Of a stretch of DNA of 60,451 nt, positions 1 through 60,451 are shown piece by piece. Every line of letters begins with the position of its first letter. The first letter of the stretch is position 1. This stretch comes from a virus. The position numbers and the translations under genes are program-made. Location of the stretch: IMG/VR virus record IMGVR_UViG_3300043449_000416, positions 1 to 60,451 of that record; one strand, written 5' to 3'. The notes below the pieces were generated by a model. The model searched no databases. It saw nothing but the letters and a program-made list of their open reading frames with translations, and was not told the origin of the DNA.

Positions 1-126
1 TTACTTCTGGACGCACAGTGTTTGTATTTGCGGAACGCGCTATCGTATCCTGCAATAGGACATCATTTAGTGGAGAGCTGTTCGCCCGACGTACTCGTTC
101 TTGGAGATTAGGTAGCCCTTCGCGCC
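1..126. repeat. Terminal redundancy: nt 1-126 are identical to nt 60326-60451 (circular/permuted genome or assembly overlap)
   Basis: Direct comparison of the first and last lines of the window; an ORF reads in frame through the repeat. Confidence 0.85.
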
Positions 127-817
127 CCGATAGTTCGAAGCTAGGCGTAGTCATTTCAGTGAACGACGGAAGTTGGGCCGCGTCCACCCTCTCTCCAAAA
201 GACGGCAACCCTTCGCGCCCTGCGTAACGCTCGAACACAGGAGGTAAATTATATGGCTGCGTATCGGGCGGGAATACCGACGCGGTCGGTTCTCTATAGG
301 AAGGGTTTACGGCGGTGATACTATCGCCAACAGGCTCCATACCCATCATGCGACTACGCTCAGCACGCTGCTCCACATTGGCTATGACGCGAGCCGCCCC
401 TTCTTCCCCAAGGGATTCGAGGTACTCATCCACACTCATACCCAGCTTGTTGGCATAGGCAATCACAGCGGGGTCAGTCTTAACCTTGTCTCCCTTAGCC
501 ATCTTCTTGACCGGCCCGCCAGCGTACATAGCCTGCACGCCTGTGTTCTGCGCCATGTCAGTGCTCGGGGCTAGGGCTCGCGCCATATCAGCGATACCAC
601 CCTGCGGGACTCCTGCAGCTGCGATAGCCTCTTGGGCCACCGTACCTTGGTCGCCTTTGGCATTCTGCGCGGTGAAGTCGTCCTTCATGCGCTTGCGGCG
701 CATGATTTCCCCAAGAACAAGAAACTGCGGGGCGCTACCCGAAGGTGTCTGCATTTCCCGCACGAGCTGGTCTTGCGAGAAGTTTTTCAACTGATCTTGG
801 AGTTGGACGATGTTCAT
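1..817 (-). CDS. 5' part of a virion protein gene split by the window junction (ATG at 817-815, continues past nt 1 into 60379..59282; about 619 aa in total)
   Basis: Manual minus-strand translation from the ATG at 817 is open to nt 1 (MNIVQLQDQLKNF...GGPVKKMAKGDKVKT...) and runs in frame into ...LQDTIARSANTNTVRPEV, the N-terminus of ORF 59282..60379. TAATG overlap with the stop of the upstream 412-aa ORF. Confidence 0.55.
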   Translation of the reverse strand, partial: MNIVQLQDQLKNFSQDQLVREMQTPSGSAPQFLVLGEIMRRKRMKDDFTAQNAKGDQGTVAQEAIAAAGVPQGGIADMARALAPSTDMAQNTGVQAMYAGGPVKKMAKGDKVKTDPAVIAYANKLGMSVDEYLESLGEEGAARVIANVEQRAERSRMMGMEPVGDSITAVNPSYREPTASVFPPDTQPYNLPPVFERYAGREGLPSFGERVDAAQLPSFTEMTTPSFELSGREGLPNLQERVRRANSSPLNDVLLQDTIARSANTNTVRPEV

Positions 818-2055
818 TAGCCATACGCCTTATAGAGAGAAAGTCCTGTGAGTCCTGCGCCGAGAGCCTGTTGCGCCGGGTTGGTGTAGACCGATCCAGT
901 TGTGGTCGAGGTTCCAGCATTTGCTACAGGCAGGCCGCGCAGGATGTCTGAGTAGAAGCCCAGCTGATCTTCTGGATAACCTTGCTCACGTAGGTAGTCC
1001 TGATAGCCGATATCCAATCCAGCCTGCTGTTCGGCCATTTGGTCTTTACCAATGCTCTCGAGCAACTGGGCATTTTGGATTTCAGTCTCGCGCTCTTTTT
1101 CGCCGAGGCCTGCCAGCTGCTGCCCCGCCCGACCTGCTGCATCCAGTGCCGCCAGACCTTGGCTTGCGCCGAACTGACGTGATGCTTCCGTATCGGTCTG
1201 GACGCGTGCGAGCTCCGCTGCTTGTGCTGCCTGAATACGTGCGGCCTCTGAAACGCTGATGCCCTGCACTCGGGCCATTTCTTCGGCTCTGGCTCTCTGT
1301 ACCCGAGCCGCCTCGGCAGCTGTAGCGCCTTGGTACCGGCCAGCCTCGCCAGCCTGTGCTGTTTCTGTCGCCATCCGAGCCGCGCGGTCAGCCTCGAACA
1401 TTCTTTGGGCATCCCCGTATGCGGAAGACAGCCCCTGAGCTTGAAGTTCCCCTTGACGCCGCAACAAGTCGCGCTCGGCTAGACCCTCTTGAACACCTTG
1501 GCGCGATCCACCGTAAGCACCTGCGGCCACTGCGCGAGAACTGCGGCCTTGCCGCGCGATGTCATAATCCTCTTGTGCCTGATCTTTCTGGAATTTGACC
1601 ACGTTCTGCATGTACGGGTCCATGTACTGGGATATTGCGTCACCAGTGAACTGGCCAGCAGGGCCAAACTGAAATTCTTTGAACCCAGCCTCTGAGAAAC
1701 CAGAAAACGGCGAAGCCTCGGTAGCCTTGAAGCCACCGTACTGCGAAAAATCCCCTGTATTGTATTGGCCGAGCTGCCGAGCCAAGTCGATATTCCCGCG
1801 CGCTACACCTTGGGCTTCGCCCAGACCTGCGATTCCCGATCCAGCGATGTTACGAGTAAGATCACGGGCTGCTCCAATGTCGGCGTAGTCTGCCGAGTCT
1901 GCAAGCCGCTGGCCACCGTAGGCCTGATATGGCTGTAGAGACTGCTCTTCGACGCGGCCCATAAGCCGTTCGAAGTATGGCATGAACTCCTCGGGGATGT
2001 TCGTCTGCGTAACCGTCTGTTCGGTTGGAGTCGCGCTGCTTCCGCCGGTGCTCAT
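817..2055 (-). CDS. Hypothetical virion/internal protein (412 aa, Ala/Gln/Arg-rich with repeated ARVQ motifs)
   Basis: Long ORF in the late operon; coiled-coil-like repeats (ARVQRARAEEMARVQ...AELARVQ); ATG at 2053-2055. Confidence 0.5.
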   Translation of the reverse strand: MSTGGSSATPTEQTVTQTNIPEEFMPYFERLMGRVEEQSLQPYQAYGGQRLADSADYADIGAARDLTRNIAGSGIAGLGEAQGVARGNIDLARQLGQYNTGDFSQYGGFKATEASPFSGFSEAGFKEFQFGPAGQFTGDAISQYMDPYMQNVVKFQKDQAQEDYDIARQGRSSRAVAAGAYGGSRQGVQEGLAERDLLRRQGELQAQGLSSAYGDAQRMFEADRAARMATETAQAGEAGRYQGATAAEAARVQRARAEEMARVQGISVSEAARIQAAQAAELARVQTDTEASRQFGASQGLAALDAAGRAGQQLAGLGEKERETEIQNAQLLESIGKDQMAEQQAGLDIGYQDYLREQGYPEDQLGFYSDILRGLPVANAGTSTTTGSVYTNPAQQALGAGLTGLSLYKAYG

Positions 2056-2525
2056 GGTAGATTTTCCCTGTACTGTTCGAGGGTCTCATGGTGCGTAAAG
2101 AAGCCCCGGACTTCCATGCTAACCGACTGCATGTAGTCCCGCCCCTTACATATATAGATAACATATGCAATGATCTCTGCATACCAGTCGCGAAGGACGT
2201 AGGAGAACACTCGGTCGTTTGCCGAGCCCTTCTCCAGCTTGTTGGCATCGAGCCAAGCGTTGATCCCTGTCACGATGATTGGAATCAGCTGGTGCTTGTA
2301 CTTATCAAAGAACGGGTTGAGAGGCAGCTCGGTCAGAGCGACAAAAAGCGTGCGGGCAATGTCTGCGTCGGTGACGGGCTTGTCCTTGTCGATGAGGTCG
2401 TCGAAAACCTCGCAGATGTCGCCAAACTGACGGATGAACCAGATGGCGTTCATATCGCCGGTCCACTCTACGAGCTTAGCGTCGCGTAGCTTCCGCCACT
2501 CTTCGGTGTCAAACTCAGGAGTCAT
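2052..2525 (-). CDS. Hypothetical protein (157 aa)
   Basis: ORF with 4-nt start/stop overlaps to both neighbours in the late operon. Confidence 0.5.
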   Translation of the reverse strand: MTPEFDTEEWRKLRDAKLVEWTGDMNAIWFIRQFGDICEVFDDLIDKDKPVTDADIARTLFVALTELPLNPFFDKYKHQLIPIIVTGINAWLDANKLEKGSANDRVFSYVLRDWYAEIIAYVIYICKGRDYMQSVSMEVRGFFTHHETLEQYRENLP

Positions 2526-3598
2526 GCGGCCACCCGTTTACGCAGTTCAGCCGGTGCCTTTGGTCCGGCCCCGTTCACAGCGGATAAGAATCCACCCCCG
2601 AACTTCCTCTCAAGTGCATCAGTAGCATCTTTGCGAAGCACAAACTCGCCATCAGCTAGGAGCACATCTTGTTCCCCGTCAATCGTAGCAGGCACCTTGT
2701 CATCTACACCAGAACCGTCGCCGGGACCGCGGACCATGCCGTTTTCGCCGTTGGCAAAGCGCTCGCGGGTATCATCGAATTCGCCAGACTTCACGGAGTT
2801 TACCAGATCGCGCAGGGCAGACTTGCCGTACTTGGCCAAGAACTTACCGAGGGCAATTTCAGGCTGCGGATGCTGCCCCTTGATGGCAGCGATAGCCTCG
2901 ACGATTTCGGTCTTCTCGTTTGGCTTTTTGACGTCCCCGCCTTTGGCATAGGGGAGCGCGCCTGTATCTCGGTAGGCTAGAATGTCTTCGTATGAATACG
3001 GTCGTCCGATGCCATAATTAAACTCAGGATCGATGCCGGGACGATACCCCAGCGGAGGAGTTAGCTGGACGCGCGGAATAGGTTTCATCTCTATGTCGGC
3101 AGCGATGGGCTTGGCGGCGGTAGGTTTTATTGTTGGGGTTGGAGTAGCCAATGCACCTCCGATCTGTGACCCAATACCCTGCGCAGAGCTCATAAAGTTC
3201 ATACCGTTACGGATTCCACTGCCTAGTGCTCCACTGCCAAAGAACCCCGAATTAGCTGCAGGTTGCGGGGGCATAAGGGAGCTAATACCGCCCGCCGAGC
3301 TAAGCGGGGTGCCTGTCGTCATCGCATTTGCCCCGGTACCAATAGCGCTTTGCCCGGGCATCGGTTGCTGTAGTGCGCCACCCGCAGTGCTGCCCATAAG
3401 CCCGCCGAGAAGCTTGCCACCTAAGAAGGAGCCCAGTCCTGCCTTGAGTCCCGCACCGAGGTCTCGTTGCTCGATGGCTGTCCCAAGGCCTTGACCAACA
3501 GCCCCCGCAATCAGCGGAGTTAGTGAAGCAAGGCCCAGCGCGCTGCCAATGGCGGGGGCGAAGGCGGACCCGAGAAAGCCCAAAATCATAGGAAGCAT
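2522..3598 (-). CDS. Putative internal virion / ejection protein (Gly-rich, hydrophobic N-terminus)
   Basis: 358-aa ORF; N-terminal hydrophobic Gly/Ala-rich segment (MLPMILGFLGSAFAPAIGSALGLASL...), extended Gly-rich low-complexity region; sits in the structural arm. Confidence 0.45.
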   Translation of the reverse strand: MLPMILGFLGSAFAPAIGSALGLASLTPLIAGAVGQGLGTAIEQRDLGAGLKAGLGSFLGGKLLGGLMGSTAGGALQQPMPGQSAIGTGANAMTTGTPLSSAGGISSLMPPQPAANSGFFGSGALGSGIRNGMNFMSSAQGIGSQIGGALATPTPTIKPTAAKPIAADIEMKPIPRVQLTPPLGYRPGIDPEFNYGIGRPYSYEDILAYRDTGALPYAKGGDVKKPNEKTEIVEAIAAIKGQHPQPEIALGKFLAKYGKSALRDLVNSVKSGEFDDTRERFANGENGMVRGPGDGSGVDDKVPATIDGEQDVLLADGEFVLRKDATDALERKFGGGFLSAVNGAGPKAPAELRKRVAA

Positions 3599-3661
3599 GG
3601 CAGTTCCTCTAGCAAGTTTTACACAATTTAGCAGATGCCGCGCTATACGACAATCCGAAGC

Positions 3662-4762
3662 TCATAGCTGTTGCTGCGTTACGGTTACGATTATGGCAGG
3701 CCCTGCCGGATGGAAGGCGGTTGCCGCGAAGGCGTCAAGGCTAACGTTCGTGTCATCAGCCGCCCACATAACTCGGACATATTGGTTGGCCTCTAACGAC
3801 ACATCGTATGTCGCGGAGAACGGAAAATAGGTACCGGTCCCAGTGAGACTGATAGCCCGCGTGGTATCCGGCAGATTTGTGCCGTTCTTCTCCAGCCAGA
3901 TGTACACGCTCTTCGAGCTGGCATTAGTGGATGCGAGCTGAGCAGAGATATCGACGTGGTAGTACCCCGCCTGTGACGCCACAATCCTAGAGGCTGGAGT
4001 GCCGAGCGTAACCCCGTTCGAGATTTCGGTAGCCGTATAGGTCACCGCAGTGGCCGTATTTATAGCTGACAGAGTTTGGTCGGTGCTTGAGATGAATGTG
4101 CCGTAATCCAACCCAATCGGTATGGTCGGCCTAACCATAATTTCTCCGACGGTGGAGCTTACGGTTAGAACTGCAGCGACAGAGACCACCACATCCGGGG
4201 CCGTCGGACGGACCTTGGTAAACCGCCCAGCCGTCGTTGCGGAGGCGTATAGGATATCCCCTGCGACCCAAGTCTGGCTTACTGTGGAGCCCGTGGTATT
4301 TAGACCTCGGACTTTTCCGTAGACTGTGACCGCGCCGACGGCCTGATCGACCATCTCAAAGGTGGTGACGCCGACGAAGTACAGCTCCGGGATAGAGCCG
4401 TTGGCAATGTAGGGAGAGACATTGATCTCGCCGTTTACCCCGGCAAAGCCGACAACGGAGCCGTTCGGGATGGTAGACCCCGTATTGTTCCGGCACCGCA
4501 TGAAGGTCTCAAAGCCGATCTGCTGAGTGACGTCGTTCAGGTGCGTAAGGTTGAACGTGTCCTCGGCGGCGTTGTATGACAACTCCCCAGCATCGATTTT
4601 TTCACCAGACGGGTTTAACGTGACTGTCGTGAAGATCGCATCGCCCGGGTTATTGACCTGCTGCACAAATACCGAGAACGCACGGATGAGCTGGGCCATG
4701 TATTGACGGTTGTAGTTCTCCGGCGGCGTTGGAAAGAAGGGTGCTGGTGCATTACTCGGCAT
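3662..4762 (-). CDS. Putative tail fibre / receptor-binding protein
   Basis: 366-aa ORF rich in Thr/Ser/Gly/Asn/Val, typical of fibre proteins; follows a large tail protein gene. Confidence 0.45.
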   Translation of the reverse strand: MPSNAPAPFFPTPPENYNRQYMAQLIRAFSVFVQQVNNPGDAIFTTVTLNPSGEKIDAGELSYNAAEDTFNLTHLNDVTQQIGFETFMRCRNNTGSTIPNGSVVGFAGVNGEINVSPYIANGSIPELYFVGVTTFEMVDQAVGAVTVYGKVRGLNTTGSTVSQTWVAGDILYASATTAGRFTKVRPTAPDVVVSVAAVLTVSSTVGEIMVRPTIPIGLDYGTFISSTDQTLSAINTATAVTYTATEISNGVTLGTPASRIVASQAGYYHVDISAQLASTNASSKSVYIWLEKNGTNLPDTTRAISLTGTGTYFPFSATYDVSLEANQYVRVMWAADDTNVSLDAFAATAFHPAGPAIIVTVTQQQL

Positions 4763-6624
4763 TACTTCCTCCCGTCCGTTCTGAGATCAAGCCTCGGATC
4801 ACCAAGCCGCCAAGCCGTATTTATCTGACTGGAATCAATACGCAGGGATATTGACCGCCCGCGTAGCCGTGTAAAAATCTGGTTGGTGAACTGTTCCACC
4901 GGAAGGCTTGAGGTCTTGGTGACTGGGTCCGCATCCGTCGCAAAGTAGGCCCCCCCGGGGAAGTTCCGGGCCTTTAGAGTGATAGTTACCGTGGGCGCGT
5001 CGTTCGTTGAGTTTCGGAATGTGAGATCGGGGATGAGCCTAGTGGCGAACATAAAGTTGTCACCGTCCCCCATGTCTATCACACTCGACTCGACATAAGC
5101 AGTTATGGGGGCCGGAGGGTTCACGCTTCCATCATTCAGGCCGTTCTCTTGGTAGTACACATACCCATCCGGCGAGATAGCCAGCGGGTACTGTAGGACG
5201 TTACGATCCAACCAAGCCGTGCGAGAGAGCGTTCCGTAGTACCATACGCGCTGTTCATAGTTATAGACGACGTACTTATCGTTCTCGCTGCTGGCAGCAG
5301 ATGGATAGAACCACCACACCTCAGAAAATGAACTGCAATGACCTGCGTAAATCTTAAGCTGTTGCGAAACGTTCAGATCAGAGAAAACGTATTCCTTCAC
5401 GTCGCATGGAATCTGCACCGCGGCACCGTCATAGATATAGAACTCGTTGCTACCCATCCAGTAAACAGAGTCTCCAACGGCTACGGAAGCATTGGGCGCG
5501 GCAATAGATATAGAGGATGAGACTTCTTGAATTCCGAATGTGTAGGGGGGCCCGATATATTGCATTGCGTGAATGGACACATCGGTGAAGACGAGAATCT
5601 GTTGCTTGGTCTGCACAGCTGATATGATCTCAGACCCGGTACCAATACGCAGTTCACCCGCAGTTGTTGTCGGCAGGGTGCGCCATTCAGCAAGGTTCTC
5701 TTGGTCAGAGAAGCGAATCGTCAGTGGGTCCTGAACACCGGGAGTGCCCTCTGGGTCACAACCAAACGCAATAACGTGCCGATCACGCTCCGATATCATA
5801 ACTAGGCGGGCAACCGTCGGCACTGCCTGAGCGCCGGGGAGCGTCTGCAGTTCAACTCCGCGTGTTGAGAGGCCCGCGCTCTTGTCCCAGTAATAAATAC
5901 GTCCGTTCTGCAGACAGAAGATCAAGTCCTCTCCAAAACTATCCTGCGACCAGATAGGAAGCTGTGCGCTAGGTAGTGTTGTACGCGTCCCTGAACCCCA
6001 AGTCCCGCGAGACCAAGTGCCAGAGCCCCAACCACTGCCTGCGATAGCCGTATCTAGGGCGACGTTGATCTGGTAAGCACCAACGACAGACGCACCGCCG
6101 GTTCCGGTATCCGAGGAATTAGCCGTAGCCGTTGCGGTTATCTGGTATACACCCCCGCTTACGACGTTAGTAACCTGATACTCTCGGTTTAGTACAGAAG
6201 CCGTGATGTTACCGCCGAGGCTAACCGCGCCAGAGAAGGTCACAAAGTCTCCCGTGAGAGCGCCGTGCAGGGTGTCATTCACGTTGATGATATTGGAACC
6301 CGTGGTAGCGGAAAACGTTACGCCGCCGGGCGCTGTCGTGGCGCGAAGGGGGGTGATATCGTTTACCGATCCACCGCTCAGGATGTAGTACTTTAGGTTG
6401 GTGCCACACCCGGTGTACACAGAGCCGTCGAGCGCAGTCCATGTAAGCAGAGACCGCCCAGTGCCAAGCAGCGGATCACGCGTATAGCGGGTCCAGCCCC
6501 CGATAGTTTCAGGTTTACCTGCCCGAAAACGCACAAGGTTCCCATCCCACCATCCGCCCTCATTGGCATAGGCAGTGGTCTCACGGTTAATACCGGGCCG
6601 GAATACGAGTTTTGTGAGTGCCAT
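4762..6624 (-). CDS. Putative tail protein (about 620 aa; likely start at internal Met MALTKLVFRPG)
   Basis: ORF 4762..6720 in the track; the upstream extension overlaps the spanin candidates, so the internal ATG near 6624 is the more plausible start. Gly/Thr/Ser-rich beta-type composition. Confidence 0.45.
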   Translation of the reverse strand: MALTKLVFRPGINRETTAYANEGGWWDGNLVRFRAGKPETIGGWTRYTRDPLLGTGRSLLTWTALDGSVYTGCGTNLKYYILSGGSVNDITPLRATTAPGGVTFSATTGSNIINVNDTLHGALTGDFVTFSGAVSLGGNITASVLNREYQVTNVVSGGVYQITATATANSSDTGTGGASVVGAYQINVALDTAIAGSGWGSGTWSRGTWGSGTRTTLPSAQLPIWSQDSFGEDLIFCLQNGRIYYWDKSAGLSTRGVELQTLPGAQAVPTVARLVMISERDRHVIAFGCDPEGTPGVQDPLTIRFSDQENLAEWRTLPTTTAGELRIGTGSEIISAVQTKQQILVFTDVSIHAMQYIGPPYTFGIQEVSSSISIAAPNASVAVGDSVYWMGSNEFYIYDGAAVQIPCDVKEYVFSDLNVSQQLKIYAGHCSSFSEVWWFYPSAASSENDKYVVYNYEQRVWYYGTLSRTAWLDRNVLQYPLAISPDGYVYYQENGLNDGSVNPPAPITAYVESSVIDMGDGDNFMFATRLIPDLTFRNSTNDAPTVTITLKARNFPGGAYFATDADPVTKTSSLPVEQFTNQIFTRLRGRSISLRIDSSQINTAWRLGDPRLDLRTDGRK

Positions 6625-6691
6625 AGCAATCTCCTGTCCGTAAGATACTACACCACTCGAGAAGTTTAGCCAACATCTCGATCTGGCGAGT

Positions 6692-6919
6692 TTAGGCTCG
6701 CCTGCCGCAGCCCGCGTCAAGTAGTCGGATCAGGTACGCACCGGAAACAGTCGAAAGCGGCCCCCCGTCGTCAGCCAAAGCCCGTGCATGTTCGCTGCTC
6801 GCCGTTTCGGTACCTACGCAGACCGCATCAGTGTTTGCCGCGCTCACGCAACCAATCGTGGGCAGCGTCAGCATCAGACATGCGACCCACTTCGTCCATC
6901 CGTCTCCGTGTTTCAGCAT
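6692..6919 (-). CDS. Candidate o-spanin (lipoprotein-like), overlapping the i-spanin candidate in another frame
   Basis: Alternative-frame ORF with n-region / hydrophobic stretch / Cys (MLKHGDGWTKWVACLMLTLPTIGC...) immediately downstream of the endolysin. The lipobox is imperfect. Confidence 0.25.
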   Translation of the reverse strand: MLKHGDGWTKWVACLMLTLPTIGCVSAANTDAVCVGTETASSEHARALADDGGPLSTVSGAYLIRLLDAGCGRRA

Positions 6920-7064
6920 AATCTTCAAACTCCTCTTGTTTGGCGTCAGCCTGAGCCGCTTTTCTGCCACCAAGCCAGCTAGCTGCTAGCGCGGCAAGGA
7001 CAAGACCAATACCTATAGCCCAGAGTTTTAGACGCACAAAGATCAACGGTCGCCCTCTGCCCAC
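6828..7064 (-). CDS. Candidate i-spanin / small membrane protein with charged C-terminal tail
   Basis: 78 aa; N-terminal TM helix (LWAIGIGLVLAALAASWL) followed by a charged helical tail; adjacent to the endolysin. Confidence 0.35.
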   Translation of the reverse strand: MGRGRPLIFVRLKLWAIGIGLVLAALAASWLGGRKAAQADAKQEEFEDYAETRRRMDEVGRMSDADAAHDWLRERGKH

Positions 7065-7708
7065 TTTTTGATGCGCTCCCGCATAACCCAGAGCGCGGCA
7101 AGGACGACAATCCCGGCAAATACCAATGCGACAATCTGAGCCGTGCCATCTAACGCGCCGACGGCGGCAACACCAGCGCCCGCACCCGAAGCAATCTGTA
7201 TGGTGGAGGCCTGCACGGTGGTGGATTGCGCGACACTTGTGCGCCCCTCAAACTCACCGCCCATAGGGGTCAGAAACAACTTGCGTTCAGCATCGCGGCG
7301 ACGGGTTAAGCCTTTTAGAACCTTGCCGCCAGCCTTGTTCCAAAGCAGAATCGCTTTTGCCGCGCCTTCTTTGTCGCCCGCGTTGAACGAACGAAGGGCG
7401 GATGACTTCTTGAATGCACCGGGACCGATGTTGTAGGCCAGCGACACAAACGCCCCAAATTCGTTTTCGTTAGCTGGCGCGGTGATCGACGGGATGATCT
7501 GAGCGGCAAACTTGGCTAGCGCAGCGTGCAGATATTTTTCCGCGTCGCTCCGGCTGATGGTCATACCTTCACTGGGCGTGATGCCAACGCCCGCCGCTGC
7601 CGTAGTGCCGTAGCCAATGGTCCAAATGCCAGCGGGGCACTTATAGGCCTTCGCACTAAAGCCCTCAAATTCCTTGACCAGATCAACGGTCGCTTGGTTA
7701 ATGTTCAT
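7043..7708 (-). CDS. Endolysin, glycoside hydrolase family 24 (phage lysozyme) with C-terminal hydrophobic segment
   Basis: N-terminal motif VDLVKEFEGFSAKAYKCPAGIWTIGYGTT is the classic GH24 catalytic-Glu / TIGYG signature; C-terminus has Gly/Ala-rich hydrophobic helices (VALVFAGIVVLAALWVM). Confidence 0.8.
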   Translation of the reverse strand: MNINQATVDLVKEFEGFSAKAYKCPAGIWTIGYGTTAAAGVGITPSEGMTISRSDAEKYLHAALAKFAAQIIPSITAPANENEFGAFVSLAYNIGPGAFKKSSALRSFNAGDKEGAAKAILLWNKAGGKVLKGLTRRRDAERKLFLTPMGGEFEGRTSVAQSTTVQASTIQIASGAGAGVAAVGALDGTAQIVALVFAGIVVLAALWVMRERIKKWAEGDR

Positions 7709-7938
7709 TTGCTCCCCACCTTCGCAATGAGTGACTTTATGTCATCGCGGATTTCGCCCAGCATCCTGTTGGTCTCCTCGCGAGACTGCCGGGTCATTTC
7801 CAAATCCTCTTTCCGCTGATACCAAAGCCGTTTGATCTCTCTACCATTTTCAACGCTGCGCGCTTCGAGGCGAATAAGCCAAACAATGGTCGCCACGAAT
7901 GCAGCGGCAACCGGCCAGAAGGTGCGTATAAATTCCAT
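7705..7938 (-). CDS. Putative holin / small membrane protein
   Basis: 77 aa; N-terminal TM segment (FWPVAAAFVATIVWLI) then a charged C-terminal region; immediately upstream of the endolysin. Confidence 0.4.
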   Translation of the reverse strand: MEFIRTFWPVAAAFVATIVWLIRLEARSVENGREIKRLWYQRKEDLEMTRQSREETNRMLGEIRDDIKSLIAKVGSK

Positions 7939-7960
7939 CTCTATGTTACCTTCCTCAGAC

Positions 7961-8302
7961 TTATTCTACGGGGTAGGGGTAGCGCGCTTTGATCTCAGCG
8001 ATCTTCGCGAGCCATTCGGTCTCGGTAGCCTCACCACGCTGCGACATAAAGAAGAGCGGGTCGGCTTCGAGGCTGTAAGCGGCCCGGCGGTTTGCCTCTT
8101 GCTGCTCACGGGTTGGTAGAGGTGGTGAAACAGCTATCCAGCTGCCGCCCGACCACTCATGACCCCGCCCCGGCATAAGAGGAACCTCTACCGTACCTTC
8201 CGGGTACGTTGCTAGAACCTCAACGCTTGGCTCCGAAAGTGTTTGCCAATATCCACGATCAGGGTGAAAAAATCCGCGCTCCATTATCTCAGCTCCGACC
8301 AA
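7961..8302 (-). CDS. Hypothetical protein (113 aa)
   Basis: ORF between tail fibre and lysis genes. Confidence 0.4.
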   Translation of the reverse strand: MVGAEIMERGFFHPDRGYWQTLSEPSVEVLATYPEGTVEVPLMPGRGHEWSGGSWIAVSPPLPTREQQEANRRAAYSLEADPLFFMSQRGEATETEWLAKIAEIKARYPYPVE

Positions 8303-9654
8303 TTTAGGATAGTTGCGGTCCCATTAACGCGATAATAGTGGTTGATGGGGACAATGATGTAAGTATAAGGCCAATAAGATGAGTAGGAAGTCCCTATGTC
8401 AACCCAAGTAGTGTTGTTGGTGGATACCTGAACTGACCGATCAGTCGAATTGCTGAGACGAATGGCAAGTTGGATCGGGCGGCTCGTGGTGTTTTGGTAG
8501 CTCGTGCTAACAGCGCGCGATGCCTCTACATCTTGCCAAGTCTGGCCAGAGCCAACTGCGTTTGTAGCGGTGGTGGCTGTCGCTGCGTTTCCACTAATGC
8601 TGATGCCCCAAGTGCCAGTCGCACCGCTGCCCGCGTTAGAGGGTTTCCCATTGAGCTGGGTCTGGATCGAAGATGTTACCCCATCAACGAAGTTCAGTTC
8701 CGTCACAGTAGCCGTTAGGCCTGTAATCGATGAGGCGCTAGTCGCAGTCGTGGCTGTCGTAGCAGTCGTAGCCGTCGTAGCATTGCCCGTCAGGGCCCCT
8801 ACAAACGTGCCCGCAGTGACGGTGTTCGTCGACGGGTTATAGGTGAAGGTCTGGGTACTATCTTGCAGCAGCCCGTAGTAGCCCGTGTTCGATTGGGTAG
8901 TGTCCGCAAATGGGATCTTAAAGGCTAAAGATCTTGTGTCTGACGTCACCTTAACGGTGTCCGCCTGCGGCGACGTTGAGCTTACCGTGGTAAAGCTAAG
9001 AGTGCCGGTACCGTTGGTGCTCAGAACCTGACCAACTGTTCCATCTGCCGATGGAAAGTTAATGACATCGAGAAACGCCTGCAGGTTGGCATCATATGCC
9101 AGCACGTTCGTCCCAATGACGAGGCCTAAATTAGTACGAGCATCTACAGCGCTAGAGGCTCCGGTCCCGCCGTCGGCAACAGCCAGATCGGTGATACCCG
9201 TAATAGTACCCCCGGTGATCTTGACAGAGTTCATGGCAAAGTTGTCAGTCAGGTTTACAACACCTGCTGCGCCCCCGCCGCCATTAGAGTAAATCACCCC
9301 GCTGTCACCATTGGCGATGGTCACTGTTGTGCCGGAACCCTGCGTGAAGATGACCGACTGACCAGACAGGTTGTAGACGTAATAGATCTTCTGGGCGTAG
9401 TTAGGCGCGATGGTGATCGTATGGGTGGCGCTCGGCGTGCCACCAAGAACCAGAGCCTTGTACTGGCCGCTAGATAAAGTGCCGTCGGATGTCGTGAGCG
9501 TTGACGCGGTACCACTCAGAGGTAGCAAAACCGTGCCATTGATGGCCCGATCAAGGATGTTCATGTTATCGTTGACAACTTCACCCCAGACACCATCGAG
9601 TTCGCCGTCGGCTGGGAGTTCAACCCCGAGGTTATTAGTGTATGTACTGGGCAT
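8284..9654 (-). CDS. Putative tail fibre / tailspike protein
   Basis: 456 aa, Thr/Ser/Gly/Asn-rich; contains the motif ...GGTITGITDLAVADGGTGASSAVDARTNLG that I recognise from phage fibre proteins. Confidence 0.5.
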   Translation of the reverse strand: MPSTYTNNLGVELPADGELDGVWGEVVNDNMNILDRAINGTVLLPLSGTASTLTTSDGTLSSGQYKALVLGGTPSATHTITIAPNYAQKIYYVYNLSGQSVIFTQGSGTTVTIANGDSGVIYSNGGGGAAGVVNLTDNFAMNSVKITGGTITGITDLAVADGGTGASSAVDARTNLGLVIGTNVLAYDANLQAFLDVINFPSADGTVGQVLSTNGTGTLSFTTVSSTSPQADTVKVTSDTRSLAFKIPFADTTQSNTGYYGLLQDSTQTFTYNPSTNTVTAGTFVGALTGNATTATTATTATTATSASSITGLTATVTELNFVDGVTSSIQTQLNGKPSNAGSGATGTWGISISGNAATATTATNAVGSGQTWQDVEASRAVSTSYQNTTSRPIQLAIRLSNSTDRSVQVSTNNTTWVDIGTSYSSYWPYTYIIVPINHYYRVNGTATILNWSELR

Positions 9655-9663
9655 AGGTCATCC

Positions 9664-10482
9664 TCACGCCGCGATGGTTGTCCAAATGGTCGGTGGAGTC
9701 GGCCCCACCGCTGTCCATGAATTTATAGCATCTGGATTGACTTCCGTCCATGTCGAACCGGGATTTGGCACGATACTGCCCCAAACTGTCGCCTGACCAA
9801 TACGGCCAGTGGCACTAACACCGAGCGGAATGACGTTAGCAGAGCCTGTGGCACCAAGGGTGCCGATTGCGCCAGTGGCAGAAACACTAGTAACTGCGGC
9901 GTTAACGTCGATAACTACAAGCACATTTCCGACTGCGTTAGTAGCAGAAACACCGACTAAAGTTAGGTTCGCATCGGCAGACACTGTAGCGTCGCCAACT
10001 TGACCTGTACCGCTTACGCCGGACACAAGGGCGTTAGCAGAGACCGTTACGGTAACGGTACCCACAAAACCACTTGCCACGACACCTTCAATGTCTGGGA
10101 ATACGGCGCTACCAAGCTGCCCGGTCGCTACCACTCCCGTAGGTGAAACGACGGCGGACCCAGAAACAGTAGGCGTTCCTGTCTGACCTGTCGCGGATAC
10201 ACCAACAAGAGAAGCTGTGACTGCTGCGCTTACAGCTACGGAGCCTACGGCACCTGTAGCCGCGACACCTGTGGGTGTGGTAACAGCACTGCCTGTTAGT
10301 GTAACGGAGCCTACGGCACCTGTAGCCGCGACACCCGTGGGTGTGATAACAGCGTTACCCGTTGCCGTAATGGAGCCTATAGAACCTGTAGCCGCAACAC
10401 CCGTAACAAGAACGGTGACGTTAACCGCCACTACCCCTATGTCGGCGAGGGGGGAAGATGCAAGTGGCGTAAAGCCTAGCAT
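9664..10482 (-). CDS. Repeat-containing fibre-like protein
   Basis: 272 aa with tandemly repeated peptide units (VAATGAVGSVTLTGSAVTTPTG...), mirrored by tandem nucleotide repeats. Confidence 0.45.
   Translation of the reverse strand: MLGFTPLASSPLADIGVVAVNVTVLVTGVAATGSIGSITATGNAVITPTGVAATGAVGSVTLTGSAVTTPTGVAATGAVGSVAVSAAVTASLVGVSATGQTGTPTVSGSAVVSPTGVVATGQLGSAVFPDIEGVVASGFVGTVTVTVSANALVSGVSGTGQVGDATVSADANLTLVGVSATNAVGNVLVVIDVNAAVTSVSATGAIGTLGATGSANVIPLGVSATGRIGQATVWGSIVPNPGSTWTEVNPDAINSWTAVGPTPPTIWTTIAA
10234..10347. repeat. Tandem roughly 57-bp direct repeat inside the fibre-like gene
   Basis: Unit gagcctacggcacctgtagccgcgacacc(t/c)gtgggtgtg(g/a)taacagc occurs twice in succession, with partial flanking copies. 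Confidence 0.6.
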
Positions 10483-10490
10483 GGCTTACC

Positions 10491-10967
10491 TCATGGTTTT
10501 ACAGGCCACGTCACGCTGAGCGGGAACCCTTCTTGTAGAGGTATACCACGAAGTGCCCTACGATACGATAACCATTTGGCTGGTACTGGGACGCCAATCT
10601 CCATGGATTTAACAATAACCCAATCCGTCTCAAGAAGTAGTCGGTCCCGTTCGATGCGGACAGATGAGGACTGTGATGCTTCGCTCTGCTGTAGTTCCTC
10701 TGCCGTTAGGTCGCGGACGGTGTGGACAGTTTCCCAGCGGCCCAGCGTCGCATTGAAAACGCAGCTCGTAATAGTGGCTTCCTGAGTATGCGTATCATAC
10801 TGAACCTCTACCTCGTAGACAGGAAATACGCCATACGACGTCAAGGTCTGCTCCGTTGGATGAAGCGGAAAACTCGTGTCCGGGTTATCTTGAAACAGTT
10901 GCCGTACAGAGTAAGGGAACTGCACGACGGAGCCGTCTTTGGTTAGAACGTGCATATTCATCTCCAT
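10491..10967 (-). CDS. Hypothetical protein (158 aa)
   Basis: ORF in the tail-fibre region. Confidence 0.45.
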   Translation of the reverse strand: MEMNMHVLTKDGSVVQFPYSVRQLFQDNPDTSFPLHPTEQTLTSYGVFPVYEVEVQYDTHTQEATITSCVFNATLGRWETVHTVRDLTAEELQQSEASQSSSVRIERDRLLLETDWVIVKSMEIGVPVPAKWLSYRRALRGIPLQEGFPLSVTWPVKP

Positions 10968-11629
10968 GAGACTGCCGCAATGGATATAGTACCCGATGTA
11001 CTGGTCGTCGCAGTCTCGACAAAGCTCGCAGTGTCATTTAGCGGTAGGATATTCGCAACTGCCATTGTCGCTCTTGCGTCTGGGCTGCCATCATAATTCT
11101 CGGTAGCACTGGACCATGTAGTTGTCCGGCCTGAGCCGGTTGGTCCAACAACAAAAAGTGTCGCTCCCCGAGCGCTTAGGTTAATTGTGGCGGTACGGGT
11201 CGTCACGGATGTCACGGTCGTCGCAGAAAAAGTGCTCGTGGGTGTCGAGCTTTTCCATGCCGTCAAGGTATAAACAGCTAGGTTACACGCATCCACCTGA
11301 GCAGACCAAGTAATGACAATATCTGCCGTTGTTCCAGATGTTACCAAGCGCGATGCGATACCGCACTGGATTGTGGCAGCGCCGCTAACTACGCTTGGTG
11401 AAGCCGCATGAACAGTAGCTGCAGTGCCCCCGATGGTCACGGACGATAGGGTATTCTCCGCACTGCTCCGCCCCGCCGCACAGGCAATGACAACGAGACG
11501 GTCATCGCTGGCAGTTCCAATAGATACCCCGGTAAAGGTATAAGTTGTCAGCTTCGAGAGGCTTGAAGTCTGGGTTATATAGGTCAACCGTGCCGCGACG
11601 GGGACAGACCGGAGCTTGTCGGACAGCAT
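10958..11629 (-). CDS. Hypothetical structural protein (start at internal Met MLSDKL)
   Basis: ORF 10958..11761; its 5' extension overlaps the upstream gene, and the internal Met at 11629 gives a 1-nt stop/start overlap. Thr/Ser-rich. Confidence 0.4.
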   Translation of the reverse strand: MLSDKLRSVPVAARLTYITQTSSLSKLTTYTFTGVSIGTASDDRLVVIACAAGRSSAENTLSSVTIGGTAATVHAASPSVVSGAATIQCGIASRLVTSGTTADIVITWSAQVDACNLAVYTLTAWKSSTPTSTFSATTVTSVTTRTATINLSARGATLFVVGPTGSGRTTTWSSATENYDGSPDARATMAVANILPLNDTASFVETATTSTSGTISIAAVSWR

Positions 11630-12291
11630 TAGGTTACCTGCCCGGTCAGGACGCCATAGATAGTCGTACCGACCTTCCAAAGGACAATAACAGTATTTCC
11701 GCTGGCAGGGGCCAACGTGGGCGCAGTTCCGCCAACCCACGTCACGGGTACAGATGTCCATGTGATTGTAAAAGACGACGCACTGTCATTGATCATAAAG
11801 GTAATGGACTGACCAGCAGCCCAAGTTCCCGCTGTGGGTGTCGAGTTGGCACTGAGCGTCCACGTCTGGATAGAACCATTGGTAGGCGACAGTGCGGGTG
11901 TCGTGCCAGTGACGGCAAAGATTTCTTCTGTGTAGCCGTCATTCAGGACAGCGCCAGTCAGCGTCTTATTGCTCAGGGTCTGCGTATTGTCTGGAGACAC
12001 AAGGTCCGCCGCCGCCGCTGTGACGAAGACCGTCGCAGTGCCGGAGAGGTTTAGCAGTGATCCGGTCGAAGACTGCACCAAAGATCGAGTAAGGGTCGTA
12101 CCGGACGATGTGTACGTACCGGTCCCGATTTCCCAAGCAGTTCCGTCTTCGATAACGTAGCTCACGCTGTCTGCGTTGGCGACGCCCGCTGCGGTAAAGG
12201 TCTGGTAGCCAGTTGAAGCGGAGCCAAGCGTAATAGTTCCAGTGCCAGTCGTGGCAGTGGTCATCTTTGCCCGGTTTACGAACTTCGGCAT
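11629..12291 (-). CDS. Tail-fibre-like protein
   Basis: 220 aa; Thr/Gly/Ser-rich with [17 protein letters not shown]...EIGTGTY-type motifs. Confidence 0.45.
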
Positions 12292-12314
12292 ATCAGCCCT
12301 CCACCTCGGCTAGG

Positions 12315-12758
12315 TTACGCGATGCGGATGATGGCGTTGGAAGCGTCAGCTGTAGGAAACTGGATGGTAAACGTACCAGAAGTTGACGTTTTGTCAGCCC
12401 CGAAGTCCAACACTGCCACCGAAGGGTTGGTGTAGGTATGCGTCGGAGTCGTGTTGTAGATCAACGCACCGCGAGCAGTGATCGTGGCCGACGTAAATGA
12501 GATATCGGCGAAGTCAGTGAACGCTGTGGTGCCCGACGTCGTTGGCGAGATGTTGGTCAAGGTGCCCCCACCCGCAGCGTAAGTGCCGGAGTTTGCGACC
12601 TCGTTGGTCGAACTGTACGCAGTGGTGGTTGCATCCAAAGTAGCCGCACTCGAGTAGAGAGCGATCTTAAATGTGTCCCCGCCCGTGGTGCGAAAATCGT
12701 GCGCGGCTTCAAGAAGCTGACTCTTGAACGAGGTGCACATTGCTTGTGTGATGGCCAA
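12315..12758 (-). CDS. Hypothetical structural protein (147 aa)
   Basis: Thr/Ser/Ala-rich ORF in the structural arm. Confidence 0.45.
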   Translation of the reverse strand: MAITQAMCTSFKSQLLEAAHDFRTTGGDTFKIALYSSAATLDATTTAYSSTNEVANSGTYAAGGGTLTNISPTTSGTTAFTDFADISFTSATITARGALIYNTTPTHTYTNPSVAVLDFGADKTSTSGTFTIQFPTADASNAIIRIA

Positions 12759-12767
12759 GATAGCCTC

Positions 12768-13055
12768 CTATAGCTTGCGAATGGCGTCAGCGAGTTGTAG
12801 ATGGCCCGCCTGTACGAGCGCATTATACACAGTTACACGGTCGTTGGTAACTGCCTCTTTCATGTAGTGGGTAAGCACATGGGTGATGGCTGCGCGATAG
12901 GCTTTTGCCTGCTCACGAATAGCCGGATGAGCGTCTTCTGAGACGTTAATAATCTTGGTTGCGCAGAGTTCTGCGAGCTCCTCGGGTGTATGTCCCCGAC
13001 CCTCGGTAGTCGACACCGATACGATGCCGGGCAAAGCGGACCCCATAAACATCAA
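12768..13055 (-). CDS. Hypothetical protein (95 aa)
   Basis: ORF with coupled overlap to the downstream gene. Confidence 0.4.
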   Translation of the reverse strand: MMFMGSALPGIVSVSTTEGRGHTPEELAELCATKIINVSEDAHPAIREQAKAYRAAITHVLTHYMKEAVTNDRVTVYNALVQAGHLQLADAIRKL

Positions 13056-13702
13056 CCAACTCCAGACATCTGCCCGTCGCGGTAGTCGTCCCGCTTGGAG
13101 CGTAAATCAATGCCAAAGAGCTGCGCCATGGCTTCCATATACCGGTTTGTGTAGAGCTGTAGCATATCAGCATCCCCCTTTAGATAGGTATACGCTTCAA
13201 CGAGCGAACCATACAAGAGGGCAGTCTCGGCGTTAGTTCCGAGCCACGAGGTGCCTGTATCCACGATAGACGGTGGATCGTAATAGTAATGCAGCTCAAC
13301 GGTATAGGCCGCGTTCGGCGTAGGGCCAAGAATGAAGTTGCCCTCGGTCACCCCAGTTTGATCACCGTCAAACTGCGCGTAATACTTTGGCAATCCCTGC
13401 GTCGTCGGGCCCGGGTAGGCCTCGCGGATGAAGTTCACATCCTTATCGTAGAGGTAGCTGTAGTTCCCAGAACCATCAACAACGGCCATAGAGAACACTG
13501 ACAAGAAATCAGAAGGCCGGGCAAGATATTGATTGCCCAGCGTCGTAGCAGCGGTAGCGTTCTTACGCAGTTCTGGGATCTGCACTGAGCGGTAGATGCG
13601 CTCCTCAGCCTGCCGAACAAACGTAGGGATGTTAGAAACAAAGGAGGTTTCCTGAGTCTCGAGATAATCCTGTAGTGCGGCGGTGAGTTGCGTATAGTTC
13701 AT
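13052..13702 (-). CDS. Hypothetical structural protein (216 aa; possible head-tail adaptor)
   Basis: ORF in the head-tail joining region; no diagnostic motif recognised. Confidence 0.4.
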   Translation of the reverse strand: MNYTQLTAALQDYLETQETSFVSNIPTFVRQAEERIYRSVQIPELRKNATAATTLGNQYLARPSDFLSVFSMAVVDGSGNYSYLYDKDVNFIREAYPGPTTQGLPKYYAQFDGDQTGVTEGNFILGPTPNAAYTVELHYYYDPPSIVDTGTSWLGTNAETALLYGSLVEAYTYLKGDADMLQLYTNRYMEAMAQLFGIDLRSKRDDYRDGQMSGVG

Positions 13703-13705
13703 CTA

Positions 13706-14059
13706 TCAGCCGTTCTTGCTAAAGTTACCGCCCTTGGTGGCTGCGCCCATACCGCGAGCCTTACCGCCCATAGCCATGCGAGCTTCTTTTTTCTCCATGG
13801 GCATGGATTCCTTGCCCTCGTGCTTCATCATTGCGGCCTTGGACTTGTACATCTCCTTGCCGCCGTACTCAGAGATTTTACCACCCATAGCCATCTTACC
13901 AACCCCATCGGCAGCAAAGGCTGGGACTTTCTTGCCGCCTTTTTTAACCATTTTAAGCTTTCCGCCAGCAGCCATGCCGTGAGCCTTGCCCTTCATCATG
14001 GTGCCATCAGGCATCTTGTGCACTGCGCCGCCCTTGGCTTTAGTCATGCAGTTCGCCAT
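13706..14059 (-). CDS. Lys/Gly/Met-rich low-complexity basic protein (117 aa)
   Basis: Repeated KxxGGK / MAMGGK motifs (HGMAAGGKLKMVKKGGKK...ARMAMGGKARGMG). Confidence 0.45.
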   Translation of the reverse strand: MANCMTKAKGGAVHKMPDGTMMKGKAHGMAAGGKLKMVKKGGKKVPAFAADGVGKMAMGGKISEYGGKEMYKSKAAMMKHEGKESMPMEKKEARMAMGGKARGMGAATKGGNFSKNG

Positions 14060-14069
14060 CTCGATCTCC

Positions 14070-14381
14070 TTACGATGTGACCACAGTCACGGTTCCAACA
14101 GACCCTACCATATCCTGAATAGGGTTCCAAACAGGATTCCAACCAAAGAGCCCGTCCCCCGGGGAGTAGTCTGGGCGTGGGTTCTGCAGAGCCTGCGGAT
14201 CATTGATCTTCACACGCCCCAAGAAGTTCTGGGGTTGGTCAGGGTCAACAATATCGCGGCCCACTCGAAAGCCCGTCTTAACGCCGTTTTGATACTCCCA
14301 GACGAGGTCTGAGAGTTTATAGGTACGCCCACTGCGGTCGCAGATGCCGAGGGCTTTACTTCCCCGTGCGTATGCGGGCAT
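14070..14381 (-). CDS. Hypothetical protein (103 aa)
   Basis: ORF with coupled overlap to the upstream gene. Confidence 0.45.
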   Translation of the reverse strand: MPAYARGSKALGICDRSGRTYKLSDLVWEYQNGVKTGFRVGRDIVDPDQPQNFLGRVKINDPQALQNPRPDYSPGDGLFGWNPVWNPIQDMVGSVGTVTVVTS

Positions 14382-15067
14382 CAGAAACCCCCAATCATCA
14401 TCGTATTGAACGGCACAAAACTAACCGATGAGCGGTCACGATCTTCGCTTGCGGCCAGTTCAAACTGCTCTTCATAGACCTGCTTCAATGGCAGAATACG
14501 GGCAGCTGCATCGGGCTTCTTCATGGCAATGTAATAGGCCAGACCTGCGACAAGCGCGGGGACAAACCGCGGAGGGATATTAGTGGTATCCGCGCCGATG
14601 CCCGAGGCCAATCCATCAATGCCTTTCAGGCGGTAGTAGAATAGGGTGTAGCTTTGAGAGCTGTCGGGTGTAGGCCACAGCGTAACTGTCGTGCTCGTCG
14701 CTAGCCGCTGCACAAAAATCTGAGTCGGGCGACCCGTGATCTGCTTGTTAGTCTGCTGGGCATAGGTCGACACGGAAATGCGCTCAAGTGCGGTGTCCGC
14801 CTGCGCAGTGCCGGTTCCAGTACGCATCTGATGCTCGATAATATCAATCGTGCCCGTCGGCAGAGTATAGGTCGCAGTTCCTGCTACCAAGGCAAGCGTG
14901 CCCGCCTCAATGGTAAACAAGTTCAAGCCTCGGTTAGCCCACTCGAGTGTCATAAGATTCAGAGACCGGCGAGCCGTCTTTAGGTCATACCCCGAACGCA
15001 TCTCCAGCCCAGCCCGCTCAAAGGCCTCTTCAAAGAGTTCCGGTAGATCGGGTACGATGACGGCCAT
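14381..15067 (-). CDS. Hypothetical structural protein (228 aa)
   Basis: ORF in the structural arm. Confidence 0.5.
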   Translation of the reverse strand: MAVIVPDLPELFEEAFERAGLEMRSGYDLKTARRSLNLMTLEWANRGLNLFTIEAGTLALVAGTATYTLPTGTIDIIEHQMRTGTGTAQADTALERISVSTYAQQTNKQITGRPTQIFVQRLATSTTVTLWPTPDSSQSYTLFYYRLKGIDGLASGIGADTTNIPPRFVPALVAGLAYYIAMKKPDAAARILPLKQVYEEQFELAASEDRDRSSVSFVPFNTMMIGGF

Positions 15068-15070
15068 GAT

Positions 15071-15451
15071 TTAGTCCCTGAATTTTGCGGTCTTCTTCGC
15101 AATGCGTTTCGGCTGGGCCACGAACTGCTTGCCCTTGGCAGTGCCCTCGCGCTTGGCTCGAGTAGTAGCAGCATACTCCGCAGGGCTCAGCGCGTCACGT
15201 GCCTTTTTCGGGAGGTAGCGCTCGCCTGTCTTTCCAGAGGGCTTGCCGCTCTTTGTCCCCCAGTCCTCTTTTCCCCACTTACTTAGGGATTTCTGAGCGG
15301 CGGTCTTCTCACCTGAATACCCGCCGCCCTTTTCTTTGTAGATTTTCCCAGCGAGTTGCATGGCCCGGGCGGAATGTTTCCCGCCCATCTTGGCCTTGGC
15401 TTGCACCTTGGACTGTTCCCATAGCTTCTCGTTGGTACGACCCATGATCAC
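15071..15451 (-). CDS. Basic Lys-rich protein (126 aa)
   Basis: Lys/Gly-rich (KMGGKHS...KEKGGGYSGEKT...SGKPSGKTG...); part of the small-basic-protein cluster. Confidence 0.45.
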   Translation of the reverse strand: MIMGRTNEKLWEQSKVQAKAKMGGKHSARAMQLAGKIYKEKGGGYSGEKTAAQKSLSKWGKEDWGTKSGKPSGKTGERYLPKKARDALSPAEYAATTRAKREGTAKGKQFVAQPKRIAKKTAKFRD

Positions 15452-15453
15452 TT

Positions 15454-15590
15454 AAAGCCCTTTGAGCACTTCGCTGCGCGGGCGCAGTCAGCCGGATATC
15501 CGCACTGATTGCAGGGTGTAAACTGAGGAGCCTGCTCCACAGTTTCTGCTTTTGGCGGAGTTTCCATCTTTGTGGGCTTCTTGGCCATCA
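15454..15590 (-). CDS. Small Cys-containing protein (about 46 aa), possible zinc ribbon
   Basis: Manual translation MAKKPTKMETPPKAETVEQAPQFTPCNQCGYPADCARAAKCSKGFK; not in the ORF track (below its size cutoff). Confidence 0.3.
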
Positions 15591-16142
15591 GTACATCTTC
15601 CCTTTGGTGTTGCCCTTCATGCAGCAGCCGTCGCCGCGGGTCATGCCGCCCTTAGCCATTTTCTTGACAACGCCACCCTTTTTCATGGGCATAGCTCGCT
15701 GCATTGTCTCGGGCGCGCTACCCATCATGCGTGTAGGTGTAGCCTGAGCTGCTTGAGCTGCTTGCATTGCCATAGCTGCCCGTAGGTCTGACTGCATTGG
15801 TGGCATCGGAGCCATCACGCCAGAGAGGGCCGGTCTGGGCCCCGCAGTACCTTGTATGCCTCCGGGTTGTGATACTAGGGCACGGTCCGGCATTCCGCCG
15901 CGCTCCATTTGGCGCATACCGCGCTCTTGTTGGCGCTCCATTCGGCGCATGTCGCCCTGACTAAGACCGTTAGGACCGCCCATAGGGCCATTAGGACCGC
16001 CCATAGGACGACCACCCGGCATAGGAGCACCGGGGCCACCCGGCATAGCTGATGCCATGCCGCCAAACATCATTTTCTTGACCTTCTTTGGCTTCGACTT
16101 CGGGGCAGTGGCGATCTGCTTCCCCATATTTCCACGGTTCAT
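15588..16142 (-). CDS. Met/Gly/Pro-rich low-complexity protein (184 aa)
   Basis: Repeats PMGGPNGPMGGPNG and MRRMERQQERGMRQMERGGM; C-terminus KKGGVVKKMAKGGMTRG. Confidence 0.45.
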   Translation of the reverse strand: MNRGNMGKQIATAPKSKPKKVKKMMFGGMASAMPGGPGAPMPGGRPMGGPNGPMGGPNGLSQGDMRRMERQQERGMRQMERGGMPDRALVSQPGGIQGTAGPRPALSGVMAPMPPMQSDLRAAMAMQAAQAAQATPTRMMGSAPETMQRAMPMKKGGVVKKMAKGGMTRGDGCCMKGNTKGKMY

Positions 16143-16279
16143 TTCTTTTTCCCTTTCTTGGCTACGCCCTTGATAGAGCCTTTGTTCTCAGCGGCGTAGA
16201 AGACGCGGTCACCGCGCTCTTTGCCATACTGCTTTTCCATAGCCGCCTTAATCTTTTTGCCTTTAGCAGTCAGTGGCAT
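16139..16279 (-). CDS. Small basic protein (about 46 aa)
   Basis: Manual translation MPLTAKGKKIKAAMEKQYGKERGDRVFYAAENKGSIKGVAKKGKKK; ATGA overlap with the downstream gene. Confidence 0.3.
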   Translation of the reverse strand: MPLTAKGKKIKAAMEKQYGKERGDRVFYAAENKGSIKGVAKKGKKK

Positions 16280-16288
16280 GTCAGTACC

Positions 16289-16540
16289 TCAGCAATTCCA
16301 AGCGCGCAGCGAGAGCGCCTTGCGTGTGGGTTTACCTTTTTCATCCTTCATCGGACCGGGCATGCCACTCATGCGGGCGCAGAACGACTTGCGCCGCGCT
16401 GCGTCTTTCGGGGTTTTTGGGTTCGGCGCTGGCGGCTTGAGGTTCATACCCTGAGCCTTGGCGGACGCCCGCCCTTTTGCATTTAGGCCCCCCTTCGGGT
16501 CTTTGCCTTCTTTGCGAGTCCACGCGGGCGTCTTTGCCAT
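16289..16540 (-). CDS. Small basic protein (about 83 aa; start at internal Met MAKTPAWTRK)
   Basis: Lys/Pro/Gly-rich; the 5' extension of the track ORF overlaps the neighbouring gene. Confidence 0.35.
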   Translation of the reverse strand: MAKTPAWTRKEGKDPKGGLNAKGRASAKAQGMNLKPPAPNPKTPKDAARRKSFCARMSGMPGPMKDEKGKPTRKALSLRAWNC

Positions 16541-16544
16541 GGTA

Positions 16545-16820
16545 TTACGACCAGAACAGGGTCTGTGCGGTGACGTTAGTGGCGGTTGCCACGAACGGAT
16601 CAGCCTCAAAAAGAACACCCGTGCCGGGGATAAAGATGTCGTAAGTACCGGCGGCACCAAAATCCATGTCGATCTTAGTAGTTCCGCCACTTCCACTCGT
16701 GAGAGTGACACGCCCAGCACCGCTAAGCGTGACAACAACCATCCTGATCCTTGCGCGACCGATACCTACAGCACCTGTTGCGGTTACCCGTTTGGAACTT
16801 ACGTCATATTCATCGGCCAT
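16545..16820 (-). CDS. Hypothetical protein (91 aa)
   Basis: ORF in the structural arm. Confidence 0.4.
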   Translation of the reverse strand: MADEYDVSSKRVTATGAVGIGRARIRMVVVTLSGAGRVTLTSGSGGTTKIDMDFGAAGTYDIFIPGTGVLFEADPFVATATNVTAQTLFWS

Positions 16821-16832
16821 GTGGGCCTCCTA

Positions 16833-17102
16833 TTAGCTAAGAGCTGCGCCAACAGCAGTGACCCATGCGGAGCCTGTCGAAACAACAAGGCAGTACTCGT
16901 TGTTAGCCACACCGTTGTCGTTGATGAGACGGACCTGACCGGCGTTGCCCGCGGCAGCCGTCGGCAGTGAGGCGGTTGCGATAGCGGTGAGCTTGACGAA
17001 GCTGGTGACGGTCACGTCACCAGAGACAGCGCCGATGAAGCCGTTCTCAGACGTTACCGGTCCCGAGAAAGTTGTAGAAGCCATGGAAATACCCCTTTGC
17101 AC
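16833..17102 (-). CDS. Hypothetical small structural protein (89 aa)
   Basis: ORF downstream of the HNH and capsid genes. Confidence 0.4.
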   Translation of the reverse strand: MQRGISMASTTFSGPVTSENGFIGAVSGDVTVTSFVKLTAIATASLPTAAAGNAGQVRLINDNGVANNEYCLVVSTGSAWVTAVGAALS

Positions 17103-17201
17103 AAGGATTCGCCGCGCAGTCTGTGCAACGTCAGGTCGGGCGTCCTGTCTGCGTGGCTGATGTTACCCTGTGGGGATTGTACACTACTATCGCCAACCGC
17201 G

Positions 17202-17771
17202 CTAGAGCCTGTTACTTTTGGAGCTGTTTTCTATGTGCGTGAGAATCTGTAAGTTCCACGGAACGTGAAGACCGCAAACGACTTCGGAGCGGAGTGGTAT
17301 AATGTGGTCGACGACATGCTTGATTCCGGTGTCGCGGGTAAGCCTGCGTGCCGCGAGATACATCTCACGAATTTGTAGCTTGTGCTCCGCGGTCAACCAC
17401 GGGGGCGAAGCGTTTCTAAGTCGCCGACGCCTGACGTTAACACCCAGCTGGACGTAGTCTGGGTTTCTAGCCTTCCACGCCCGCTTGTATTCACGGGTAG
17501 CTTCGGCAGACTGACTGGTGGCGCGGGCTAAAACTAACTCGCGATTGCGCTCATAATACCGACGACCCGCTGCCTTGGCAGCGTCGGATTTAGGCTGAGA
17601 TTTCCGACGCTCGTTATCTGTGGCCCAGTCCTCTTTCATGCACTCCACACAGGCACCCTTGGTTTTGCGTGGGGCTACGTGCCCACGCACGCAGGGCTCG
17701 CCGGTGAAGTAGTGTGTTGCGCCAAGAGCTTTGGCTTCTTTGCGGGTCTTTGGATATTCCATTTGCGCCAC
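17202..17771 (-). CDS. HNH endonuclease (free-standing, with N-terminal Cys-rich motif)
   Basis: C-terminal HVDHIIPLRSEVVCGLHVPWNLQILTHIENSSKSN is an HNH signature; N-terminus has a CxxxH...CxxC cluster. Confidence 0.75.
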   Translation of the reverse strand: MAQMEYPKTRKEAKALGATHYFTGEPCVRGHVAPRKTKGACVECMKEDWATDNERRKSQPKSDAAKAAGRRYYERNRELVLARATSQSAEATREYKRAWKARNPDYVQLGVNVRRRRLRNASPPWLTAEHKLQIREMYLAARRLTRDTGIKHVVDHIIPLRSEVVCGLHVPWNLQILTHIENSSKSNRL

Positions 17772-17878
17772 CTGTGGTTTTTGACACGGGTAACGTAAAC
17801 GGCGTAATGGCCGCGGTCAAGCGCAAAAGAAAAGGCCCGCCGAAGCGGGCCTTAACTCTGCTAAGTGCTTGATTTTCC

Positions 17879-18784
17879 TCAAGCGCCGGGAGAAGCGTAC
17901 ATCGCCAGCGGGTCGGAAACGCCGAAACTGTAGCGCTCCCTTGCTTTGTACCTCACGTTGCCAGTGTCAAAATCCCCGTCCATTGAAGTCGACATAGCGA
18001 CGCGAACGAAGTGCTTCATACCATTCGGGATGTCGGTGGTGAGGTACCACGCGTCATTGTCCGTCAGGTAGTGGTTGACGCGATACCCCTCGGGGATGGA
18101 CCCGTTGTTGTTAAGCGCGTTGATGTCGTTATCGGCGGTGCCGACACGCAGCTCGGTCTGCAGCAGACGAGTTGCAACAAACATCAGGCTCGGCGGAACA
18201 ATCAGCTTGCGCGGACGGGCAGCGATCAACAGACCACGTTCGTCTTTGTAAGCAGCGATGTCGATAACCGCTTGTTCCAGCGAGGTCTCGTTGAGGTCGG
18301 TGTCAACCGAAGGACGGTTGGCGTTAGTGCCGCCCGCAACGGTAGGGTGCGCGTTGTTGAACAAAGTTACGCCGTCACCCGAGGTGAAGGTCGTAAAGCC
18401 CGTATTCAGCAGCGAAGCAGCCTTGACCTGCTTGGTGTACGCCATGGCGCGAGCGAGCGCCTTGGTGTAGCGAGCCGAGAGCGAGTCGTACAGGTTGTCT
18501 TCCATAGCTTCTTCGGTGATCGAGAAGCCCATGGCCACCGTCTCGTGATTGTAACGAGCGGTGAACGATTCCTGTGCGTTGTCATACGAGATGGCAGAGC
18601 CTTCCGGTTTCACCGGAGCTGCGCCGAACCCGCTGAGCTTAACTTCCTCTTCAAAGCTACGCTCCGAAGTCTCGGTCTCATAAAACTCAGCATGCTCGTT
18701 TTCGTATTTGCCGTATTCAAGACCGAACAGGGCGTTAAGGCCCGGAAGCAGTTCTTTAAGGGCCTGTGCGCGTGAAATAGCCAT
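17879..18784 (-). CDS. Putative major capsid protein
   Basis: 301-aa ORF directly downstream of the scaffold-like gene; composition and position are consistent with an HK97-fold capsid protein. Confidence 0.5.
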   Translation of the reverse strand: MAISRAQALKELLPGLNALFGLEYGKYENEHAEFYETETSERSFEEEVKLSGFGAAPVKPEGSAISYDNAQESFTARYNHETVAMGFSITEEAMEDNLYDSLSARYTKALARAMAYTKQVKAASLLNTGFTTFTSGDGVTLFNNAHPTVAGGTNANRPSVDTDLNETSLEQAVIDIAAYKDERGLLIAARPRKLIVPPSLMFVATRLLQTELRVGTADNDINALNNNGSIPEGYRVNHYLTDNDAWYLTTDIPNGMKHFVRVAMSTSMDGDFDTGNVRYKARERYSFGVSDPLAMYASPGA

Positions 18785-18797
18785 GTGTCAGCCCTCC

Positions 18798-19397
18798 TTA
18801 CACGCCAACCGCAGCGGTCAGCTGCGTGTAGTTAAGTTTTACGACCAGCAGCGGGTACGTGGTACCAGCTTCGCCACCACGAGGGCCACCGACGTAGTCG
18901 ATGATTCGCAGAGGGAGGTTGGCGTCGGTGCTGAGAGTGGTCGCGTCGAGTGCAACGCGCGAGGCCTTGAACGTGGTGTTCACAGCGCCTTGGACAATAG
19001 CGGCGTTCTTGCCGTAGATGTCCAGCGAGTTGGTGATGGCCGCAGATGCCTGCACGACGTACAGCGCCTGCGGGTCGTCAACTACGAATGCCAGAGCATC
19101 CGAAGCGACAGTGCCGGTCGGCCACATGTTCGAGAACGTGATTTGGCCGGTCGACGGGTCAGTATACGAGCAGCCGACAAACACACCGAGCATAGCAATA
19201 TCGGTCGACGTGTCGCCCGTACCGGTCTGCTTGGTGATCGTTGTCGAAGTGCCGTTGTCAACGAGGTTGACGATATCTCCGGCGGCAATGTTGACAGCAA
19301 GGCCCGAAGCGATGGGATACTGGCGGAAAACCTCCAGCGAACCATTGTCGAGACGGCCAGTCACACGCAGACCGAAGGGAGCGTTAAGGGAACCCAT
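18798..19397 (-). CDS. Hypothetical capsid-associated protein (199 aa)
   Basis: ORF between scaffold and capsid genes. Confidence 0.4.
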   Translation of the reverse strand: MGSLNAPFGLRVTGRLDNGSLEVFRQYPIASGLAVNIAAGDIVNLVDNGTSTTITKQTGTGDTSTDIAMLGVFVGCSYTDPSTGQITFSNMWPTGTVASDALAFVVDDPQALYVVQASAAITNSLDIYGKNAAIVQGAVNTTFKASRVALDATTLSTDANLPLRIIDYVGGPRGGEAGTTYPLLVVKLNYTQLTAAVGV

Positions 19398-19435
19398 GGG
19401 TTCTCTCCTTCATCTACAGTTTCAGTTCACGGCAA

Positions 19436-19882
19436 TCACTTGCCGAACGAGGTCTTGGTTGAACGCTCGGGCCGAAGCACCGGCATTCGCGGGTCGTTTT
19501 CACGCATAAAGTTCCGGTCGACAGCGTCGATCTGATTCTGCGCGATCTCGAGTTGGCCCTCTACACGTGCCTGTACGTCCTCAGCGGGCGCAGCACAGAG
19601 TAGGAGACCTCCGACTTCGACATTGCCTTTAAAGCGGGAGTCGACATCGGACATAATTTGCAGCTCGGGATAGTCAGCGGCCATCACTGGCGCATAACCT
19701 TCTCGGAACCGTGCGGAGACATTCGTCATGTCTGCGTTACCCAGTGTAGAGGTGCGAATCCATCGGAACTTCAAGCCGTCCCGAGGCTCGGGGGTAGGCA
19801 GCATGGATTGCCGCTTCCACGTTTTTTTGCGAGGACTCGTGTTTTCACGAGTTTCGAGAGTACGTGGGGTCCGGTCAGCCAT
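19436..19882 (-). CDS. Hypothetical protein (148 aa)
   Basis: ORF in the head-morphogenesis block. Confidence 0.4.
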   Translation of the reverse strand: MADRTPRTLETRENTSPRKKTWKRQSMLPTPEPRDGLKFRWIRTSTLGNADMTNVSARFREGYAPVMAADYPELQIMSDVDSRFKGNVEVGGLLLCAAPAEDVQARVEGQLEIAQNQIDAVDRNFMRENDPRMPVLRPERSTKTSFGK

Positions 19883-20795
19883 TTTGCATATCCTTTAGCT
19901 TCTGCGCCGCGAATATTTTAAGCGGTACCCCAAGACGCTTGGCGAGAGCGGCCTCAGAGGAGGTTAGCACAACCTTGCGCGGTGCTTTCGTGCTGCGAGC
20001 AGCCGGGGCGACCACGGTACCAGCCTGACGTCGGGGTGCTTTTTCCTCAATGAGCCCGTCGTCAAACCTGTCTGGAAACGTGCGGCGAACCGCGTCGTCT
20101 ATCTTAGAATAATACAAATCGCTCTGCGGATCAATTCCCTGTGCTACGAGGTCCTCATGGACGCCCATAGCGAAGCCGGTCATCGATTTGTCCTTCATGA
20201 ACCAAGAGTTCTTATCGGCCCATTGCATCGCCCGATCATCAGGCTTTGCCACTTTAGGAGCGGCCTGCTGTTGGGTCTGCGGCACAGGAGCGGTGGCCTG
20301 CGCGGCGCGCGGTCTGTAGTTCTGCACTCGGTCGGCCTCGACCTGCAGCTTGAGCAGTTTCTCTTGCGCAGCGAGAACAGCGTCAGCGTCGCCGCTCTCG
20401 TAAGCCGACTTATACGCGGTCCGCGCGGATGAGAGTTCGCTCTCAAGGCGGGCCTTGGTCTGTCCGACAAAAGCAGTCTCGCCATCAGCGTAAGCCTTAC
20501 GAAGCTCCTCGTTCTCCCTACGAATCTTTTCGGCGTAGGAGATGGCCTCCTCACGGAGACGGACAGCTTCTTCCTTGGCGCGACGCTCAGCGTGCTGATC
20601 GAACTTGAGCTTGTTGATGCGTTTTTTGACGCTATCAGAGTAACCCTCTAGGTCGTCATCATCGGCACCTTTGGTCTCAACCTCAGAAGCTTTCGGTTTG
20701 CCTCGGTCTTGCTCAGGGGTATCATCCTGAACCTCAATTTCGAGCTCGTCATCGTTCTCGATGTCAACTTCGATGTCATCATTCTTGTCGCTCAT
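19875..20795 (-). CDS. Putative scaffolding protein
   Basis: 306 aa; highly acidic N-terminus (DDIEVDIENDDELEIEVQDD), predicted helical charged core; lies between portal and capsid. Confidence 0.5.
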   Translation of the reverse strand: MSDKNDDIEVDIENDDELEIEVQDDTPEQDRGKPKASEVETKGADDDDLEGYSDSVKKRINKLKFDQHAERRAKEEAVRLREEAISYAEKIRRENEELRKAYADGETAFVGQTKARLESELSSARTAYKSAYESGDADAVLAAQEKLLKLQVEADRVQNYRPRAAQATAPVPQTQQQAAPKVAKPDDRAMQWADKNSWFMKDKSMTGFAMGVHEDLVAQGIDPQSDLYYSKIDDAVRRTFPDRFDDGLIEEKAPRRQAGTVVAPAARSTKAPRKVVLTSSEAALAKRLGVPLKIFAAQKLKDMQNG

Positions 20796-21160
20796 GCTCG
20801 GCTGTACCCCCGTGGGTCTTCGACAACCGCCTCAACGGTGTCATCATTAATGAGACGGAACTCTTTGCCCAGAACTTTGAATCTGGTTCCTGAGTAGGAG
20901 CGGAAGATGACGAAGTCGCCCTCTTTGCACCAAGGTCCGTTTGGGAATTTGTTGAGATCGGCGTATGCGTCAGGTCCCACCTTGACCACAAATCCAACGA
21001 TGGACGCCGTTTCCTCAGCTTTTTTAAGCTGGTCCGGCATGTAGATTCCGCCTTCGGTTTTCTCGCTGACCTCTGGGACGGCGATCAGTAGCCTATAGCC
21101 CGATGGTTCCGGCAGCTTAGCCTTTAGCTGCTCGTCTTCGACTTTATTAGCCGTATACAT
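20792..21160 (-). CDS. GroES/Cpn10-like co-chaperonin
   Basis: Pattern GYRLLIAVPEVSEKTEGGIYMPDQ...IVGFVVKVGP...GDFVIFRSYSG...FRLINDDTVEAVV follows the GroES beta-barrel signature (ektxGGI, VxAVGxG, GDxVxF). Confidence 0.55.
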   Translation of the reverse strand: MYTANKVEDEQLKAKLPEPSGYRLLIAVPEVSEKTEGGIYMPDQLKKAEETASIVGFVVKVGPDAYADLNKFPNGPWCKEGDFVIFRSYSGTRFKVLGKEFRLINDDTVEAVVEDPRGYSRA

Positions 21161-21239
21161 AGTGCCTCCTGCAGTGATTAAGGCTCACAGCGCCTTGCGC
21201 GGGACATCCGCGTAACTCAAAGAAATATAGCGGATAGTA

Positions 21240-21431
21240 TCAGTCCGCAATAAATCTTTTCTCTAGGTCCTTTACGTCATCGTACATGCGCTGGAGCGCC
21301 GTATATTCCCCGACGCTCCGGCAATAATCCTCATAGCTCTTGGCACCGCCCGTTGCGAGGTGGTGCTCAATGGCTGACTTCTGCTCGTTCAGACCGCGAA
21401 TCATAAAGGCAAAGATGGTATCTTCCATCAC
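21240..21431 (-). CDS. Hypothetical small protein (63 aa)
   Basis: ORF with 4-nt overlap to the portal stop. Confidence 0.35.
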   Translation of the reverse strand: MMEDTIFAFMIRGLNEQKSAIEHHLATGGAKSYEDYCRSVGEYTALQRMYDDVKDLEKRFIAD

Positions 21432-23917
21432 TGGCCCCCAGCGTTAGGCGATTTGCGCGCTTGGAGCAGCCGTGCCGCCTCGATGGCGAGGCGCGTGCCA
21501 TCCATCTGAGCTTTGACATTCTCTTTCGCAGCGTCAGTGGCAAGCTTTGCCATGGTGTTTGCCGCGGATCGGTCGTTCTCGCTCTCGACACGCTCCTGCT
21601 GGATGTAGAGGTTTCCAGCGCTGGTGGCGGCGCTGACCTGCAGTTTCTTGTTGTCGAAGTCGATCTTGTGCTGCAGTTCTTTCTCTTTGATGTCCAACTC
21701 GCGCATCTGGATGATAGTGAGCGGGTCCTGTGCCTGCTGCTCTGCCGTAGCGGCCTGCTGCTCTGCCTGATTCTTGTTGAACAGCTTGGCTGCGGCCTGA
21801 GCAACCATACGGGACAGCTGCACCTCGACTTCCTCGGGCAGCGGCTCGCCCTCGGGCGGCAGCGGAACACCGAGGTTCATCTCGATCTCTTTGCGATACT
21901 GATAGGCAACGTGCTCGGTAATATGCGCCATGGCAGCCCCTTGAATAGCCTGCGCGAAGGGCGACTGGCCGACCATCTGAGCAATCTTCGGGTCCTGCAT
22001 CGCGGCCATGTGGGCAGCAATATGTGCTTCGTGGTCTTGGTAGAGGAACGCTTTGACAGGGGACTGCTGCAACAGCGCCATATTCTCGGCCACTGGGTCC
22101 ATGGGCTTCATATCTGCCGGAGACTTAATGATGTCCTTAGCGTCTTGGATGCCCAGCACCTCGAGCATCTGTGAGTGCAGCTTGCCCATATCGTACAGCT
22201 GCGGAGCCTGCTGTGATAACTGCAGCGCGGCCTGATACTGCATGATCCGCTGCGCCATGGTGGCGGCGTTAGGATCAGATACCGGGATTATATCCACGCG
22301 CCCATCAAAGTCCTCGATGCGGTTGAAGTCACCGTCCATCTCGTAGGCATACTGCTCTGGCATGTAGTCATGCACGATCCGCGCGAGGATGCGTAGTTCC
22401 TGCTTCATAGCTGCGTGCAGGCGGGCTTGAACACCCGACATAACCTTCAAACTGCGCTCGAGCAGGGCGAGCGTGGTACCCACCGGTGCGTTTGCACTCA
22501 TGTCACCCACTTGGATGTCAGCCACGGAGCCGATGCGACGGCCTTCCTCAACCACGTTACCCAGCAGGGTATACAGGACGCTCGATGGCTCTTTGTACGG
22601 CATCGGGAACAGGCTCTCGCGGAGCGTACCTCCCGTCACGTCAGCGTCTCTCCACTCACCGGGCATCAGCGGGGTGTTGTCACCCTTGATGCGCAGGCTC
22701 CGGGCCTTGAGGCCCGCTGGGAGGTTAGACAGGGTGCCCGCATCGATGAGCTGCCGCAGGATTGACGTCGCAGACTTAGCCAGACCGCCGATCAGATGAA
22801 TTAGTCCCGTACCGTAGAACCCCATACCCGGCAGGTAGGGGTAGTGGGTGAAGTGCATCAGCTTGCGCTTCTTCGCGTCATCTTCCTTCCAGTTACGGCG
22901 GATAGCGAGAACAGTCCGAGAGGTCTTGTCGATTGTGATGACGTAAGGCCGTGCCACGCCATCCTCATCCTCGAACGGCTCCGGCAGGTCGATGTCCACG
23001 TGCATTTCCAAGAGTGTACGGCGCGGATCATCCTCGAATGTCTGCTCCTCCCCCGCCAGCTCGGCGTATTTCTCCTCGATGTCGGTGAGGTCTTTCTCCG
23101 CATCAGGCAGCTCGACATCGCGGTAGAAGCCAACAACCTGCAGCTCACGGACCTCATTGTCGGTCTTCTTCATCACATGTGTGAACCGTGGGCAGACGCG
23201 CAGGTTAGACGCGCCGTAGGAGACCACGAGGTCCTCAGCAGGAACAAAAATGGATGAGGGGAGCTCTGTGATGGGATCGTAGTATGTCTTCTTGAACGCT
23301 GACCCGGCCAGCGGGAGGCGGAACAGCATCAGCTCCATCTCGTCGCGGTAGTCCGGCATCTCCTCAGTGATGAGGTAGTTCATCTCATTCTGGACGCGGT
23401 TAGCTTGGTCAGCCTTCTCGGGGGTAAGTTTACCCATGATCTTTGTCCGTACCGGCCCCGAGGCGGGCATCAGCTCGCTCATTGCCTGCGCTTGGAACCG
23501 CACCACGGCCTCGGTCAGCATCGGGTGATAGACACCGGAGGCACCGGCCCAAGGCTGCGTGCGGTCCTCGATCTTCATCCCCAGCAAGTCCAAGCCGGTA
23601 ATATAGGCCGACGCCCAGTCCTTGCGGCTCTCACGATCAGAGAGAAAAGATCCAACCAGCTCACTGGCGATACTCTCAAGCTCCCCATCGTCAATGATTT
23701 CGGCGAGGTTGGTGTCGTGGGCGGTCATGTCCGCGCCCGTATCGTCCTCACCATCGCCGAAGTCGACTAGGACCTCACCGGTATCCGCATCGATTTGGAT
23801 TGATGGGTCTTCTTCCGTCGCGATGGATACTTCAATCTCGGTATCGTCCTGCGGCCCGAACTCGAACGGCGTCATCGGCTTCTCGATTGCCATGGCATAT
23901 CCCCTGTAGGTCTCCAC
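21428..23917 (-). CDS. Putative portal protein
   Basis: 829-aa ORF immediately downstream of the terminase gene; size and position are typical of portals. Confidence 0.55.
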   Translation of the reverse strand: METYRGYAMAIEKPMTPFEFGPQDDTEIEVSIATEEDPSIQIDADTGEVLVDFGDGEDDTGADMTAHDTNLAEIIDDGELESIASELVGSFLSDRESRKDWASAYITGLDLLGMKIEDRTQPWAGASGVYHPMLTEAVVRFQAQAMSELMPASGPVRTKIMGKLTPEKADQANRVQNEMNYLITEEMPDYRDEMELMLFRLPLAGSAFKKTYYDPITELPSSIFVPAEDLVVSYGASNLRVCPRFTHVMKKTDNEVRELQVVGFYRDVELPDAEKDLTDIEEKYAELAGEEQTFEDDPRRTLLEMHVDIDLPEPFEDEDGVARPYVITIDKTSRTVLAIRRNWKEDDAKKRKLMHFTHYPYLPGMGFYGTGLIHLIGGLAKSATSILRQLIDAGTLSNLPAGLKARSLRIKGDNTPLMPGEWRDADVTGGTLRESLFPMPYKEPSSVLYTLLGNVVEEGRRIGSVADIQVGDMSANAPVGTTLALLERSLKVMSGVQARLHAAMKQELRILARIVHDYMPEQYAYEMDGDFNRIEDFDGRVDIIPVSDPNAATMAQRIMQYQAALQLSQQAPQLYDMGKLHSQMLEVLGIQDAKDIIKSPADMKPMDPVAENMALLQQSPVKAFLYQDHEAHIAAHMAAMQDPKIAQMVGQSPFAQAIQGAAMAHITEHVAYQYRKEIEMNLGVPLPPEGEPLPEEVEVQLSRMVAQAAAKLFNKNQAEQQAATAEQQAQDPLTIIQMRELDIKEKELQHKIDFDNKKLQVSAATSAGNLYIQQERVESENDRSAANTMAKLATDAAKENVKAQMDGTRLAIEAARLLQARKSPNAGGQ

Positions 23918-24201
23918 GAGACCTTAGCACGAGGTGTTAAAGCTCGCAATGTAGTTGCGAGGGGCGCTAGATTTCTATTGATGAGCCGTAGCGCAGTCTA
24001 ATCAATTTCGACCAAAGATACCGTTCCGCTTTTTTGATGCAGTTGTGTATATGCGCCCCCGCAGTCCTTCGTACCGCTATGCTACGATGAATACAATACT
24101 CTTCAATAAAAAAACCCGGCGGGAGAGGACCGCCGGGCTAGTTCCAAGGAGCCAACGCATAAGGAGGAGAAAACGTTGACGCGAATAGTGTAGCACGGGC
24201 T

Positions 24202-26688
24202 CTAGTAGTAATCAACTTTTCTTCTGTATGGCAGCTCTTCATCCAGCTCATCTGTCGGCAGGCGGATGAACCCCCCTTGGCGGAACCGCATCAGGGCCAT
24301 TATTGTCGTGTCGCAGTTGTGGACCAGCACACCGTTAGCGTAGTAGCAGTGAGTGTCAGCTACCGTCAGGTTGTATACTGGCTTTTTCTCTTCTCCTACG
24401 TTTATACTGTCTACTTGCGCACGTGTTGCCGCAAAGTTCGGCCCGGCCAGAAGACGATAGAAACTGCGTACTGCACTCCTTACAGGTACGGATAACCGGG
24501 TTTTCAGCCTGCTCTTTGAGCTTTTTCTCTCTAGCCTCACGGGCGGCCCCACCAAGTTTAAGGTACTTAGCTGTGCGATCTCTGTGCCAAGCTCTACCTT
24601 CCTCTGAACGGTGCCACTCGCTCGCCTTGCCACGAACCCTGTTAAGCAGGGCAAGTTGCTCGGGGCTTCTCGCTCTAATGCTGCGCTCTTCGGAGTGGCG
24701 TCTGCAGTGCTCTTCGCGAGATACGCACTCAAGGTTAGTGACGCCGTTGTTATCCCAATTTCCGTCCTTGTGGTGAACCTCCCAGCCGTCTGGAATAGGC
24801 CCATTGTGGAACTCCCACACAGCGCGGTGCAAGTTGAACCCTCCGGCTCGCTGAAAATACTTCCGAAGAGACGCTCTCGGAGAGTTCGGATAGCGGTTGT
24901 AAGTGTAGCCGTTGAACACAACAGACTCCGTGTGAACTTCTGGTTTAGTCGGCCACGGCATTTGCGCCCCCATTGCTTGGTCACCTTTACTGTATCAGTC
25001 ACAGTAATAGTGTCAAGACGCTTCCACCCGCACGTTGTGGCGATTGGGTGGTTCCCGGTGCCTTCCAGAGTGTGGCCTCCAGCGCGCAGAATAAATGTAT
25101 TTCGCACCCCTGTGCAACCTGCGGCCTGTACCACTTTCGCCCCCGCTGGCGTTTTAACGACGTCCCCGATCTTTATTGTTTCAATAGGTTGCTCTATTCC
25201 ATCAGCCATCAGAACTTGCGTTCCGGCTACAAAACAGTGGTCGTCGTTTTCAGCGAACGGGAATCCTGCAACTTCCTCGACCAGCTCCTCTGCCCACCGT
25301 TTAGGCGGCACCCAGACCAGCCCCGAGGAGATGATATCAGACACAGAGTTCAGACGCGCCATCTTGCTATTCGGGTTGTTTACCGAGCCCCTGACAGGGG
25401 TGTACTCCTGCACCATGAGCCCCGAGCGGCGCATCTCCTGATACAACGGCGTCCCCGAACTCTTTTTCTCGACGATGAACACGTCGGGTTCCCACTGCTG
25501 ATACTCCTCCAGAGCCAACGCTTTGAGCTCTGGAAACTCCATGCGCCGCTTGATGGCATTGAGCAGGATGATCTGGTGCATGTTCTCCTCGTCATTGAAG
25601 AACACTCCCCACGTTGTCAGAGACGTGAAGTCAGCCCGGTTGTGGGCTTCTGCAGCGGCGTCGAGAGACATGATGATATACTCTACAGCCGGTGGGTCGT
25701 CGTCTGGCCACAGCCGCCACCAATCTCTCTTGATTATGGCAGCTTCTTCGCCCGTCGGATTCTGCTGATACTGCGCGTTCCACTGGAACACCGGCATGGA
25801 GGCCTTGGTCCGCAGCAGTGCTTGTAGATCAAAAAACTCAGGCCAGAGGGCTCTTTGAATTATATTTTCTTCACCAGTGACGTTGTCTTTCTGGACTACG
25901 TCTAAAATAGCCGGAAACTCCACCACCTCATATTGGTCGGAGTTCTCGTTGTTGGCCATATCTTGAATAAGGCGTCCTGTTAGATCTTTTTTATGCCATC
26001 TTGTATGGACCACGGCCACGCGCCCCCCGGGCATCAGACGCGTCCGGGCCCCGAAGGCGAACCATTCGTAAGCTTTGTCGAATGCCGTGAAGTTTCCGTT
26101 CAAGATATCCTGCTCGGAGTGCGGGTCGTCGACGAGCAGCAGGTCAGCGCCGCGGCCCGCGAGGGCCGATCCCACGCCCGTGGCGTAAAACTCGCATCCT
26201 GTGGTCGTGTTCCAGCGCCCAGCCGACTTGCTGTCAGAGGACAGCGCGAGGTTCGGGAAGACCTGCTGGTAGGGCTCAGAGTCGATGATATTCCGCACCT
26301 TCCGACCGAAATCGACGGCTAGGTCCGTCGTATGCGAGACCAACATGACCTTTTTCCCGGGGTTTCGACCGATGAACCATGCAGGATAGTAGGTTGAGAC
26401 GAGCTGAGACTTGCCGTGGCGGGGTGGGATGTTGACGCAGACCCTGTCTTTGTCCCCCCGCTCGATGTCCATGAGCTCATCCGCTAGAATTCTATGGTGT
26501 CGGCCCACCTTATAGGTACGGTCCATATACTTACAGAAGGCAATCAGGTCATCCTTGGCACCCTGCAGCGTGGCGCGCTTGTCCAACTCCTCGAGCATTT
26601 TCTCGATCTCGAGCAGTTCCTGCTCGTCGAGCATATCCACGCTCTTGAGGAGCGTTTCGAGCTCTGCTCGATTGAAGTCGGAGCTCAT
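24202..26688 (-). CDS. terL: Terminase large subunit, interrupted by an intein
   Basis: Walker A (IPPRHGKSQ), Walker B (ADLLLVDDPH) and a C-terminal nuclease region; intein blocks CFVAGTQVLMADG... (A), TGNHP (B) and ...YYANGVLVHN/CDTTI (F/G). Confidence 0.85.
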   Translation of the reverse strand: MSSDFNRAELETLLKSVDMLDEQELLEIEKMLEELDKRATLQGAKDDLIAFCKYMDRTYKVGRHHRILADELMDIERGDKDRVCVNIPPRHGKSQLVSTYYPAWFIGRNPGKKVMLVSHTTDLAVDFGRKVRNIIDSEPYQQVFPNLALSSDSKSAGRWNTTTGCEFYATGVGSALAGRGADLLLVDDPHSEQDILNGNFTAFDKAYEWFAFGARTRLMPGGRVAVVHTRWHKKDLTGRLIQDMANNENSDQYEVVEFPAILDVVQKDNVTGEENIIQRALWPEFFDLQALLRTKASMPVFQWNAQYQQNPTGEEAAIIKRDWWRLWPDDDPPAVEYIIMSLDAAAEAHNRADFTSLTTWGVFFNDEENMHQIILLNAIKRRMEFPELKALALEEYQQWEPDVFIVEKKSSGTPLYQEMRRSGLMVQEYTPVRGSVNNPNSKMARLNSVSDIISSGLVWVPPKRWAEELVEEVAGFPFAENDDHCFVAGTQVLMADGIEQPIETIKIGDVVKTPAGAKVVQAAGCTGVRNTFILRAGGHTLEGTGNHPIATTCGWKRLDTITVTDTVKVTKQWGRKCRGRLNQKFTRSLLCSTATLTTAIRTLRERLFGSIFSEPEGSTCTALCGSSTMGLFQTAGRFTTRTEIGITTASLTLSAYLAKSTADATPKSAALEREAPSNLPCLTGFVARRASGTVQRKVELGTEIAQLSTLNLVGPPVRLERKSSKSRLKTRLSVPVRSAVRSFYRLLAGPNFAATRAQVDSINVGEEKKPVYNLTVADTHCYYANGVLVHNCDTTIMALMRFRQGGFIRLPTDELDEELPYRRKVDYY
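24316..25236 (-). other. Intein within terL (aa 485-791 of the precursor)
   Basis: N-terminal Cys after ...FAENDDH, C-terminal HN followed by +1 Cys; boundaries computed from the ORF. Confidence 0.75.
24356..24973 (-). CDS. HNH endonuclease ORF nested inside the terL intein, in a different reading frame
   Basis: HRAVWEFHNGPIPDGWEVHHKDGNWDNNGVTNLECVSREEHCRRH is an unambiguous HNH motif; the ORF exactly fills the gap between the intein N- and C-terminal splicing blocks and has a GGTGA-like RBS upstream of its ATG. Confidence 0.7.
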   Translation of the reverse strand: MGAQMPWPTKPEVHTESVVFNGYTYNRYPNSPRASLRKYFQRAGGFNLHRAVWEFHNGPIPDGWEVHHKDGNWDNNGVTNLECVSREEHCRRHSEERSIRARSPEQLALLNRVRGKASEWHRSEEGRAWHRDRTAKYLKLGGAAREAREKKLKEQAENPVIRTCKECSTQFLSSSGRAELCGNTCASRQYKRRRREKASIQPDGS

Positions 26689-27263
26689 CTTTCGCCCTCT
26701 TCGCCCTCTTCGTGGTCGTCGTAGGACACTTCCGCGTCCTCTACGCTATCTGGCGTCACATCGATCATCTTCTCCAGCTTTCTGCGCAGGCGTTCCCGCA
26801 GATCATCGCTCGTCTGGTGCATGATCGTGATCTCTTGCTTCTCAGTGAAGAGCCCGACGTCAGAGACCTTTCCTAAAAGTTCCAACGCCTTCACCCGGAT
26901 ACGTGCATCGGGGTTCTCCGTCTCCTGAATGAGCTTGTTGACCACCATATGACGCACCTGAGCCGCCTCTTCGACGATCTTGTGGCCGTAATCCTTGAGA
27001 ATCTTCTCTGTAAGAAGGAGGGCGGCGGGTGTTTTGCGGGTGATTGCCTTTACCGCAGAGCGGGTCTGCAGCGCAGATGGGTTTCTTGCCGCCTGTCTGG
27101 CCGTCGTCGCAGCGTCGTCGAGGTCTTCATCGCCGAATTCGATGTCTAATCCTGCAGCTTCGAGAAGCCGGGCCGTACTTGCAGCGGCGGATAAGGTGGA
27201 CATGAACCCGTCGGGGGTACCCTCGTCAGAGAGGGGCATATCTAAGTCAATTTTTAGTTCCAT
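26685..27263 (-). CDS. Putative terminase small subunit / DNA-packaging protein
   Basis: 192-aa ORF immediately upstream of terL with ATGA overlap; acidic termini; first gene of the minus-strand arm. Confidence 0.35.
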   Translation of the reverse strand: MELKIDLDMPLSDEGTPDGFMSTLSAAASTARLLEAAGLDIEFGDEDLDDAATTARQAARNPSALQTRSAVKAITRKTPAALLLTEKILKDYGHKIVEEAAQVRHMVVNKLIQETENPDARIRVKALELLGKVSDVGLFTEKQEITIMHQTSDDLRERLRRKLEKMIDVTPDSVEDAEVSYDDHEEGEEGER

Positions 27264-27719
27264 GGGTGCACCCTTTAGGGAGATTTTGCACAGTATAGGG
27301 TGGATTTTTAGTTTTTGGGAGTCCCTTTCCTACGAAGGGGGGCTCGCCTTTTGCAGAGTTGTGACTCAGCGGCGAAAATGAAGGGGGAGGGGGTATATTT
27401 TGTTATAATCTGACGCTATCTAGTGTATTTCGTTGTGTTTAGTTGTGTTTTGCTATGTTTTAGTGTATTGTACTGAAATAGCGCTGTATTTATGTGGAAT
27501 AGTATTACTATACAGCATACACGCCGCCGCCCGCCCAAGGGGGGTGCCCCCCGGTGGGGGTCGGGATATGCCAGAAAAGCGCGTTAGTCGCCGGACTAAT
27601 ACTAGTAAACTGTACTAGGCGCGCCCAAAAGCTACACTTAGCTATCAAATAATGCAATAAAGGTTTTGTCGAAGGGCAATAACGCCACGACATTCAATCT
27701 AATCGGAAAGAATCTAATC

Positions 27720-28334
27720 ATGTCGAAAACAATCGAACCTACCCTTAAAAACCTGATCGATTTCGGACGCAAGGCGGTCGACACCACGGACCGCGCTGAA
27801 ATCAGCCGCGCGGCCTTCATCGACAGTCTTGTTGCGGCGGGATACACCGCTTCAAATACCGCGTCTTATAAGGCGAGCGATCTGAAAGCGGGTGTCGTCA
27901 CGAACGCGAACGTGATGCACCGGGCGAACCTGCTTTACATCGCCGCCGCGTCTATCAAGATTAAGGGCAAGCGGCTTTCAGAGACCGATCTGGCCAAGTT
28001 TGCAGATGAAGCGGTATCGAACAAGGTTCTGCTATCTGGTACGGCCAAGGGCAACTTGTCCGGCACCGTGACATGGCTGGGCAATGCCACGTCGTGGTTG
28101 GGCAAGGTTCGCAAGGACCTTGAGGCGCGGGAAGCGCAAGGGCAAGACGTGGCCGGGACGCCGCGGACACCTTCGACTGACGCTGATATCATCCTTGGAT
28201 ATCTCCAGAAGGCGTACACTAAAACCTTTAAGGATGACGTGAACCTGAAATGCGACCTTGCCGATCTGCAAAAAGAATTGCGGCACGTGGCCAAGTCGCT
28301 GGGCGCGGACCTGAAAGCTCCGGTAAAAAAGTAA
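27720..28334 (+). CDS. Hypothetical early protein (204 aa)
   Basis: First ORF of the plus-strand arm; start taken at the first ATG (MSKTIEP...); followed by an intrinsic terminator. Confidence 0.45.
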   Translation: MSKTIEPTLKNLIDFGRKAVDTTDRAEISRAAFIDSLVAAGYTASNTASYKASDLKAGVVTNANVMHRANLLYIAAASIKIKGKRLSETDLAKFADEAVSNKVLLSGTAKGNLSGTVTWLGNATSWLGKVRKDLEAREAQGQDVAGTPRTPSTDADIILGYLQKAYTKTFKDDVNLKCDLADLQKELRHVAKSLGADLKAPVKK

Positions 28335-28341
28335 GACCATC

Positions 28342-28370
28342 GGGCGATGCGAAAGCATCGCCCTTTTTTT
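28342..28370 (+). terminator. Rho-independent terminator
   Basis: GGGCGATGC-GAAA-GCATCGCCC stem-loop followed by TTTTTTT, directly after the stop at 28334. Confidence 0.65.
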
Positions 28371-28441
28371 GTGTCCAAAATCCTGCGCCACCAAACGCGC
28401 GGGGCCCCCGAGACCAGTTCTCAAGGCCGCATCGAGCAGCT

Positions 28442-28459
28442 GTTAGGGGTCGGACTAAC
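28442..28459. repeat. GTTAG-N-CTAAC hairpin family member
   Basis: gttaggggtcggactaac; preceded by the gcatcgagcagc motif shared with the copy at 28665. Confidence 0.5.
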
Positions 28460-28664
28460 GATGTTCTGGGGGTCGGGGGTTTTCGGGGCCGCGTAATTTT
28501 ATTACGTTTGGCGGCTCCTCTGCTAGTCAGCGACTATCCCCTCGGGATCGTCATGACGACGCTTAGGAGTCTACCAAGTAATTTTATTTCGTCAAGGGTT
28601 TTTACGCCTCTAAGTCAAAAATAGTTGGAAACCAGTTTTTAGGACAGCATCGAGCAGCGCAGGC

Positions 28665-28682
28665 GTTAGGCCCTCGACTAAC
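28665..28682. repeat. GTTAG-N-CTAAC hairpin family member
   Basis: gttaggccctcgactaac, preceded by gcatcgagcagc. Confidence 0.5.
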
Positions 28683-28699
28683 AATTCACTAGATGTTGT

Positions 28700-29170
28700 T
28701 TTTTAGACCCCTCAAACACAAGATGTGGGGTCGATCAACATTTAGTATTTTGGACCCCTCCAACACAAGACAAAAAACGCTTGTGTTTATGTGTAGGTAT
28801 TGTTCTATCAAATGATGTAATGTTACCAATTTTTATCGTCTAAGTCATTGAAAACAAACAATGTTCCGTCTTTTTTGTAATGTTACCGATTGGTGGTCCG
28901 TAAGCCATTGAAAACAAACAATGTTCCTAATGTTCCGTCCAAAATAGACACACCCGACCTTTGCGTTCGGGAGGCAGGGGACTCCCTAAAACCACCCCGC
29001 CAACTCCTCGGTCTCGCATCTCTAATTTTGCCGGACTTTGGTAACATTTAGAACATTGCAGTCTTTTCAAGGGCTTATATATATATTATTAGTAACATTA
29101 CATATAACATTAGGACATTACACCGCCTACCACTAAAGTGAACCAGATAGCACTATTTTGTACCATTTAC
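28700..29170. repeat. AT-rich noncoding region with direct repeats / iteron-like AACATT-AATGTT motifs
   Basis: Two copies of gacccctc(a/c)aacacaag; two copies of gtaatgttacc(a/g)att...agtcattgaaaacaaacaatgttcc; multiple taacatt/aatgttcc units; no credible ORF. Confidence 0.55.
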
Positions 29171-29198
29171 TTGACTTAGCCAGCCAATGTGGTATTAT
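29171..29198 (+). promoter_or_regulatory. Sigma70-like promoter (TTGACT-N16-TGgTATTAT)
   Basis: -35 TTGACT at 29171-29176; extended -10 tgg-TATTAT at 29190-29198; about 80 nt upstream of the first gene of the early operon. Confidence 0.45.
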
Positions 29199-29278
29199 GG
29201 TATTAGTTGTTATGTATCCTGAGTCCCCCTGCCCCCGCGGCCTGTGCCGCTAGTCCGCCGCCTAACAAGGAGCCAAGT

Positions 29279-29533
29279 ATGACCAAAGACCAACTGCGCA
29301 CCCTGCTTTCTATCCTTGTCCCCGCTGCCACGGCGCGTGGCGACATCTACCATTTCACCCGCGTAGGGTCGGGCAATGCCCCCGGCAAGATGGAGACCAT
29401 CAACGGTGTTAGTCTGGCGACTAACGAGCAACCCCAAGTGCGTCCCGCGCGCCCACGTCGCATCTACCAGCGCCAAGGCGTCTACGGTGCAGGGTTCGAG
29501 ATTCCTACGTACAAGCCCCACCAAAAAACCTGA
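29279..29533 (+). CDS. Hypothetical protein (84 aa)
   Basis: ATG preceded by AAGGAG; start refined from track ORF 29207..29533. Confidence 0.5.
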   Translation: MTKDQLRTLLSILVPAATARGDIYHFTRVGSGNAPGKMETINGVSLATNEQPQVRPARPRRIYQRQGVYGAGFEIPTYKPHQKT

Positions 29534-29536
29534 CCT

Positions 29537-29554
29537 GTTAGTCCACCGACTAAC
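29537..29554. repeat. GTTAG-N-CTAAC hairpin family member
   Basis: gttagtccaccgactaac, about 28 nt upstream of the next ATG and followed by an AAGGAG RBS. Confidence 0.55.
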
Positions 29555-29581
29555 ACCAACCCCAGAACAAGGAGAAATCAA

Positions 29582-29884
29582 ATGCAGACAGAACGCACCA
29601 TCAATTTTCGCATCGACGCCGACACCATCATCAACATCGCGGAGATTGCGGGCAACGCCGAATTCTTCCGTGCCATAGGCTACCTTGCACAATGGAACCC
29701 AAGTCATGCCATCTGCGAAATCATCGGCGGCGTGTACGACGGCAACCCCGAGATCATTGCAACCTATCGCCGCGAAGAACGAGGCCCCATCACCTACCAG
29801 ATCGGTGCCGTGTGGCACGAAGGGAAATCTATCGACGGGCTGACGGGCGAACCCCTGCCCGGACACTTCGGCTTCCACTCCTAA
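29582..29884 (+). CDS. Hypothetical protein (100 aa)
   Basis: ORF with RBS caaggagaaatcaaATG. Confidence 0.5.
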   Translation: MQTERTINFRIDADTIINIAEIAGNAEFFRAIGYLAQWNPSHAICEIIGGVYDGNPEIIATYRREERGPITYQIGAVWHEGKSIDGLTGEPLPGHFGFHS

Positions 29885-29910
29885 CGCCAACCGTTAGGCC
29901 GCGCCCTAAC
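29881..29910. repeat. Two overlapping GTTAG/CTAAC palindromes
   Basis: ctaacgccaaccgttag overlapping gttaggccgcgccctaac, in the intergenic region upstream of 29939. Confidence 0.55.
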
Positions 29911-29938
29911 AGGCTAAACAAAACAAGGATCAAATGAA

Positions 29939-30220
29939 ATGCAGACCCAACAGACCCAACGCTTCGAATCCCTCACACTCTCGCTGCCCGCACACTGGAT
30001 CGTGCCCGTGCTTTATGGTGACCTGTCCCCTCTTGACGAGGCTGAGGCTGTCGCCTTTGATCGCTGGCTGGCGGATACAATCCGCGAAGTCGGACATGGG
30101 AAAACCCCACTCATCGGCACGATCCACGATCAGGCCTACTTCGCCCGTTACCACGACGCTGCCGAATACGGCGTGCTGGCGTGTGACTGCTACGACGTTG
30201 AACTTCTGGTGGAAGAATAA
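29939..30220 (+). CDS. Hypothetical protein (93 aa)
   Basis: ORF with RBS. Confidence 0.5.
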   Translation: MQTQQTQRFESLTLSLPAHWIVPVLYGDLSPLDEAEAVAFDRWLADTIREVGHGKTPLIGTIHDQAYFARYHDAAEYGVLACDCYDVELLVEE

Positions 30221-30232
30221 GGGAGGCATGAG

Positions 30233-30574
30233 ATGACCAGCCGCTCAAAGATTGTTAGTCCGCTTCCTAACGCTGCGCTCCACACGGTGCTTATCATCCC
30301 CTTTGATCACATCTGTGCCTCAACGGCTCAGCTGCTGGAGGAAGAGGCAGATGAAAGGTCTCACAAGCTACTGCTGACCATCGCAAGCTGGGGCACCTAC
30401 GGATGGTTCATGTGGGTGCCGGAAGACCCGGGCGAGCAGCTCAATGCCGAACACTCCATGCCCGCCGACCTCTACCACATCTTTGTCTACGCTAAACAAG
30501 CAGGCGCAGATTACCTGCTGATCGATACCGACGCCGAACGTAACCCAGACCTACCCGTATACCCGGAGGAATAA
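30233..30574 (+). CDS. Hypothetical protein (113 aa)
   Basis: ORF with RBS gggaggcatgagATG; carries a hairpin-family copy at 30245-30262 inside its 5' coding region. Confidence 0.5.
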   Translation: MTSRSKIVSPLPNAALHTVLIIPFDHICASTAQLLEEEADERSHKLLLTIASWGTYGWFMWVPEDPGEQLNAEHSMPADLYHIFVYAKQAGADYLLIDTDAERNPDLPVYPEE

Positions 30575-30575
30575 A

Positions 30576-30668
30576 ATGAGAGAGATCATCGAGGACTTGC
30601 TTGGCGTGGCTGCTATATTTGCCATTGGTTACGGTGCCTTGTTCATCGGCCATGGATTTGGATTTTAA
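30576..30668 (+). CDS. Possible small hydrophobic peptide (30 aa)
   Basis: Manual translation MREIIEDLLGVAAIFAIGYGALFIGHGFGF with RBS ggaggaataaaATG; too short to be in the track. Confidence 0.3.
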   Translation: MREIIEDLLGVAAIFAIGYGALFIGHGFGF

Positions 30669-30670
30669 GT

Positions 30671-30688
30671 GTTAGGCCAGAGCCTAAC
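30671..30688. repeat. GTTAG-N-CTAAC hairpin family member (perfect palindrome)
   Basis: gttaggccagagcctaac followed by acaaggagaaatgatATG. Confidence 0.6.
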
Positions 30689-30704
30689 AACAAGGAGAAA
30701 TGAT

Positions 30705-30947
30705 ATGGAACCAAAGAAACACCAACACTACACCCGCACCACCTTCGGTAAGATGCCTATAGGCACGAGGTTCCGCAGCACGCCGACAGCGACGGCCTAT
30801 GAGTGGCTTAAGGTCAGCACGCGCACCGCGCGGATCAACGGTAACGGTGCAGCATATTACTTCCGCATGGACGACCCGCTCTACGTCAACATTGGACACT
30901 GGGCAGAGATGTTAGGCAACAGCCTAACGGGGGACGACGATGCTTGA
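30705..30947 (+). CDS. Hypothetical protein (80 aa)
   Basis: ATG with AAGGAG RBS; carries hairpin copy gttaggcaacagcctaac at 30912-30929 in its 3' coding region. Confidence 0.5.
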   Translation: MEPKKHQHYTRTTFGKMPIGTRFRSTPTATAYEWLKVSTRTARINGNGAAYYFRMDDPLYVNIGHWAEMLGNSLTGDDDA

Positions 30948-31311
30948 ACCGAGAAAACATAGCCACTGGGCCGCTAGGCCGCGGCTAAAATTCCTCGGGG
31001 GCGTAGCCGAATTTGACCTGTGGTGGAGGGACGACCAGTCAGCGCCGGGTATCCCGAGCGGCGACATCCTGCCGTATTTGCGCTTGGTGACTATAGATAT
31101 GCCATCCGTAGACGACTGGGACGAGCTCCGCGTACCGCTGCATCTGAACGAGGAGACGAACTCAAGTATGGAGCCCGCGATGCGCAGACTCAAGGGCAGG
31201 TGGGGCTGTATAAATCTGACCCTAGCGCAGCTGGCCGAGATACGCACATACCTGCAATGCTTCGCCCCGTGGGTGTTAGGAGGAAGGCTAACAGATGGTC
31301 AACAAACATAA
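30940..31311 (+). CDS. Hypothetical protein (123 aa), paralog of 33211..33516
   Basis: Shares EPR...WAAR...FLGG...FDLW(W/F) and L..L...YL..FAPWV motifs with the 33211 ORF. Confidence 0.5.
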   Translation: MLEPRKHSHWAARPRLKFLGGVAEFDLWWRDDQSAPGIPSGDILPYLRLVTIDMPSVDDWDELRVPLHLNEETNSSMEPAMRRLKGRWGCINLTLAQLAEIRTYLQCFAPWVLGGRLTDGQQT

Positions 31312-31564
31312 CGGCAGCGGCAGCGGCTACGGCAGCGGCAGCGGCACCGGCAGCGGCACCGGCTACGGCAACGGCAGCGGCTACGGCAGCGGCAGCGGCA
31401 CCGGCTACGGCAACGGCAGCGGCTACGGCTACGGCACCGGCACCGGCTACGGCAGCGGCAACGGCAACGGCTACGGCGACGGCAGCGGCAACGGCTACGG
31501 CAGCGGCAACGGCAACGGCTACGGCGACGGCAGCGGCAACGGCTACGGCGACGGTAAGGGTTAG
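31295..31564 (+). CDS. Gly/Ser/Tyr/Asn-rich low-complexity repeat protein (89 aa)
   Basis: Translation is almost entirely (GSG/GNG/GYG)n, encoded by tandem ggcagcggc/tacggc/aacggc units; AGGAGG RBS upstream. Confidence 0.5.
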   Translation: MVNKHNGSGSGYGSGSGTGSGTGYGNGSGYGSGSGTGYGNGSGYGYGTGTGYGSGNGNGYGDGSGNGYGSGNGNGYGDGSGNGYGDGKG

Positions 31565-31604
31565 CGGATGGTCAATTCTAAAACTTGAAACTTAACAAAG
31601 GGTG

Positions 31605-31916
31605 ATGACAATGAAAGACGTAGTACTAAACAAAAAAGTCCTCGTGCGTAGCGACGCGAGCGGGGTGCACTTCGGAACATTGGTGGAATGGGATCACGAC
31701 ACCGTACACCTGCGTGATTCGCGGAGACTATGGGCATGGGATACCGGCGGAACAGGCATATCCCTGTCCGAGATCGCCATCTGTGGGGTCAAGCATGAGA
31801 CAAGCAAGATCACCATGCCTCTGCCTGATATCATTATTGTTGGCGTGTGCGAGATCATACCGTGCCACGGCATGGCCATAGCTACCATCGAGACCGCAGA
31901 AATGGCCAAGCCTTAG
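31605..31916 (+). CDS. Hypothetical protein (about 103 aa)
   Basis: ORF with upstream aaagggtg RBS-like sequence. Confidence 0.5.
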   Translation: MTMKDVVLNKKVLVRSDASGVHFGTLVEWDHDTVHLRDSRRLWAWDTGGTGISLSEIAICGVKHETSKITMPLPDIIIVGVCEIIPCHGMAIATIETAEMAKP

Positions 31917-31942
31917 TCGAGGGCCTAACAAGGAGAAATGAA

Positions 31943-32152
31943 ATGACGATACCCGAGTGCACCGACTGTGGGGCCGCGTTCTCCGAACGCCGAGCCGTGT
32001 TAGGTTACCGCCTATGTCTCACCTGCGGTGAGCAGGCGGCACGTGAAGTCAGGGCAGGTTGGTGTATTGCGCCAGTCGCCCATAAGCAGGGATCGACTCT
32101 CGTTACACAGCGCGAACAGCTGCGCGGGCTGAACAAAGTAGTGCCAACGTGA
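31943..32152 (+). CDS. Small Cys-rich protein (69 aa), zinc-ribbon-like
   Basis: CTDCG...CLTCG (two CxxC pairs); RBS acaaggagaaatgaaATG. Confidence 0.5.
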   Translation: MTIPECTDCGAAFSERRAVLGYRLCLTCGEQAAREVRAGWCIAPVAHKQGSTLVTQREQLRGLNKVVPT

Positions 32153-32172
32153 GGTAAATATCTCACATCTAT

Positions 32173-32201
32173 TGACATAGAGTGTCGTATAGTGTAGTAT
32201 A
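32173..32201 (+). promoter_or_regulatory. Sigma70-like promoter (TTGACA-N17-TAGTAT)
   Basis: -35 TTGACA at 32173-32178, -10 TAGTAT at 32196-32201, in the 148-bp intergenic gap upstream of 32301; flanked by tagtgta / gtgttg repeats. Confidence 0.45.
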
Positions 32202-32265
32202 GTGATATGTGTTGTTAGATTGTGTTGTGAATGTAGCGGGCCAAGCCCTTCAAATCAAATCAACT

Positions 32266-32283
32266 GTTAGGCCGGAGCCTAAC
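32266..32283. repeat. GTTAG-N-CTAAC hairpin family member (perfect palindrome)
   Basis: gttaggccggagcctaac followed by accaaggagaaactaaaATG. Confidence 0.6.
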
Positions 32284-32300
32284 ACCAAGGAGAAACTAAA

Positions 32301-33209
32301 ATGAACAACGTCACACAAATGGAACTGAACTTCGCACCTGTGGTGCAGTCAATCTCATCGTCGTCCATGCTGGTCGAGCTGGGCATCGGCGTATGGACCG
32401 GGCGGCGCATGGACAAGCGCGCATCCGAGGAAGTCGTCGCTGCCAACCATGCCGATAAGGGCGTGGCGCGGGTGACCAAGAGCCTACTGGGGGCCTGTGA
32501 TGAACTGGACGCGCTCGTGAAGTTCGCAGCAAACGTGCGGAACATCCACTACAACAGCACCCTGCCTTGGTCGGACATGGGCCCGCGTCTGCTCCCCACC
32601 CCGCGCTACTTCGCATACCACAAGAACATGAGCGCCTTGCAGACAGAGTTCTTCCGCATGGTGGACGCGTTCGTCGCTGCTTACGATCTTGAGGTGGCTG
32701 CGGCACAGGCCAAGCTGGGTGACCTGTTCGATGTTAGAGAGTACCCTAACGCCTCCGAGTTGCGTCAGAAGTTCTCGTTCAAGTTCAACTACATCCCCCT
32801 GCCTGACGCTGGCGACTGGCGGCTCGACATCAACAACGAAGCACTAACATCACTTCGGGACCAATACGCCACGCACTACACGGGACAGCTGACCGCGGCC
32901 ATGAACGACATCTGGAAACGCCTCTACGAAACGCTGACCACGCTGTCGCGCCAGCTATCCGACAAGACCGAGGATGGTAAAACGCCGCGCATCTTCGCCT
33001 CTGTGTTCGACCGCATGCAGGAGGTACTGGACCTGATGGAGACGTGCAACATGACGGGCGACATGACCATGCAGTTGATGCAGCGCAAGCTGGCAGCGGC
33101 CTTCAATGGGGTCAGCGCCGAGGCTGTCAAAGACGATGCCTACTTACGCCGTAACACAAAGCAGGCTATCGACGTGGCCATCAAGTCCCTGCCTAGCTTG
33201 GGCTGGTAA
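32301..33209 (+). CDS. Hypothetical protein (302 aa)
   Basis: Well-formed ORF with RBS; first gene after the internal promoter; precedes the MoxR/VWA block. Confidence 0.55.
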   Translation: MNNVTQMELNFAPVVQSISSSSMLVELGIGVWTGRRMDKRASEEVVAANHADKGVARVTKSLLGACDELDALVKFAANVRNIHYNSTLPWSDMGPRLLPTPRYFAYHKNMSALQTEFFRMVDAFVAAYDLEVAAAQAKLGDLFDVREYPNASELRQKFSFKFNYIPLPDAGDWRLDINNEALTSLRDQYATHYTGQLTAAMNDIWKRLYETLTTLSRQLSDKTEDGKTPRIFASVFDRMQEVLDLMETCNMTGDMTMQLMQRKLAAAFNGVSAEAVKDDAYLRRNTKQAIDVAIKSLPSLGW

Positions 33210-33210
33210 C

Positions 33211-33516
33211 ATGGAGCCGCGCTGGTACCGCGCGGCGTGGGCCCGCGAAGATCACACCTTCCTCGGGGGGACGAACGCATTCGACCTGTGGTTCGACGAA
33301 ACTCTGGACGTGCGGGTGGCGATGGGCGCTACGCCAGATAAATGGGACTGGTTCTACTGGTCCCGAGCACGTCAGAAGTATGAGTGGGGGACAGACGATA
33401 TGAGCCATGTCGACCACGACAAGGTGTTAGTCGAAGCCCTAACTTACCTGCGTATCTTTGCACCGTGGGTAGAAGAAGAAATGACCAAAGGAACGAAAGA
33501 ATATCACAGCGAATAG
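33211..33516 (+). CDS. Hypothetical protein (101 aa), paralog of 30940..31311
   Basis: MEPRWYRAAWARED..FLGG..FDLWF...LTYLRIFAPWV; carries a hairpin copy (33426-33443) at the same relative position as its paralog. Confidence 0.5.
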   Translation: MEPRWYRAAWAREDHTFLGGTNAFDLWFDETLDVRVAMGATPDKWDWFYWSRARQKYEWGTDDMSHVDHDKVLVEALTYLRIFAPWVEEEMTKGTKEYHSE

Positions 33517-33527
33517 GAGAAGAAAGA

Positions 33528-34133
33528 ATGACTAGAGTAACCAACGAGCTACGCCGCACTCTGCAGACCGCCATCATGAAAGACCTGCCAAGCCGGGATT
33601 ATACTAAGGAGATACACGCGCTGGTGCAGGGTGTCATCGCCGAGCACATGCCACCCAAGGTTAGATCCCTCTACGACAATACGGAGCTGCGCAGTTATTT
33701 GCGCTTAGATAATATCGAGGTGGTTAAAGGTAACGCTAGGGTTCCCCTGCATAGCACTGACTCTGCCTATGTGTATGGATTGACTAAATTTATGACCATC
33801 CGCATGGACGACGCCGAGAATGCTGTGAGGCTACCCGAGGGTTCACTCTACAGGTCAGTCGTGATCAAACTGCACGAGGCGGGCTCTGTCGCTGCCTACT
33901 TCGCACAGGAAGAACTTCGGGTAAGCGTGCGTAACCGTGTACGTGCTAACCTTGCAGCGGCAAGGACGTTCAAGCAACTCTATGCAAACCTCGAGCCCGA
34001 GCTGCACCACTACATCCCCAAGGATGAGGTCAAGGCACAGGTGCCTGCCTGTGTTGCGCCCGTGGTGGACGACCTGCGTAAGCTGGGCGCTGTTCTGCCG
34101 GAAACGCCGAAAGCTACGGGAGAGAAGCCATGA
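33528..34133 (+). CDS. Hypothetical protein (201 aa)
   Basis: ATG with RBS ataggagaagaaagaATG. Confidence 0.5.
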   Translation: MTRVTNELRRTLQTAIMKDLPSRDYTKEIHALVQGVIAEHMPPKVRSLYDNTELRSYLRLDNIEVVKGNARVPLHSTDSAYVYGLTKFMTIRMDDAENAVRLPEGSLYRSVVIKLHEAGSVAAYFAQEELRVSVRNRVRANLAAARTFKQLYANLEPELHHYIPKDEVKAQVPACVAPVVDDLRKLGAVLPETPKATGEKP

Positions 34134-34336
34134 CCTTCTGGTACGTCCTCATCATATCCTTCTCCGCCCCCTTTGAGGGCCTGTCCACCGTCGTGCCGTA
34201 TGCCGATCCGCAAGCCTGCGGGGAAGCTATCTTGGCTATTGAGGCAGCACTGTCTCATTCGGCGGGGATCAATGCAATTCAGTGCAAGGAGACGTCGGTC
34301 GCGATGTCATCGATCAGACCAAAGCGTCGGCCCTGA
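34130..34336 (+). CDS. Hypothetical small protein (68 aa), hydrophobic N-terminus
   Basis: ATGA-coupled to the upstream ORF; MTFWYVLIISFSAPF... Confidence 0.4.
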   Translation: MTFWYVLIISFSAPFEGLSTVVPYADPQACGEAILAIEAALSHSAGINAIQCKETSVAMSSIRPKRRP

Positions 34337-34372
34337 TATTAGTACTACGTGTAACTTGTATACCAACAACAA

Positions 34373-34390
34373 GTTAGGGCATCCCCTAAC
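34373..34390. repeat. GTTAG-N-CTAAC hairpin family member
   Basis: gttagggcatcccctaac, about 25 nt upstream of the MoxR-like gene. Confidence 0.6.
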
Positions 34391-34414
34391 GCCATCATCT
34401 AATGGAGAACTAGA

Positions 34415-35512
34415 ATGTCTAACCAAGCTGTAAACATGTACGCTGTCGGTCTTGATCAGATCGCCGCACTCATCAAGGCCACGGGCCACAAGCGCACCAC
34501 TCTGGTGCAGGGTCACATGGGCACCGGGAAATCCTCGCTGCTCCGCGCACTGTCGGCGGCACTGCCGACCCACACGCCGTGCTACTTTGACTGCACGACC
34601 AAAGACTTGGGTGACATCACCCTGCCGCGCATCGCCGAGGCTACCAAAGACGCCGCCTATGTTAGTTACGCGACTAACGAAGAACTTGGCGCGCATCACG
34701 GCGGGCCGATCATCCTGATGGTTGACGAGTATGGTAAGGCTAACCCATCCGTGAAGAACGCGCTGCTGCGTCTCATGCTCGAGCGTAAGATCGGCAGCTA
34801 CACCCTGCACCCTGACAGCATCATCTTTGCCACCACTAACCTTGGTGCCGAGGGCGTCGGTGACTTGTTGCCGCCCCATGCCCGTAACCGCATCACTGTC
34901 GTCACTGCCCGCAAGCCAAGCAACATGGAGTGGATCGAGTGGGGCATCAACGCTGGCGTGGATCACACCCTGCTTGGCTGGTGCAAAGACAATCCGCAGC
35001 TGTTCCACAGCTTCGACGACTACAAGAACCCCGACGACAACCCCTACATCTTCCACCCCAAGCAACAGCGCGCGGCCTTCGTTACGCCTCGCTCACTGGA
35101 AGCGGCATCGGATATCTTGAAGGAGCGGCTGCACTTCGACGACCAGACCACCACGGCTGCTCTCATGGGCACTATCGGTGAGCGCGGTGCGATGGACCTG
35201 ATGGCCTTCGTCAAGCTGGCGGATCAGCTGCCCTCGCTCGAGAGTATCAAGACTTCGCCCCAGACAGCCAAAGTGCCAACGTCTGCCGCCGCTGTGTGCA
35301 TGGTTGTGTATCGCACGCTGGCCACCATCGAGAAGGAGTGGATCGACAACTGGATGATCTACATGGACCGTCTCGATACCGAGGCGCAGGGTATGTTCGC
35401 CAACGGCGTGCGTGCACCGAAGTATGGCCGTCAGGCGTTGGTCATGACCAACAAGAACTTCACCCAGTGGGCTATGAGTAACAGCTACCTTTTCGCCGCT
35501 GATAAACGGTGA
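34415..35512 (+). CDS. MoxR-like AAA+ ATPase (CbbQ/NorQ/CobS-type)
   Basis: Walker A GHMGTGKSSL, Walker B IILMVDEYGKANPSVKNALLRLMLER, overall AAA_5-like layout; a hairpin copy lies inside at 34661-34678. Confidence 0.7.
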   Translation: MSNQAVNMYAVGLDQIAALIKATGHKRTTLVQGHMGTGKSSLLRALSAALPTHTPCYFDCTTKDLGDITLPRIAEATKDAAYVSYATNEELGAHHGGPIILMVDEYGKANPSVKNALLRLMLERKIGSYTLHPDSIIFATTNLGAEGVGDLLPPHARNRITVVTARKPSNMEWIEWGINAGVDHTLLGWCKDNPQLFHSFDDYKNPDDNPYIFHPKQQRAAFVTPRSLEAASDILKERLHFDDQTTTAALMGTIGERGAMDLMAFVKLADQLPSLESIKTSPQTAKVPTSAAAVCMVVYRTLATIEKEWIDNWMIYMDRLDTEAQGMFANGVRAPKYGRQALVMTNKNFTQWAMSNSYLFAADKR

Positions 35513-35516
35513 AGAC

Positions 35517-35720
35517 ATGGCAAAAAATAGTGGAAAGAAATGGAGCTCCGCGGAGCTGACCAAACTGTTCTTCTATTGGAAAGAAGGCGAAACCTTTGAG
35601 ACGATAGCAAAACGGTTGGGCCGCACTAAGGGCGCGGTCCAGCAAAAACTATACGAATACGACATACACACAGACGAGCGTATCCGTGAGAGCGCCGCAG
35701 ATGGAGACGACGATGTTTAA
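35517..35720 (+). CDS. Small helix-turn-helix DNA-binding protein (67 aa)
   Basis: WSSAELTKLFFYWKEGETFETIAKRLGRTKGAVQQKL resembles an HTH; acidic tail. Confidence 0.45.
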   Translation: MAKNSGKKWSSAELTKLFFYWKEGETFETIAKRLGRTKGAVQQKLYEYDIHTDERIRESAADGDDDV

Positions 35721-36972
35721 TATAGGTAAACCACTCAGCGCCGAACAGCGCCTGCAGAAGGCCGTGATCGACATCATGGCCAACAACAAATACATCGCCC
35801 TTGCGGGCATCCTGATGATCGGCAATCGCAGCGTCGAGGATGATGTTAGGCAATGCCCTACCGCCTACACCAACGGGCGGGACGAGGTCTATGGTCGTGA
35901 CTTCGTCGATAAACTCAACGACGCCGAGCTACGCTTCCTAGTGCTGCACGAGTGCTATCACAAACTCTATCGGCACCTGACCACGTGGCGCTGGATGTAT
36001 GAAGAGAACGCTCAGCTGGCCAACCAAGCCTGTGACTTCGTCATTAACATCAAGCTGGTCGATGACAACAAGACCGACAACTTTGCCACCATGACAGGCG
36101 TGCTCAAGATCGGCTGTCTCGACGAGAAGTACCGTGCATGGGACAGCGCACAGGTGTTCCATGACCTCAAGAAGGGTGGCGGTAAGGGTCAGGGTCAGGG
36201 TCAGGGTCAGGGTCAGGGTCAGGGTCAGGGTCAGGGTCAGGGTCAGGGTCAGGGTGGCGAGGGCACTGGTTTCGATGAGCACGGCTGGGACGACGCCAAG
36301 GATATGACCGCGCAGGAGCGGGATGAGTTGGCCCGTGAGATTGACGAAGCGATCCGTCAGGGCGCGCTGATGGCTGGCAAGATGGGCTCTGGCGGTGACC
36401 GGGACTTGGTCGAGTTGCTCCAACCGCAGGTGGATTGGCGCGAGGTGCTACGTGACTTCATCACCAGCACATGTGCGGGGTCTGACTACTCCACGTGGCG
36501 TAAACCCAATCGACGTTACATCGGCGCTGGCGTGTATATGCCGAGTGGTATCTCCGAGCAGATCGGCGAGATCGTGGTGGCTATCGACACGTCCGGCTCT
36601 ATCGGAGGGCCCCAGCTATCCGCCTTCTTGTCCGAGGTGGGCAGCATCGCCGAAACCGTTAACCCCGAGGCTATCCGCCTCCTCTACTGGGACACGCGGG
36701 TCTGCGGCGACGAGACTTACAAGGGAGAGGAAGTGGCCAACCTCACCAAGTCGACCAAGCCCAAGGGCGGCGGCGGCACCACAGTGGAGTGCGTGCCACA
36801 GTATCTGCAGGACCAGCAGATCAAGGCTCAGTGCGTCATCGTGCTGACTGATGGCTATCTGGGTGGATCGTGGGGCGAGTGGCACCACCCGCTCCTGTGG
36901 GTCATCCTCGACAACAAGAACGCCGTGCCTAGCGTGGGCACAGCTGTGCACATCAAGCAGCGGGAGATGTAG
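35701..36972 (+). CDS. VWA-domain protein with N-terminal HExxH metallopeptidase-like motif (partner of the MoxR-like ATPase)
   Basis: HECYH (HExxH) near the N-terminus; MIDAS-type VAIDTSGSIGG; (GQ)n linker; the MoxR plus VWA pairing is a known two-gene module. Confidence 0.65.
   Translation: METTMFNIGKPLSAEQRLQKAVIDIMANNKYIALAGILMIGNRSVEDDVRQCPTAYTNGRDEVYGRDFVDKLNDAELRFLVLHECYHKLYRHLTTWRWMYEENAQLANQACDFVINIKLVDDNKTDNFATMTGVLKIGCLDEKYRAWDSAQVFHDLKKGGGKGQGQGQGQGQGQGQGQGQGQGQGGEGTGFDEHGWDDAKDMTAQERDELAREIDEAIRQGALMAGKMGSGGDRDLVELLQPQVDWREVLRDFITSTCAGSDYSTWRKPNRRYIGAGVYMPSGISEQIGEIVVAIDTSGSIGGPQLSAFLSEVGSIAETVNPEAIRLLYWDTRVCGDETYKGEEVANLTKSTKPKGGGGTTVECVPQYLQDQQIKAQCVIVLTDGYLGGSWGEWHHPLLWVILDNKNAVPSVGTAVHIKQREM
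36181..36258 (+). repeat. (GGTCAG)n hexanucleotide microsatellite encoding a poly-Gly-Gln linker
   Basis: About 11 perfect tandem GGTCAG units from 36187 to 36252, in frame within the VWA gene. Confidence 0.85.
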
Positions 36973-36974
36973 GT

Positions 36975-37424
36975 ATGGGGTATCGGAGCGACATAGCAAT
37001 AGTCTTCATATTCAAGAAGAAGGAGCAGATTGACGAGGTGCTGGCCGTCTATCAGATGCACCCGTTTGTGCAGGCGAATGACCTTACCAAAGAGTGGAAA
37101 GTCCACGACTGGGGTAACATGTGGGGTATGACCTACTACGCCGACGGCGTCAAATGGTATGATAATTATGAGGATGTGCAGAGTTTCGAGTACATGGAAA
37201 AATTGGTGAAGACCTTCGCCGATGAGCGCGGGGTGGATGTTGTGGAGACTCACGCAGACGGCACACAATCGTTGGCGTACATGTTCCCCTACGCCTACCG
37301 TAAGATCAGAATAGGAGAAGAGGACGACGACAATGAAACCGACGGCCATTACAACGACGTGGTGCTCACTGATGAACTCTACGAGCGCGTGAGTATGCGC
37401 CGTGAACTAATAACCAACTTCTAG
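36975..37424 (+). CDS. Hypothetical protein (149 aa)
   Basis: ORF immediately downstream of the VWA gene. Confidence 0.5.
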   Translation: MGYRSDIAIVFIFKKKEQIDEVLAVYQMHPFVQANDLTKEWKVHDWGNMWGMTYYADGVKWYDNYEDVQSFEYMEKLVKTFADERGVDVVETHADGTQSLAYMFPYAYRKIRIGEEDDDNETDGHYNDVVLTDELYERVSMRRELITNF

Positions 37425-37441
37425 GGAAAGGAATAAATCCA

Positions 37442-38524
37442 ATGGTCTACATCAACAAACTAGACAGTTTCGCCGACGCCGAGAAGCGTTACACCGATAC
37501 CACCCCCGTGCACAGTAAGCACCATACCTTAGAGCAGGACGTGCGCCCTGTCGGTAAGCGTTCCCGCAAGTGGGAGCGGATCATCAAGGTGGACGACAAT
37601 ACCTATGTGCTAAGCTGTGGTGGATTTTTTGACTCCGTATTCGGCGGGGGGCCGGGCGACGAGACGTTCCGTAGGCAATACCCTATCACGACCAAGGAGA
37701 CTGTTAGGCTCGCGCCTATCGTATGGCGCAAGCATATGGACGGTACCGAGACCATCACTATACGCAACGGAGCGGGCGATTGGAACCACAACGCTGTGTA
37801 CTCGTTTGTCTCTCGTGCGCTACCCCGTGAACTTTGGTTTCGTCAGACCCGTGAGGGTAAGCAGTTTATCTACAACCGCAGCCAAGGGCAGACGGTGCAC
37901 CTGCCAAAGACCACCAGCGCGCCGCGCCATGTGATCGAGTACTACAAAGATCAGATACGAAAAATAGCCCCTAAGAGAAACAACTGGGCTGAGAAGTACG
38001 CCAAGTCATACACAACTGGGGACGACGGGCTTAGCGTTACCTTCAAGCGCGAGGCCAACGGTACCTTTACTCTGGTTGGCGAGGCGCACAAGGTCATGGT
38101 GGACCGTACCCGCATCAACAAGACAATGAAGTCCGACTTCAAGGCCGACATTGCGGGTTTGTTCGAGAGTGCAACAGCCCTGTACCCACTGATGCGGACC
38201 CAGATGACGTGGACCCTGCAGCGGGACACTTCCGATGAGATGCGACGTATTACCGAGGCGCTCGAGATTGAGGGTTATACATATTCCCATGGCCCGTTGT
38301 TTAAGTACTGCGATACCACACTCGTTCGGGACATCTTGAAGAACCCAGAACACCCAATGCGCCATGGCCTGAACATCGCGGCCATGTATGAGATTCACGA
38401 CGCGATACGCCGCTTAGGTGGAGATGAACAAAACGACGCACGCAATAGGGCTGTTCGCGCCTGCTTTAACAGATGGCTTAACAAGCTAGGCGGGTTCACT
38501 GTGACCACCCGCGAGGAGAAATAA
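37442..38524 (+). CDS. Hypothetical protein (360 aa)
   Basis: Long ORF with RBS; no motif recognised. Confidence 0.55.
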   Translation: MVYINKLDSFADAEKRYTDTTPVHSKHHTLEQDVRPVGKRSRKWERIIKVDDNTYVLSCGGFFDSVFGGGPGDETFRRQYPITTKETVRLAPIVWRKHMDGTETITIRNGAGDWNHNAVYSFVSRALPRELWFRQTREGKQFIYNRSQGQTVHLPKTTSAPRHVIEYYKDQIRKIAPKRNNWAEKYAKSYTTGDDGLSVTFKREANGTFTLVGEAHKVMVDRTRINKTMKSDFKADIAGLFESATALYPLMRTQMTWTLQRDTSDEMRRITEALEIEGYTYSHGPLFKYCDTTLVRDILKNPEHPMRHGLNIAAMYEIHDAIRRLGGDEQNDARNRAVRACFNRWLNKLGGFTVTTREEK

Positions 38525-38525
38525 A

Positions 38526-39425
38526 ATGGCATCTAACTATCAACACGCGCTTGTCTCATATTGCACGACCCCGGCAGCTAAGGAGACGCATGAGCACTAC
38601 GGGGAGGCGTCCTACCGCGGCGATGAAATAAAGGCCTTCATCAAGGCTACGTGCGTGGCTATGGGCGCTGTTCACCATAACACCGGCCACGACTCTGCTA
38701 CGATCTACCGTCCGGGTGACACGCATGTTATGGGCGATATCGGTTATAAAGATGTTCGGGTAAAGAGCAGAGGCGCGTCAGAGACAATGCGGCAGTACTT
38801 TGTTCGCACATCGACTATCAGAAACGAAAAGTATCGCGACACGCTATGGCAGCATAACATCATTGCCACCAAGTCTATGAAGAACGCGGTTGCCCACGCT
38901 GTGGACTGGTTAAAGCCCATACACGCTGCAGATTCTATACGGCTAACGTCTGTCGCAGCACGCACTATTATTGATAAATCGGTGCACGAGCATGCCGAAA
39001 AAGTAAAGGGTCTATTCAAGCAACTGTTCGGGGAGTCTACCTACGGTAACAAGTTCGATCTGCCGATCTATAATGAACTAAGGTATATCACTTTTGCATC
39101 GCCGGAGTTGAATAAGCTACTTACCGAGTTCAACGAGAACCTTAATGGGTGGCGCGACGCCAAGAGCATTGCCCAGCGCGGCATCCACTATGTGGGGCTG
39201 ACTGATAACTACGGGCAGCTAGTAGCCGATGTGGCCCGCTGCGAGGCGCTGGGACACAGCACGAAGATCAGCGATATTATGCGGTTTCCGGCTATGGGCC
39301 TTCCCGAATGGGTGCAGGGCCGCGTGGCTGTGTTGCAGATGATGTCGCCTCAGACGTATGTTCCGGGTGTTGGCTTACGAGTAGACGATAAAATATTCTA
39401 TGTCATGGAGGACGAGGTGGAATGA
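38526..39425 (+). CDS. Hypothetical protein (299 aa); C-terminal domain shared with the next ORF
   Basis: C-terminus ...LPEWVQGRVAVLQMMSPQTYVPGVGLRVDDKIFYVME aligns with the C-terminus of 39422..39811. Confidence 0.5.
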   Translation: MASNYQHALVSYCTTPAAKETHEHYGEASYRGDEIKAFIKATCVAMGAVHHNTGHDSATIYRPGDTHVMGDIGYKDVRVKSRGASETMRQYFVRTSTIRNEKYRDTLWQHNIIATKSMKNAVAHAVDWLKPIHAADSIRLTSVAARTIIDKSVHEHAEKVKGLFKQLFGESTYGNKFDLPIYNELRYITFASPELNKLLTEFNENLNGWRDAKSIAQRGIHYVGLTDNYGQLVADVARCEALGHSTKISDIMRFPAMGLPEWVQGRVAVLQMMSPQTYVPGVGLRVDDKIFYVMEDEVE

Positions 39426-39811
39426 AGGGGAGAGTGCACGATATGATGCTAAGGGATCGCCTTGTACGGGCTGATCTATCCCGCGCAGCCGCCGGTACGG
39501 ACTCGCCACGTGTAACGCAGATTAAAGGTAGGGACAAAGACGTATCAGCCCTACGCGCCCAGTGGACGGGCGATATAGAGAATGTTTACCGGGTACTAGT
39601 CGGTCCGACTATCGAGGTTGTGTGCCTTGGCATCGACAGCGTAGACAAAGAGGTCGAAGGTACTTACGCTGATATGTCCGAGCTACCTGCGTGGATGCAG
39701 GAGCGTGTTGCCGTGCTGTCCATGATGAAGGTGGACCCGCCACAGACTAAGATCGAGGGTATCGGCATGCGTGTTGATGAGAGCGTGTATTGGGTGATTA
39801 AGGGCGAGTGA
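39422..39811 (+). CDS. Hypothetical protein (129 aa); C-terminal domain paralogous to the upstream ORF
   Basis: ...LPAWMQERVAVLSMMKVDPPQTKIEGIGMRVDESVYWVIK. Confidence 0.5.
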   Translation: MKGRVHDMMLRDRLVRADLSRAAAGTDSPRVTQIKGRDKDVSALRAQWTGDIENVYRVLVGPTIEVVCLGIDSVDKEVEGTYADMSELPAWMQERVAVLSMMKVDPPQTKIEGIGMRVDESVYWVIKGE

Positions 39812-39853
39812 CCTAGAAGCGGCTAACAACAATGGATATAAACAAGAGAAGGA

Positions 39854-40129
39854 ATGCCAATTTTGATACGAGAACCTGAAAATATGACGCAAGAGGCGCT
39901 TGATGGTATCATAGCAGCATTGCCAAAAGAGCTGTCAGAGGCAGAGATTTCCGCGCTAACAGTGACGTTATACAACTCTTACGGGGTTGACGCAGTTGAC
40001 GCTATAACCTCACTCATCGTTGTGATCTATATCATCGGCGAAACAAACGGTCTCGCAAAGTCGTTTATCTCCGCGGGGCTACGTAGGGCCGCAGACCGCG
40101 AGGAAGCCCATGTTCGGGCAACGCACTGA
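39854..40129 (+). CDS. Hypothetical protein (91 aa)
   Basis: ORF with coupled overlap to the next gene. Confidence 0.45.
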   Translation: MPILIREPENMTQEALDGIIAALPKELSEAEISALTVTLYNSYGVDAVDAITSLIVVIYIIGETNGLAKSFISAGLRRAADREEAHVRATH

Positions 40130-40422
40130 TGGCAGCTACTCCTGAGAAGAAAGTCAAAGACAAGGTGGTCGCCCAGCTTAAAGCGCTGGGGGCCTACTAC
40201 TTCTACCCGGTAACGAGCGGGTTCGGTGCATCGGGTGTGCCTGACATCATCGTCTGTTATAAGGGTCGGTTCTTCGGGCTCGAGTGCAAGGCCAACGGCA
40301 ACAAACCTACGGCACTGCAACAGATGAACATCGATAAGATCAACGGCGCGGGCGGCATCGCCATCGTCATCGACGAAGACAACATGAATGAAGTTAAAAC
40401 AATCTTGGAGAAAGAGCGCTGA
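40129..40422 (+). CDS. VRR-NUC domain nuclease-like protein
   Basis: GVPDIIVCYKGRFFGLECKANGNKPTALQQ...GGIAIVI matches the VRR-NUC (PD-(D/E)XK) signature. Confidence 0.6.
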   Translation: MAATPEKKVKDKVVAQLKALGAYYFYPVTSGFGASGVPDIIVCYKGRFFGLECKANGNKPTALQQMNIDKINGAGGIAIVIDEDNMNEVKTILEKER

Positions 40423-40730
40423 TGGCACCGCGACGCAAAACCATAACTAGGGATATGATGGAAGCCGCGTTGGCTAAGAATTGGAACGCCACCCAAGCGG
40501 CGGCGCATTATGGTTTCCAAGACAAGTCAATCGAATCTGCCTGTGAGCGGTTTGGAATTACGCTGCCAATGATGAGCTTCCGCAGGCCGCTCCCTTTGAA
40601 AAAACGCGAATGGGTAGATACGATAAAGACCGACGCGCCTGATCGGATTGACCAGTCTGACAAGAAGGTGAAGCTATCAGCAAGCAGGGATGCCATTGAA
40701 CGGGCCCTGCGAAAAATCGCTGGTAAATAA
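40422..40730 (+). CDS. Hypothetical protein with putative HTH (102 aa)
   Basis: TITRDMMEAALAKNWNATQAAAHYGF...ACERFGI resembles an HTH segment. Confidence 0.4.
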   Translation: MAPRRKTITRDMMEAALAKNWNATQAAAHYGFQDKSIESACERFGITLPMMSFRRPLPLKKREWVDTIKTDAPDRIDQSDKKVKLSASRDAIERALRKIAGK

Positions 40731-40768
40731 CACTAAAAAATACTAAACAACGCTAACGCGTGTATAAA

Positions 40769-41287
40769 ATGGAGTCAACAATGGCTAAATCTTCTAAGGA
40801 AGAAAAGAGGGTCTGGGAATACCTACTACAAAACCGCACTGCCGAAGCTGCCGACGTAGTCCTAGCCTGTGGAGTATCACTAGGAGTCGCGCAGACCTGC
40901 ATCGACCGTATCGGAACACCGCGTGAGGTATTTGCACGAGAGGCGTTGACCGGACAGGTTAAGGAGGGCCGCAAGGACGATGGTGGCAAAGTGCCGTATC
41001 ACCTTCTTGCCCCCGAGTTTCTGGATGCTACTGCGCAGGTTCTCAAGTTCGGGGCGAATAAATATTCAGAGCGCAACTGGGAGCTAGGTATGGACTGGAG
41101 CCGCCCATTCTCTGCCTTGATGCGGCACATGTGGGCGTGGTGGCGTGGAGAACAAATCGATCCAGAAACAGGCATGAGCCACCTATGGCACGCTTGTGCA
41201 TGTATAATGTTTTTGATAGCATATGAGCAAAGAGGAGTTGGTACAGATGACCGGGCAAAAACTACGTCACGCGCTTTGCTGCCCTGA
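40769..41287 (+). CDS. Putative all-alpha nucleotide pyrophosphohydrolase-like protein (MazG / dATP-dGTP diphosphohydrolase-like)
   Basis: Motif GANKYSERNWELGMDWSRPFSALMRHMWAWWRGEQIDPETGMSHLWHACACIMFLIAY resembles phage dNTP pyrophosphohydrolase families; assignment is tentative. Confidence 0.4.
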   Translation: MESTMAKSSKEEKRVWEYLLQNRTAEAADVVLACGVSLGVAQTCIDRIGTPREVFAREALTGQVKEGRKDDGGKVPYHLLAPEFLDATAQVLKFGANKYSERNWELGMDWSRPFSALMRHMWAWWRGEQIDPETGMSHLWHACACIMFLIAYEQRGVGTDDRAKTTSRALLP

Positions 41288-41768
41288 TGCACCGCATTTA
41301 GCGTTAGGATTATGCTCTACACACTACCAAAAGCGTAAGGCATGGAAAAACGGAGTGCGCCCCAGTGCCCCGCAGGAGTGTGATTGGCTAGACGCCCTAG
41401 TCGAACAAGCTAGGGGGGAGAAGAAACAGCGAGCCGTAACCTCCGCGGTAACTCGCCGCGCAGATGCAAACGCTAAGCGTACAGTAGATAAGGGGCATCG
41501 TAAGTACACAACTAAGTACAGGTACGGAGTTACACAGGAGTATATAGAGCGTTTACGGGATAAACAGGGCGGCAAGTGCGCGATATGCGGGAAAGAAGGG
41601 CCGCTATACATAGACCACTGCCACACAACTAATGTTGTTCGGGGGCTTCTATGCCCCGGGTGCAATACAATGCTTGGGGTTATCGAAACTCGGGGCCACT
41701 TACTGCCTATGGCGAAAGAATATATCGAGGCCCGGAACACGGGCAAGGACGACCGACCCAATACTTAA
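41223..41768 (+). CDS. Recombination endonuclease VII-like protein
   Basis: KCAICGKEGPLYIDHCHTTNVVRGLLCPGCNTMLG is the Endo VII / His-Me finger signature. Confidence 0.75.
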   Translation: MSKEELVQMTGQKLRHALCCPDAPHLALGLCSTHYQKRKAWKNGVRPSAPQECDWLDALVEQARGEKKQRAVTSAVTRRADANAKRTVDKGHRKYTTKYRYGVTQEYIERLRDKQGGKCAICGKEGPLYIDHCHTTNVVRGLLCPGCNTMLGVIETRGHLLPMAKEYIEARNTGKDDRPNT

Positions 41769-41785
41769 TCAAAGGAAACGAAAGA

Positions 41786-42403
41786 ATGAGCATGAACTAT
41801 TTCACACCCGCAGACTTAAAACAGCTTGATGCCACTTATAATTACACGGCTCGCGCAGGCTTGGGCTTTGCCATCACCCCCGACAACGAGCAGGTTTTTG
41901 TCCCCGCCCGGGACGTGGAGCGTCTTAACCTTGGGGTTGGCGACACCATCCGCATCTGGGCAACAGACAACTATGCCTCTCCACATACGGCGCACTACCC
42001 GTCACGCTGGCGTGCAGTAAGAGTCGAGATCACATCTCGAGTGACTGACCTTGTTAGGGCAGAGCCTAACGTCGCCCCAGCGCCCATGGGGCTTCCTGCC
42101 CCAGCTAAGCCGCACGTCACTGATTTTGTCGCTGTGATGGCAGGGCTTATGGATGAACGGCGTCCGTGGTCGGTCAACGAGTTGACCCACGCCATTGCCA
42201 AGATCAGTGCTCCACTGGCAGGCACGCCCGACTTGATCCAGAAGGTCGGTGGACGACTGCATACCCTGCACAAGAACGGTGATATCGCTGCGCTCAAGGT
42301 CTACGCGAAGGGCGACCAACAAAACGCCAGCGCGGTCTACTACGCTAAGGGTGTGGACGTATTCTACGACCACCTCGATGCACCTCTCGGTGATGAGGAG
42401 TAA
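41786..42403 (+). CDS. Hypothetical protein (205 aa)
   Basis: ATG with RBS aaaggaaacgaaagaATG; contains hairpin copy 42053-42070. Confidence 0.5.
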   Translation: MSMNYFTPADLKQLDATYNYTARAGLGFAITPDNEQVFVPARDVERLNLGVGDTIRIWATDNYASPHTAHYPSRWRAVRVEITSRVTDLVRAEPNVAPAPMGLPAPAKPHVTDFVAVMAGLMDERRPWSVNELTHAIAKISAPLAGTPDLIQKVGGRLHTLHKNGDIAALKVYAKGDQQNASAVYYAKGVDVFYDHLDAPLGDEE

Positions 42404-42406
42404 GAC

Positions 42407-44245
42407 GTGGACATAATAACTATAGACATGGAGACCTACTACGACAAAGACTACTCGCTGTCTAAGATCACCACGGAAGAATATGTCCGTGACCCCCGCT
42501 TCCAAGTCATTGGGGTGGGGGTGAAGGTCAACGACGATAAGACCGAGTGGTTCAGTGGAACACACGGCAAGATCAAGGAGTTCTTGGCTCAGTATGACTG
42601 GGCTAACTCCGCGGTGTTGGTACACAATATGATGTTCGATGGCTCGATCCTGTCGTGGCGATTTGGTATTCGTCCGAAGGCGCTGTTCGACACACTGTGC
42701 ATGGCCCGTGCGATCCACGGTGTCGAGAAAAGCGCCAGCCTAAAGGCCCTCGCCGAGAACTATGCGGTAGGGGAGAAGGGCACCGAGGTGCTGGACGCCA
42801 AGGGTAAACGTCGCGGAGACTTCACACCGGAGGAGCTATCGGCCTACGGGCGTTACTGTATCAATGACGTAGACCTGACCTACGATATCTTCAACATCAT
42901 GATGTCCCGTGGGTTCCCGAAGTCTGAACTCAAGTTGATCGACCTAACCCTGCGTATGTTCACTGAGCCTACGATAGGGCTGGATCGGGAGCGTCTCGAG
43001 AAGCATCTCGTGAAGACGCAGACTATGAAGGAAGACCTGCTCAAGTCTGCTGGCGTCGAGGATAAAGCCGACCTCATGTCGAACCCGAAGTTTGCCGCAC
43101 TGTTAGGGACGCTCGGTGTCCCGTGCCCTATGAAGATCAGCCCTACCACGGGTAAAATGACCTACGCGCTGGCTAAGACTGATCAGGGTATGAAAGACCT
43201 GCTGGAGCATGATGATCCACAGGTGCAGGCGCTGGCCGCTGCGCGCCTCGGGGTGAAGTCTACGCTCGAGGAGACCCGCACACAGCGGTTTATCGACATC
43301 GCTGGGCGGGGCCTGCTGCCTGTCCCGGTGCGCTACTACGCGGCTCATACAGGGCGCTGGGGTGGTGACGACAAGATCAACCTGCAGAATCTGCCTAGTC
43401 GGGGGCCTAATGCCAAGGCGCTTAAGAAGTGCATAGTGGCACCAGAAGGCCATAGCATCGTCGAAGCCGACTCGTCACAGATCGAAGCGCGCATGCTGGC
43501 ATGGCTGGCTGGGCAAGACGACGTGGTGCAGACCTTCGCGTCTAAGGGTGACGTCTATAAGAAGATGGCCTCAGCGATCTACAACGTGGACGAGGCTGAC
43601 GTGACCAAGGATCAACGGTTTGTAGGTAAAACAACAGTTTTGGGCGCGGGGTATGGCATGGGTGGCGAGAAGTTCCAGCTGGCTCTTAAGAATTCCGGGG
43701 TGGACATCACCAAAAACGAGGCGGCTAAGATCATCGGCATCTACCGAGAAACCAACAACATGATCTCGAACATGTGGAAGCAGGCCGGAACCATGCTGCG
43801 TTATATGGTGCGTGGTGACGCTATGCCATTCGGTAAGGATGGGGTTCTTGGTGTGGATACCTATGCTCCCGGTATCAAGCTGCCCAATGGCCTTCTGATC
43901 CGCTACGATGGACTGCTAGAGAGCGAGAACGAGAAGGGTGGCACCGAGTATTCTTACAAGACCCGCATGGGCCCCACTCGCATCTACGGCGGTAAGGTGG
44001 TCGAGAATGTCACGCAAGCACTCGCCAGACTTATCATCGGCGAACAAATGCTGCGAATTAGTAAGAAGTACAGAGTTGTGTTGACTGTTCATGACAGTAT
44101 CGTATGCTGTGTACCTGACCAAGAAGCCGAAGCCTGCAAAGCCTACGTCGAGCAGTGTATGCGCTGGGTTCCCGCTTGGGCCGAGGGCTTACCCGTGGAC
44201 TGCGAGGCCGGGGTCGGCAAGAATTATGGAGAGTGCGATGCTTGA
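42407..44245 (+). CDS. DNA polymerase (family A-like) with N-terminal 3'-5' exonuclease
   Basis: Exo motifs IITIDMETYYD, HNMMFDGSIL, YCINDVDLTYDIF; polymerase motifs VEADSSQIEARMLAWLAG, KDQRFVGKTTVLGAGYG, VHDSIVCCV. Confidence 0.8.
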   Translation: MDIITIDMETYYDKDYSLSKITTEEYVRDPRFQVIGVGVKVNDDKTEWFSGTHGKIKEFLAQYDWANSAVLVHNMMFDGSILSWRFGIRPKALFDTLCMARAIHGVEKSASLKALAENYAVGEKGTEVLDAKGKRRGDFTPEELSAYGRYCINDVDLTYDIFNIMMSRGFPKSELKLIDLTLRMFTEPTIGLDRERLEKHLVKTQTMKEDLLKSAGVEDKADLMSNPKFAALLGTLGVPCPMKISPTTGKMTYALAKTDQGMKDLLEHDDPQVQALAAARLGVKSTLEETRTQRFIDIAGRGLLPVPVRYYAAHTGRWGGDDKINLQNLPSRGPNAKALKKCIVAPEGHSIVEADSSQIEARMLAWLAGQDDVVQTFASKGDVYKKMASAIYNVDEADVTKDQRFVGKTTVLGAGYGMGGEKFQLALKNSGVDITKNEAAKIIGIYRETNNMISNMWKQAGTMLRYMVRGDAMPFGKDGVLGVDTYAPGIKLPNGLLIRYDGLLESENEKGGTEYSYKTRMGPTRIYGGKVVENVTQALARLIIGEQMLRISKKYRVVLTVHDSIVCCVPDQEAEACKAYVEQCMRWVPAWAEGLPVDCEAGVGKNYGECDA

Positions 44246-44696
44246 GCTGGAGTGGCGGGCCATACCGGGATACGCCTACGAGGTATCTTCGGCGGGCGAT
44301 GTTCGTAACGCCATAACCCGTAAGGTGCTAACCCCAATGCGCACTGGCTGGAGAGCCGTGGTTAGGTTGTCTACCAATCCGCGGGTAGACTTTCCTGTAT
44401 CTCACTTGGTGCTATCCGCGTTTAGTGGGGCTCGACCGCTGGGCGGAGTAGCTATGCACATGGATGATGACCCGCATAACAACCATGCAAACAATCTGCG
44501 GTGGGGCACCATGCAAGATAATGCTAGAGATATGGCACAAAAGTGTCGGGGAGGTAAGCAGGTGCTAACCGCTGAGGTGGTTACTGAAATCCGTGCGCGG
44601 AGGGCATCCGGGGAACGGGGTCGAGAATTGGCTGTAGCGTATGGTATATCCGAACAGCGTGTATGTGACATACATAAAGGGCGTACTACACTATGA
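44226..44696 (+). CDS. HNH homing-endonuclease-like protein, overlapping the 3' end of the DNA polymerase gene
   Basis: WRAIPGYAYEVSSAGDVRN... N-terminal module and MHMDDDPHNNHANNLRWGTMQDNARD HNH-type motif; first ATG lies inside the last codons of the polymerase gene. Confidence 0.65.
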   Translation: MESAMLELEWRAIPGYAYEVSSAGDVRNAITRKVLTPMRTGWRAVVRLSTNPRVDFPVSHLVLSAFSGARPLGGVAMHMDDDPHNNHANNLRWGTMQDNARDMAQKCRGGKQVLTAEVVTEIRARRASGERGRELAVAYGISEQRVCDIHKGRTTL

Positions 44697-45358
44697 GCAG
44701 CGCGGGTGCATGGTCTTTTAGTCGGATGAAGGCGTTTGAGACGTGCCCGAAGCAGTACTATCACGTGAACGTCCTAAAGCAGTTTTCGTTCCAAGAGACC
44801 GAGGCGACCAGATACGGCACCGAATTCCACAAGGCCTGTGAAGAGTACATCCGTGACGGTAAGCCAATGTCGCCGCAGTTCTCATTCATGCAGCCCGCTA
44901 TGGAAAAGCTTGCGGCCATGCCGGGGGAGAAGCACTGCGAACTCAAGATGGGGCTCACAGCTGATCTCGAGGCGTGCGGGTTCTTCGATAAGGGTGTGTG
45001 GTTCCGCGGCATCGTGGACCTGCTGATTATAGACGGAGACGGGGCCCGTGTCGTAGACTACAAGACGGGCAAGAGCGCGAAGTATGCCGACGTCGGACAG
45101 CTGCAGTTGATGGCACTGTCGGTGTTCAAACACTTCCCGCAGGTCAAGAAGGTGAAGGGCGCGTTGCTCTTCACCATCGCCAACGACATCGTGAAGCAGG
45201 ACTACTCGGTGACTGACGAGGGCGTGCTGTGGAAGCCGTGGGTGATGAAATACGCCGCCTTGGAGAAGGCCCACGAGACAAACGTGTGGAATCCTCGACC
45301 TTCTGGGCTATGCCGAAAGTACTGCCCTGTGGTAGAATGTGCCCATAACGGGGGTTGA
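44693..45358 (+). CDS. PD-(D/E)XK nuclease (Cas4/RecB-like exonuclease)
   Basis: GIVDLLIIDGDGARVVDYKTGK (D...DYK), QLQLMAL, N-terminal Cys and C-terminal CRKYCPVVEC Cys cluster as in Cas4-like nucleases. Confidence 0.7.
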   Translation: MSSAGAWSFSRMKAFETCPKQYYHVNVLKQFSFQETEATRYGTEFHKACEEYIRDGKPMSPQFSFMQPAMEKLAAMPGEKHCELKMGLTADLEACGFFDKGVWFRGIVDLLIIDGDGARVVDYKTGKSAKYADVGQLQLMALSVFKHFPQVKKVKGALLFTIANDIVKQDYSVTDEGVLWKPWVMKYAALEKAHETNVWNPRPSGLCRKYCPVVECAHNGG

Positions 45359-45621
45359 TTGCCATGCCATACACGAAGTCGCCGCGTCCTTATAAGGCCG
45401 AATACCAGAAACAAATAGAACGTGGTGAGCACCCGGACCGCATGGAGCGGCAGCGTGCTCGGCGTGCCTTGGACAAGAAGGGCGTTGACCGCACAGGCAA
45501 GGACGTGAGCCACAAGAAAGCGTTGGCCAAGGGGGGCAGCAACGCTGACGGCTATAAGCTAGAGAGCCCCTCGAAGAACCGTAGCCGGAACGGCCATAAA
45601 CCCGGTGAGAAAAAAGGTTAG
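45355..45621 (+). CDS. Small basic hypothetical protein (88 aa)
   Basis: Arg/Lys-rich ORF ATGA-coupled to the upstream gene. Confidence 0.4.
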   Translation: MIAMPYTKSPRPYKAEYQKQIERGEHPDRMERQRARRALDKKGVDRTGKDVSHKKALAKGGSNADGYKLESPSKNRSRNGHKPGEKKG

Positions 45622-45634
45622 GGAAAACCCTAAC
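45617..45634. repeat. GTTAG-N-CTAAC hairpin family member (perfect palindrome)
   Basis: gttagggaaaaccctaac, immediately upstream of the helicase start. Confidence 0.6.
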
Positions 45635-45649
45635 GTCTCGGAGAACGAT

Positions 45650-48064
45650 ATGCAGATCATTGATAATAAGGCGTTGCTTCTCAAGCTACGCAATCCAAAA
45701 CAAGTCACTACGATCATCCCTAAGAGTCGCGCTATCAGCGAGCACGAGGTCATTGTAAACTGGGGCGTACAGGAAACGCACACTCTACGTGGGCTGAACA
45801 TCAAGGTGCCGTCACCCATCGAAGGTCGCTATAACTGGACGGGCAAGTTCGCCCCAATGGCGCACCAGCGCACGACAGCATCTTTCCTGACCATGTACCA
45901 GAGAGCGTTTTGCTTCAACGAAGCCGGGACTGGTAAGACGGCTAGTGCGATCTGGGCTGCAGACTTCCTCATGAAGCAGGGTATCATCAAGCGTGCCTTG
46001 GTCATATGTCCGCTCTCGATCATGGACAGCGCGTGGCGCGCGGACTTGTTTACGTTTGCCATGCACCGGACTGTAGACATCGCCCATGGTACCGCAGACA
46101 AACGTAAGAAAATCATCGCTCGGAAACCTGATTTCCTCATCATCAACTACGACGGTGTTGAGATTGTCAAAGAAGACATCGCGGCGGCGGGCTACGACCT
46201 CATTATCGTTGACGAATGCTTTGTTGCTGGCACCCCCGTGCACACCCCGAACGGTATAACGGCGATTGAGAAGCTCAAAGTAGGAGATGCGGTGTTTACA
46301 AGTGATGGGGTACGTAATATAAAAACGGTATCCAAGCGAAAACCAAACAGTCTTGTGGAGGTAAAATTTGATACCGGGGAAATACTTACATGCACACCAG
46401 AGCATCCTTTCTTCACTGACTGGGGTTGGGTGCCCGCCAGAGCTCTTGGGGGTAGACGCATCGTGTCTTTATCTGCGCTGTCCGATCTGCGGAAACCACT
46501 ACAAAGTGGCCCAGAGCAAATGGCGCTTTCACCGGAAGACAAAAACACACACTGGGATGACCTGTGCTCGATCCTGCGGTCGGAAGAGGTGGCATCTCCT
46601 GCACCCGGGTCAGTCAGCGCTAAAGTTTCTGACTGTGGAGCAGAGGGCGAAGGGGGTTCGGTCTGGGTTTCACCGTACACCAGAGCAGCGCGAGCACTTA
46701 TCGAAGGTGGCGATATCGAAAGGGATTCGTCCGATGGTTCGTGGCGGCAACGGTACGGGCATGACTGGGGCGGAGACGTTGCTAGCGGCGCAGCTTCCGG
46801 CTGGTTGGCGATGGAACTTCCAAATAGCGTTGGGCAAGAGGCTTCCCGGCTATCCTACGAATTACAAACTCGACTTCGCGTGGCCGGAGAAGAAACTTGG
46901 GTTGGAAGTGGATGGAGGCAGCCATCGCACGACGAAGGCTCAGGAGAGGGACAGGAAGAAAACGGAAAAGCTTTCGGAATTAGGGTGGGAAGTGTTACGT
47001 ATAGAGAACCGGGATGCGACGAATACGTCTACAACCTCGAAGTTGATGGAACTCCTAACTACTTTGTTGGGGGACAACGAGCACTAGTACACAACTGCAG
47101 CCACTACAAGAATGCTCAGAGCAAGCGCTGGAAGGTGCTGAACTCGCTGGTTAAGCCCGAGACGTGGCTCTGGATGATGACGGGTACCCCGGCGGCACAA
47201 GGGCCCGAGGATGCTTTCGGCTTAGCGAAGCTGGTAAACCCGACGGGTGTGCCTAAGTTCTTCAACGCTTGGAAGGACATGGTGATGTACAAGGTATCTC
47301 AGTACCGCTGGAAACCCAAGGAACACTCTGAGCATACCGTGCATCGGGCCCTGCAGCCCGCAATTCGCTACACCAAGGAAGAATGCTTAGACCTACCAGA
47401 TATGCTCTACGTTAAACGAGACGTGGCGCTGACCAAGCAGCAGGAGCTCTACTACAATCGCCTCAAGAAGCAGATGGTCATGGAAGTGGCTGGGGCGCAG
47501 ATCACGGCGGTAAACGCTGCGGTGATGATGGGCAAACTCCTGCAAATCTCGGCGGGCGCAAGCTACACCGAATCCGGCGACACAGTGCAGTTCGATATCA
47601 ACAATCGCTACAGCGTCCTCAAAGAGGTCATCGCTGAGAGCACTCACAAGGTGCTGGTCTTTGTGCCTTTCAAACACGTGATAGAGATGTTGACCGCGCA
47701 GCTGACCAAGGATGGCATTACAAACGCTGTCATCAGCGGCGACGTAAAGGCTGGGGACCGAACTGACATCTTTAGGCAGTTCCAAAACCAACCTGACCCT
47801 AGAGTGCTGGTCATCCAACCGCAGGCTGCCGCACATGGCGTGACGCTCACTGCGGCGAATACAGTTGTCTGGTGGGCACCGACGTCATCGCTCGAAACCT
47901 ACGCACAGGCTAACGCCCGGGTGCACCGCAAAGGGCAATCCAACAAGTGCACCGTAGTTCAGCTGCAGGGGTCGGGCGTAGAGCGCAGGGTCTACAAGAT
48001 GCTCGACGAGAAGATTGACGTGCATACTAAGGTTGTCGATCTTTATAAAGAATTGCTTGACTAG
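45650..48064 (+). CDS. SNF2-family (DExH) helicase interrupted by an intein in motif II
   Basis: Motif I NEAGTGKT, motif II LIIVDE|C...HN|CSH (intein inserted), motif III MMTGTP, motif VI QANARVHRKGQ; start refined to the ATG at 45650. Confidence 0.8.
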   Translation: MQIIDNKALLLKLRNPKQVTTIIPKSRAISEHEVIVNWGVQETHTLRGLNIKVPSPIEGRYNWTGKFAPMAHQRTTASFLTMYQRAFCFNEAGTGKTASAIWAADFLMKQGIIKRALVICPLSIMDSAWRADLFTFAMHRTVDIAHGTADKRKKIIARKPDFLIINYDGVEIVKEDIAAAGYDLIIVDECFVAGTPVHTPNGITAIEKLKVGDAVFTSDGVRNIKTVSKRKPNSLVEVKFDTGEILTCTPEHPFFTDWGWVPARALGGRRIVSLSALSDLRKPLQSGPEQMALSPEDKNTHWDDLCSILRSEEVASPAPGSVSAKVSDCGAEGEGGSVWVSPYTRAARALIEGGDIERDSSDGSWRQRYGHDWGGDVASGAASGWLAMELPNSVGQEASRLSYELQTRLRVAGEETWVGSGWRQPSHDEGSGEGQEENGKAFGIRVGSVTYREPGCDEYVYNLEVDGTPNYFVGGQRALVHNCSHYKNAQSKRWKVLNSLVKPETWLWMMTGTPAAQGPEDAFGLAKLVNPTGVPKFFNAWKDMVMYKVSQYRWKPKEHSEHTVHRALQPAIRYTKEECLDLPDMLYVKRDVALTKQQELYYNRLKKQMVMEVAGAQITAVNAAVMMGKLLQISAGASYTESGDTVQFDINNRYSVLKEVIAESTHKVLVFVPFKHVIEMLTAQLTKDGITNAVISGDVKAGDRTDIFRQFQNQPDPRVLVIQPQAAAHGVTLTAANTVVWWAPTSSLETYAQANARVHRKGQSNKCTVVQLQGSGVERRVYKMLDEKIDVHTKVVDLYKELLD
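46217..47095 (+). other. Intein within the SNF2 helicase gene (aa 205-497 of the track ORF)
   Basis: N-terminal CFVAGTPVHTPNG...TCTPEHPFFT (blocks A/B); C-terminal EYVYNLEVDGTPNYFVGGQRALVHN followed by Cys. Confidence 0.75.
46368..47087 (+). CDS. Vsr-like (DUF559-type PD-(D/E)XK) endonuclease ORF nested in the helicase intein, in a different frame
   Basis: C-terminal YKLDFAWPEKKLGLEVDGGSH...ERDRKKTEKLSELGWEVLRI matches the Vsr/DUF559 nuclease signature; upstream CPICG zinc motif and a NUMOD-like segment (GFHRTPEQREHLSKVAISKGI). Confidence 0.6.
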   Translation: MIPGKYLHAHQSILSSLTGVGCPPELLGVDASCLYLRCPICGNHYKVAQSKWRFHRKTKTHTGMTCARSCGRKRWHLLHPGQSALKFLTVEQRAKGVRSGFHRTPEQREHLSKVAISKGIRPMVRGGNGTGMTGAETLLAAQLPAGWRWNFQIALGKRLPGYPTNYKLDFAWPEKKLGLEVDGGSHRTTKAQERDRKKTEKLSELGWEVLRIENRDATNTSTTSKLMELLTTLLGDNEH

Positions 48065-48114
48065 TGTAACAGATACCATTAGATATCAATTTCTGATAGT
48101 GAAGGAGAACCACT

Positions 48115-48528
48115 ATGACTGATGATACCGTGGGCGAAACCGCCCTAACTCCCGACACGATGACCAAAATCTACATCAAAATCCGCGACAAGCGGGCCGA
48201 ACTCAAAGCAGAGTTTGAGCAACAAGACGAGATTCTGGAGATGCAGATCAACGCTATCAAGTCGGAACTGCTCGACTACTGCAAGACGCAGGGTATCGAA
48301 AGCGTTCGCACCCCATCGGGAGTGTTTTACCGGACGATGAAAACGCGCTATTGGACCAACGACTGGGACTCGATGAACAGGTTCATCTTGGAAAATGAGG
48401 TCCCGCAGTTCTACGAGAAGCGTCTCAATCAGACTGTCGTAAAGCAATTCCTTGAAGAAAACCCTGACGTGCTACCGCCCGGCCTAAACGCCGATAGCGA
48501 GTACGTCATCACCGTGAGGAAGAAGTAA
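48115..48528 (+). CDS. Hypothetical protein (137 aa)
   Basis: ORF with RBS gaaggagaaccactATG. Confidence 0.5.
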   Translation: MTDDTVGETALTPDTMTKIYIKIRDKRAELKAEFEQQDEILEMQINAIKSELLDYCKTQGIESVRTPSGVFYRTMKTRYWTNDWDSMNRFILENEVPQFYEKRLNQTVVKQFLEENPDVLPPGLNADSEYVITVRKK

Positions 48529-48755
48529 TGACCGAAACCCCATTCGCCACCATCGAGGAAGTAGCAAAGTACTTCGTCGTCTCGGTTGCGACCGTGCGTA
48601 CATGGCTGCGTAACGGCACCATCCCGAAGCATACCTACCTCAAGGTAGGCAACACCTATAGGTTCAACCTGCCCGACGTGGCGACGGCCCTCGTAAGCGC
48701 ACCGAAGGCTCCGGTGCAGTTAGAAATGAACTTCGATAACGACAACGATAACTAA
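48528..48755 (+). CDS. Small HTH DNA-binding protein (75 aa)
   Basis: ATIEEVAKYFVVSVATVRTWLRNGTIP is a typical excisionase/MerR-type HTH. Confidence 0.5.
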   Translation: MTETPFATIEEVAKYFVVSVATVRTWLRNGTIPKHTYLKVGNTYRFNLPDVATALVSAPKAPVQLEMNFDNDNDN

Positions 48756-48765
48756 GGAGAACGAC

Positions 48766-49671
48766 ATGAGTGAAATGACCCTTTTCGGCGCGGGCAACCC
48801 GCTGGTTAACAGCGACCTATTCAAATCGCTGCGTGACATGAACAAGACCCTCGCTGGCGGTGGCGCTGGTGGCGGTAAGCGTATCTCGATCAAAGGTAAT
48901 AAATTCCGCCTCTTTATCGATGGTGAGCAGGTCTCCGTGTCCAAGGAAGACTATCTGAACGTCGTGGTAGTTAACGCCGCTGCGATCTCGCGTACCTACT
49001 ATGAGGGCACCTACGATTCAAACAACGCTTCGGCCCCAACCTGCTGGTCCACCGATACCCGAACCCCTGCGGCAGAAGTCCCTGCGGATCAAAAGAAAGC
49101 CTCACGCTGCGCCGACTGCCCAATGAACGTCAAGGGCTCGGGACAGGGCGACAGCCGTGCCTGCCGCTACAATCAGCGTCTGGCCATCACGCTCGAGGGT
49201 AAGCCGGATGAGGTCTACCAGTTGCAGCTGCCCGCCACCTCACTGTTCGGTGATGGCAAGAACGGTAAGATGCCCATGCAGGCATATGCCAAATTCCTTG
49301 ACGCACACAACACGCCGATCATCGCAGTCATGACCAAGATGTCGCTGGACGAAAACTCGGAGACCCCGAGGCTATTCTTTAGCCCTGTGCGTCCGCTGAC
49401 CGAGGAAGAACTACATGCGGCTGTTGCAGTTAAGGACGGCGAGGATGCTATCAAAGCTATCACGTTGACTGTCGCACAGACTGATGGTGTCAAGAAGAAG
49501 GACTCCGCAGCGGGGACCAAGAGTTACAACCCCGCCAAAGAAAAGATCATCGTTGATGATGAAGATGAGGTGGAAGAACCCAAGAAGGTCGCCGCCAAAA
49601 AGACCGCCACGGTATCTACTGATCCCAAGGCAAACATCTCGGCTCTTGTCGCGCAGTGGGACGACGAGTAA
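48766..49671 (+). CDS. Hypothetical protein with acidic C-terminal tail (possible ssDNA-binding / recombination protein)
   Basis: 301 aa; Cys cluster (CWSTD...CADCP...C) and an acidic C-terminus ending ...AQWDDE, reminiscent of phage SSB tails; lies directly upstream of the primase-helicase. Confidence 0.35.
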   Translation: MSEMTLFGAGNPLVNSDLFKSLRDMNKTLAGGGAGGGKRISIKGNKFRLFIDGEQVSVSKEDYLNVVVVNAAAISRTYYEGTYDSNNASAPTCWSTDTRTPAAEVPADQKKASRCADCPMNVKGSGQGDSRACRYNQRLAITLEGKPDEVYQLQLPATSLFGDGKNGKMPMQAYAKFLDAHNTPIIAVMTKMSLDENSETPRLFFSPVRPLTEEELHAAVAVKDGEDAIKAITLTVAQTDGVKKKDSAAGTKSYNPAKEKIIVDDEDEVEEPKKVAAKKTATVSTDPKANISALVAQWDDE

Positions 49672-49749
49672 TCCTTAACAGGCTCACCGCGACGGGGGAT
49701 AAAAATAACCTCACCTCGTCGCGGCACCCCAACAGGAAGAGTGGCGGCA

Positions 49750-52608
49750 ATGGATACAACGACGTTTTTGCGGTCCGTTCTTGGGACTGCGGGCTCCTAC
49801 TGCGTTCTTGCGCTCAGCGAGGGCAGACGCATCCAGAAGTTCTACGATACCATCGAGCAGCTTGAGCACGCTGCGCTGAACTTCGATGAAAATGGTTTCG
49901 ATGCCTACTACGCCCTTGGTACGTTCGAGGAAGCAGGGTCACGTGAAGCCGATAACGTCAAGCAGATGCGCGCGTTCTTTATGGACCTCGACTGTGGCGT
50001 TAACCTCAAGACGGGCAAGGACAAGGAATTCTCTGACCAGCATACTGCTATCTTGGCGCTCAGGGAGTTCGTTAAGACTACCGGGCTGCCCCGCCCGTTC
50101 TTAGTCAACTCCGGCTACGGTGTGCACGTTTACTGGCCACTGACCGCGCCCGTAGACTTTATGACGTGGCTCCCGGTTGCGGAGAAGCTAAAGGCGCTGG
50201 CCAAGGCCAAAGGCTTTAAGGCCGATGAGGCTGTGACTGCTGACGCCGCTCGGGTGCTACGAGTGCCGGGGACGCATAACCACAAGGGCGACGATCCTAA
50301 ACCCGTCAGCTTTTTCGGCATTGCGGAGCCTACCCCCGTCGAGTTCTTTGACTTTGCTGCACGGCTAGAGACTGTTGCTGGTAGTCTGCCGACTAACCTT
50401 CCTACCAGACGCTACTCACCTGCGGTGACAAACAGTGCAATGATGGACGCGCTGATTGGTAAGCGTGAAGCGTCGTTTAAAGCTATCATGCAGAAGACTA
50501 TGGCGGGTAAGGGCTGCGCCCAGCTGGCCTACTGCATCGAGAACCGCGCTGATTTGGATGAACCTATGTGGCGCGCGGCGCTCTCTATTGCCAAGCACTG
50601 CACCGATATGGCTAAGGCCGTGAAGGCTGTATCGCAGGGTCACGCCGGATACGACGAAGATGAAGCGATGTGGAAGGCAGACCGCATTAAGGGGCCCTAT
50701 CTCTGTACGCGCTTCGAGGAGTACAACCCGGGTGGGTGCCAAGGCTGCCCCAACTGGAACAAGATCAAGTCACCCATCGTCCTTGGTCAGCAGTTCACTG
50801 AGGCTACGCCCGAGGATAACACCATCGTCGTAGCTGACCCGCAAGCGCCCGAGGCACCACCGAGGGTCTATGAAATCCCGGCCTATCCAAGCCCCTACTT
50901 CCGCGGCAAGGACGGCGGGGTGTTTATCCGTATAATTGACGACGAGGGTGAAGTCAGTGAGCGGATTGTCTGGCACCACGATCTATACGTCGTGCGCCGT
51001 TTGTATGACCCAGAGCAGGGTGAAATTATCGAGATGCGGCACCACCTACCCAGAGACGGGGTTAGGTCTTTCGTGGTGCCCCTCTACGTCGTTACGTCGA
51101 AGGAAGAGTTTCGAAAAGTCCTCGCCACCAATGGCGTCATAGCGATCAACAAGGAAGTGGACGCAATTATGAGCTTTACGCAAAGCATGGTTAAAGACCT
51201 GCAGATTACCACGCAGGCAGACAACGCGCACCGCCAGTTCGGCTGGCTGCCCGACTTCAAGGGGTTCGTTCTTGGGGATAAGGTGATCTACGAAGACCGT
51301 GTCGATTTCAACGCACCGTCAGCCGCAACACGCGGGATGATTGAGTTCTTTGAACCCGAAGGCACTCTCGATGGATGGCGCTCTGCGGTTAATTTCTATA
51401 ACCGCCCCGGCTTCGAGCTGCATCAGTTCATCACCTGCGTCGGTTTCGGCTCGGTGCTGATGAAGTTTCTTCCGATCAACGCCGCGCTCCTGCATATCTG
51501 GTCGAAGGACTCCGGTTTCGGTAAGACGCACGCCCAGTATGCGGCGCTATCGATATGGGGTGATCCTCGTAAGCTACTACTCCAAGAGCGCGATACCCAT
51601 AACTCCCGCATGAACCGCGCCGATGTGATGCACAGTCTGCCGGTCTGCATGGACGAGATCACCAACATCAAGCCCCAAGACGCTTCCGACATGATCTATC
51701 AAATCACCGGGGGTCAGCAGCGCAATCGCATGTCTTCAACAGGCAATACAGAGCGTTATCGCGGTGATCCTTGGAACCTACTATTCGTGACGTCGGCAAA
51801 CTGCAGTCTGATCGATAAGGTATCTATGGCCAAGGCAATGCCGAAAGCGGAAGCCCAGAGGGTTCTGGAGATCGAGACGAGTAAGCTCTTTACCGAGAAG
51901 GCTGACAAGCGCCAGACCGATGAGTTCAGTGCCAAGGTCCAGAGCAACTACGGCCACGCGGGCATCCTGTTTGTGCAGTACGTGATGTCCAACCTTGCGG
52001 AGACGAAGCTCCTCGTCGAAACACTGCAACGTAAAATCGATGAGGCCGCAGACCTTGGCCCGGAGAACCGTTTCTGGTCGGCAGCTGTTGCCACCTCTCT
52101 CGCCGCTGCGGTGATCTGCAAGCACCTAGAGCTCTTGGACTATGACATACCCACACTGCGCGACTACATCATCAAGAACATCCTCAAGGCCAACAAGATA
52201 GTCAGCGCTGAGATGTCCCTTGACCCGATGGACCTCGTGACAGCCTACACCTACCAGAACTTGGGCCGTATTCTGCAGATCAAGTCCACTATCGACCGTC
52301 GCAGCAAGGAGAACGGCAACGGCATAGATGATCTAGTTGTGCCGGACCAGCAGCCCAAGACTGCCGACATAATCGGGCGCTACGAGACCGATCTGCACGT
52401 GTTGTACCTTCTGCCGTCCCCGTTCAAGGTCTGGTTGGCCGAGCAGCAGGTCAACTACAACTCAGTTATTGCCGAGCTCAAGGTCAAGTATAATGCCAAG
52501 AAGTCCAAGGTGCGGCTGACGAAAGGCACCAAGATGCAGATGCCCGTGGCCGATACCATCGAGATACCGATTGTTCTGGGCGACGTTAATGGCGAAGAAA
52601 GTAAATGA
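49750..52608 (+). CDS. Primase-polymerase (PrimPol) fused to an SF3 (D5-like) helicase
   Basis: FMDLDCGV and RVPGTHNHKG primase-polymerase motifs in the N-terminus; Walker A SKDSGFGKT and SF3-type downstream motifs in the C-terminus; start taken at the first ATG. Confidence 0.75.
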   Translation: MDTTTFLRSVLGTAGSYCVLALSEGRRIQKFYDTIEQLEHAALNFDENGFDAYYALGTFEEAGSREADNVKQMRAFFMDLDCGVNLKTGKDKEFSDQHTAILALREFVKTTGLPRPFLVNSGYGVHVYWPLTAPVDFMTWLPVAEKLKALAKAKGFKADEAVTADAARVLRVPGTHNHKGDDPKPVSFFGIAEPTPVEFFDFAARLETVAGSLPTNLPTRRYSPAVTNSAMMDALIGKREASFKAIMQKTMAGKGCAQLAYCIENRADLDEPMWRAALSIAKHCTDMAKAVKAVSQGHAGYDEDEAMWKADRIKGPYLCTRFEEYNPGGCQGCPNWNKIKSPIVLGQQFTEATPEDNTIVVADPQAPEAPPRVYEIPAYPSPYFRGKDGGVFIRIIDDEGEVSERIVWHHDLYVVRRLYDPEQGEIIEMRHHLPRDGVRSFVVPLYVVTSKEEFRKVLATNGVIAINKEVDAIMSFTQSMVKDLQITTQADNAHRQFGWLPDFKGFVLGDKVIYEDRVDFNAPSAATRGMIEFFEPEGTLDGWRSAVNFYNRPGFELHQFITCVGFGSVLMKFLPINAALLHIWSKDSGFGKTHAQYAALSIWGDPRKLLLQERDTHNSRMNRADVMHSLPVCMDEITNIKPQDASDMIYQITGGQQRNRMSSTGNTERYRGDPWNLLFVTSANCSLIDKVSMAKAMPKAEAQRVLEIETSKLFTEKADKRQTDEFSAKVQSNYGHAGILFVQYVMSNLAETKLLVETLQRKIDEAADLGPENRFWSAAVATSLAAAVICKHLELLDYDIPTLRDYIIKNILKANKIVSAEMSLDPMDLVTAYTYQNLGRILQIKSTIDRRSKENGNGIDDLVVPDQQPKTADIIGRYETDLHVLYLLPSPFKVWLAEQQVNYNSVIAELKVKYNAKKSKVRLTKGTKMQMPVADTIEIPIVLGDVNGEESK

Positions 52609-52807
52609 GTTAGACCCCGACGGTGTACGTATCATCGTGCCGTGGCAAGAACTGCATGTGGGGGGCTCCTTCTTTGTCCCCTGCATCAACATCGAGACCT
52701 GTGAGAAGCAGGTTCAAAGTGTGGCAGAAAGGTTAGGGATCAGCCTAACATGCAGGCAGCGGATTGAAGCCCAGCGCTTGGGGTTGCGGATATGGAGAAC
52801 CACATGA
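52589..52807 (+). CDS. Hypothetical protein (about 72 aa), last gene of the plus-strand arm
   Basis: ORF overlapping the primase 3' end; contains hairpin copy 52732-52749. Confidence 0.4.
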   Translation: MAKKVNELDPDGVRIIVPWQELHVGGSFFVPCINIETCEKQVQSVAERLGISLTCRQRIEAQRLGLRIWRTT

Positions 52808-52867
52808 TATTGTGTGCCTGACAGAACAGCTCGCCGCCCGCTTGCCTACTGTCGGTTCTCCCAACTG

Positions 52868-52895
52868 GCCCCGGCTTCGTGCCGGGGCTTTTTTC
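52868..52895. terminator. Intrinsic terminator between the convergent arms
   Basis: GGCCCCGGC-TTCG-TGCCGGGGC stem-loop followed by TTTTTTC on the plus strand; located between the plus-strand stop (52807) and the minus-strand stop (52896). Confidence 0.6.
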
Positions 52896-55800
52896 TTAGA
52901 AGAGCTGGAACCCTTGGTTGTACATCCCCTCCAGATCGATCAGGGCTTCCCGTACTATCGGGTTGATCGACACACCACTCGACATTTCCTTAGACGTGCG
53001 TTGGTGGCTCTTAAGCGAGTCTTTGAGGAACTCCCCATCAATAACTGCTTCGGGAAACCGGTCTTTGATCTCCGCATTGAACGCACGGATATCAGCCATA
53101 GCTTCTTGTGCGCCCTCGATGTCGCCCTGACGTAGTGCGATGTAGTAGAGTTTTGACAGTTCCGAGCGCTTCTTGGAGACCTCGTTGCTGATCCTAACCT
53201 TGAGTTGGTTAATGTCCTGCTGCAGCGTGGCCTTCGTTGGCGTAAAGCCAAGCATCTGTCCTAGCAAATCACTGGAACCAAGATCGCCAGTGATGACGTC
53301 CTTACGCCGCGTCTCGATGGAAGCGCCATCGGCCAGATAACGCCCCGCTTTGATGAAGTTACGGACTGCCGCTGGTACCATGTTCTCAATGCCACGCACC
53401 ATGTCGCCTTCCCCGCCAGTCATGGCCGTATAGAACTCCGAGATACCACGACCGAACTGCGTTGCAGTAGACCATGCAGGGCCTCCGATAGCCGCCACAA
53501 GGGTTTCTTCTGCCGACGCATCGGTGTTGTAGCGGTTTTCACGGAGCAAGAGCCCGGTAAGCCCGATACGGGACGAGATGTCGAACCCAGATATGTCCGA
53601 CAGGAAGCCTTTATAAATTCCTTCACCGAGATAGCGACGTGTCAGCATGTCTGCATCTTCCTCGTCATCGCCGAGGAACGCGTTTGCTACCGTGGACACA
53701 AGCCCATAGAGGGGCACACCTGCGATACCGGCAAAGGCAAAAGACGATAGCTGCAGACCAACAAGCTGCTTAAAAGCTACCCGCCGATCTTCTGGTGTGA
53801 AGTCAGGATCATTACTACCTAGCGTCAACTGCTTTATAAGCTTCATCTGCATGTAAAACAGCGAAAGCCCGAAGTTTTTGTACATGAGAGCTACGCGCCC
53901 GATACCCTTCTGGGCCCAGCGCGGTGCGGTAGCGAGAGTAGAACCACCACCCGTTTCAGTTGCCTGATATACAGCGCGCTCGGCAGCGCGGGTGCGTCGT
54001 TGGTCTTCGGTGAGCCCACGCTCAGCTTCGGTTGGCTTGTTCCGCAGACGGGCGAGTTCGAGATTATAGGCCGCGACGAGAGTAACCTGACGGTTGGCGC
54101 GTTCAACTTGGTGAAACAAGGCACCGGATATGGCAGAGAAACGATCACCGAAGCTCCGCGCGCGTCCAACATCCTCGGCACCGATGCTATCGTAATAAAT
54201 CGAGCGGTTCAGCTGCCCGTTCTTAGACGCAACATCCACAAGAGGGGCGAGTTCCTGCAGCATCGGGCGAAGTTCCGGTGCGATGTCGTCGCGCAGGACG
54301 TACTCGTTATTACTATTCAAGACGAAGTAGTTGTCTATGGACGGCATAGCCCGAACCTTGGTTGTCTTCTGCCCTTCAAACTGCGCAGGGAGTTCGATCT
54401 CACGGCTAAGGCCACTGTTCAGGAATAGCTTATAGGCACTGCCGATTGCAGCGGCAGATGATCGGCTGCCATAACGCCCAGCTAAGTACGGGTAGAGCAC
54501 AACGGGGACTGACGACAAGTTCACCAGCGCCGAGGACACGTTCAAGCCAATAGTAAACGTAAAGGCCCCACGGTTAACTGTCTGCACCATGCGCTCGAGC
54601 ATATCGGCAGGGGGGTTAGTGGCAAAGTTGGCACGGGCAACGAGCTCCTCGACTACCGCTACCTTGTTCTGGTCATTGGTATTTCTTGCCTGATCCTGAA
54701 TGGCATCCGACACGGCTCTGATCTTGTTGCTGTAGGCGTAGCGGACACCCTGTCGTCCAAGGCTGTAACCCTTAACGCGAAGTGCCTCCAACGAGTCCTC
54801 CATGTAGCCACGCGTATTCTTACGCCGCTGCAAAGACTTAGCAAACGATGTTTCCGGTAGCGCATCTACAAAGAGTTTGGTGATCTCCTGCTGAATGCTC
54901 GAGGCTGTAGCTGCATCCACCCCGGTGTTGGCGAGATTGGACCGGATAATAGACAGCGTGTCACGCACAAATAGAGAGTCCGGTGTACGCCCCTGCCGCA
55001 CCACGTCGAGCGTGGAGTAGTAGTTAAAGATTGGTTTCCCATCTGGGCCCTTGGTAACTTCCGACATAGCCTCGAGTTCTTTGGCGGCGCGGTCACGCGC
55101 ACGGGGGCTTTCGTAAGCCTCCTTTACAGGCTCAGTGGTGTTGGTCTCGGGGTCAAAGGCGGAATATTCTAACCAGTAGTCGCCCTTACGAGCCAGCGGG
55201 AAGTACGGCTCGATGCGGTTCATGTCGAAGAACTTTGTGTAGATGCTCTGCTTTACCTCAGCGGCTAGCGTGGGGTTGGATGAGAGAATAAAGTCAATTT
55301 TGCCCGAGAGAGCCTCGCGCAGGCGCTCGTACTGCTTGCGGTACAGCTGGCGCATGTTGTTATAGAGATCATGCCCATCCCTACCAATAGCGGCCCAGTC
55401 CTTCTGCAGTGCGTCATACATACGCATTTTGTCGGAGTCGGCACCGTACTTCTTTAGGGCCTTCTCGCGGGTCAGAGACGGATCGACTTGGTTGACTGTG
55501 GAGCGCGTGACGACGCGGTCGAACAGCGGCTTGAGGTTGGGGTTGTTCTTCACCCACTTCTGGGCGATCTGCAGAACGCCATCTACCTCTTGGTCAGACT
55601 TGACAGCAGCTGCATCCATCTGCTGGACGCCGTCCTGTAGATCATAGGCACCGTCAATCTTGTAGTGTGCGGCCACGTCGGCCAAAGGCTGCATCCCCAT
55701 AAACCCGAGAACGGTGCGCTTCGCGCCCCAAGATGCGCCAGACAAAACACTAGAGGCGTCGTCGCCGAACTGTTGAGCAAACTCCTTGGTACGGCCCGGG

Positions 55801-58800
55801 AAGGAGCCGTCGATCTGCGCTACGCGATTAAGGATCGTTGCGCCCTCTTCCGGCGTGGAGATGTCGGTCACGCTGATTGGGAAATCGAGTATCTGCATGA
55901 CCATCTGGTCGGTAATGTCGAGAGCGCTACGCAGCTGCCTTGGCTGCAAACCGATAAGTCTACGGACAAGGTTAATGATCTCGTTTGTGAACCGCTGTAC
56001 CGCAGATATAGGTTTACCATCAGGGTACAGTTGGGACAGTTCGCGTTGAAACTGCGGGTCAGAGAAAGCATCAGCGACAAACTCGAACAGATTTTTCTGT
56101 CCATTTAGTTGACCCAGTTTCGGTGCCACATCAGCAAATATTTGCTCCATGCGTTTGCGCATAGGGGAGGCTTCGTTGAGCAGCTCTCGTGCCGTAGCAG
56201 CGTGCGTCATCTCGTGCAGCAGTGTCGCGACGTCCATACCATAGACAGAATCCAACAAAAGCTCGCTCGTCTGGCGGCGATTAGTTAGACGATACTGTCC
56301 GCTTATTTCAGCCCCGTTGCGGTCGTCGCGTAGATCATCCACGATTCGCACCGAGGTGCCCGTCGCGTAGGGAGCCAGCGCACGGACAATACGCTTGATA
56401 CGGTCATTAGGCGCGTACATCTGCAGGGCGCGAAGCGCTAGCTCGAGATTACCACGGCGTAGCTGATTGACCACTGCCGGGTGCAGGGGGGAGCCAAGGT
56501 CCAGAACGTCTTGTGGGCGGTTAAACCGTAGCCCAAGGATTTGATCAGTAACGAAGTCGATCTGGTCTTCTGCCGTCATCTTCCGCATGCCCGCGGCACG
56601 TTTCTGCGGGGGCACCTTAGTCTCTTGGACTGCGCCCAATAGGGCATCGAGTCCCTTTCCACCAAGAGATACGAGACGCTGCCCCTCTGCTTTTTGTGCG
56701 GCCTTGGTCTTAGCTTGAGCAGTCAGTTCCTGCTCGAGCGCGGCTCTTTCCTCGGTGTTGGCCGCGCGTCCACCGATAGCGGTAGAACTAGGCAAAGATG
56801 ATACAGCCCGCATTGGCACCTTGGCCTCTTGGGCTTTGCGGTACTTTCGTTGCAGGTCACGTACTTTGACCTGCGCCTGCGGGGACATGTTAGCCTCTAC
56901 CCACGCGAGAGCTTGCTTAGCGCGCTCTTGGGTCATACCCGAGAAGAACTCGCGCTCCGCAGGGCTGATTGTCTCGTCACCTGCAGGCAACGCGCCGGTT
57001 TCAGTTTCGAGCGCTTTCTGATTTTTGAACCGCTGGTTCTTTAGCGTGGCGTCGGCAACGATGAACTCGAGAGCATCGATGGGGCGTTTGAACTGCGAGA
57101 AGTACATCTGCGCGTTCTCGGCAGGGGCCATACCCTTCTTGCCCTTCTTGATAGCACCGGGCTGGAGCAGCCCGAGCACTCTACGCTTATCTTCCGACGT
57201 CGTCGGATCATCCAGAACAAGTGCGTCGGGGGTCGAATATTCGTCGATGAGCGAAGCCAGTTCCGGTTTATCTGCCATGCGTGCGGTCCACGCAGCCTCG
57301 AGTTCGCTCTGCGCAGCCGAGTTGGATGCAACCTCACGGACGTCGCGCATAGGTGCCAGCTGACGCTGAGCATCACGGACCTGTAGTTCAGTCGGAGAAC
57401 CCGTAAACGCGGGGGCAGTCAGTGCAGGGCGCTCTGTTCCCGCTGCTGTATCAGCAGCCACAGGCACCGACATATCTCCTCCCAGTCCTCCGCCCGTAGG
57501 TGTTTCAGTCCCGGTGGAGCCTGTAGCGATGCTATCGACCCCTCCGCTTCCTTCCACGCTTGGTCCACCACTCGGAACGCCAACTCCCACTTCTTCTGGT
57601 TTAACCGCTGCAGCCTCGGGGACATTTGGGGCCTCCTGCTTGGGGGCAATAGCCGGTGCTTCCGGTGCGGGCTGTCCAGTGATAAGCCGCGCGACGAGCG
57701 CTTTGTTCGCGGCGGTAGCCTTATCATTTTGCGCCCAGCGGTTGAGCGTCCTAACAACAGCGCTGTCTGTTAGGGGTTTCCCTACCATCTTACGCAACGG
57801 CGCTGATTTAGCCGTGCCAACGCCGAGCTGCGTCACAAGATCATCGGTCAAAACTGGCACAGTTGATTCGGCGGATACGATACCCGGCACTGTCTCCGCT
57901 GGGAGGACTTCGGATTTTGCAACGGCCTCATTCGTGACAGGAACTGCCGCTTTTGGCACCGCAGTCGCCGTAGCTTTCGGCACGGTGGTGGGTTTTTTCT
58001 TGAGTGTTGGTTCGACTGGAACTTCTGCCGGGACAGCGGCGGCTTCGAGGCCAAGAGAGAGCTGTTCTTCTTCGGGTGTAGGCTGCAGTTCCAACTTAGC
58101 TGGCAGCACTGAGCCTCCTACCTCGGGGGCAGTGGGGAGGAACAACTCACCTTGCTCCTGTCCGGTCACAAACCCCGGACGCGTAGACGGCGTTAGGGGT
58201 AACTCCATCTGAGTTTGTAGATCGGCGGGATTAATAGTAGCCGTAGCAGCTCCCGGCGCTTCTCTAAGGCGAGGGCCACCGACTGCGCCGCCGATACCAC
58301 CAGCAGCGACACCGAGGACACCGCCAGCCACACCGGCGTCGATATATTCTTGGATAGCATCGGGGCTGTCAACTGGCAGACCCGCCTGATAGCGCTCTAA
58401 TATCTGCTGGCCAACTTCATTTAGGGATTCCGTTGTGCCGCCAACCGCTGCGCCAGACAGGGCCCGGGTAAACAGTTTGGCACCGGGGCGAACAAAGACA
58501 CCTGCACCTGCCAACGCATTAGTTACAGCGGTAATCCCAGCCTGCCCAACTGTGGAGCCGAGGGCGTCGGTTAGATCAACAGCGTCTCTACGGCCCGCTG
58601 CAACTTCTTCCTCTTGGCGCTGCACGTTAGCACCGAACAGCATCGGGGCCTCAGTAAGACCAGAGCCGATACCGAAACCAGCCAAAGCCCCCGCTGGGCC
58701 TCCGAAGCTACCAACAGCAGCGCCAACAGCGCCACCCGCCAGACTCGTACCGAGCTGAGGCAACTGCTCGCCTGCCAATTCACCAGCGTATGTAAGCCCC

Positions 58801-59213
58801 GCGCCAATAGTTGGGAAGAAACCTTCGGCAGCAACAACATCTTGACGCGTAGTCGGTGCAGGCTGCAGAAGGCTTAGCTCAAACTGGCGCTGCGCAGCTG
58901 CGTCTTCCATACCCCGGCCATATTCGGCGATGCTGGGCAGTCCAACCTGCTGACCGATAGTCTCTATAGTAGTGCCAAAGAGGGACTTTGCGCTGGCCTT
59001 GCCGCGCTCAAGACCGCGACCAAGAGCTGTACCATCGTCCGGTTGCGCTAAAGGTTTGCCGAGCGTCGCTTCGTATTCCGTAGCAAACGCACGTTCTTGC
59101 TCGTCCAAATATGCACGGATGCGCGCCTGCTCTGTCTCAGAGGGAGTATCACCCTTGATATTAACGCTGTAGGTCTTCCCGCTTAGACGGCCCGGAACCT
59201 GAATAATACCCAT
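52896..59213 (-). CDS. Giant virion-associated protein (2105 aa) with internal HExxH motif
   Basis: Single uninterrupted ORF; Gly/Ala-rich N-terminal third; HEMTH (HExxH) at ...LLDSVYGMDVATLLHEMTHAAT...; last gene of the late operon. Confidence 0.6.
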   Translation of the reverse strand: MGIIQVPGRLSGKTYSVNIKGDTPSETEQARIRAYLDEQERAFATEYEATLGKPLAQPDDGTALGRGLERGKASAKSLFGTTIETIGQQVGLPSIAEYGRGMEDAAAQRQFELSLLQPAPTTRQDVVAAEGFFPTIGAGLTYAGELAGEQLPQLGTSLAGGAVGAAVGSFGGPAGALAGFGIGSGLTEAPMLFGANVQRQEEEVAAGRRDAVDLTDALGSTVGQAGITAVTNALAGAGVFVRPGAKLFTRALSGAAVGGTTESLNEVGQQILERYQAGLPVDSPDAIQEYIDAGVAGGVLGVAAGGIGGAVGGPRLREAPGAATATINPADLQTQMELPLTPSTRPGFVTGQEQGELFLPTAPEVGGSVLPAKLELQPTPEEEQLSLGLEAAAVPAEVPVEPTLKKKPTTVPKATATAVPKAAVPVTNEAVAKSEVLPAETVPGIVSAESTVPVLTDDLVTQLGVGTAKSAPLRKMVGKPLTDSAVVRTLNRWAQNDKATAANKALVARLITGQPAPEAPAIAPKQEAPNVPEAAAVKPEEVGVGVPSGGPSVEGSGGVDSIATGSTGTETPTGGGLGGDMSVPVAADTAAGTERPALTAPAFTGSPTELQVRDAQRQLAPMRDVREVASNSAAQSELEAAWTARMADKPELASLIDEYSTPDALVLDDPTTSEDKRRVLGLLQPGAIKKGKKGMAPAENAQMYFSQFKRPIDALEFIVADATLKNQRFKNQKALETETGALPAGDETISPAEREFFSGMTQERAKQALAWVEANMSPQAQVKVRDLQRKYRKAQEAKVPMRAVSSLPSSTAIGGRAANTEERAALEQELTAQAKTKAAQKAEGQRLVSLGGKGLDALLGAVQETKVPPQKRAAGMRKMTAEDQIDFVTDQILGLRFNRPQDVLDLGSPLHPAVVNQLRRGNLELALRALQMYAPNDRIKRIVRALAPYATGTSVRIVDDLRDDRNGAEISGQYRLTNRRQTSELLLDSVYGMDVATLLHEMTHAATARELLNEASPMRKRMEQIFADVAPKLGQLNGQKNLFEFVADAFSDPQFQRELSQLYPDGKPISAVQRFTNEIINLVRRLIGLQPRQLRSALDITDQMVMQILDFPISVTDISTPEEGATILNRVAQIDGSFPGRTKEFAQQFGDDASSVLSGASWGAKRTVLGFMGMQPLADVAAHYKIDGAYDLQDGVQQMDAAAVKSDQEVDGVLQIAQKWVKNNPNLKPLFDRVVTRSTVNQVDPSLTREKALKKYGADSDKMRMYDALQKDWAAIGRDGHDLYNNMRQLYRKQYERLREALSGKIDFILSSNPTLAAEVKQSIYTKFFDMNRIEPYFPLARKGDYWLEYSAFDPETNTTEPVKEAYESPRARDRAAKELEAMSEVTKGPDGKPIFNYYSTLDVVRQGRTPDSLFVRDTLSIIRSNLANTGVDAATASSIQQEITKLFVDALPETSFAKSLQRRKNTRGYMEDSLEALRVKGYSLGRQGVRYAYSNKIRAVSDAIQDQARNTNDQNKVAVVEELVARANFATNPPADMLERMVQTVNRGAFTFTIGLNVSSALVNLSSVPVVLYPYLAGRYGSRSSAAAIGSAYKLFLNSGLSREIELPAQFEGQKTTKVRAMPSIDNYFVLNSNNEYVLRDDIAPELRPMLQELAPLVDVASKNGQLNRSIYYDSIGAEDVGRARSFGDRFSAISGALFHQVERANRQVTLVAAYNLELARLRNKPTEAERGLTEDQRRTRAAERAVYQATETGGGSTLATAPRWAQKGIGRVALMYKNFGLSLFYMQMKLIKQLTLGSNDPDFTPEDRRVAFKQLVGLQLSSFAFAGIAGVPLYGLVSTVANAFLGDDEEDADMLTRRYLGEGIYKGFLSDISGFDISSRIGLTGLLLRENRYNTDASAEETLVAAIGGPAWSTATQFGRGISEFYTAMTGGEGDMVRGIENMVPAAVRNFIKAGRYLADGASIETRRKDVITGDLGSSDLLGQMLGFTPTKATLQQDINQLKVRISNEVSKKRSELSKLYYIALRQGDIEGAQEAMADIRAFNAEIKDRFPEAVIDGEFLKDSLKSHQRTSKEMSSGVSINPIVREALIDLEGMYNQGFQLF

Positions 59214-59281
59214 GCGAAGACTCCTTTACTTAGCCAGAGTATACGTAAAGGTGCCGCTCTAGGCTAGTCTGGTTATTGGTC

Positions 59282-60379
59282 TTATTCGTCAGCGAAGTTT
59301 GGGACTTCGTCGGCTCCGCCATCCGTAGCTGTAGACCCGTAGAGGATAGTATCCCGAAGCGCCAGTTTGTTATTTAGCTCTTGCTGTACTGCGGCAAGCT
59401 GCATTTCCGCTTCCGGTGTAGTCGGTGGCATGACTGCTGAGTTAGCAATCAACCCATCTAGGCGCTCGATATCTGAATTTATCTGCGTAAGGAGACGCCC
59501 TGTCCCTGCAGATAGACCGAAACCACCGCTATTACTACCTCCGCCACTACCGCCACCAGATGCTGCTTTAGCCCGCGCTGCACGAGACTGCGCAATGGCA
59601 CCTGTGAGCTCGAGTTTTTCTTTGTCGTACTGGTCCCGTGCACTGCGCGCAGCTTCGATACCTTTGAGTCCGGCTTCGCCAAGAGCGCCCCCAAGCGTTG
59701 GCTGTCTGGACGACATAAGGTTCAAGCCTACCTGCGCCAGCGCCAGCCACTTGTCCTGCTCGGCTGCCTTCTCGCGCTTTGACAGTGTATCCATGAGCGC
59801 CTGTTCGTAGGACGATACGCCACCGGCCCCACCGCTAGTTCCACCGCTGGTTCCACCTTGCGACGCGGCAGCGGTTTGTGCTCCACCTTGCGGCGCGGCA
59901 GCTGGCTGTGCTCCAAGCAACGCAGCGCTTTGTGCTGCGAGTAACCCCTGTGGCGCAGCTGCTCCGGGCACTGCAGTAGTCGTAGGCAGCGGTTGAAGCT
60001 TTGGCACTTCGGGTGTGGTACGTCTCGCCTGTTCTGCGGCAATCGCAGCTTGGTCTTCGACAGTACGCCCTCCCATAGCTCCCAAAATAGCGTCAACGTA
60101 AGACCCAGAAGAGCTTAGAGGATCGTATGTAGGCATAACAGGGGCCCCAGAACGACTGACGGCTCTTGGTCCTTGTTGAGATTCCATTGCTGTAGGCAAC
60201 CCTGTCTGCGGTGCTGCGCGTCCCATTTGAGCGGAATACGCCAGTTCTTCACGGTTCTGTCTGGACTGATCCATACCCGGAAGAGCTGCCAGAAGTTCGC
60301 TGATGGACGGTTCCGCGCCAGAAATTACTTCTGGACGCACAGTGTTTGTATTTGCGGAACGCGCTATCGTATCCTGCAA
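59282..60379 (-). CDS. 3' part of the junction-spanning virion protein gene (continuation of 1..817)
   Basis: Track ORF (365 aa) starts on a non-ATG codon inside the terminal repeat; the frame is open upstream and continuous with the ATG at 817; Gly/Ser/Ala-rich low-complexity stretches. Confidence 0.55.
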   Translation of the reverse strand: MQDTIARSANTNTVRPEVISGAEPSISELLAALPGMDQSRQNREELAYSAQMGRAAPQTGLPTAMESQQGPRAVSRSGAPVMPTYDPLSSSGSYVDAILGAMGGRTVEDQAAIAAEQARRTTPEVPKLQPLPTTTAVPGAAAPQGLLAAQSAALLGAQPAAAPQGGAQTAAASQGGTSGGTSGGAGGVSSYEQALMDTLSKREKAAEQDKWLALAQVGLNLMSSRQPTLGGALGEAGLKGIEAARSARDQYDKEKLELTGAIAQSRAARAKAASGGGSGGGSNSGGFGLSAGTGRLLTQINSDIERLDGLIANSAVMPPTTPEAEMQLAAVQQELNNKLALRDTILYGSTATDGGADEVPNFADE

Positions 60380-60451
60380 TAGGACATCATTTAGTGGAGA
60401 GCTGTTCGCCCGACGTACTCGTTCTTGGAGATTAGGTAGCCCTTCGCGCCC
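60326..60451. repeat. Terminal redundancy (copy of nt 1-126)
   Basis: Identical to the first 126 nt of the window. Confidence 0.85.

What the first reader, a model, noticed from the sequence alone, without database searches (positions are those of the whole stretch)
28335..29278. Roughly 940-bp noncoding, repeat-rich region in an otherwise compact genome: candidate origin or regulatory hub
After a strong terminator (28342-28370) comes a long ORF-free stretch with two copies of a gcatcgagcagc...gttagg...actaac unit, two copies of gacccctc(a/c)aacacaag, two copies of about 50 nt (gtaatgttacc...agtcattgaaaacaaacaatgttcc), many AACATT/AATGTT iteron-like hexamers, a TATATATATAT tract, and then a near-consensus sigma70 promoter (29171-29198). 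Iterons plus an AT-rich tract are typical of replication origins; the region could also encode small RNAs.
Basis: seen in the sequence. Interest (0 to 1): 0.65.

Follow-up and report, generated by a model that had tools for sequence, protein, structure and literature searches.

The report
Likely phage replication origin module
The gene-free stretch is real and conserved: its right half is a mirror-symmetric cluster of protein-binding repeats beside the phage's main early promoter, most likely the replication origin (unproven), and its left half is a variable set of small cassettes of unknown role.

Summary
The window is a complete, circularly assembled genome of an uncultivated lytic phage. 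Positions 28335-29278 lie between the late (terminase) end and the early genes.

The stretch has two parts:
- **Left half (28371-28800).** It differs between relatives and holds 2-4 small cassettes.
- **Right half (28808-29124).** This ~320-bp module is conserved across a wide phage family. It has ten copies of YAATGTTMC, five on each strand, with mirror-image spacing around a ~100-bp centre. Three IHF-consensus-like sites sit between repeat pairs. A (TA)5 tract is the least stable duplex in the whole genome.

A consensus sigma-70 promoter follows. In some relatives it is swapped for a different promoter while the module is unchanged.

Variation between relatives breaks the potential long hairpin instead of compensating, so these are double-stranded DNA binding sites, not an RNA. 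The phage encodes a primase-helicase of the SaPI Rep / SCCmec Cch family, whose studied members bind inverted iteron sets at their origins.

My best reading is a replication origin (confidence about 0.45). Rivals are a P1/SPP1-type pac site and an operator array for the early promoter. No experiment or read data could separate them.

The parts
28342..28370 (+). Intrinsic terminator of the 207-aa gene (27711-28334).
   Evidence: One search found a 9-bp stem with 7 G-C pairs, a 4-nt loop and a T7 run. In relatives the stem changes compensatorily (GGGCGGTGC...GCACCGCCC) or is replaced by another hairpin plus T-run.
28410..28459 (+). Variable-region module 1: GAGACCAGTTCTCAAGGCCGCATCGAGCAGC followed by the palindromic motif GTTAGGGGTCGGACTAAC (28442-28459).
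   Evidence: (D2, D4). Relatives carry 2-4 such modules at this place. Its function is unknown. It has no match in 185,579 bacterial and archaeal genomes.
28508..28595 (.). Optional cassette. It is a long imperfect hairpin (28508-28578) overlapping an invariant 40-mer (28556-28595). The reverse complement of the 40-mer reads as a leftward sigma-70-like promoter: TTGACG, 16 nt, TGgTAGACT.
   Evidence: The promoter match on the - strand is at 28595 to 28568. The cassette is present in the window, L015, L009, L032 and L020, and absent from the L002 lineage. RNAalifold keeps the stem, with compensatory changes in L020. Folding z-scores are modest: -1.3 on + and -2.3 on -.
28628..28682 (+). Variable-region module 2: GAAACCAGTTTTTAGGACAGCATCGAGCAGC followed by GTTAGGCCCTCGACTAAC (28665-28682).
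   Evidence: (D2, D4).
28706..28787 (+). Two hairpins built on the repeated GACCCCTC(A/C)AACACAAG. The first is 28706-28732. The second is 28762-28787, followed by TTTATGTG. They may stop + strand transcription before the module.
   Evidence: I read these from the sequence. At the same place the L002 lineage has a clear terminator, TTTGACC-CCTT-GGTCAAA plus T5.
28815..28936 (+). Left arm of the module: two direct ~60-bp units. It holds five YAATGTTMC sites on the + strand (28818, 28859, 28878, 28919, 28928). It also holds two TAAGYCATTGAAAA elements (28841, 28901) whose reverse complement is IHF-consensus-like.
   Evidence: Motifs are kept while spacers vary in relatives. Nucleotide identity to L018 is 80%.
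28937..29037 (.). Centre of the module: 101 bp, 56% G+C, no repeats. It contains a 22-mer, CGCCAACTCC(T/A)CGGTCTCGCATC, that is invariant among close relatives only.
   Evidence: Identity to L018 is 66%. More distant relatives have a different sequence here. The 22-mer has no match in bacterial genomes.
29038..29124 (-). Right arm of the module: an inverted copy of the unit plus two extra sites. It holds five sites on the - strand (29041, 29050, 29092, 29104, 29112), an IHF-like site (29065-29077) and the (TA)5 tract (29076-29086).
   Evidence: (I1, I5). It is 94% identical to L018, against 80-82% for the early genes and 60% for the 207-aa gene. It is the least stable duplex of the genome at window sizes of 20, 40, 60 and 100 bp.
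29171..29198 (+). Early sigma-70 promoter: TTGACT, 16 nt, TATTAT, with a TG extension.
   Evidence: It is conserved in L002, L009, L015 and L018. In L022, L024 and L025 a different consensus promoter (TTGACA, 17 nt, TATACT) replaces it while the module is unchanged.
29249..29272 (+). Palindromic motif copy GCTAGTCCGCCGCCTAAC, then the Shine-Dalgarno sequence AAGGAG of the first early gene (ATG at 29279).
49741..52608 (+). Proposed trans-acting initiator: a 955-aa primase-helicase. It has an N-terminal AEP-type primase region, a DUF927 / MCM-like AAA+ helicase of the SaPI Rep / SCCmec Cch family, and a C-terminal winged-helix-like domain.
   Evidence: Pfam DUF927, E 1.3e-26. PHROG primase/helicase and primase families. 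PDB sequence matches to 5dgk (Cch, 2.5e-12), 8tch (SaPIbov1 Rep, 3.7e-9) and 6zp9 (AEP, 0.008). The AF2 model of the C-terminal 476 aa (pLDDT 81) matches Cch and Rep over nearly the full chain (Foldseek E 1.5e-17 and 5.5e-14).

Best explanation
The conserved right half (28808-29124) is the phage's replication origin. It sits just upstream of the main early promoter.

**Proposed mechanism (inferred, not shown)**
1. The winged-helix C-terminal domain of the phage's Rep/Cch-type primase-helicase recognises the ten YAATGTTMC sites.
2. Host IHF bends the DNA at the three WATCAR-N4-TTR-like sites. Each of these lies between two sites about 41 bp apart, so each arm folds into a compact complex.
3. 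The two arms are mirror images, so two helicase rings load in opposite orientation.
4. Melting starts at the (TA)5 tract in the right arm, helped by transcription from the adjacent promoter.
5. The fused primase domain then primes synthesis.

**Shown:** the anatomy, the conservation pattern, the duplex-stability minimum and the family of the helicase.

**Inferred:** who binds the sites, and that replication starts here.

The variable left half (28371-28800) is not part of the origin. It holds terminator-like hairpins and 2-4 exchangeable cassettes of unknown role.
For: 1. **Ordered architecture.** Five sites lie on each strand. Spacings are 41, 19, 41 and 9 bp on the left, then a 113-bp gap, then 9, 42, 12 and 8 bp on the right. 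This is close to a mirror image about position ~28988.
2. **Uniqueness.** These motifs occur essentially nowhere else in 60 kb.
3. **Motifs kept, spacers free.** Relatives keep the motifs while spacers and the centre drift. The right arm is 94% identical where neighbouring genes are 60-82%.
4. **Family-wide conservation.** The AATGTTCC arrays and the TAAGTCATTGA element persist in a wide family, with terS down to 33% identity, always at the same junction.
5. **DNA sites, not a hairpin.** The potential 57-pair hairpin shows no covariation (score 0.040 against 0.036 for shuffles; 225 of 500 shuffles reach it), and variable positions mostly break pairs.
6. **IHF-like sites.** The second motif equals the IHF consensus exactly in most relatives. 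In the window it has one mismatch, and 3 of the 6 relaxed matches in the genome lie here.
7. **Most meltable DNA.** A 20-bp window at 29075 has -16.6 kcal/mol against a genome mean of -29.6 (sd 2.7). A 40-bp window has -38.6 against -59.2 (sd 3.9).
8. **Initiator family.** The genome encodes a primase-helicase homologous in sequence and predicted fold to SaPI Rep and SCCmec Cch. SaPI Reps are self-loading initiators. Their winged-helix C-terminal domain binds 6-12 short iterons, arranged half on each side and in opposite orientation (PMC9371898).
9. **Conserved binding surface.** The predicted winged-helix region keeps many invariant residues among homologues only 40-48% identical overall. That fits an invariant binding site.
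10. **Autonomous module.** The promoter next to it is swapped in some relatives and its distance from the module varies (about 50, 60 and 85 bp).
Against: - No experimental or read-depth data exist for this phage.
- Unlike SaPI origins, the arrays are 20 kb from the helicase gene. None of 80 relatives has arrays within 6 kb of that gene.
- The centre between the arms is 56% G+C. The AT tract lies inside one arm instead.
- Across the family the module stays 1.4-2.1 kb from terS and directly upstream of the early promoter. That linkage fits a packaging site or a promoter control region equally well.
- GC skew gives no support. The cumulative minimum is near 31 kb, and the + strand just right of the module is C-rich (skew -0.19), opposite to the bacterial leading-strand rule.
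- That the helicase domain binds this motif is pure inference.
Confidence: 0.45

Rival explanations
1. The module is a packaging recognition site (pac) of the P1/SPP1 kind. The small terminase binds the repeat arrays on both sides, IHF bends the DNA, and the large terminase makes the first cut in the ~100-bp centre. Headful packaging then proceeds from there.
For: - Two repeat arrays plus IHF-like sites flank a repeat-free centre. By my recollection this is also the layout of P1 pac, and lambda cosB has an IHF site between Nu1 sites.
- Across the whole family the module stays 1.4-2.1 kb from the start of terS.
- The contig assembles as a circle (127-nt overlap). The nearest TerL relatives include Mycobacterium, Microbacterium and Gordonia phages that I recall as circularly permuted headful packagers, but also a Caulobacter phage annotated with terminal repeats.
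- Close relatives share an invariant 22-mer in the centre.
Against: - A gene with its own terminator, plus the variable cassettes, separates the module from terS. Known pac sites lie in or beside terS.
- A pac site has no need for the genome's most meltable tract.
- TerS identity falls to 33-38% in lineages that keep the same 8-mer.
- Another strictly conserved GC-rich element (27526-27560) lies 260-300 bp upstream of terS, in the other non-coding stretch. It is an alternative candidate for a packaging signal.
- Metagenomic contig ends scatter over the region and do not pile up at one point.
Confidence: 0.2
2. The module is an operator or enhancer array that controls the adjacent early promoter. 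A phage early or late protein, or a host factor, binds the ten sites. With IHF it forms a looped complex that shuts off or boosts early transcription, as the Mu repressor does at O1-IHF-O2.
For: - In every lineage the module lies 40-100 bp upstream of a consensus sigma-70 promoter.
- In L110 one site lies inside the promoter spacer.
- In most relatives the first gene after that promoter is the conserved 302-aa gene (window 32301-33209), followed by the AAA and vWA genes.
- IHF-like sites are present.
Against: - The promoter module is exchanged independently of the array, and the distance between them is not fixed.
- Ten sites spread over 320 bp with mirror symmetry are more than known phage operators need.
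- No DNA-binding regulator was recognised among 39 proteins scanned against Pfam, many of them also against PHROGs or NCBIfam.
- The 207-aa neighbour has no known fold. Alleles of it that are 50% and 69% identical to the window's protein go with the same array.
Confidence: 0.17
3. The region encodes small non-coding RNAs. Either the inverted units form a long RNA hairpin, or the left-half cassettes are sRNA genes.
For: - The module folds far better than shuffled controls as a single strand (z -4.4 on +, -6.5 on -).
- The 28508-28595 cassette has a conserved stem with a few compensatory changes and a conserved promoter-like sequence on the - strand.
- L051 has two paralogous hairpin-plus-terminator cassettes with compensatory differences.
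Against: - Rfam finds nothing, even at E up to 1, and there are no tRNAs.
- No sigma-70 promoter points into the module.
- Variation breaks the module's predicted pairs instead of compensating. The good folding energy follows trivially from inverted binding-site arrays.
- The cassettes are present in only some lineages.
Confidence: 0.06
4. The module is an attP site: arm-type sites flanking a crossover core, for integration into the host chromosome.
For: Inverted arm-like arrays with IHF-like sites around a ~100-bp centre resemble lambda attP.
Against: - No integrase or excisionase was found in 39 proteins scanned against Pfam.
- The conserved central 22-mer has no match in 185,579 bacterial and archaeal genomes.
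- The centre is the least conserved part.
Confidence: 0.02

Closest known systems
SaPI origins with their Rep / PriRep self-loading helicases, and the related SCCmec Cch (PMC9371898)
   Same: - The initiator candidate is homologous in sequence and predicted fold, including a primase fusion like PriRep5 of SaPI5.
- There are ten short repeats, within the 6-12 range, split into two sets pointing in opposite directions.
   Different: - The arrays are 20 kb from the helicase gene, not directly downstream of it.
- The repeats are 8-9 bp, not 5-6 bp.
- The space between the sets is 56% G+C, and the AT tract lies inside one arm.
- IHF-like sites are present.
- The carrier is a lytic 60-kb phage of a Gram-negative-type lineage, not a staphylococcal island.
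Classical iteron + IHF + AT-rich origins (R6K gamma, pSC101, oriC) and phage P4 ori/crr bound by the alpha primase-helicase. These are from my own knowledge and were not tested here.
   Same: - The combination of repeated initiator sites, IHF bending sites and an easily melted tract.
- P4 also uses a primase-helicase that binds short repeats in both orientations.
   Different: - There are no DnaA boxes.
- The arrays are mirror-symmetric rather than a single tandem block.
- The initiator family is different.
P1 pac, SPP1 pac and lambda cosB. From my own knowledge.
   Same: - Repeat clusters on both sides of a central region.
- An IHF site.
- Closeness to the terminase genes.
   Different: - The module is not in or next to terS.
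- It contains a strongly meltable tract.
- No cleavage data exist.
Phage Mu operator region O1-IHF-O2-O3. From my own knowledge.
   Same: Many short repressor sites and an IHF bend directly upstream of, or overlapping, the early promoter.
   Different: - The phage shows no sign of lysogeny or of a repressor gene.
- The array is separable from the promoter.

Membership tests
Origin of the SaPI Rep / Cch self-loading helicase type | The same genome encodes a Rep/Cch-family initiator helicase. | tested here: met
   Sequence matches to 5dgk (2.5e-12) and 8tch (3.7e-9). Fold matches at E 1.5e-17 and 5.5e-14 over about 500 and 440 columns. Pfam DUF927.
Origin of the SaPI Rep / Cch self-loading helicase type | The initiator carries a C-terminal winged-helix domain that reads the iterons. 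| tested here: inconclusive
   The AF2 model ends in strand-strand-helix-helix-strand-strand (fragment residues 400-464). Foldseek aligns 504 columns of the 511-residue Cch chain. I saw no residue-level alignment, and DNA binding cannot be tested with these tools.
Origin of the SaPI Rep / Cch self-loading helicase type | Six to twelve short iterons, about half on each side, pointing in opposite directions. | tested here: met
   Ten sites, five per strand, with mirror-image spacing.
Origin of the SaPI Rep / Cch self-loading helicase type | An AT-rich region at the centre, between the two iteron sets. | tested here: not met
   The centre (28937-29037) is 56% G+C. The AT-rich minimum of duplex stability (29075-29115) lies inside the right arm.
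Origin of the SaPI Rep / Cch self-loading helicase type | The origin lies immediately downstream of the rep gene. | tested here: not met
   There are no repeats in 52609-52895. No arrays lie within 6 kb of the gene in 80 relatives.
Origin of the SaPI Rep / Cch self-loading helicase type | The initiator binds and melts the site, and replication starts there. | not testable with these tools
   This needs EMSA or footprinting, marker-frequency analysis, or a plasmid replication assay.
pac site of the P1 / SPP1 kind | Repeated small-terminase binding motifs flank the cleavage region, with a bending site. | tested here: inconclusive
   The architecture is compatible. Binding and cleavage cannot be tested here.
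pac site of the P1 / SPP1 kind | The site lies within or directly beside the small terminase gene. | tested here: not met
   The module starts 1.55 kb from the terS start (27263). A gene, a terminator and the cassettes lie between them.
IHF binding site | A match to WATCAR-N4-TTR with an A/T-rich flank. | tested here: met
   Exact in most relatives that were checked, with 1-3 per module. In the window there is one mismatch (TTTCAA...), and 3 of the 6 relaxed matches in the genome are here. Whether the unknown host has IHF was not tested.
Sigma-70 promoter | -35 and -10 hexamers with 16-18 nt spacing. | tested here: met
   10 of 12 positions match, plus a TG extension. The promoter is conserved, or replaced by another consensus promoter, in relatives.
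lambda-type attP | An integrase gene, and a core identical to a host attB. | tested here: not met
   No integrase was found in 39 proteins scanned against Pfam. The central 22-mer has no genome match.
Described non-coding RNA family (Rfam) | A covariance-model match. | tested here: not met
   No match at gathering score over the whole window, and none at E up to 1 in 27200-29700.

The most novel reading that the evidence does not exclude
The stretch could be the control centre of a gene-expression system not yet described.

- **The hairpin motif.** Each lineage of this phage family places its own perfect, sequence-defined hairpin in front of most early genes. In the window it is GTTAG-N8-CTAAC, with 25 copies against 1 expected. 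Relatives use GCTAG..CTAGC, GTTAGC..GCTAAC, GTAGTG..CACTAC and others.
- **The link to this region.** The same hairpins, paired with conserved CCAGTTCTC...GAGCAGC modules, pile up in the non-coding left half.
- **What the hairpins might be.** They could be single-stranded promoters read by an unrecognised injected polymerase, as in phage N4. Or they could be RNA sites for a co-evolving processing or translation factor.
- **What the left-half modules might be.** They could be the master sites or decoys of that system.
Probability: 0.12. Interest if true: 0.75.

Novelty: new variant of a known kind. Interest (0 to 1): 0.42.

Why it matters
- **A testable origin.** It would give a precise origin candidate (about 320 bp) for a widespread, uncultivated freshwater phage family distantly related to the abundant HTVC023P-type pelagiphages. 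No cis-acting site is known for these phages.
- **Wider reach for Rep/Cch helicases.** If confirmed, the iteron logic of these self-loading helicases would extend from staphylococcal islands and SCCmec to lytic phages. The layout would be different: the origin is far from the helicase gene, uses IHF, and has its meltable tract off-centre.
- **Practical use.** A defined origin plus initiator pair could seed replicons for hosts that currently have no genetic tools.
- **If it is a pac site or operator array instead.** It still marks the key control point between the late and early gene blocks.

Tried and rejected
- **DNA similarity to known phages.** None, either for the region or for 25 kb of the genome.
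- **Rfam and tRNA scans.** Nothing found.
- **The neighbouring 207-aa gene as the binding protein.** The AF2 model (pLDDT 77) has no match in PDB, and its only good BFVD match is an uncharacterised protein. Very different alleles go with the same array.
- **Long hairpin or cruciform under selection.** Rejected, because there is no covariation.
- **Physical genome ends inferred from contig ends.** Ends scatter over 27.3-29.4 kb with no fixed point. The 127-nt terminal overlap fits an assembler k-mer overlap (my inference).
- **Named distant relatives.** The Caulobacter phage RW record has a 2.9-kb end duplication that starts inside terL. It is uninformative. DSL-LC04 and HTVC023P have different layouts at this junction.
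- **attP.** No integrase and no host match.
- **A transposable element (MITE).** Rejected: the module is single-copy, stays at a fixed locus across the family, and has no genome hits.
- **Arrays next to the helicase gene in relatives.** None in 790 kb.
- **The giant 2105-aa virion protein as an N4-like polymerase.** No support from Pfam, PHROG or PDB sequence searches.
- **The 302-aa first conserved early gene.** No family or PDB match.
- **GC skew.** It is confounded by gene orientation.
Full report
**1. Context**

The first and last 127 nt of the window are identical. It is therefore a complete, circularly assembled genome of about 60.3 kb.

Gene layout:
- **1-27263, - strand:** structural and packaging genes. 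These include the capsid, the portal (21428-23917), a large terminase containing an intein (24202-26688) and a probable small terminase (26685-27263).
- **27711-28334, + strand:** an isolated 207-aa gene with its own terminator.
- **29279-52608, + strand:** small early genes, then an AAA/vWA pair, family A DNA polymerase, an SNF2 helicase with an intein, and a 955-aa primase-helicase.
- **52896 to the end, - strand:** a 2105-aa polyvalent virion protein and further genes.

I found no RNA polymerase, integrase or partition gene. The genome has no nucleotide similarity to any deposited phage. The portal is about 40% identical to those of Pelagibacter phage HTVC023P, phage DSL-LC04 and others. 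The finding therefore sits at the junction between the late-gene end and the early-gene start.

**2.

AACATT is not enriched genome-wide (19 found, 19.7 expected). But 10 of the 19 lie within 375 bp here. The longer form AATGTTMC occurs 8 times against 2.9 expected, and 7 of those are here.

No ORF over 54 codons exists in the stretch, and none is conserved.

**3. Comparative data split the stretch in two**

I retrieved relatives in four ways: through the flanking proteins, through terS, through conserved DNA words, and through exact-protein look-ups.

*Left half (28371-28800).* It is rearranged between lineages.
- It holds 2-4 copies of a module, CCAGTTCTC...GAGCAGC, each next to a copy of an 18-nt palindromic motif.
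- It holds terminator-like hairpins.
- In some lineages only, it holds a cassette (28508-28595). This is a long imperfect hairpin plus an invariant 40-mer, whose reverse complement reads as a leftward sigma-70-like promoter.

*Right half (28808-29124).* It is a discrete conserved module.
- Downstream of it, the promoter segment is exchanged in L022, L024 and L025 for a different consensus promoter, while the module stays the same.
- Compared with L018, the right arm is 94% identical, the left arm 80% and the centre 66%. The two early genes are 80-82% identical and the 207-aa gene is 60%.

**4. Anatomy of the module**

- The ~60-bp unit occurs three times: twice directly (28815-28867 and 28875-28936) and once inverted (29038-29103).
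- Each unit carries YAATGTTMC sites and one TAAGYCMTTGAAAA element.
- There are ten sites in all, five on each strand. Spacings are 41, 19, 41 and 9 bp, then a 113-bp gap, then 9, 42, 12 and 8 bp. This is close to a mirror image.
- The second element, read on the other strand, is the IHF consensus WATCAR-N4-TTR. It is exact in most relatives and has one mismatch in the window. It always lies between two sites about 41 bp apart.
- The spacer of the inverted unit is the (TA)5 tract. The DNA at 29075-29115 is the least stable duplex of the entire genome at window sizes of 20, 40, 60 and 100 bp.
- The centre is 56% G+C and has no repeats.
- As a single strand the module folds well. However, on an alignment of seven lineages the 57 long-range pairs show no covariation, and variable positions mostly break pairs. 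Motifs are kept while spacers change. This is the signature of protein sites on duplex DNA, not of an RNA or a cruciform under selection.

**5. Breadth**

A loose word search found further, much more distant lineages, with terS 33-57% identical. They share the same AATGTTCC arrays, often as 9-bp tandem triplets. They also share the same TAAGTCATTGA/IHF-like element, an unrelated centre, an AT-rich patch and a consensus promoter.

The module always lies 1.4-2.1 kb from terS. It is always directly upstream of the early operon, which in most lineages starts with the homologue of the 302-aa gene (window 32301), followed by the AAA and vWA genes.

**6. Who could bind it**

- **The 955-aa protein (49741-52608).** It has an N-terminal primase region and a helicase homologous to SCCmec Cch and SaPI Rep, both by sequence and by predicted fold over almost the full chain. 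It ends in a winged-helix-like domain.
- **What is known of that family.** SaPI Reps are self-loading initiators. Their winged helix binds 6-12 short iterons, placed half on each side of an AT-rich region and in opposite orientation (PMC9371898).
- **Support from conservation.** The predicted winged-helix region is rich in invariant residues among homologues only 40-48% identical overall.
- **No other candidate origin.** The gap after the helicase gene has no repeats, and this module is the only non-coding repeat cluster in the genome.
- **The counter-argument.** The arrays are never near the helicase gene in 80 relatives. They stay linked to terS and to the early promoter.

**7. Weighing the readings**

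- **Origin (0.45).** Iteron arrays in mirror orientation, IHF-like bends, the genome's meltable extreme, a matching initiator family and independence from the promoter module together make this the best reading.
- **pac site of the P1/SPP1 kind (0.20).** It shares the two-arrays-plus-IHF layout and the linkage to terS. Against it are the intervening gene and terminator, and the meltable tract. A separate, strictly conserved GC-rich element nearer terS (27526-27560) is also a candidate packaging signal.
- **Operator array for the early promoter (0.17).** It fits the constant position upstream of the promoter. It fits less well with the promoter swaps and the variable distance.
- **sRNA (0.06) and attP (0.02).** Both are weak.
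- **GC skew.** It cannot decide, because it follows gene orientation, and locally it runs against an origin.
- **Contig ends.** They scatter and give no terminus.

**8. The palindromic motif**

GTTAG-N8-CTAAC occurs 25 times with up to one mismatch, against 1.1 expected. All but two one-mismatch hits lie between 27.6 and 52.7 kb. About 12 of the 18 exact copies end 0-30 nt before a Shine-Dalgarno sequence or start codon.

Other lineages carry different perfect stems with loops of 3-8 nt at equivalent places. This points to a hairpin read by a co-evolving factor. Three or four copies lie in or next to the finding. What the motif does is unknown.

**9. Verdict**

The feature is real and conserved. 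It is most likely the replication origin beside the early promoter, and a variant of a known kind. Interest is moderate. The origin reading is circumstantial, and the experiments listed under next steps would settle it.

Noticed in passing
27583-52749, for example 29537-29554, 30671-30688 and 32266-32283; also L020, L051, L112, L120 and L122: The palindromic motif GTTAG-N8-CTAAC occurs 25 times against 1.1 expected. Nearly all copies lie in the + strand early/middle block, and most end just before a Shine-Dalgarno sequence. Related phages use different perfect stems (GCTAG/CTAGC, GTTAGC/GCTAAC, GTAGTG/CACTAC, GTTATAC..., GTGTCA...) with loops of 3-8 nt. This suggests a lineage-specific hairpin regulon whose reader protein is unknown.
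   Followed up: partly
28414-28440 and 28632-28658; also L112, L100, L122 and L051: A conserved module, CCAGTTCTC...GAGCAGC, occurs 2-4 times per phage. It is found only in the non-coding stretch left of the repeat module and always sits beside a hairpin-motif copy. It has no promoter match and no hit in bacterial genomes.
   Followed up: partly
27526-27560: The GC-rich element CAAGGGGGGTGCCCCCCGGTGGGGGTCGGGATATG is 100% identical in five lineages. It lies in the other non-coding gap, between terS and the 207-aa gene. It could be a packaging signal or a leader structure.
   Followed up: no
27424-27450: A 10-bp tandem repeat (TGTGTTTAGT, 2.7 copies) lies in the divergent promoter region. The aligned relatives lack it, so it looks like a recent insertion or slippage.
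   Followed up: partly
24202-26688 and 45605-48064: Both the large terminase and the SNF2 helicase carry intein (Hint) insertions.
   Followed up: no
40760-41287: A protein with the N-terminal domain of dATP/dGTP diphosphohydrolases (MazZ-like, E 9e-36). This hints at nucleotide-pool manipulation or modified DNA. No PurZ-like gene was seen.
   Followed up: no
52896-59213: A 2105-aa polyvalent virion protein (LPD39 domain; C-terminal region shared with DarB-like giant proteins). It sits in the position that I recall the virion RNA polymerase gene holding in phage N4. No polymerase signature was detected.
   Followed up: partly
29001-30000, and the same place in relatives L112 and L120: The + (coding) strand just right of the module is strongly C- and A-rich (GC skew -0.19). 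This is unusual for a coding strand in this genome.
   Followed up: no
31310-31554 and 36181-36255: Long in-frame hexamer repeats lie inside early genes: AACGGC about 41 times and GGTCAG 12.5 times. They encode low-complexity protein segments.
   Followed up: no
1-127 and 60325-60451: The two ends of the window share an exact 127-nt overlap. The window is a circularised assembly, so its ends are not physical genome ends.
   Followed up: yes

What the first reader, a model, noticed from the sequence alone, without database searches (positions are those of the whole stretch)
28442..52749. Family of about 20 short GTTAG-N(3-7)-CTAAC hairpin elements concentrated in the early arm
Inverted repeats with conserved arms (GTTAG[G/T][G/C]...[G/C][C/A]CTAAC) recur at 28442, 28665, 29537, 29881-29910, 30245, 30671, 30912, 31275, 32266, 33426, 34373, 34661, 42053, 45617 and 52732, with degenerate copies elsewhere (for example 27583, 35845, 37703, 43102, 50380, 57750). 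Several sit at a fixed distance upstream of an AAGGAG RBS (motif ...GCCTAACA-N-AAGGAG-ATG), while others lie inside coding sequences where they encode unrelated amino acids, so conservation is at the nucleic-acid level. They could be operator sites for a dimeric regulator, RNA processing or stability hairpins, promoter-like elements for an unrecognised polymerase or factor, or targets of a nuclease or modification enzyme.
Basis: seen in the sequence. Interest (0 to 1): 0.8.

Follow-up and report, generated by a model that had tools for sequence, protein, structure and literature searches.

The report
Phage operator array with co-evolving regulator
About 20 copies of an 18-bp palindrome sit between the early genes of an uncultured phage; in related phages the palindrome changes together with one small orphan protein, so it is most likely that protein's DNA binding site rather than a hairpin.

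Summary
GTTAG-N8-CTAAC occurs 17 times (0.23 expected). With one arm mismatch there are 25 (1.12 expected). The spacing is always N8, and all but two of the 25 lie in the + strand early/replication arm, mostly at gene junctions.

The element is family-wide. Eighty related IMG/VR contigs carry 17-18 bp palindromes at the same kinds of positions. Each phage has its own variant, for example GTTAGTG-N3-CACTAAC, GTTAGGGAATTCCCTAAC or TTTACGGAATTCCGTAAA.

The variant follows the first gene of the arm (window 27720-28334, 204 aa), a basic, fast-evolving orphan I call F. Two near-identical phages (ATPase 98% identical) have unalignable F genes, and every site differs between them.

The hairpin reading is weak. 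Both half-sites show the same degenerate preference, (T/C)GTTAG(G/T)(C/G), yet hybrids of half-site variants are about as common as chance predicts. About a third of sites mispair at each inner position. Loops are not conserved, G:U pairs are not favoured, and some sites lie inside coding sequence or upstream of the predicted F promoter.

Best reading, at about 0.58: a multi-site operator array on double-stranded DNA for dimeric F, probably repressing or roadblocking early transcription, like stoperators or phiC31 CIRs. F binding to DNA is not shown and its fold matches nothing known.

The parts
27720..28334 (+). First gene of the + arm, here called F: 204 aa, basic (pI 9.5), an orphan protein. 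It is the proposed trans-acting factor that recognises the palindromes.
   Evidence: This core family is found in all 52 loci (window included) that reach this position. It evolves fast. F clusters at 55% identity or more each have one half-site and spacing class. F is the only gene with no hit between L033 and L039, which differ in every site. It has no Pfam, PHROG, PDB or fold match. The family median pI is 9.4.
27583..27600 (.). Site upstream of F (GTTAGTCGCCGGACTAAT, one arm mismatch). It lies in the divergent region between the late genes and F.
   Evidence: An equivalent site lies upstream of F in almost all relatives, usually 35-50 bp upstream of the best sigma70-like promoter of F.
28342..28363 (+). 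Intrinsic-terminator-like hairpin followed by a run of seven T, directly after F.
28410..28459 (.). 31-nt repeat GAGACCAGTTCTCAAGGCCGCATCGAGCAGC followed by the site GTTAGGGGTCGGACTAAC (28442-28459).
   Evidence: ACCAGTT boxes next to sites are seen across the family.
28628..28682 (.). Second copy of the 31-nt repeat followed by the site GTTAGGCCCTCGACTAAC (28665-28682).
29171..29198 (+). Sigma70-like early promoter: TTGACT, 16-nt spacer, TATTAT, with an upstream TG.
   Evidence: 10 of 12 matches. The site at 29249 lies about 44 nt downstream of the expected transcription start.
29249..29266 (.). Site GCTAGTCCGCCGCCTAAC (one mismatch), in the 5' leader and abutting the AAGGAG of the first early gene.
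   Evidence: orthologues in L001 and L010.
29408..29425 (.). Site GTTAGTCTGGCGACTAAC, inside the ORF 29279-29533.
29537..29554 (.). Site GTTAGTCCACCGACTAAC, intergenic, upstream of the RBS of 29582.
29893..29910 (.). Site GTTAGGCCGCGCCCTAAC, intergenic, upstream of 29939.
30254..30271 (.). Site GTTAGTCCGCTTCCTAAC, 21 nt inside the ORF that starts at 30233.
30671..30688 (.). Site GTTAGGCCAGAGCCTAAC, intergenic, 3 nt before AAGGAG.
30911..30928 (.). Site GTTAGGCAACAGCCTAAC, at the gene junction upstream of the start at 30940.
31275..31292 (.). Site GTTAGGAGGAAGGCTAAC. The SD of the 31295 gene lies inside the site.
31912..31929 (.). Site CTTAGTCGAGGGCCTAAC (one mismatch), abutting AAGGAG.
32172..32200 (+). 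Sigma70-like promoter (TTGACA, 17-nt spacer, TAGTAT) upstream of the conserved 302-aa gene.
   Evidence: Relatives have an equivalent strong promoter followed by one or two sites.
32266..32283 (.). Site GTTAGGCCGGAGCCTAAC, between the 32172 promoter and the RBS of 32301.
32733..32750 (.). Site GTTAGAGAGTACCCTAAC inside the 302-aa gene (it encodes DVREYPN).
   Evidence: It is conserved in L001-L003, possibly through protein constraint.
33426..33443 (.). Site GTTAGTCGAAGCCCTAAC.
34373..34390 (.). Site GTTAGGGCATCCCCTAAC, upstream of the RBS of the MoxR-type ATPase gene.
   Evidence: A site at this position is present in nearly all relatives, each in its own variant.
34661..34678 (.). Site GTTAGTTACGCGACTAAC inside the ATPase gene.
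   Evidence: It is made by codon choice plus an Ala/Thr-to-Ser change. It is present only in the window and L001.
35845..35862 (.). Possible weak site GTTAGGCAATGCCCTACC (one mismatch), intragenic.
37703..37720 (.). Possible weak site GTTAGGCTCGCGCCTATC (one mismatch), intragenic.
42053..42070 (.). Site GTTAGGGCAGAGCCTAAC inside the ORF 41786-42403.
45617..45634 (.). Site GTTAGGGAAAACCCTAAC, at the junction upstream of the SNF2 helicase gene.
50380..50397 (.). Possible weak site GGTAGTCTGCCGACTAAC (one mismatch), inside the primase gene.
52732..52749 (.). Site GTTAGGGATCAGCCTAAC, at the convergent junction after the last + strand gene.

Best explanation
The elements are two-fold symmetric binding sites on double-stranded DNA, with half-site (T/C)GTTAG(G/T)(C/G) and a non-specific 4-bp centre. 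The proposed binding protein is a dimer of F, the small basic orphan protein encoded by the first gene of the early arm (27720-28334).

Proposed mechanism:
1. F is made from its own promoter and terminator unit.
2. F binds one site in its own upstream region, two sites beside the ACCAGTT repeats of the 0.9-kb control region, and about 15-20 sites placed downstream of sigma70-type early promoters at gene junctions.
3. There F most likely represses or roadblocks host RNA polymerase. This would shut off or time early and middle gene expression, and possibly silence superinfecting phages of the same type.

What is shown: the enrichment, the strict spacing, the junction placement, the conservation across the family, the two-fold symmetry without base-pair covariation, and the co-switching of site sequence with the F gene.

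What is inferred: that F binds the sites, that binding is to duplex DNA, that F is a dimer, and that the effect is repression.
For: 1. Non-random and rigid. There are 17 exact copies against 0.23 expected, and all are at N8.

2. Symmetry without pairing.
- The left and right half-sites have the same degenerate preferences. At position 6 the counts are G11/T5 on both sides. At position 7 they are C9/G6 and C11/G5.
- Hybrids of half-site variants occur at about the chance rate. Within-locus shuffles give p = 0.21 and 0.33. Mantel-Haenszel tests give p = 0.52 and 0.13.
- 34% and 41% of sites are unpaired at the two inner positions.
- The centre is unconstrained, and there is no excess of G:U over A:C.

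3. Family-wide concerted evolution. Each phage has its own variant at the same kinds of positions.

4. Natural experiment, L033 against L039.
- The backbones are 95.6% and 89% identical in DNA, and the ATPases are 98.4% identical.
- F is the only gene without a hit, and all sites differ: TTTACGGAATTCCGTAAA against GTTAGTGnnnCACTAAC.
- Identity is 34% in site columns, 81% in the 30-nt flanks and 91% elsewhere.
- The L030/L080 pair behaves the same way.
- F clusters map one-to-one onto site classes.

5. Placement fits DNA operators.
- Most relatives have a site about 35-50 bp upstream of the predicted F promoter, and some have two sites flanking it.
- Sites lie 44-60 nt downstream of strong sigma70-like promoters.
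- Some sites lie inside the first 15 codons of the conserved 302-aa gene, where they encode different peptides in different phages.

6. F is basic, with a family median pI of 9.4.

7. Precedent. Stoperator motifs co-vary with their repressors in Cluster A mycobacteriophages (PMC6550527; PMC9283540).
Against: - Some F types accept both N7 and N8 spacing in one genome, for example L012, L024 and L032. A hairpin loop tolerates that more easily than a rigid dimer.
- There is a weak excess of matched half-sites. It is 95 against 84 +/- 3.9 in heterogeneous loci. Pooled, 86.3% of pairs are formed against 83.3% in shuffles, reached by 1 of 500.
- One clear double change was found between orthologous sites (29537 against L001).
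- About 42% of sites sit just 5' of an SD sequence, a natural place for an mRNA element.
- No integrase or prophage copy was found. A lysogeny-type repressor role is therefore unlikely, and the purpose of so many sites in a virulent phage is only inferred.
Confidence: 0.58

Rival explanations
1. RNA (or single-stranded DNA) hairpins recognised by F. The palindromes would act in the polycistronic early mRNA as 5-7 bp stem-loops just 5' of ribosome binding sites. F would bind them to control translation, processing, stability or antitermination. The logic would resemble lambda N and boxB, where the first early gene and its hairpin change together between phages.
For: - About 42% of instances are 7-42 nt upstream of a start codon that has an SD.
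- 8 of the 17 window copies fold as a 7-8 bp stem with a tetraloop, at -8.6 to -11 kcal/mol, and these are mostly the RBS-proximal ones.
- N7 and N8 forms coexist in some phages.
- There is a weak excess of symmetric inner dinucleotides.
- F is basic.
- The covariation of F with the sites fits an RNA-binding F equally well.
Against: - There is no within-genome covariation at the only variable stem positions, and a third or more of sites mispair there.
- The stem sequence is conserved while the loop is free, the opposite of known hairpin-protein pairs.
- G:U pairs are not favoured over A:C.
- Spacing in the window is strictly N8 although the inner sequence is variable.
- The two halves have identical degenerate preferences, which has no rationale for a single RNA strand.
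- Sites occur upstream of the predicted F promoter and inside coding sequence downstream of start codons.
- Separate GC-rich hairpins that differ in sequence between phages sit next to some sites in relatives.
- There is no Rfam match.
Confidence: 0.2
2. Phage-specific promoter or activator elements. F would be a small sigma-like or activator protein that directs host RNA polymerase to the palindromes. These would then be middle promoters in front of each gene, as with T4 gp55 and late promoters or the T7-type 17-23 bp promoters that differ between phages.
For: - A conserved 17-18 bp element specific to each phage precedes many genes and changes together with one protein.
- In the control region of relatives, a site ends 4-8 nt upstream of a GA(A/T)ACC...CG(T/C)CGAGC element that resembles an ECF-type promoter. 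This puts the site centre near -46, an activator-like position (my reading of the sequences).
- A few insignificant Foldseek alignments are to sigma-A chains.
Against: - Palindromic promoters are not known for sigma factors or single-subunit polymerases.
- No phage RNA polymerase was found.
- The SD can start directly after the site (29249, 31912), leaving no room for a sigma-type start site.
- Some sites lie inside the 5' coding region of the gene they would have to serve.
- Strong sigma70-like promoters already precede the sites.
- The sigma hits have E of 7-10 and TM of 0.12-0.17.
Confidence: 0.1
3. Binding sites for a host protein, such as a global regulator, a nucleoid protein or a LexA-like factor. 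Variants between phages would then reflect different hosts.
For: - The architecture TTAG-N8-CTAA has the same outer bases and spacing as the Xanthomonadales LexA box TTAGTA-N4-TACTAA. This is from my memory of Campoy et al. 2002 and was not checked here.
- The host is unknown.
Against: - Two phages with 95-99% identical structural genes, and so very likely the same host, have entirely different site sets, and the swap coincides with the swap of a phage gene.
- The inner positions (G/T, C/G) do not match the TA of the LexA box.
- Sites occur at nearly every early gene junction rather than at promoters.
Confidence: 0.05
4. Short selfish palindromes, or targets of a phage nuclease or modification enzyme, that spread by insertion at gene junctions and have no regulatory role.
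For: - Some sites appear as clean insertions of about 21 nt, or are displaced by about 20 nt, between close relatives.
- The phage encodes HNH and PD-(D/E)XK nucleases.
Against: - At 17-18 bp the elements are far shorter than known mobile repeats.
- Site positions are conserved across distant relatives, for example upstream of the ATPase gene.
- There are no target duplications.
- A phage would be expected to avoid cleavage sites for its own nuclease, not to enrich for them.
- The nucleases do not co-vary with the site class.
Confidence: 0.04

Closest known systems
Stoperators and operators of Cluster A mycobacteriophages (L5 gp71, Bxb1, TipsytheTRex repressors)
   Same: - Dozens of copies of one short site are spread over transcribed regions. 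Most are not at promoters and lie in short intergenic gaps.
- The site consensus differs between related phages and tracks the divergence of the cognate protein (PMC6550527; PMC9283540).
- Here the copy number is similar, the sites sit at gene junctions, and the site class co-switches with F.
   Different: - Stoperators are asymmetric 13-bp sites, bound by a monomer and oriented with transcription. These sites are palindromic, 17-18 bp long and have no orientation.
- The Cluster A repressor is an HTH immunity repressor of temperate phages. F has no recognisable domain, and this phage shows no integrase or prophage copies.
Conserved inverted repeats (CIRs) bound by the phiC31 repressor (Ingham et al. 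1994 and Wilson et al. 1995; recalled from memory, not found in the paper library)
   Same: - A highly conserved inverted repeat of about 17 bp.
- Many copies in intergenic regions of the early arm.
- One copy at the regulator's own gene, for autoregulation.
   Different: - phiC31 is temperate and its repressor is a known regulator. Its CIRs accompany phage-specific early promoters.
- Here the protein is an orphan, the phage is probably virulent, and the sites follow ordinary sigma70-like promoters.
Lambda-family N protein and boxB (nut) hairpins
   Same: The first early gene is small, basic and fast-evolving, and it changes specificity together with a short palindromic element located downstream of early promoters.
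   Different: - boxB acts as RNA. It has a conserved loop and a covarying stem, and there are only two copies per genome.
- Here the loop is free, the arms are conserved without covariation, and there are 17-25 copies, some outside plausible transcripts.
N4-type hairpin promoters for virion RNA polymerase
   Same: Many relatives have a 7-bp arm with a 3-nt centre (GTTAGTG-N3-CACTAAC), the same geometry as N4 early promoter hairpins (5-7 bp stem, 3-nt loop; from memory).
   Different: - No virion or other phage RNA polymerase was detected.
- Copies are numerous and abut or overlap ribosome binding sites and coding sequence.
- The window phage has 18-bp sites whose inner pairs are often mismatched.

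Membership tests
Multi-site phage operator/stoperator regulon | Many copies of one short conserved site, far above chance, spread along transcribed arms | tested here: met
   17 exact copies against 0.23 expected, and 25 against 1.12 with one mismatch. Each related locus has 5-19 copies.
Multi-site phage operator/stoperator regulon | Sites mostly in short intergenic gaps or at gene junctions, and mostly not overlapping promoters | tested here: met
   74% of instances are intergenic or at boundaries, against 26% for random positions (crude gene calls). Sites lie 44-60 nt downstream of sigma70-like promoters.
Multi-site phage operator/stoperator regulon | The site consensus co-varies with a phage-encoded cognate protein | tested here: met
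   F clusters map onto site classes. The pairs L033/L039 and L030/L080 show the swap.
Multi-site phage operator/stoperator regulon | The cognate protein binds the site as duplex DNA and blocks initiation or elongation | not testable with these tools
   This needs EMSA, footprinting and in vitro or in vivo transcription assays. F has no recognisable DNA-binding domain.
Cluster A stoperators in the strict sense | Asymmetric 13-bp site, one orientation relative to transcription, monomeric HTH immunity repressor, temperate phage | tested here: not met
   The sites are 17-18 bp palindromes with symmetric half-site preferences. No HTH was found in F. No integrase or prophage copies were found.
Structured RNA hairpin element | Base pairs maintained by compensatory change; mismatches selected against | tested here: not met
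   The five outer pairs never vary within the window cluster and so carry no information. The two variable pairs show no within-locus covariation. They are unpaired in 34% and 41% of sites. Only a weak pooled excess of pairing is seen.
Structured RNA hairpin element | Match to a described RNA family | tested here: not met
   No Rfam match at gathering score anywhere in the window.
Structured RNA hairpin element | Stable fold in every copy | tested here: inconclusive
   Folding energies range from -3.3 to -11 kcal/mol. Eight of the 17 copies have a 7-8 bp stem with a tetraloop. The remaining nine have stems of no more than 5-7 pairs (the 5-bp arms, sometimes extended by one or two flanking or inner pairs) with 6-8 nt loops, or do not form the arm hairpin at all, and several fold no better than shuffled sequence.
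Phage-specific promoters (T7-like, N4-like) | A phage-encoded RNA polymerase is present | tested here: not met
   No RNA polymerase family hit was found for any large ORF searched. The N-terminal 1160 aa of the 2105-aa protein remain unassigned.
Phage-specific promoters (T7-like, N4-like) | Asymmetric element at a fixed distance upstream of transcript starts | tested here: inconclusive
   The element is palindromic and its distance to the start codon ranges from 7 to 42 nt. Transcript starts cannot be mapped with these tools.
Host LexA-type box (Xanthomonadales TTAGTA-N4-TACTAA, from memory) | Match to the full box, including the inner TA dinucleotides, and location at promoters | tested here: not met
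   The inner positions are G/T and C/G. The sites are at gene junctions. The site set switches between phages that share 95-99% identical structural genes.

The most novel reading that the evidence does not exclude
F and its palindromes form a previously undescribed gene-expression control module of a large uncultured phage clade. F would be a protein with a new fold that reads a 17-18 nt palindrome in an unconventional way: as an extruded or single-stranded hairpin, as RNA, or as a sigma-like promoter specificity factor. Its specificity is repeatedly re-set across a whole genome, which would create 'immunity types' in virulent phages. A side possibility is that F actively spreads its own sites.
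Probability: 0.2. Interest if true: 0.8.

Novelty: new variant of a known kind. Interest (0 to 1): 0.6.

Why it matters
This gives an abundant uncultured phage clade its first testable regulatory circuit. The clade has 305 related stretches in IMG/VR and no cultured relative in INPHARED.

The circuit has three parts: one orphan protein, one palindrome, and about 20 positions that bracket nearly every early gene.

The near-isogenic pairs with swapped protein and swapped sites are a ready-made specificity experiment. They show that a whole-genome set of sites can be re-written while the neighbouring genes stay about 90% identical. That bears on how new regulatory or immunity specificities arise.

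If F binds DNA, it defines a new DNA-binding fold with a simple, portable set of orthogonal operator-protein pairs. At least five arm or spacing classes are already visible. Such pairs could be useful as synthetic-biology parts.

Tried and rejected
- Nucleotide searches against cultured phages found nothing useful. A protein search with the ATPase found only hits below 30% identity, so there is no annotated relative to lean on.
- The HTH gene at 35517 is not the regulator. It is absent from most loci that carry the motif.
- Two genome-contig scans for prophage or host copies of the ATPase found only a 2-kb contig of a Flavobacteriales MAG, which is not informative.
- A test for loop-type bias found no GNRA or UNCG loops. 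A test for orientation bias of the centre found only the general A-richness of the + strand.
- RBS-proximal sites are not significantly more symmetric than the others (Fisher p = 0.09).
- ACCAGTT as a second genome-wide motif in the window was rejected. There are 3 copies against 6 expected. It matters only locally, in the control region.
- A literature search for the exact site sequences found no paper. The phiC31 CIR papers are not in the library.
- A Z-genome pathway (PurZ) was considered because of the dATP/dGTP diphosphohydrolase domain. No PurZ-like hit was found.

Full report
**1. The window**

The window is a roughly 60-kb tailed-phage genome.
- The minus-strand arm (1 to about 27 kb) encodes the large terminase (with an intein), portal and capsid. 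A 2105-aa polyvalent protein lies on the minus strand at 52.9-59.2 kb.
- The plus-strand arm (27.7-52.6 kb) starts with one isolated gene, followed by about 0.9 kb of repeat-rich non-coding DNA and a block of small genes.
- It continues with a conserved module: a 302-aa protein, a MoxR-type ATPase, a DUF2201/VWA protein, PolA, an SNF2 helicase with an intein, and a DUF927 primase.
- No RNA polymerase, integrase, tRNA or Rfam family was found.
- There is no cultured relative. Nucleotide searches of INPHARED fail, and the ATPase finds only hits below 30% identity.
- The ATPase does find 305 related stretches in IMG/VR. Eighty were fetched with up to 10 kb on each side, oriented so that + is the direction of the early arm.

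**2. The observation**

The motif is strongly enriched.
- GTTAG-N8-CTAAC occurs 17 times against 0.23 expected.
- With one arm mismatch there are 25 copies against 1.12 expected.
- The spacing profile is a single spike: 17 copies at N8 and none at any other spacing from 0 to 20. The reversed and direct arrangements of the arms are at background.
- Single half-sites are not enriched (88 against 90 expected).

The copies are concentrated in one arm.
- 23 of the 25 copies lie in the + arm, and 14 of the exact ones fall between 28.4 and 34.7 kb.
- One site flanks each end of the arm: 27583 upstream of the first gene, and 52732 after the last.
- Using crude gene calls for the window and all loci, 74% of 462 de-duplicated instances are intergenic or at gene boundaries (26% for random positions in the same spans). 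Only 10% are in gene interiors (59% for random positions).

The 'N(3-7)' spacing and the 'fixed distance' to the RBS are not. The gap from site to start codon ranges from 7 to 42 nt.

**3. The element is family-wide and evolves in concert**

Almost every related locus has its own over-represented palindrome of 17 or 18 bp:
- GTTAG(G/T)(C/G)-N4-...CTAAC in the window's closest relatives;
- GTTAGTG-N3-CACTAAC in most of the others, with N3 and N4 mixed in a few;
- the perfect palindromes GTTAGGGAATTCCCTAAC (L035) and TTTACGGAATTCCGTAAA (L030, L033);
- TTTAGGGAATCCCCTAAA (L076);
- GTTATAGAAnnCTATAAC (L069).

Positions are shared. For example, a site sits just upstream of the ATPase RBS in nearly all loci. 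The sequence, however, is genome-specific.

**4. Hairpin or two-fold DNA site?**

Within the window cluster the five outer pairs never vary, so they say nothing either way. The informative positions are 6:13 and 7:12.
- Symmetry. The left and right half-sites have the same degenerate preference. In the window, position 6 is G11/T5 on both sides, and position 7 is C9/G6 against C11/G5.
- No covariation. The two sides are combined almost at random. Within-locus shuffles give 125 paired against 122.3 +/- 2.7 (p = 0.21) and 110 against 108.2 (p = 0.33). Stratified 2x2 tests give p = 0.52 and 0.13.
- Mispairing. 34% and 41% of the 71 distinct sites are unpaired at these two positions.
- A small excess of symmetric sites does exist. 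It is 95 against 84.2 +/- 3.9 in heterogeneous loci. Pooled, 86.3% of pairs form against 83.3% in shuffles, reached by 1 of 500, though that control ignores relatedness.
- One orthologous pair shows a double change (29537 against L001), but hybrids dominate among orthologues.
- G:T is not favoured over A:C, and the central four bases are free.
- As RNA, 8 of the 17 window copies form a 7-8 bp stem with a tetraloop. The remaining nine form only short stems of about 5-7 pairs with 6-8 nt loops, or do not form the arm hairpin, some no better than shuffles.

Symmetric degenerate preferences, strict spacing, a free centre and no pairing constraint are the signature of a two-fold symmetric protein on duplex DNA. 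They are not the signature of a selected hairpin.

The main counter-argument is that some phages mix N7 and N8 sites.

**5. The partner protein**

The HTH gene next to the ATPase (35517) is missing from most loci that have the motif.

The first gene of the arm (27720-28334) behaves differently.
- It has a positional and HMM-detectable homologue in all 52 loci (window included) that reach that far, yet it is so divergent that tblastn finds it in only six.
- It has its own site upstream and its own terminator downstream.
- Clusters of this protein (F) at 55% identity or more each show a single half-site and spacing class.

The decisive case is L033 against L039.
- Structural genes are 94-100% identical, the ATPase is 98.4% identical, and DNA is 95.6% identical on the left and 89% on the right.
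- F is the only called gene without a hit.
- All sites are TTTACGGAATTCCGTAAA in one phage and GTTAGTGnnnCACTAAC in the other.
- Alignment identity is 34% in site columns, 81% in the 30-nt flanks and 91% elsewhere.
- Some sites are replaced in place, some are shifted by about 20 nt, and one is a clean 21-nt insertion.
- L030 against L080 repeats the pattern over 20 kb.

F is basic, with a median pI of 9.4. AlphaFold2 gives a mostly helical model with one beta-hairpin (pLDDT 77).

Nothing recognisable matches F.
- Foldseek against the PDB finds nothing, and BFVD returns only one uncharacterised phage protein.
- Pfam and the PDB profile search find nothing.
- A search of 1.8 billion representative proteins finds 27 proteins, all 64-252 aa, with no fused domains.

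**6. Placement**

- In most relatives the F-proximal site lies 35-50 bp upstream of the -35 of the best sigma70-like promoter of F. In others, two sites flank that promoter.
- In the control region, sites sit beside a conserved GA(A/T)ACCAGTT...GCGnCGAGC repeat and AATGTTC iterons.
- Strong sigma70-like promoters are followed 44-60 nt later by a site. Examples are window 29171 and 32172, and TTGACA-17-TACAAT in L033.
- In L030, L033, L035, L039 and L076, a site lies within the first 15 codons or so of the conserved 302-aa gene. There it dictates different peptides in different phages: TLRNSVN, IVSEALT, VREFPN and LGDSLK.
- In the window's ATPase gene, a site is created by codon choice plus a Ser substitution.

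Sites both before and after start codons, and one outside the F transcript, fit DNA operators or roadblocks better than an RBS-linked RNA element or a promoter.

**7. Mechanism proposed**

F is expressed from its own unit and binds as a dimer to the palindromes. It autoregulates, and it represses or roadblocks host RNA polymerase on the early arm. This would be a temporal shut-off, and possibly exclusion of superinfecting phages of the same type.

Diversifying selection on such exclusion would explain the repeated re-setting of specificity. This parallels the co-variation of repressors and stoperators in Cluster A mycobacteriophages (PMC6550527; PMC9283540).

The binding itself, the oligomeric state and the direction of regulation are inferences.

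**8. Comparison and novelty**

The closest known kinds are stoperator/operator arrays (L5, Bxb1) and the phiC31 CIR operators (the latter from memory).

The system shares four features with them: high copy number, junction placement, a copy at the regulator's own gene, and co-variation with the regulator.

It fails strict membership in three respects:
- the sites are palindromic rather than asymmetric;
- the protein is an orphan without an HTH;
- the phage shows no sign of lysogeny.

I therefore file it as a new variant of a known kind. About 0.2 probability remains that the recognition mode is something new: RNA or hairpin binding, or a sigma-like factor.

**9. Limits**

- Gene calls and promoters are heuristic.
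- Related loci share ancestry, so instance counts are not independent.
- L033 is held only to 11.6 kb, so a second co-switching gene further downstream cannot be excluded for that pair. The 20-kb L030/L080 pair argues against one.
- The host is unknown.

Noticed in passing
window 28340-29280: A non-coding control region of about 0.9 kb lies between the F terminator and the first early promoter. It holds TAATGTTCC/TAATGTTAC iterons, which are also seen in many relatives. It also holds two 31-nt repeats, GAnACCAGTTnTnAGG...GCATCGAGCAGC (28410 and 28628), each followed by a site. The family consensus GA(A/T)ACC-N14/15-CG(T/C)CGAGC looks like an ECF-sigma type promoter, or it may be part of an origin.
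   Followed up: partly
window ~27490-27565, and the equivalent region in L001-L080: A G-rich block (GGGGGTGGGGGT(A/C)GGG) and a 'tagtaatacata' box lie in the divergent region upstream of F and are conserved in nearly all relatives. They could be a packaging signal or a late-promoter signal.
   Followed up: no
window 24202-26688 (-) and 45650-48064 (+): Hint/intein domains interrupt both the large terminase and the SNF2-family helicase.
   Followed up: no
window 40781-41287 (+); 33528-34133 (+): There is a dATP/dGTP diphosphohydrolase N-terminal domain (PF18909, E = 8e-36) and a weak Nmad5 (nucleotide-modification associated) hit. Together they hint at an altered nucleotide pool or DNA modification. 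No PurZ-like protein was found among the neighbouring ORFs.
   Followed up: partly
window 32301-33209, 34415-35512, 35713-36972 (+): A conserved three-gene module of unknown role is present in nearly all of the 80 fetched loci (the three genes in 73, 80 and 78 of them). It consists of an orphan 302-aa protein (motif SSAMLVELSISTWTGRKLDKRAS), a MoxR/AAA ATPase and a DUF2201 metallopeptidase-VWA protein.
   Followed up: no
window 52896-59213 (-): A 2105-aa polyvalent protein has LPD39 and DarB-like C-terminal regions. Its N-terminal 1160 aa or so have no family assignment.
   Followed up: no
window 44091-44696 (+): An HNH/NUMOD4 homing-type endonuclease gene lies between the PolA gene and a PD-(D/E)XK nuclease gene, and its start overlaps the end of the PolA ORF.
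   Followed up: no
L030 11306 and 14897; L012 15466; L079 2955; L022 8967 and 9928: In relatives, some sites are followed directly by a longer GC-rich hairpin whose sequence differs between phages. These may be genuine RNA stem-loops or terminators, distinct from the palindromic sites.
   Followed up: no
L081 (JAKMCW010000090.1): The only genome contigs relative of the ATPase (57% identity) is a 2-kb contig binned into a Flavobacteriales MAG. The phage's strong AAGGAG ribosome binding sites argue against a Bacteroidota host, so the binning is probably spurious.
   Followed up: no

What the first reader, a model, noticed from the sequence alone, without database searches (positions are those of the whole stretch)
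32301..36972. MoxR-like AAA+ ATPase plus VWA/HExxH protein module with accessory genes and an internal promoter
A near-consensus promoter (32173-32201) precedes a block comprising a 302-aa unknown protein, a paralog-family small protein, two further unknown ORFs, a MoxR-type AAA+ ATPase (34415..35512), a small HTH protein, and a VWA protein with an HExxH motif and MIDAS site (35701..36972). MoxR plus VWA pairs act as chaperone-like or metal-insertion machines in bacteria. Their role in phages is not established, and here the pair has its own promoter and a co-encoded HTH protein.
Basis: partly seen in the sequence, partly recalled or inferred. Interest (0 to 1): 0.6.

Follow-up and report, generated by a model that had tools for sequence, protein, structure and literature searches.

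The report
Conserved phage/plasmid AAA+–VWA–DUF3150 gene trio
The flagged genes are real, but the conserved unit is a trio (a helical DUF3150 protein, a MoxR/midasin-class AAA+ ATPase and a peptidase-VWA protein); the ATPase and peptidase-VWA pair also occurs in many other phages (N4 gp24/gp25 relatives), while the full trio was also found in one group of cyanophages, on conjugative plasmids and in integrative elements, and its function is still unknown.

Summary
All seven ORFs exist. The ATPase keeps Walker A/B, sensor-1 and candidate Arg-finger and sensor-2 residues. The last protein is DUF2201_N (HExxH) plus a VWA domain with a complete MIDAS motif. These motifs persist in homologs at 22-31% identity.

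The promoter-like site (TTGACA-17-TAGTAT, 32172-32200) recurs at the same relative position in 49 of 83 related contigs.

The 302-aa protein, a divergent DUF3150, is the true third partner: it lies upstream of the ATPase in 82 of 82 informative related contigs. The three ORFs between them and the small HTH gene are lineage-specific inserts.

The same trio, in other gene orders, occurs in cyanophage MinM2, about 60 mostly Burkholderiales plasmids, and chromosomal ICE-like islands. The pair without DUF3150 corresponds to N4 gp24/gp25, core middle genes of unknown function, and to the MoxR plus peptidase-vWA pair described in jumbo phages.

Most likely this is an ATP-driven machine that remodels or cleaves proteins inside the invaded cell during the replication phase, not during virion assembly. 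The target is unknown. I rate it a new variant of a known kind, of moderate interest.

The parts
32172..32200 (+). sigma-70-like promoter TTGACA-17-TAGTAT in the 148-nt gap before the trio
   Evidence: 10 of 12 matches. A site with at least 10 of 12 matches lies upstream of the orthologous gene in 49 of 83 related contigs, most listed ones about 85-170 nt from the start.
32266..32283 (.). palindrome/hairpin GTTAGGCC-GGAG-CCTAAC (stem extends to TGTTAGGC/GCCTAACA), 7 nt before the SD of the 302-aa gene
   Evidence: One of 8 copies in the window, all in the early/replication arm.
32301..33209 (+). 302-aa DUF3150-like protein, the conserved third partner of the ATPase/VWA pair
   Evidence: Pfam DUF3150 scores 17.1 bits, below the 24.9 cut-off, but close homologs carry PF11348. 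hhalign gives 99.7% probability to the plasmid homolog. It lies upstream of the ATPase in 82 of 82 contigs. The model is a helical bundle, pLDDT 70.6.
33211..33516 (+). 101-aa ORF, weak paralog of 30940-31311; lineage-specific insert
   Evidence: Homolog in only 2 of about 160 loci.
33528..34133 (+). 201-aa Nmad5-like protein; lineage-specific insert
   Evidence: Pfam Nmad5 E 0.001. The L003 homolog aligns over the whole profile at 26.8 bits against a cut-off of 27. Present in 4 loci.
34130..34336 (+). 68-aa ORF of unknown function; lineage-specific insert
   Evidence: One weak homolog. No family hit.
34373..34390 (.). palindrome/hairpin GTTAGGG-CATC-CCCTAAC, 13 nt before the SD of the ATPase gene
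   Evidence: An equivalent element with symmetry-keeping stem changes lies upstream of the ATPase gene in many relatives.
34415..35512 (+). 365-aa AAA+ ATPase of the AAA_5 (MoxR/midasin/dynein-related) class, homolog of N4 gp24
   Evidence: Walker A is at 34511-34534 and Walker B at 34715-34729.
35517..35720 (+). 67-aa GcrA-N/Myb-like HTH protein; insert found in one sub-lineage
   Evidence: Clear homologs (80% identity) in 10 loci, which overlap on shared contigs, and weak ones (30%) in 2 more.
35713..36972 (+). 419-aa zincin-like peptidase (DUF2201_N) plus VWA (DUF2201) protein, homolog of N4 gp25. HECYH is at 35947-35961 and MIDAS DTSGS at 36586-36600.
36181..36255 (+). (GGTCAG)12.5 repeat encoding the (GQ)n low-complexity linker between the peptidase and VWA parts; its length varies among relatives
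   Evidence: The model is disordered at residues 157-187.

Best explanation
The unit is a three-gene operon: a DUF3150 protein, an AAA+ ATPase and a peptidase-VWA protein. It is read from a conserved sigma-70-type promoter in the early/replication arm of a roughly 60-kb uncultured tailed phage.

By analogy with MoxR-VWA and midasin systems, I infer the following. The ATPase forms a ring. The VWA domain holds a protein ligand through an acidic residue bound at its MIDAS metal site. ATP hydrolysis pulls on or releases that ligand. In the phage and plasmid versions, the fused zincin domain cuts it.

The helical DUF3150 protein is either the adaptor that presents the target or the first substrate. 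Its invariant Asp38 sits in a poorly ordered loop and is a candidate MIDAS ligand; this is speculation.

The same trio is carried by phages, conjugative plasmids and integrative elements. In the phages it sits with replication genes. I therefore think it acts inside the newly invaded cell, either in replication-complex maturation or in host take-over and counter-defence. I do not think it acts on the virion.

Shown: gene content, motif conservation, co-occurrence, promoter conservation and genomic position. Inferred: ring formation, MIDAS-ligand coupling, proteolysis, timing and target.
For: Co-occurrence:
- A302 lies upstream of the ATPase in 82 of 82 related contigs, at a median gap of 86 nt. 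The median gap from ATPase to VWA gene is 68 nt.
- The trio recurs in other gene orders: phage MinM2 (ATPase-x-DUF3150-xxx-VWA), a Burkholderia conjugative plasmid, about 60 PLSDB plasmids, and ICE-like islands.
- The ICE-like islands also carry large ParB_N proteins and integrases; the Sbno-like helicase (2 of 3 islands), DUF2958 and a TrwC-domain protein (1 each) are not in all of them.

Catalytic residues:
- K39, D104/E105, N142, R159 and P225-R226 of the ATPase are kept at 22-24% identity.
- MIDAS D292/S294/S296/T356/D380 are invariant in all seven distant VWA proteins.
- HExxH plus a downstream Asp are kept in the phage, plasmid and N4-like versions.

Class:
- The best solved relatives of the ATPase profile are the midasin AAA domains (E 1.5e-33).
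- The VWA model matches Rea1/MDN1 MIDAS and NorD domains.

Position and timing:
- The trio lies 2.4 kb into the + strand arm, which also encodes PolA, an SNF2 helicase, an exonuclease and a primase. It is on the opposite strand to the portal and terminase genes.
- N4 gp24/gp25 are middle transcripts (PMC4193335).
- The promoter is conserved.

Selection: the ATPase is the most conserved protein of the region. Its median identity is 73%, against 62% for PolA, in loci chosen on the VWA protein.
Against: - There is no experimental datum for any member. No substrate is known.
- The DUF3150 model is of moderate confidence (pTM 0.42) and its fold search gave only generic helical bundles.
- The ICE clade has lost HExxH and the Asp ligand, so proteolysis cannot be the universal activity.
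- N4-like phages and Rhizobium phage RHph_TM3_14A have the pair without a detectable DUF3150, so the third partner is not obligatory.
- Very high ATPase conservation is unusual for counter-defence proteins.
- The published proposal for the jumbo-phage pair is virion assembly (PMC7824862).
Confidence: 0.5

Rival explanations
1. Virion-assembly chaperone and protease. The ATPase/VWA pair folds or processes structural proteins, as proposed for the jumbo-phage pair and as shown for tail development of Acidianus two-tailed virus.
For: PMC7824862 describes the same architecture, MoxR plus metallopeptidase-vWA, in group 2.2 jumbo phages and proposes this role. The ATV precedent is cited in PMC7159879.
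Against: Homologous trios sit on conjugative plasmids and ICE-like islands that build no virion. In the window the genes lie in the replication arm, on the opposite strand to the portal and terminase genes. N4 gp24/gp25 are middle genes, not late ones (PMC4193335).
Confidence: 0.12
2. Dedicated replication or DNA-processing factor. The machine loads, matures or recycles a component of the element's own replisome or recombination apparatus. It does not target a host protein.
For: The genes consistently neighbour DNA enzymes: PolA, SNF2, exonuclease and primase in the window; a DNA helicase directly after gp25 in the N4-like phage CB4; PolA in the Rhizobium phage; a primase in MinM2; ParB_N and an Sbno-like helicase in ICEs. 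The ATPase is more conserved than PolA, as expected of a core function.
Against: No DNA-binding domain was detected in any of the three proteins. The neighbouring replication genes differ from element to element, so no common client is evident.
Confidence: 0.2
3. Metal-cofactor insertion or chelatase-like activase, comparable to CobS/CobT/CobN, BchI/BchD/BchH, NorQ/NorD or CbbQ/CbbO.
For: The pairing is the same AAA_5-class ATPase plus VWA. There are weak sequence hits to CobS (E 0.36) and BchI (E 0.0018, far below its cut-off). NorD appears among the fold matches.
Against: No metalloenzyme client or CobN/BchH-like subunit co-occurs in phages, plasmids or ICEs. The hits to chelatase families are far below their thresholds. 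The fused zincin peptidase has no counterpart in those systems.
Confidence: 0.06
4. A defence or exclusion cassette carried as cargo, related to the predicted MoxR-vWA ternary conflict systems and directed against competing elements.
For: MoxR-vWA ternary systems with a variable third component are predicted conflict systems (PMC7159879). Plasmids and ICEs often carry defence cargo. One ICE locus has SIR2 and SMC-like genes nearby.
Against: PADLOC gave no specific hit: nothing for the VWA or DUF3150 proteins, and only P-loop-level hits for the ATPase. The trio is a fixed, highly conserved core of a phage lineage with no lysogeny genes seen (none searched for) (82 of 82 contigs), and the pair is a core gene set of the N4-like phages (PMC4193335). 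There is no VMAP, iSTAND or FtsH component.
Confidence: 0.07

Closest known systems
Bacteriophage N4 gp24 (AAA ATPase) and gp25 (vWFA), two of the 14 core genes of N4-like phages (Schitoviridae)
   Same: They are homologous. BLASTP against the gp24-like protein of phage CB4 gives E 1e-18 over the full length. tblastn against gp25-like proteins gives E 4e-29 at 97% coverage. HExxH and MIDAS are kept. The genes are middle or replication-region genes of unknown function (PMC2784036, PMC4193335).
   Different: Identity is only 22-31%. No DUF3150 partner was detected in the N4-like locus examined; the two ORFs between gp24 and gp25 of CB4 do not match. The window phage is not N4-like: no virion RNA polymerase was detected, and its PolA is nearest to Rhizobium RHph_TM3_14A and Pseudomonas KPP25 at about 36% identity.
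MoxR AAA+ plus metallopeptidase-vWA pair of group 2.2 jumbo phages (Iyer et al. 2021, PMC7824862)
   Same: Same two-protein architecture as described in words there: an ATPase plus a VWA co-chaperone with an N-terminal metallopeptidase.
   Different: That description has no third DUF3150 component and places the pair in virion assembly. Here the context is replication genes, and the trio extends to plasmids and ICEs. I did not compare sequences with the cited accessions.
MoxR-VWA chaperone pairs (RavA-ViaA, NorQ-NorD, CbbQ-CbbO) and midasin/Rea1
   Same: The ATPase fold class is AAA_5, and midasin is the best solved relative. The VWA domain has a complete MIDAS site and matches Rea1/MDN1 MIDAS and NorD. 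The expected mechanism is that a MIDAS-bound ligand is remodelled by ATP hydrolysis.
   Different: The window ATPase is below threshold for the MoxR-proper model AAA_3. It has a family-specific C-terminal half with no Pfam match. The VWA protein carries a zincin domain. The client is unknown and the carriers are mobile elements.
MoxR-vWA-centric ternary conflict systems (VMAP, iSTAND, FtsH and beta-propeller types; Kaur et al. 2020, PMC7159879)
   Same: Same logic: an ATPase-VWA core plus a distinct third protein, sometimes with a peptidase fused to the VWA component.
   Different: The third component here is DUF3150, not VMAP, iSTAND or FtsH. There are no effector arrays. The carriers are phages, plasmids and ICEs rather than chromosomes of multicellular bacteria.

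Membership tests
AAA+ ATPase, AAA_5 / MoxR-midasin-dynein-related class | Pfam AAA_5 at or above its gathering score | tested here: met
   23.8 bits against a cut-off of 22, a marginal pass. A profile of 11 family members matches four midasin AAA domains, summed E 1.5e-33.
AAA+ ATPase, AAA_5 / MoxR-midasin-dynein-related class | Walker A GxxGxGK[ST], Walker B hhhhDE, sensor-1 Asn, Arg finger and sensor-2 Arg conserved | tested here: met
   GHMGTGKS, LMVDE, N142, R159 and P225-R226. K39, N142, R159, P225 and R226 are invariant, and D104/E105 are at least 90% conserved, across homologs of 22-24% identity. Assignment of R159 and R226 as Arg finger and sensor 2 is by position only.
AAA+ ATPase, AAA_5 / MoxR-midasin-dynein-related class | Helix-2 insert and pre-sensor-1 beta-hairpin in the fold | not tested
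   No structure model of the ATPase was made; both prediction jobs went to the other two proteins.
MoxR proper (Pfam AAA_3) | AAA_3 at or above its gathering score | tested here: not met
   16.4 bits against a cut-off of 27, E 0.0085. No NCBIfam MoxR model hit.
DUF2201_N + DUF2201 (putative metallopeptidase plus VWA-like) | Both Pfam domains above threshold, in this order | tested here: met
   111.5 bits against 23.2, and 51.6 bits against 26.4. phrog_1314 gives E 8e-85; that phrog's label 'HNH endonuclease' is a misnomer.
DUF2201_N + DUF2201 (putative metallopeptidase plus VWA-like) | Zincin HExxH motif plus a third ligand conserved | tested here: met
   H79-E80-x-x-H83 and D108 are invariant in 33 relatives and kept in the phage, plasmid and N4-like homologs. 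They are lost in the ICE clade. Catalysis was not tested. The fold of the N-terminal domain could not be matched separately because VWA hits dominated.
VWA domain with MIDAS | VWA fold | tested here: met
VWA domain with MIDAS | DxSxS ... T ... D metal-site residues | tested here: met
   D292, S294, S296, T356 and D380 are invariant in close and distant homologs.
DUF3150 (PF11348) | Pfam model at or above its gathering score | tested here: inconclusive
   The window protein scores 17.1 bits against a cut-off of 24.9. Homologs at 62-78% identity carry PF11348. The ICE homolog scores 28.2 bits. hhalign gives 99.7% probability to the plasmid homolog. It is a divergent member by transitive evidence.
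N4 gp24/gp25 core-gene pair | Sequence homology of both proteins to gp24-like and gp25-like proteins, adjacent genes on the same strand | tested here: met
   tested against phage CB4 proteins annotated as N4 gp24-like and gp25-like. N4 itself was not fetched.
MoxR-vWA ternary conflict systems (Kaur et al. 2020) | Third component is VMAP, an inactive STAND, FtsH or a beta-propeller | tested here: not met
   The third conserved protein is DUF3150. No such domains were found in the neighbourhood.
Chelatase-type systems (CobS/CobT/CobN, BchI/BchD/BchH) | Family-level sequence match, and a large substrate-binding subunit or client enzyme encoded nearby | tested here: not met
   BchI-ChlI scores 17.5 bits against a cut-off of 467. 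CobS gives E 0.36. No CobN/BchH-like gene is in any context examined.

The most novel reading that the evidence does not exclude
The DUF3150-AAA+-peptidase/VWA trio is a general 'establishment machine' of mobile DNA. On this reading it is an ATP-driven protease or remodeller that phages, conjugative plasmids and ICEs all express soon after entering a cell. It would disable or reshape one conserved host factor, such as a defence, nucleoid or replication-control protein. It would also explain why N4 gp24/gp25-type genes are core genes.
Probability: 0.25. Interest if true: 0.75.

Novelty: new variant of a known kind. Interest (0 to 1): 0.45.

Why it matters
The ATPase/VWA pair has been listed for over fifteen years as a core but unexplained gene pair of N4-like phages. 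In this search it appeared in hundreds of cultured phage genomes: 372 records for the ATPase and 676 for the VWA protein.

Three results narrow the possibilities:
- In a large environmental phage lineage the pair always travels with a DUF3150 protein.
- The same trio sits on conjugative plasmids and in ICE-like islands.
- The ATPase is more conserved than the DNA polymerase.

Together these argue for a function that does not involve the virion. They also offer genetically tractable systems in which to find the substrate: N4, Rhizobium and cyanophage isolates, and Burkholderia plasmids. The DUF3150-like family is large, with 7,891 clusters at 50% identity, and has no described function.

Tried and rejected
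- Nucleotide search of the 5-kb block against 50,697 phage records found no match, so there is no close cultured relative.
- NCBIfam and PADLOC gave nothing specific.
- Sequence search of the PDB found nothing for the DUF3150 protein. The VWA protein gave only low-complexity hits to its (GQ)n linker, and the single ATPase sequence gave only sub-threshold AAA hits.
- Fold searches with the whole VWA model were swamped by VWA hits, so the peptidase-like N-domain could not be classified structurally. hmmscan of that domain alone found no other peptidase family.
- Apparent DUF3150::DUF2201_N fusion proteins (P0263, P0265, P0296) looked like Rosetta-stone evidence. Two of them run into out-of-frame sequence and the third is a truncated in-frame read-through; I take all three to be assembly artefacts of overlapping genes and rejected them.
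- The genome-contig scan returned only 3 loci because the derived peptide patterns were narrow. Bacterial contexts were recovered instead through.
The motif is its own reverse complement, so strand cannot be read from it.
- Rfam has no family for it.
- Literature searches for DUF3150, DUF2201 and leading-region anti-defence gave nothing on function.

Full report
**What the window is.** The 60,451-base window matches a JGI contig of exactly that length and looks like a complete or nearly complete genome of an uncultured tailed phage.
- One arm, on the minus strand up to about 29.9 kb, encodes the portal and a terminase that carries an intein.
- The other arm, on the + strand from 29.9 to 52.7 kb, encodes small early genes, the block under study, a VRR-NUC-like endonuclease, PolA, an exonuclease, an SNF2 helicase with an intein, and a DUF927 primase-helicase.
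- A 2,105-aa polyvalent protein with LPD39 and a DarB-like C-terminus lies on the minus strand at 52.9-59.2 kb.
- No cultured phage is close at the DNA level. The nearest PolA sequences, at about 36% identity, are from Rhizobium phage RHph_TM3_14A and Pseudomonas phage KPP25.

**Checking the observation.**
- *ATPase.* The 365-aa protein passes Pfam AAA_5 marginally (23.8 bits against 22) and matches phrog_1297 end to end (E 3e-46).
- *VWA protein.* The last protein is DUF2201_N (E 7e-32) plus DUF2201, a VWA-like domain (E 1e-13), and matches phrog_1314 (E 8e-85). That phrog's label 'HNH endonuclease' is clearly a misnomer that has spread into GenBank records.
- *Its start.* Homolog N-termini and the SD position make ATG 35713 a better start than 35701.
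- *Conservation in close relatives.* HECYH, a downstream CDxVIN, and the MIDAS residues DTSGS, GGGGT and LTDGY are invariant in 33 relatives.
- *Conservation in distant relatives.* In seven homologs of 24-31% identity, from the Rhizobium phage, cyanophage MinM2, a Burkholderia plasmid, two ICE-like islands and the N4-like phage CB4, all five MIDAS residues are invariant.
- *ATPase motifs.* The Walker A lysine, Walker B D-E, sensor-1 N142, R159 and P225-R226 persist at 22-24% identity.

**The promoter.** TTGACA-17-TAGTAT at 32172-32200 is a 10-of-12 match. A single such match means little, because the 12-kb region gave 10 sites against 7.8 expected by chance. However, in 83 distinct related contigs, 49 have a match of at least 10 of 12 in the 250 nt upstream of the orthologous gene. 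Most are TTGACA with a 17-nt spacer, most listed ones about 85-170 nt before the start codon. This is good comparative support for a real promoter heading the block. I found no sigma-70-like site on the + strand directly in front of the ATPase gene, so 'the pair has its own promoter' is not supported.

**What the module really is.** I fetched about 160 related IMG/VR loci with the ATPase and the VWA protein as queries and mapped the window's proteins onto them.
- The 302-aa protein, the ATPase and the VWA protein are found in 132, 156 and 158 loci.
- The 101-, 201- and 68-aa ORFs are found in 2, 4 and 1 loci, and the HTH in 12.
- After removing duplicate contigs and truncated loci, a 302-aa homolog lies upstream of the ATPase gene in 82 of 82 cases, at a median gap of 86 nt. 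The ATPase-to-VWA median gap is 68 nt.

The window is therefore unusual in having 1.2 kb of inserted genes between the first two members and a small HTH gene between the last two.

**The inserts.**
- One is probably a divergent Nmad5-domain protein. Its homolog in L003 aligns along the whole Pfam profile at 26.8 bits against a cut-off of 27.
- One is a weak paralog of an upstream gene.
- The HTH resembles the GcrA N-terminal/Myb type.

**The third partner.** The 302-aa protein is a divergent DUF3150.
- It is below threshold itself (17.1 bits against 24.9).
- Homologs at 62-78% identity carry PF11348.
- An ICE homolog scores above threshold.
- hhalign links it to a plasmid homolog at 99.7% probability.
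- A profile search of 1.84 billion representative proteins found 7,891 clusters at E up to 0.001. Nearly all of those listed are single-domain proteins of about 290-320 aa.
- Its model is a helical bundle of moderate confidence with no informative structural neighbour.

**Beyond this phage lineage.** The trio recurs with rearranged gene order, which is strong evidence of a functional link.
- *Synechococcus phage MinM2.* The order is MoxR-family ATPase, one ORF, DUF3150, three ORFs, VWA-like protein, next to a primase.
- *Burkholderia conjugative plasmid NZ_CP014311.1.* The order is ATPase, DUF3150 homolog, a 100-aa ORF, VWA-like protein. It lies between a PRTRC cassette with an SNF2 gene on one side and the type IV secretion genes on the other.
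- *Other plasmids.* About 60 PLSDB plasmids, mostly from Burkholderiales and many of them conjugative, carry ATPase and/or DUF3150 homologs; the two genes are adjacent in those where both hits were listed.
- *Chromosomal islands.* In three bacterial chromosome islands the order is ATPase, DUF3150, VWA. All three also carry a ParB_N protein of about 750 aa; two carry integrases and two a Strawberry-notch-like helicase, and one each has DUF2958, transposases or a TrwC fragment. This is the signature of integrative conjugative or mobilisable elements.
- *A clade difference.* In the ICE clade the HExxH and the downstream Asp are replaced (ARVVLA..., SQLVTH), while the MIDAS is intact. The ATPase-MIDAS coupling therefore looks like the universal core, and proteolysis like an activity that some lineages have given up.

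**The pair without DUF3150.** tblastn finds the ATPase in 372 and the VWA protein in 676 cultured-phage records. These include N4-like phages, rV5-like phages and the Rhizobium phage.
- In the N4-like phage CB4 the hits are the genes annotated as N4 gp24-like and gp25-like, followed directly by a DNA helicase.
- The two ORFs between them do not match DUF3150.
- The literature lists gp24 ('unknown') and gp25 ('vWFA domain') among the 14 core genes of N4-like phages and notes that they are middle transcripts (PMC2784036, PMC4193335, PMC10783043).
- Iyer and colleagues described a MoxR plus metallopeptidase-vWA pair in group 2.2 jumbo phages. They proposed a role in virion assembly, by analogy with Acidianus two-tailed virus (PMC7824862).
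- I found no experimental work on any member, and no paper that mentions the DUF3150 association.

**Mechanism.** The following is established.
- The ATPase belongs to the AAA_5 class. A family profile finds the midasin AAA domains as the best solved relatives (E 1.5e-33).
- It does not reach the MoxR-proper model AAA_3.
- The partner has a complete MIDAS site.

Midasin-Rsa4/Ytm1, RavA-ViaA, NorQ-NorD and the chelatases share one logic, summarised in PMC7159879: the MIDAS metal binds an acidic residue of a client, and ATP hydrolysis in the ring remodels or releases it. I infer the same here, with two additions. The fused zincin domain cleaves the client in most lineages. DUF3150 is the adaptor or first substrate. 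Its invariant Asp38 lies in a low-confidence loop and is a candidate MIDAS ligand, but this is speculation.

**Where and when it acts.** Four observations argue for action inside the invaded cell during the early or replication phase, and against a role in virion assembly:
- its presence on plasmids and ICEs;
- its position among replication genes, opposite the structural arm;
- the conserved sigma-70-type promoter;
- the middle timing of N4 gp24/gp25.

I cannot decide whether the client is the element's own replication machinery or a host factor. The ATPase is the most conserved protein of the region: median 73% identity against 62% for PolA, 59% for the VWA protein and 48% for DUF3150, in loci chosen on the VWA protein. 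This fits a core function or a very conserved target better than a fast arms race.

**Verdict.** The feature is a member of a known but functionally uncharacterised phage gene pair. In this lineage, and on conjugative elements, the pair forms a three-component system with DUF3150 that I could not find described. I rate it a new variant of a known kind, with interest 0.45.

Noticed in passing
window 29893, 30671, 30911, 32266, 34373, 42053, 45617, 52732 (18-nt elements): The palindrome/hairpin GTTAGG-N6-CCTAAC occurs 8 times against 0 expected. All copies lie in the + strand early/replication arm, and at least five lie a few to about 20 nt before an SD and start codon. Related contigs hold 467 distinct instances. 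Their inner positions change while keeping symmetry (T-A/G-C and G-C/C-G). The motif is self-complementary, so strand cannot be inferred. It could be an RNA stem (processing or stability) or an operator for a dimeric protein. No Rfam family matches..
   Followed up: partly
window 33528-34133: The 201-aa ORF inserted between the DUF3150 and ATPase genes is probably a divergent Nmad5 (nucleotide-modification-associated) domain protein. In Dhillonvirus, a point mutation in nmad5 lets the phage escape Tmn defence (PMC11846954)..
   Followed up: partly
window 24202-26688 (-) and 45605-48064 (+): The large terminase and the SNF2 helicase both carry Hint/intein-splicing domains, so this phage genome has two inteins.
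   Followed up: no
window 31295-31564 (+), repeat 31310-31554: An 89-aa ORF is made almost entirely of G-S/T/N-G-Y repeats. The DNA has a 24-nt period in 10 copies. A 191-aa Ala/Thr-rich ORF in another frame overlaps it. No homolog was found in related loci.
   Followed up: no
window 52896-59213 (-): A 2,105-aa polyvalent protein with LPD39 and a DarB-like antirestriction C-terminal region. It is probably an injected early effector.
   Followed up: no
window 38526-39425 and 39422-39811: Two adjacent genes downstream of the trio, both conserved across the lineage, share a C-terminal segment of about 40 aa (50% identity, E 4e-12). Their function is unknown.
   Followed up: no
window 36181-36255: The (GGTCAG)12.5 repeat encodes a (GQ)n linker in the VWA protein. 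Linker length and composition differ in nearly every relative, so it is a hypervariable, disordered spacer.
   Followed up: partly
phage database records, e.g. NC_055823.1, NC_048654.1, OZ196439.1: Homologs of the peptidase-VWA protein are widely annotated as 'HNH endonuclease', following the phrog_1314 label. No HNH domain is detectable. This is an annotation error that is spreading.
   Followed up: partly
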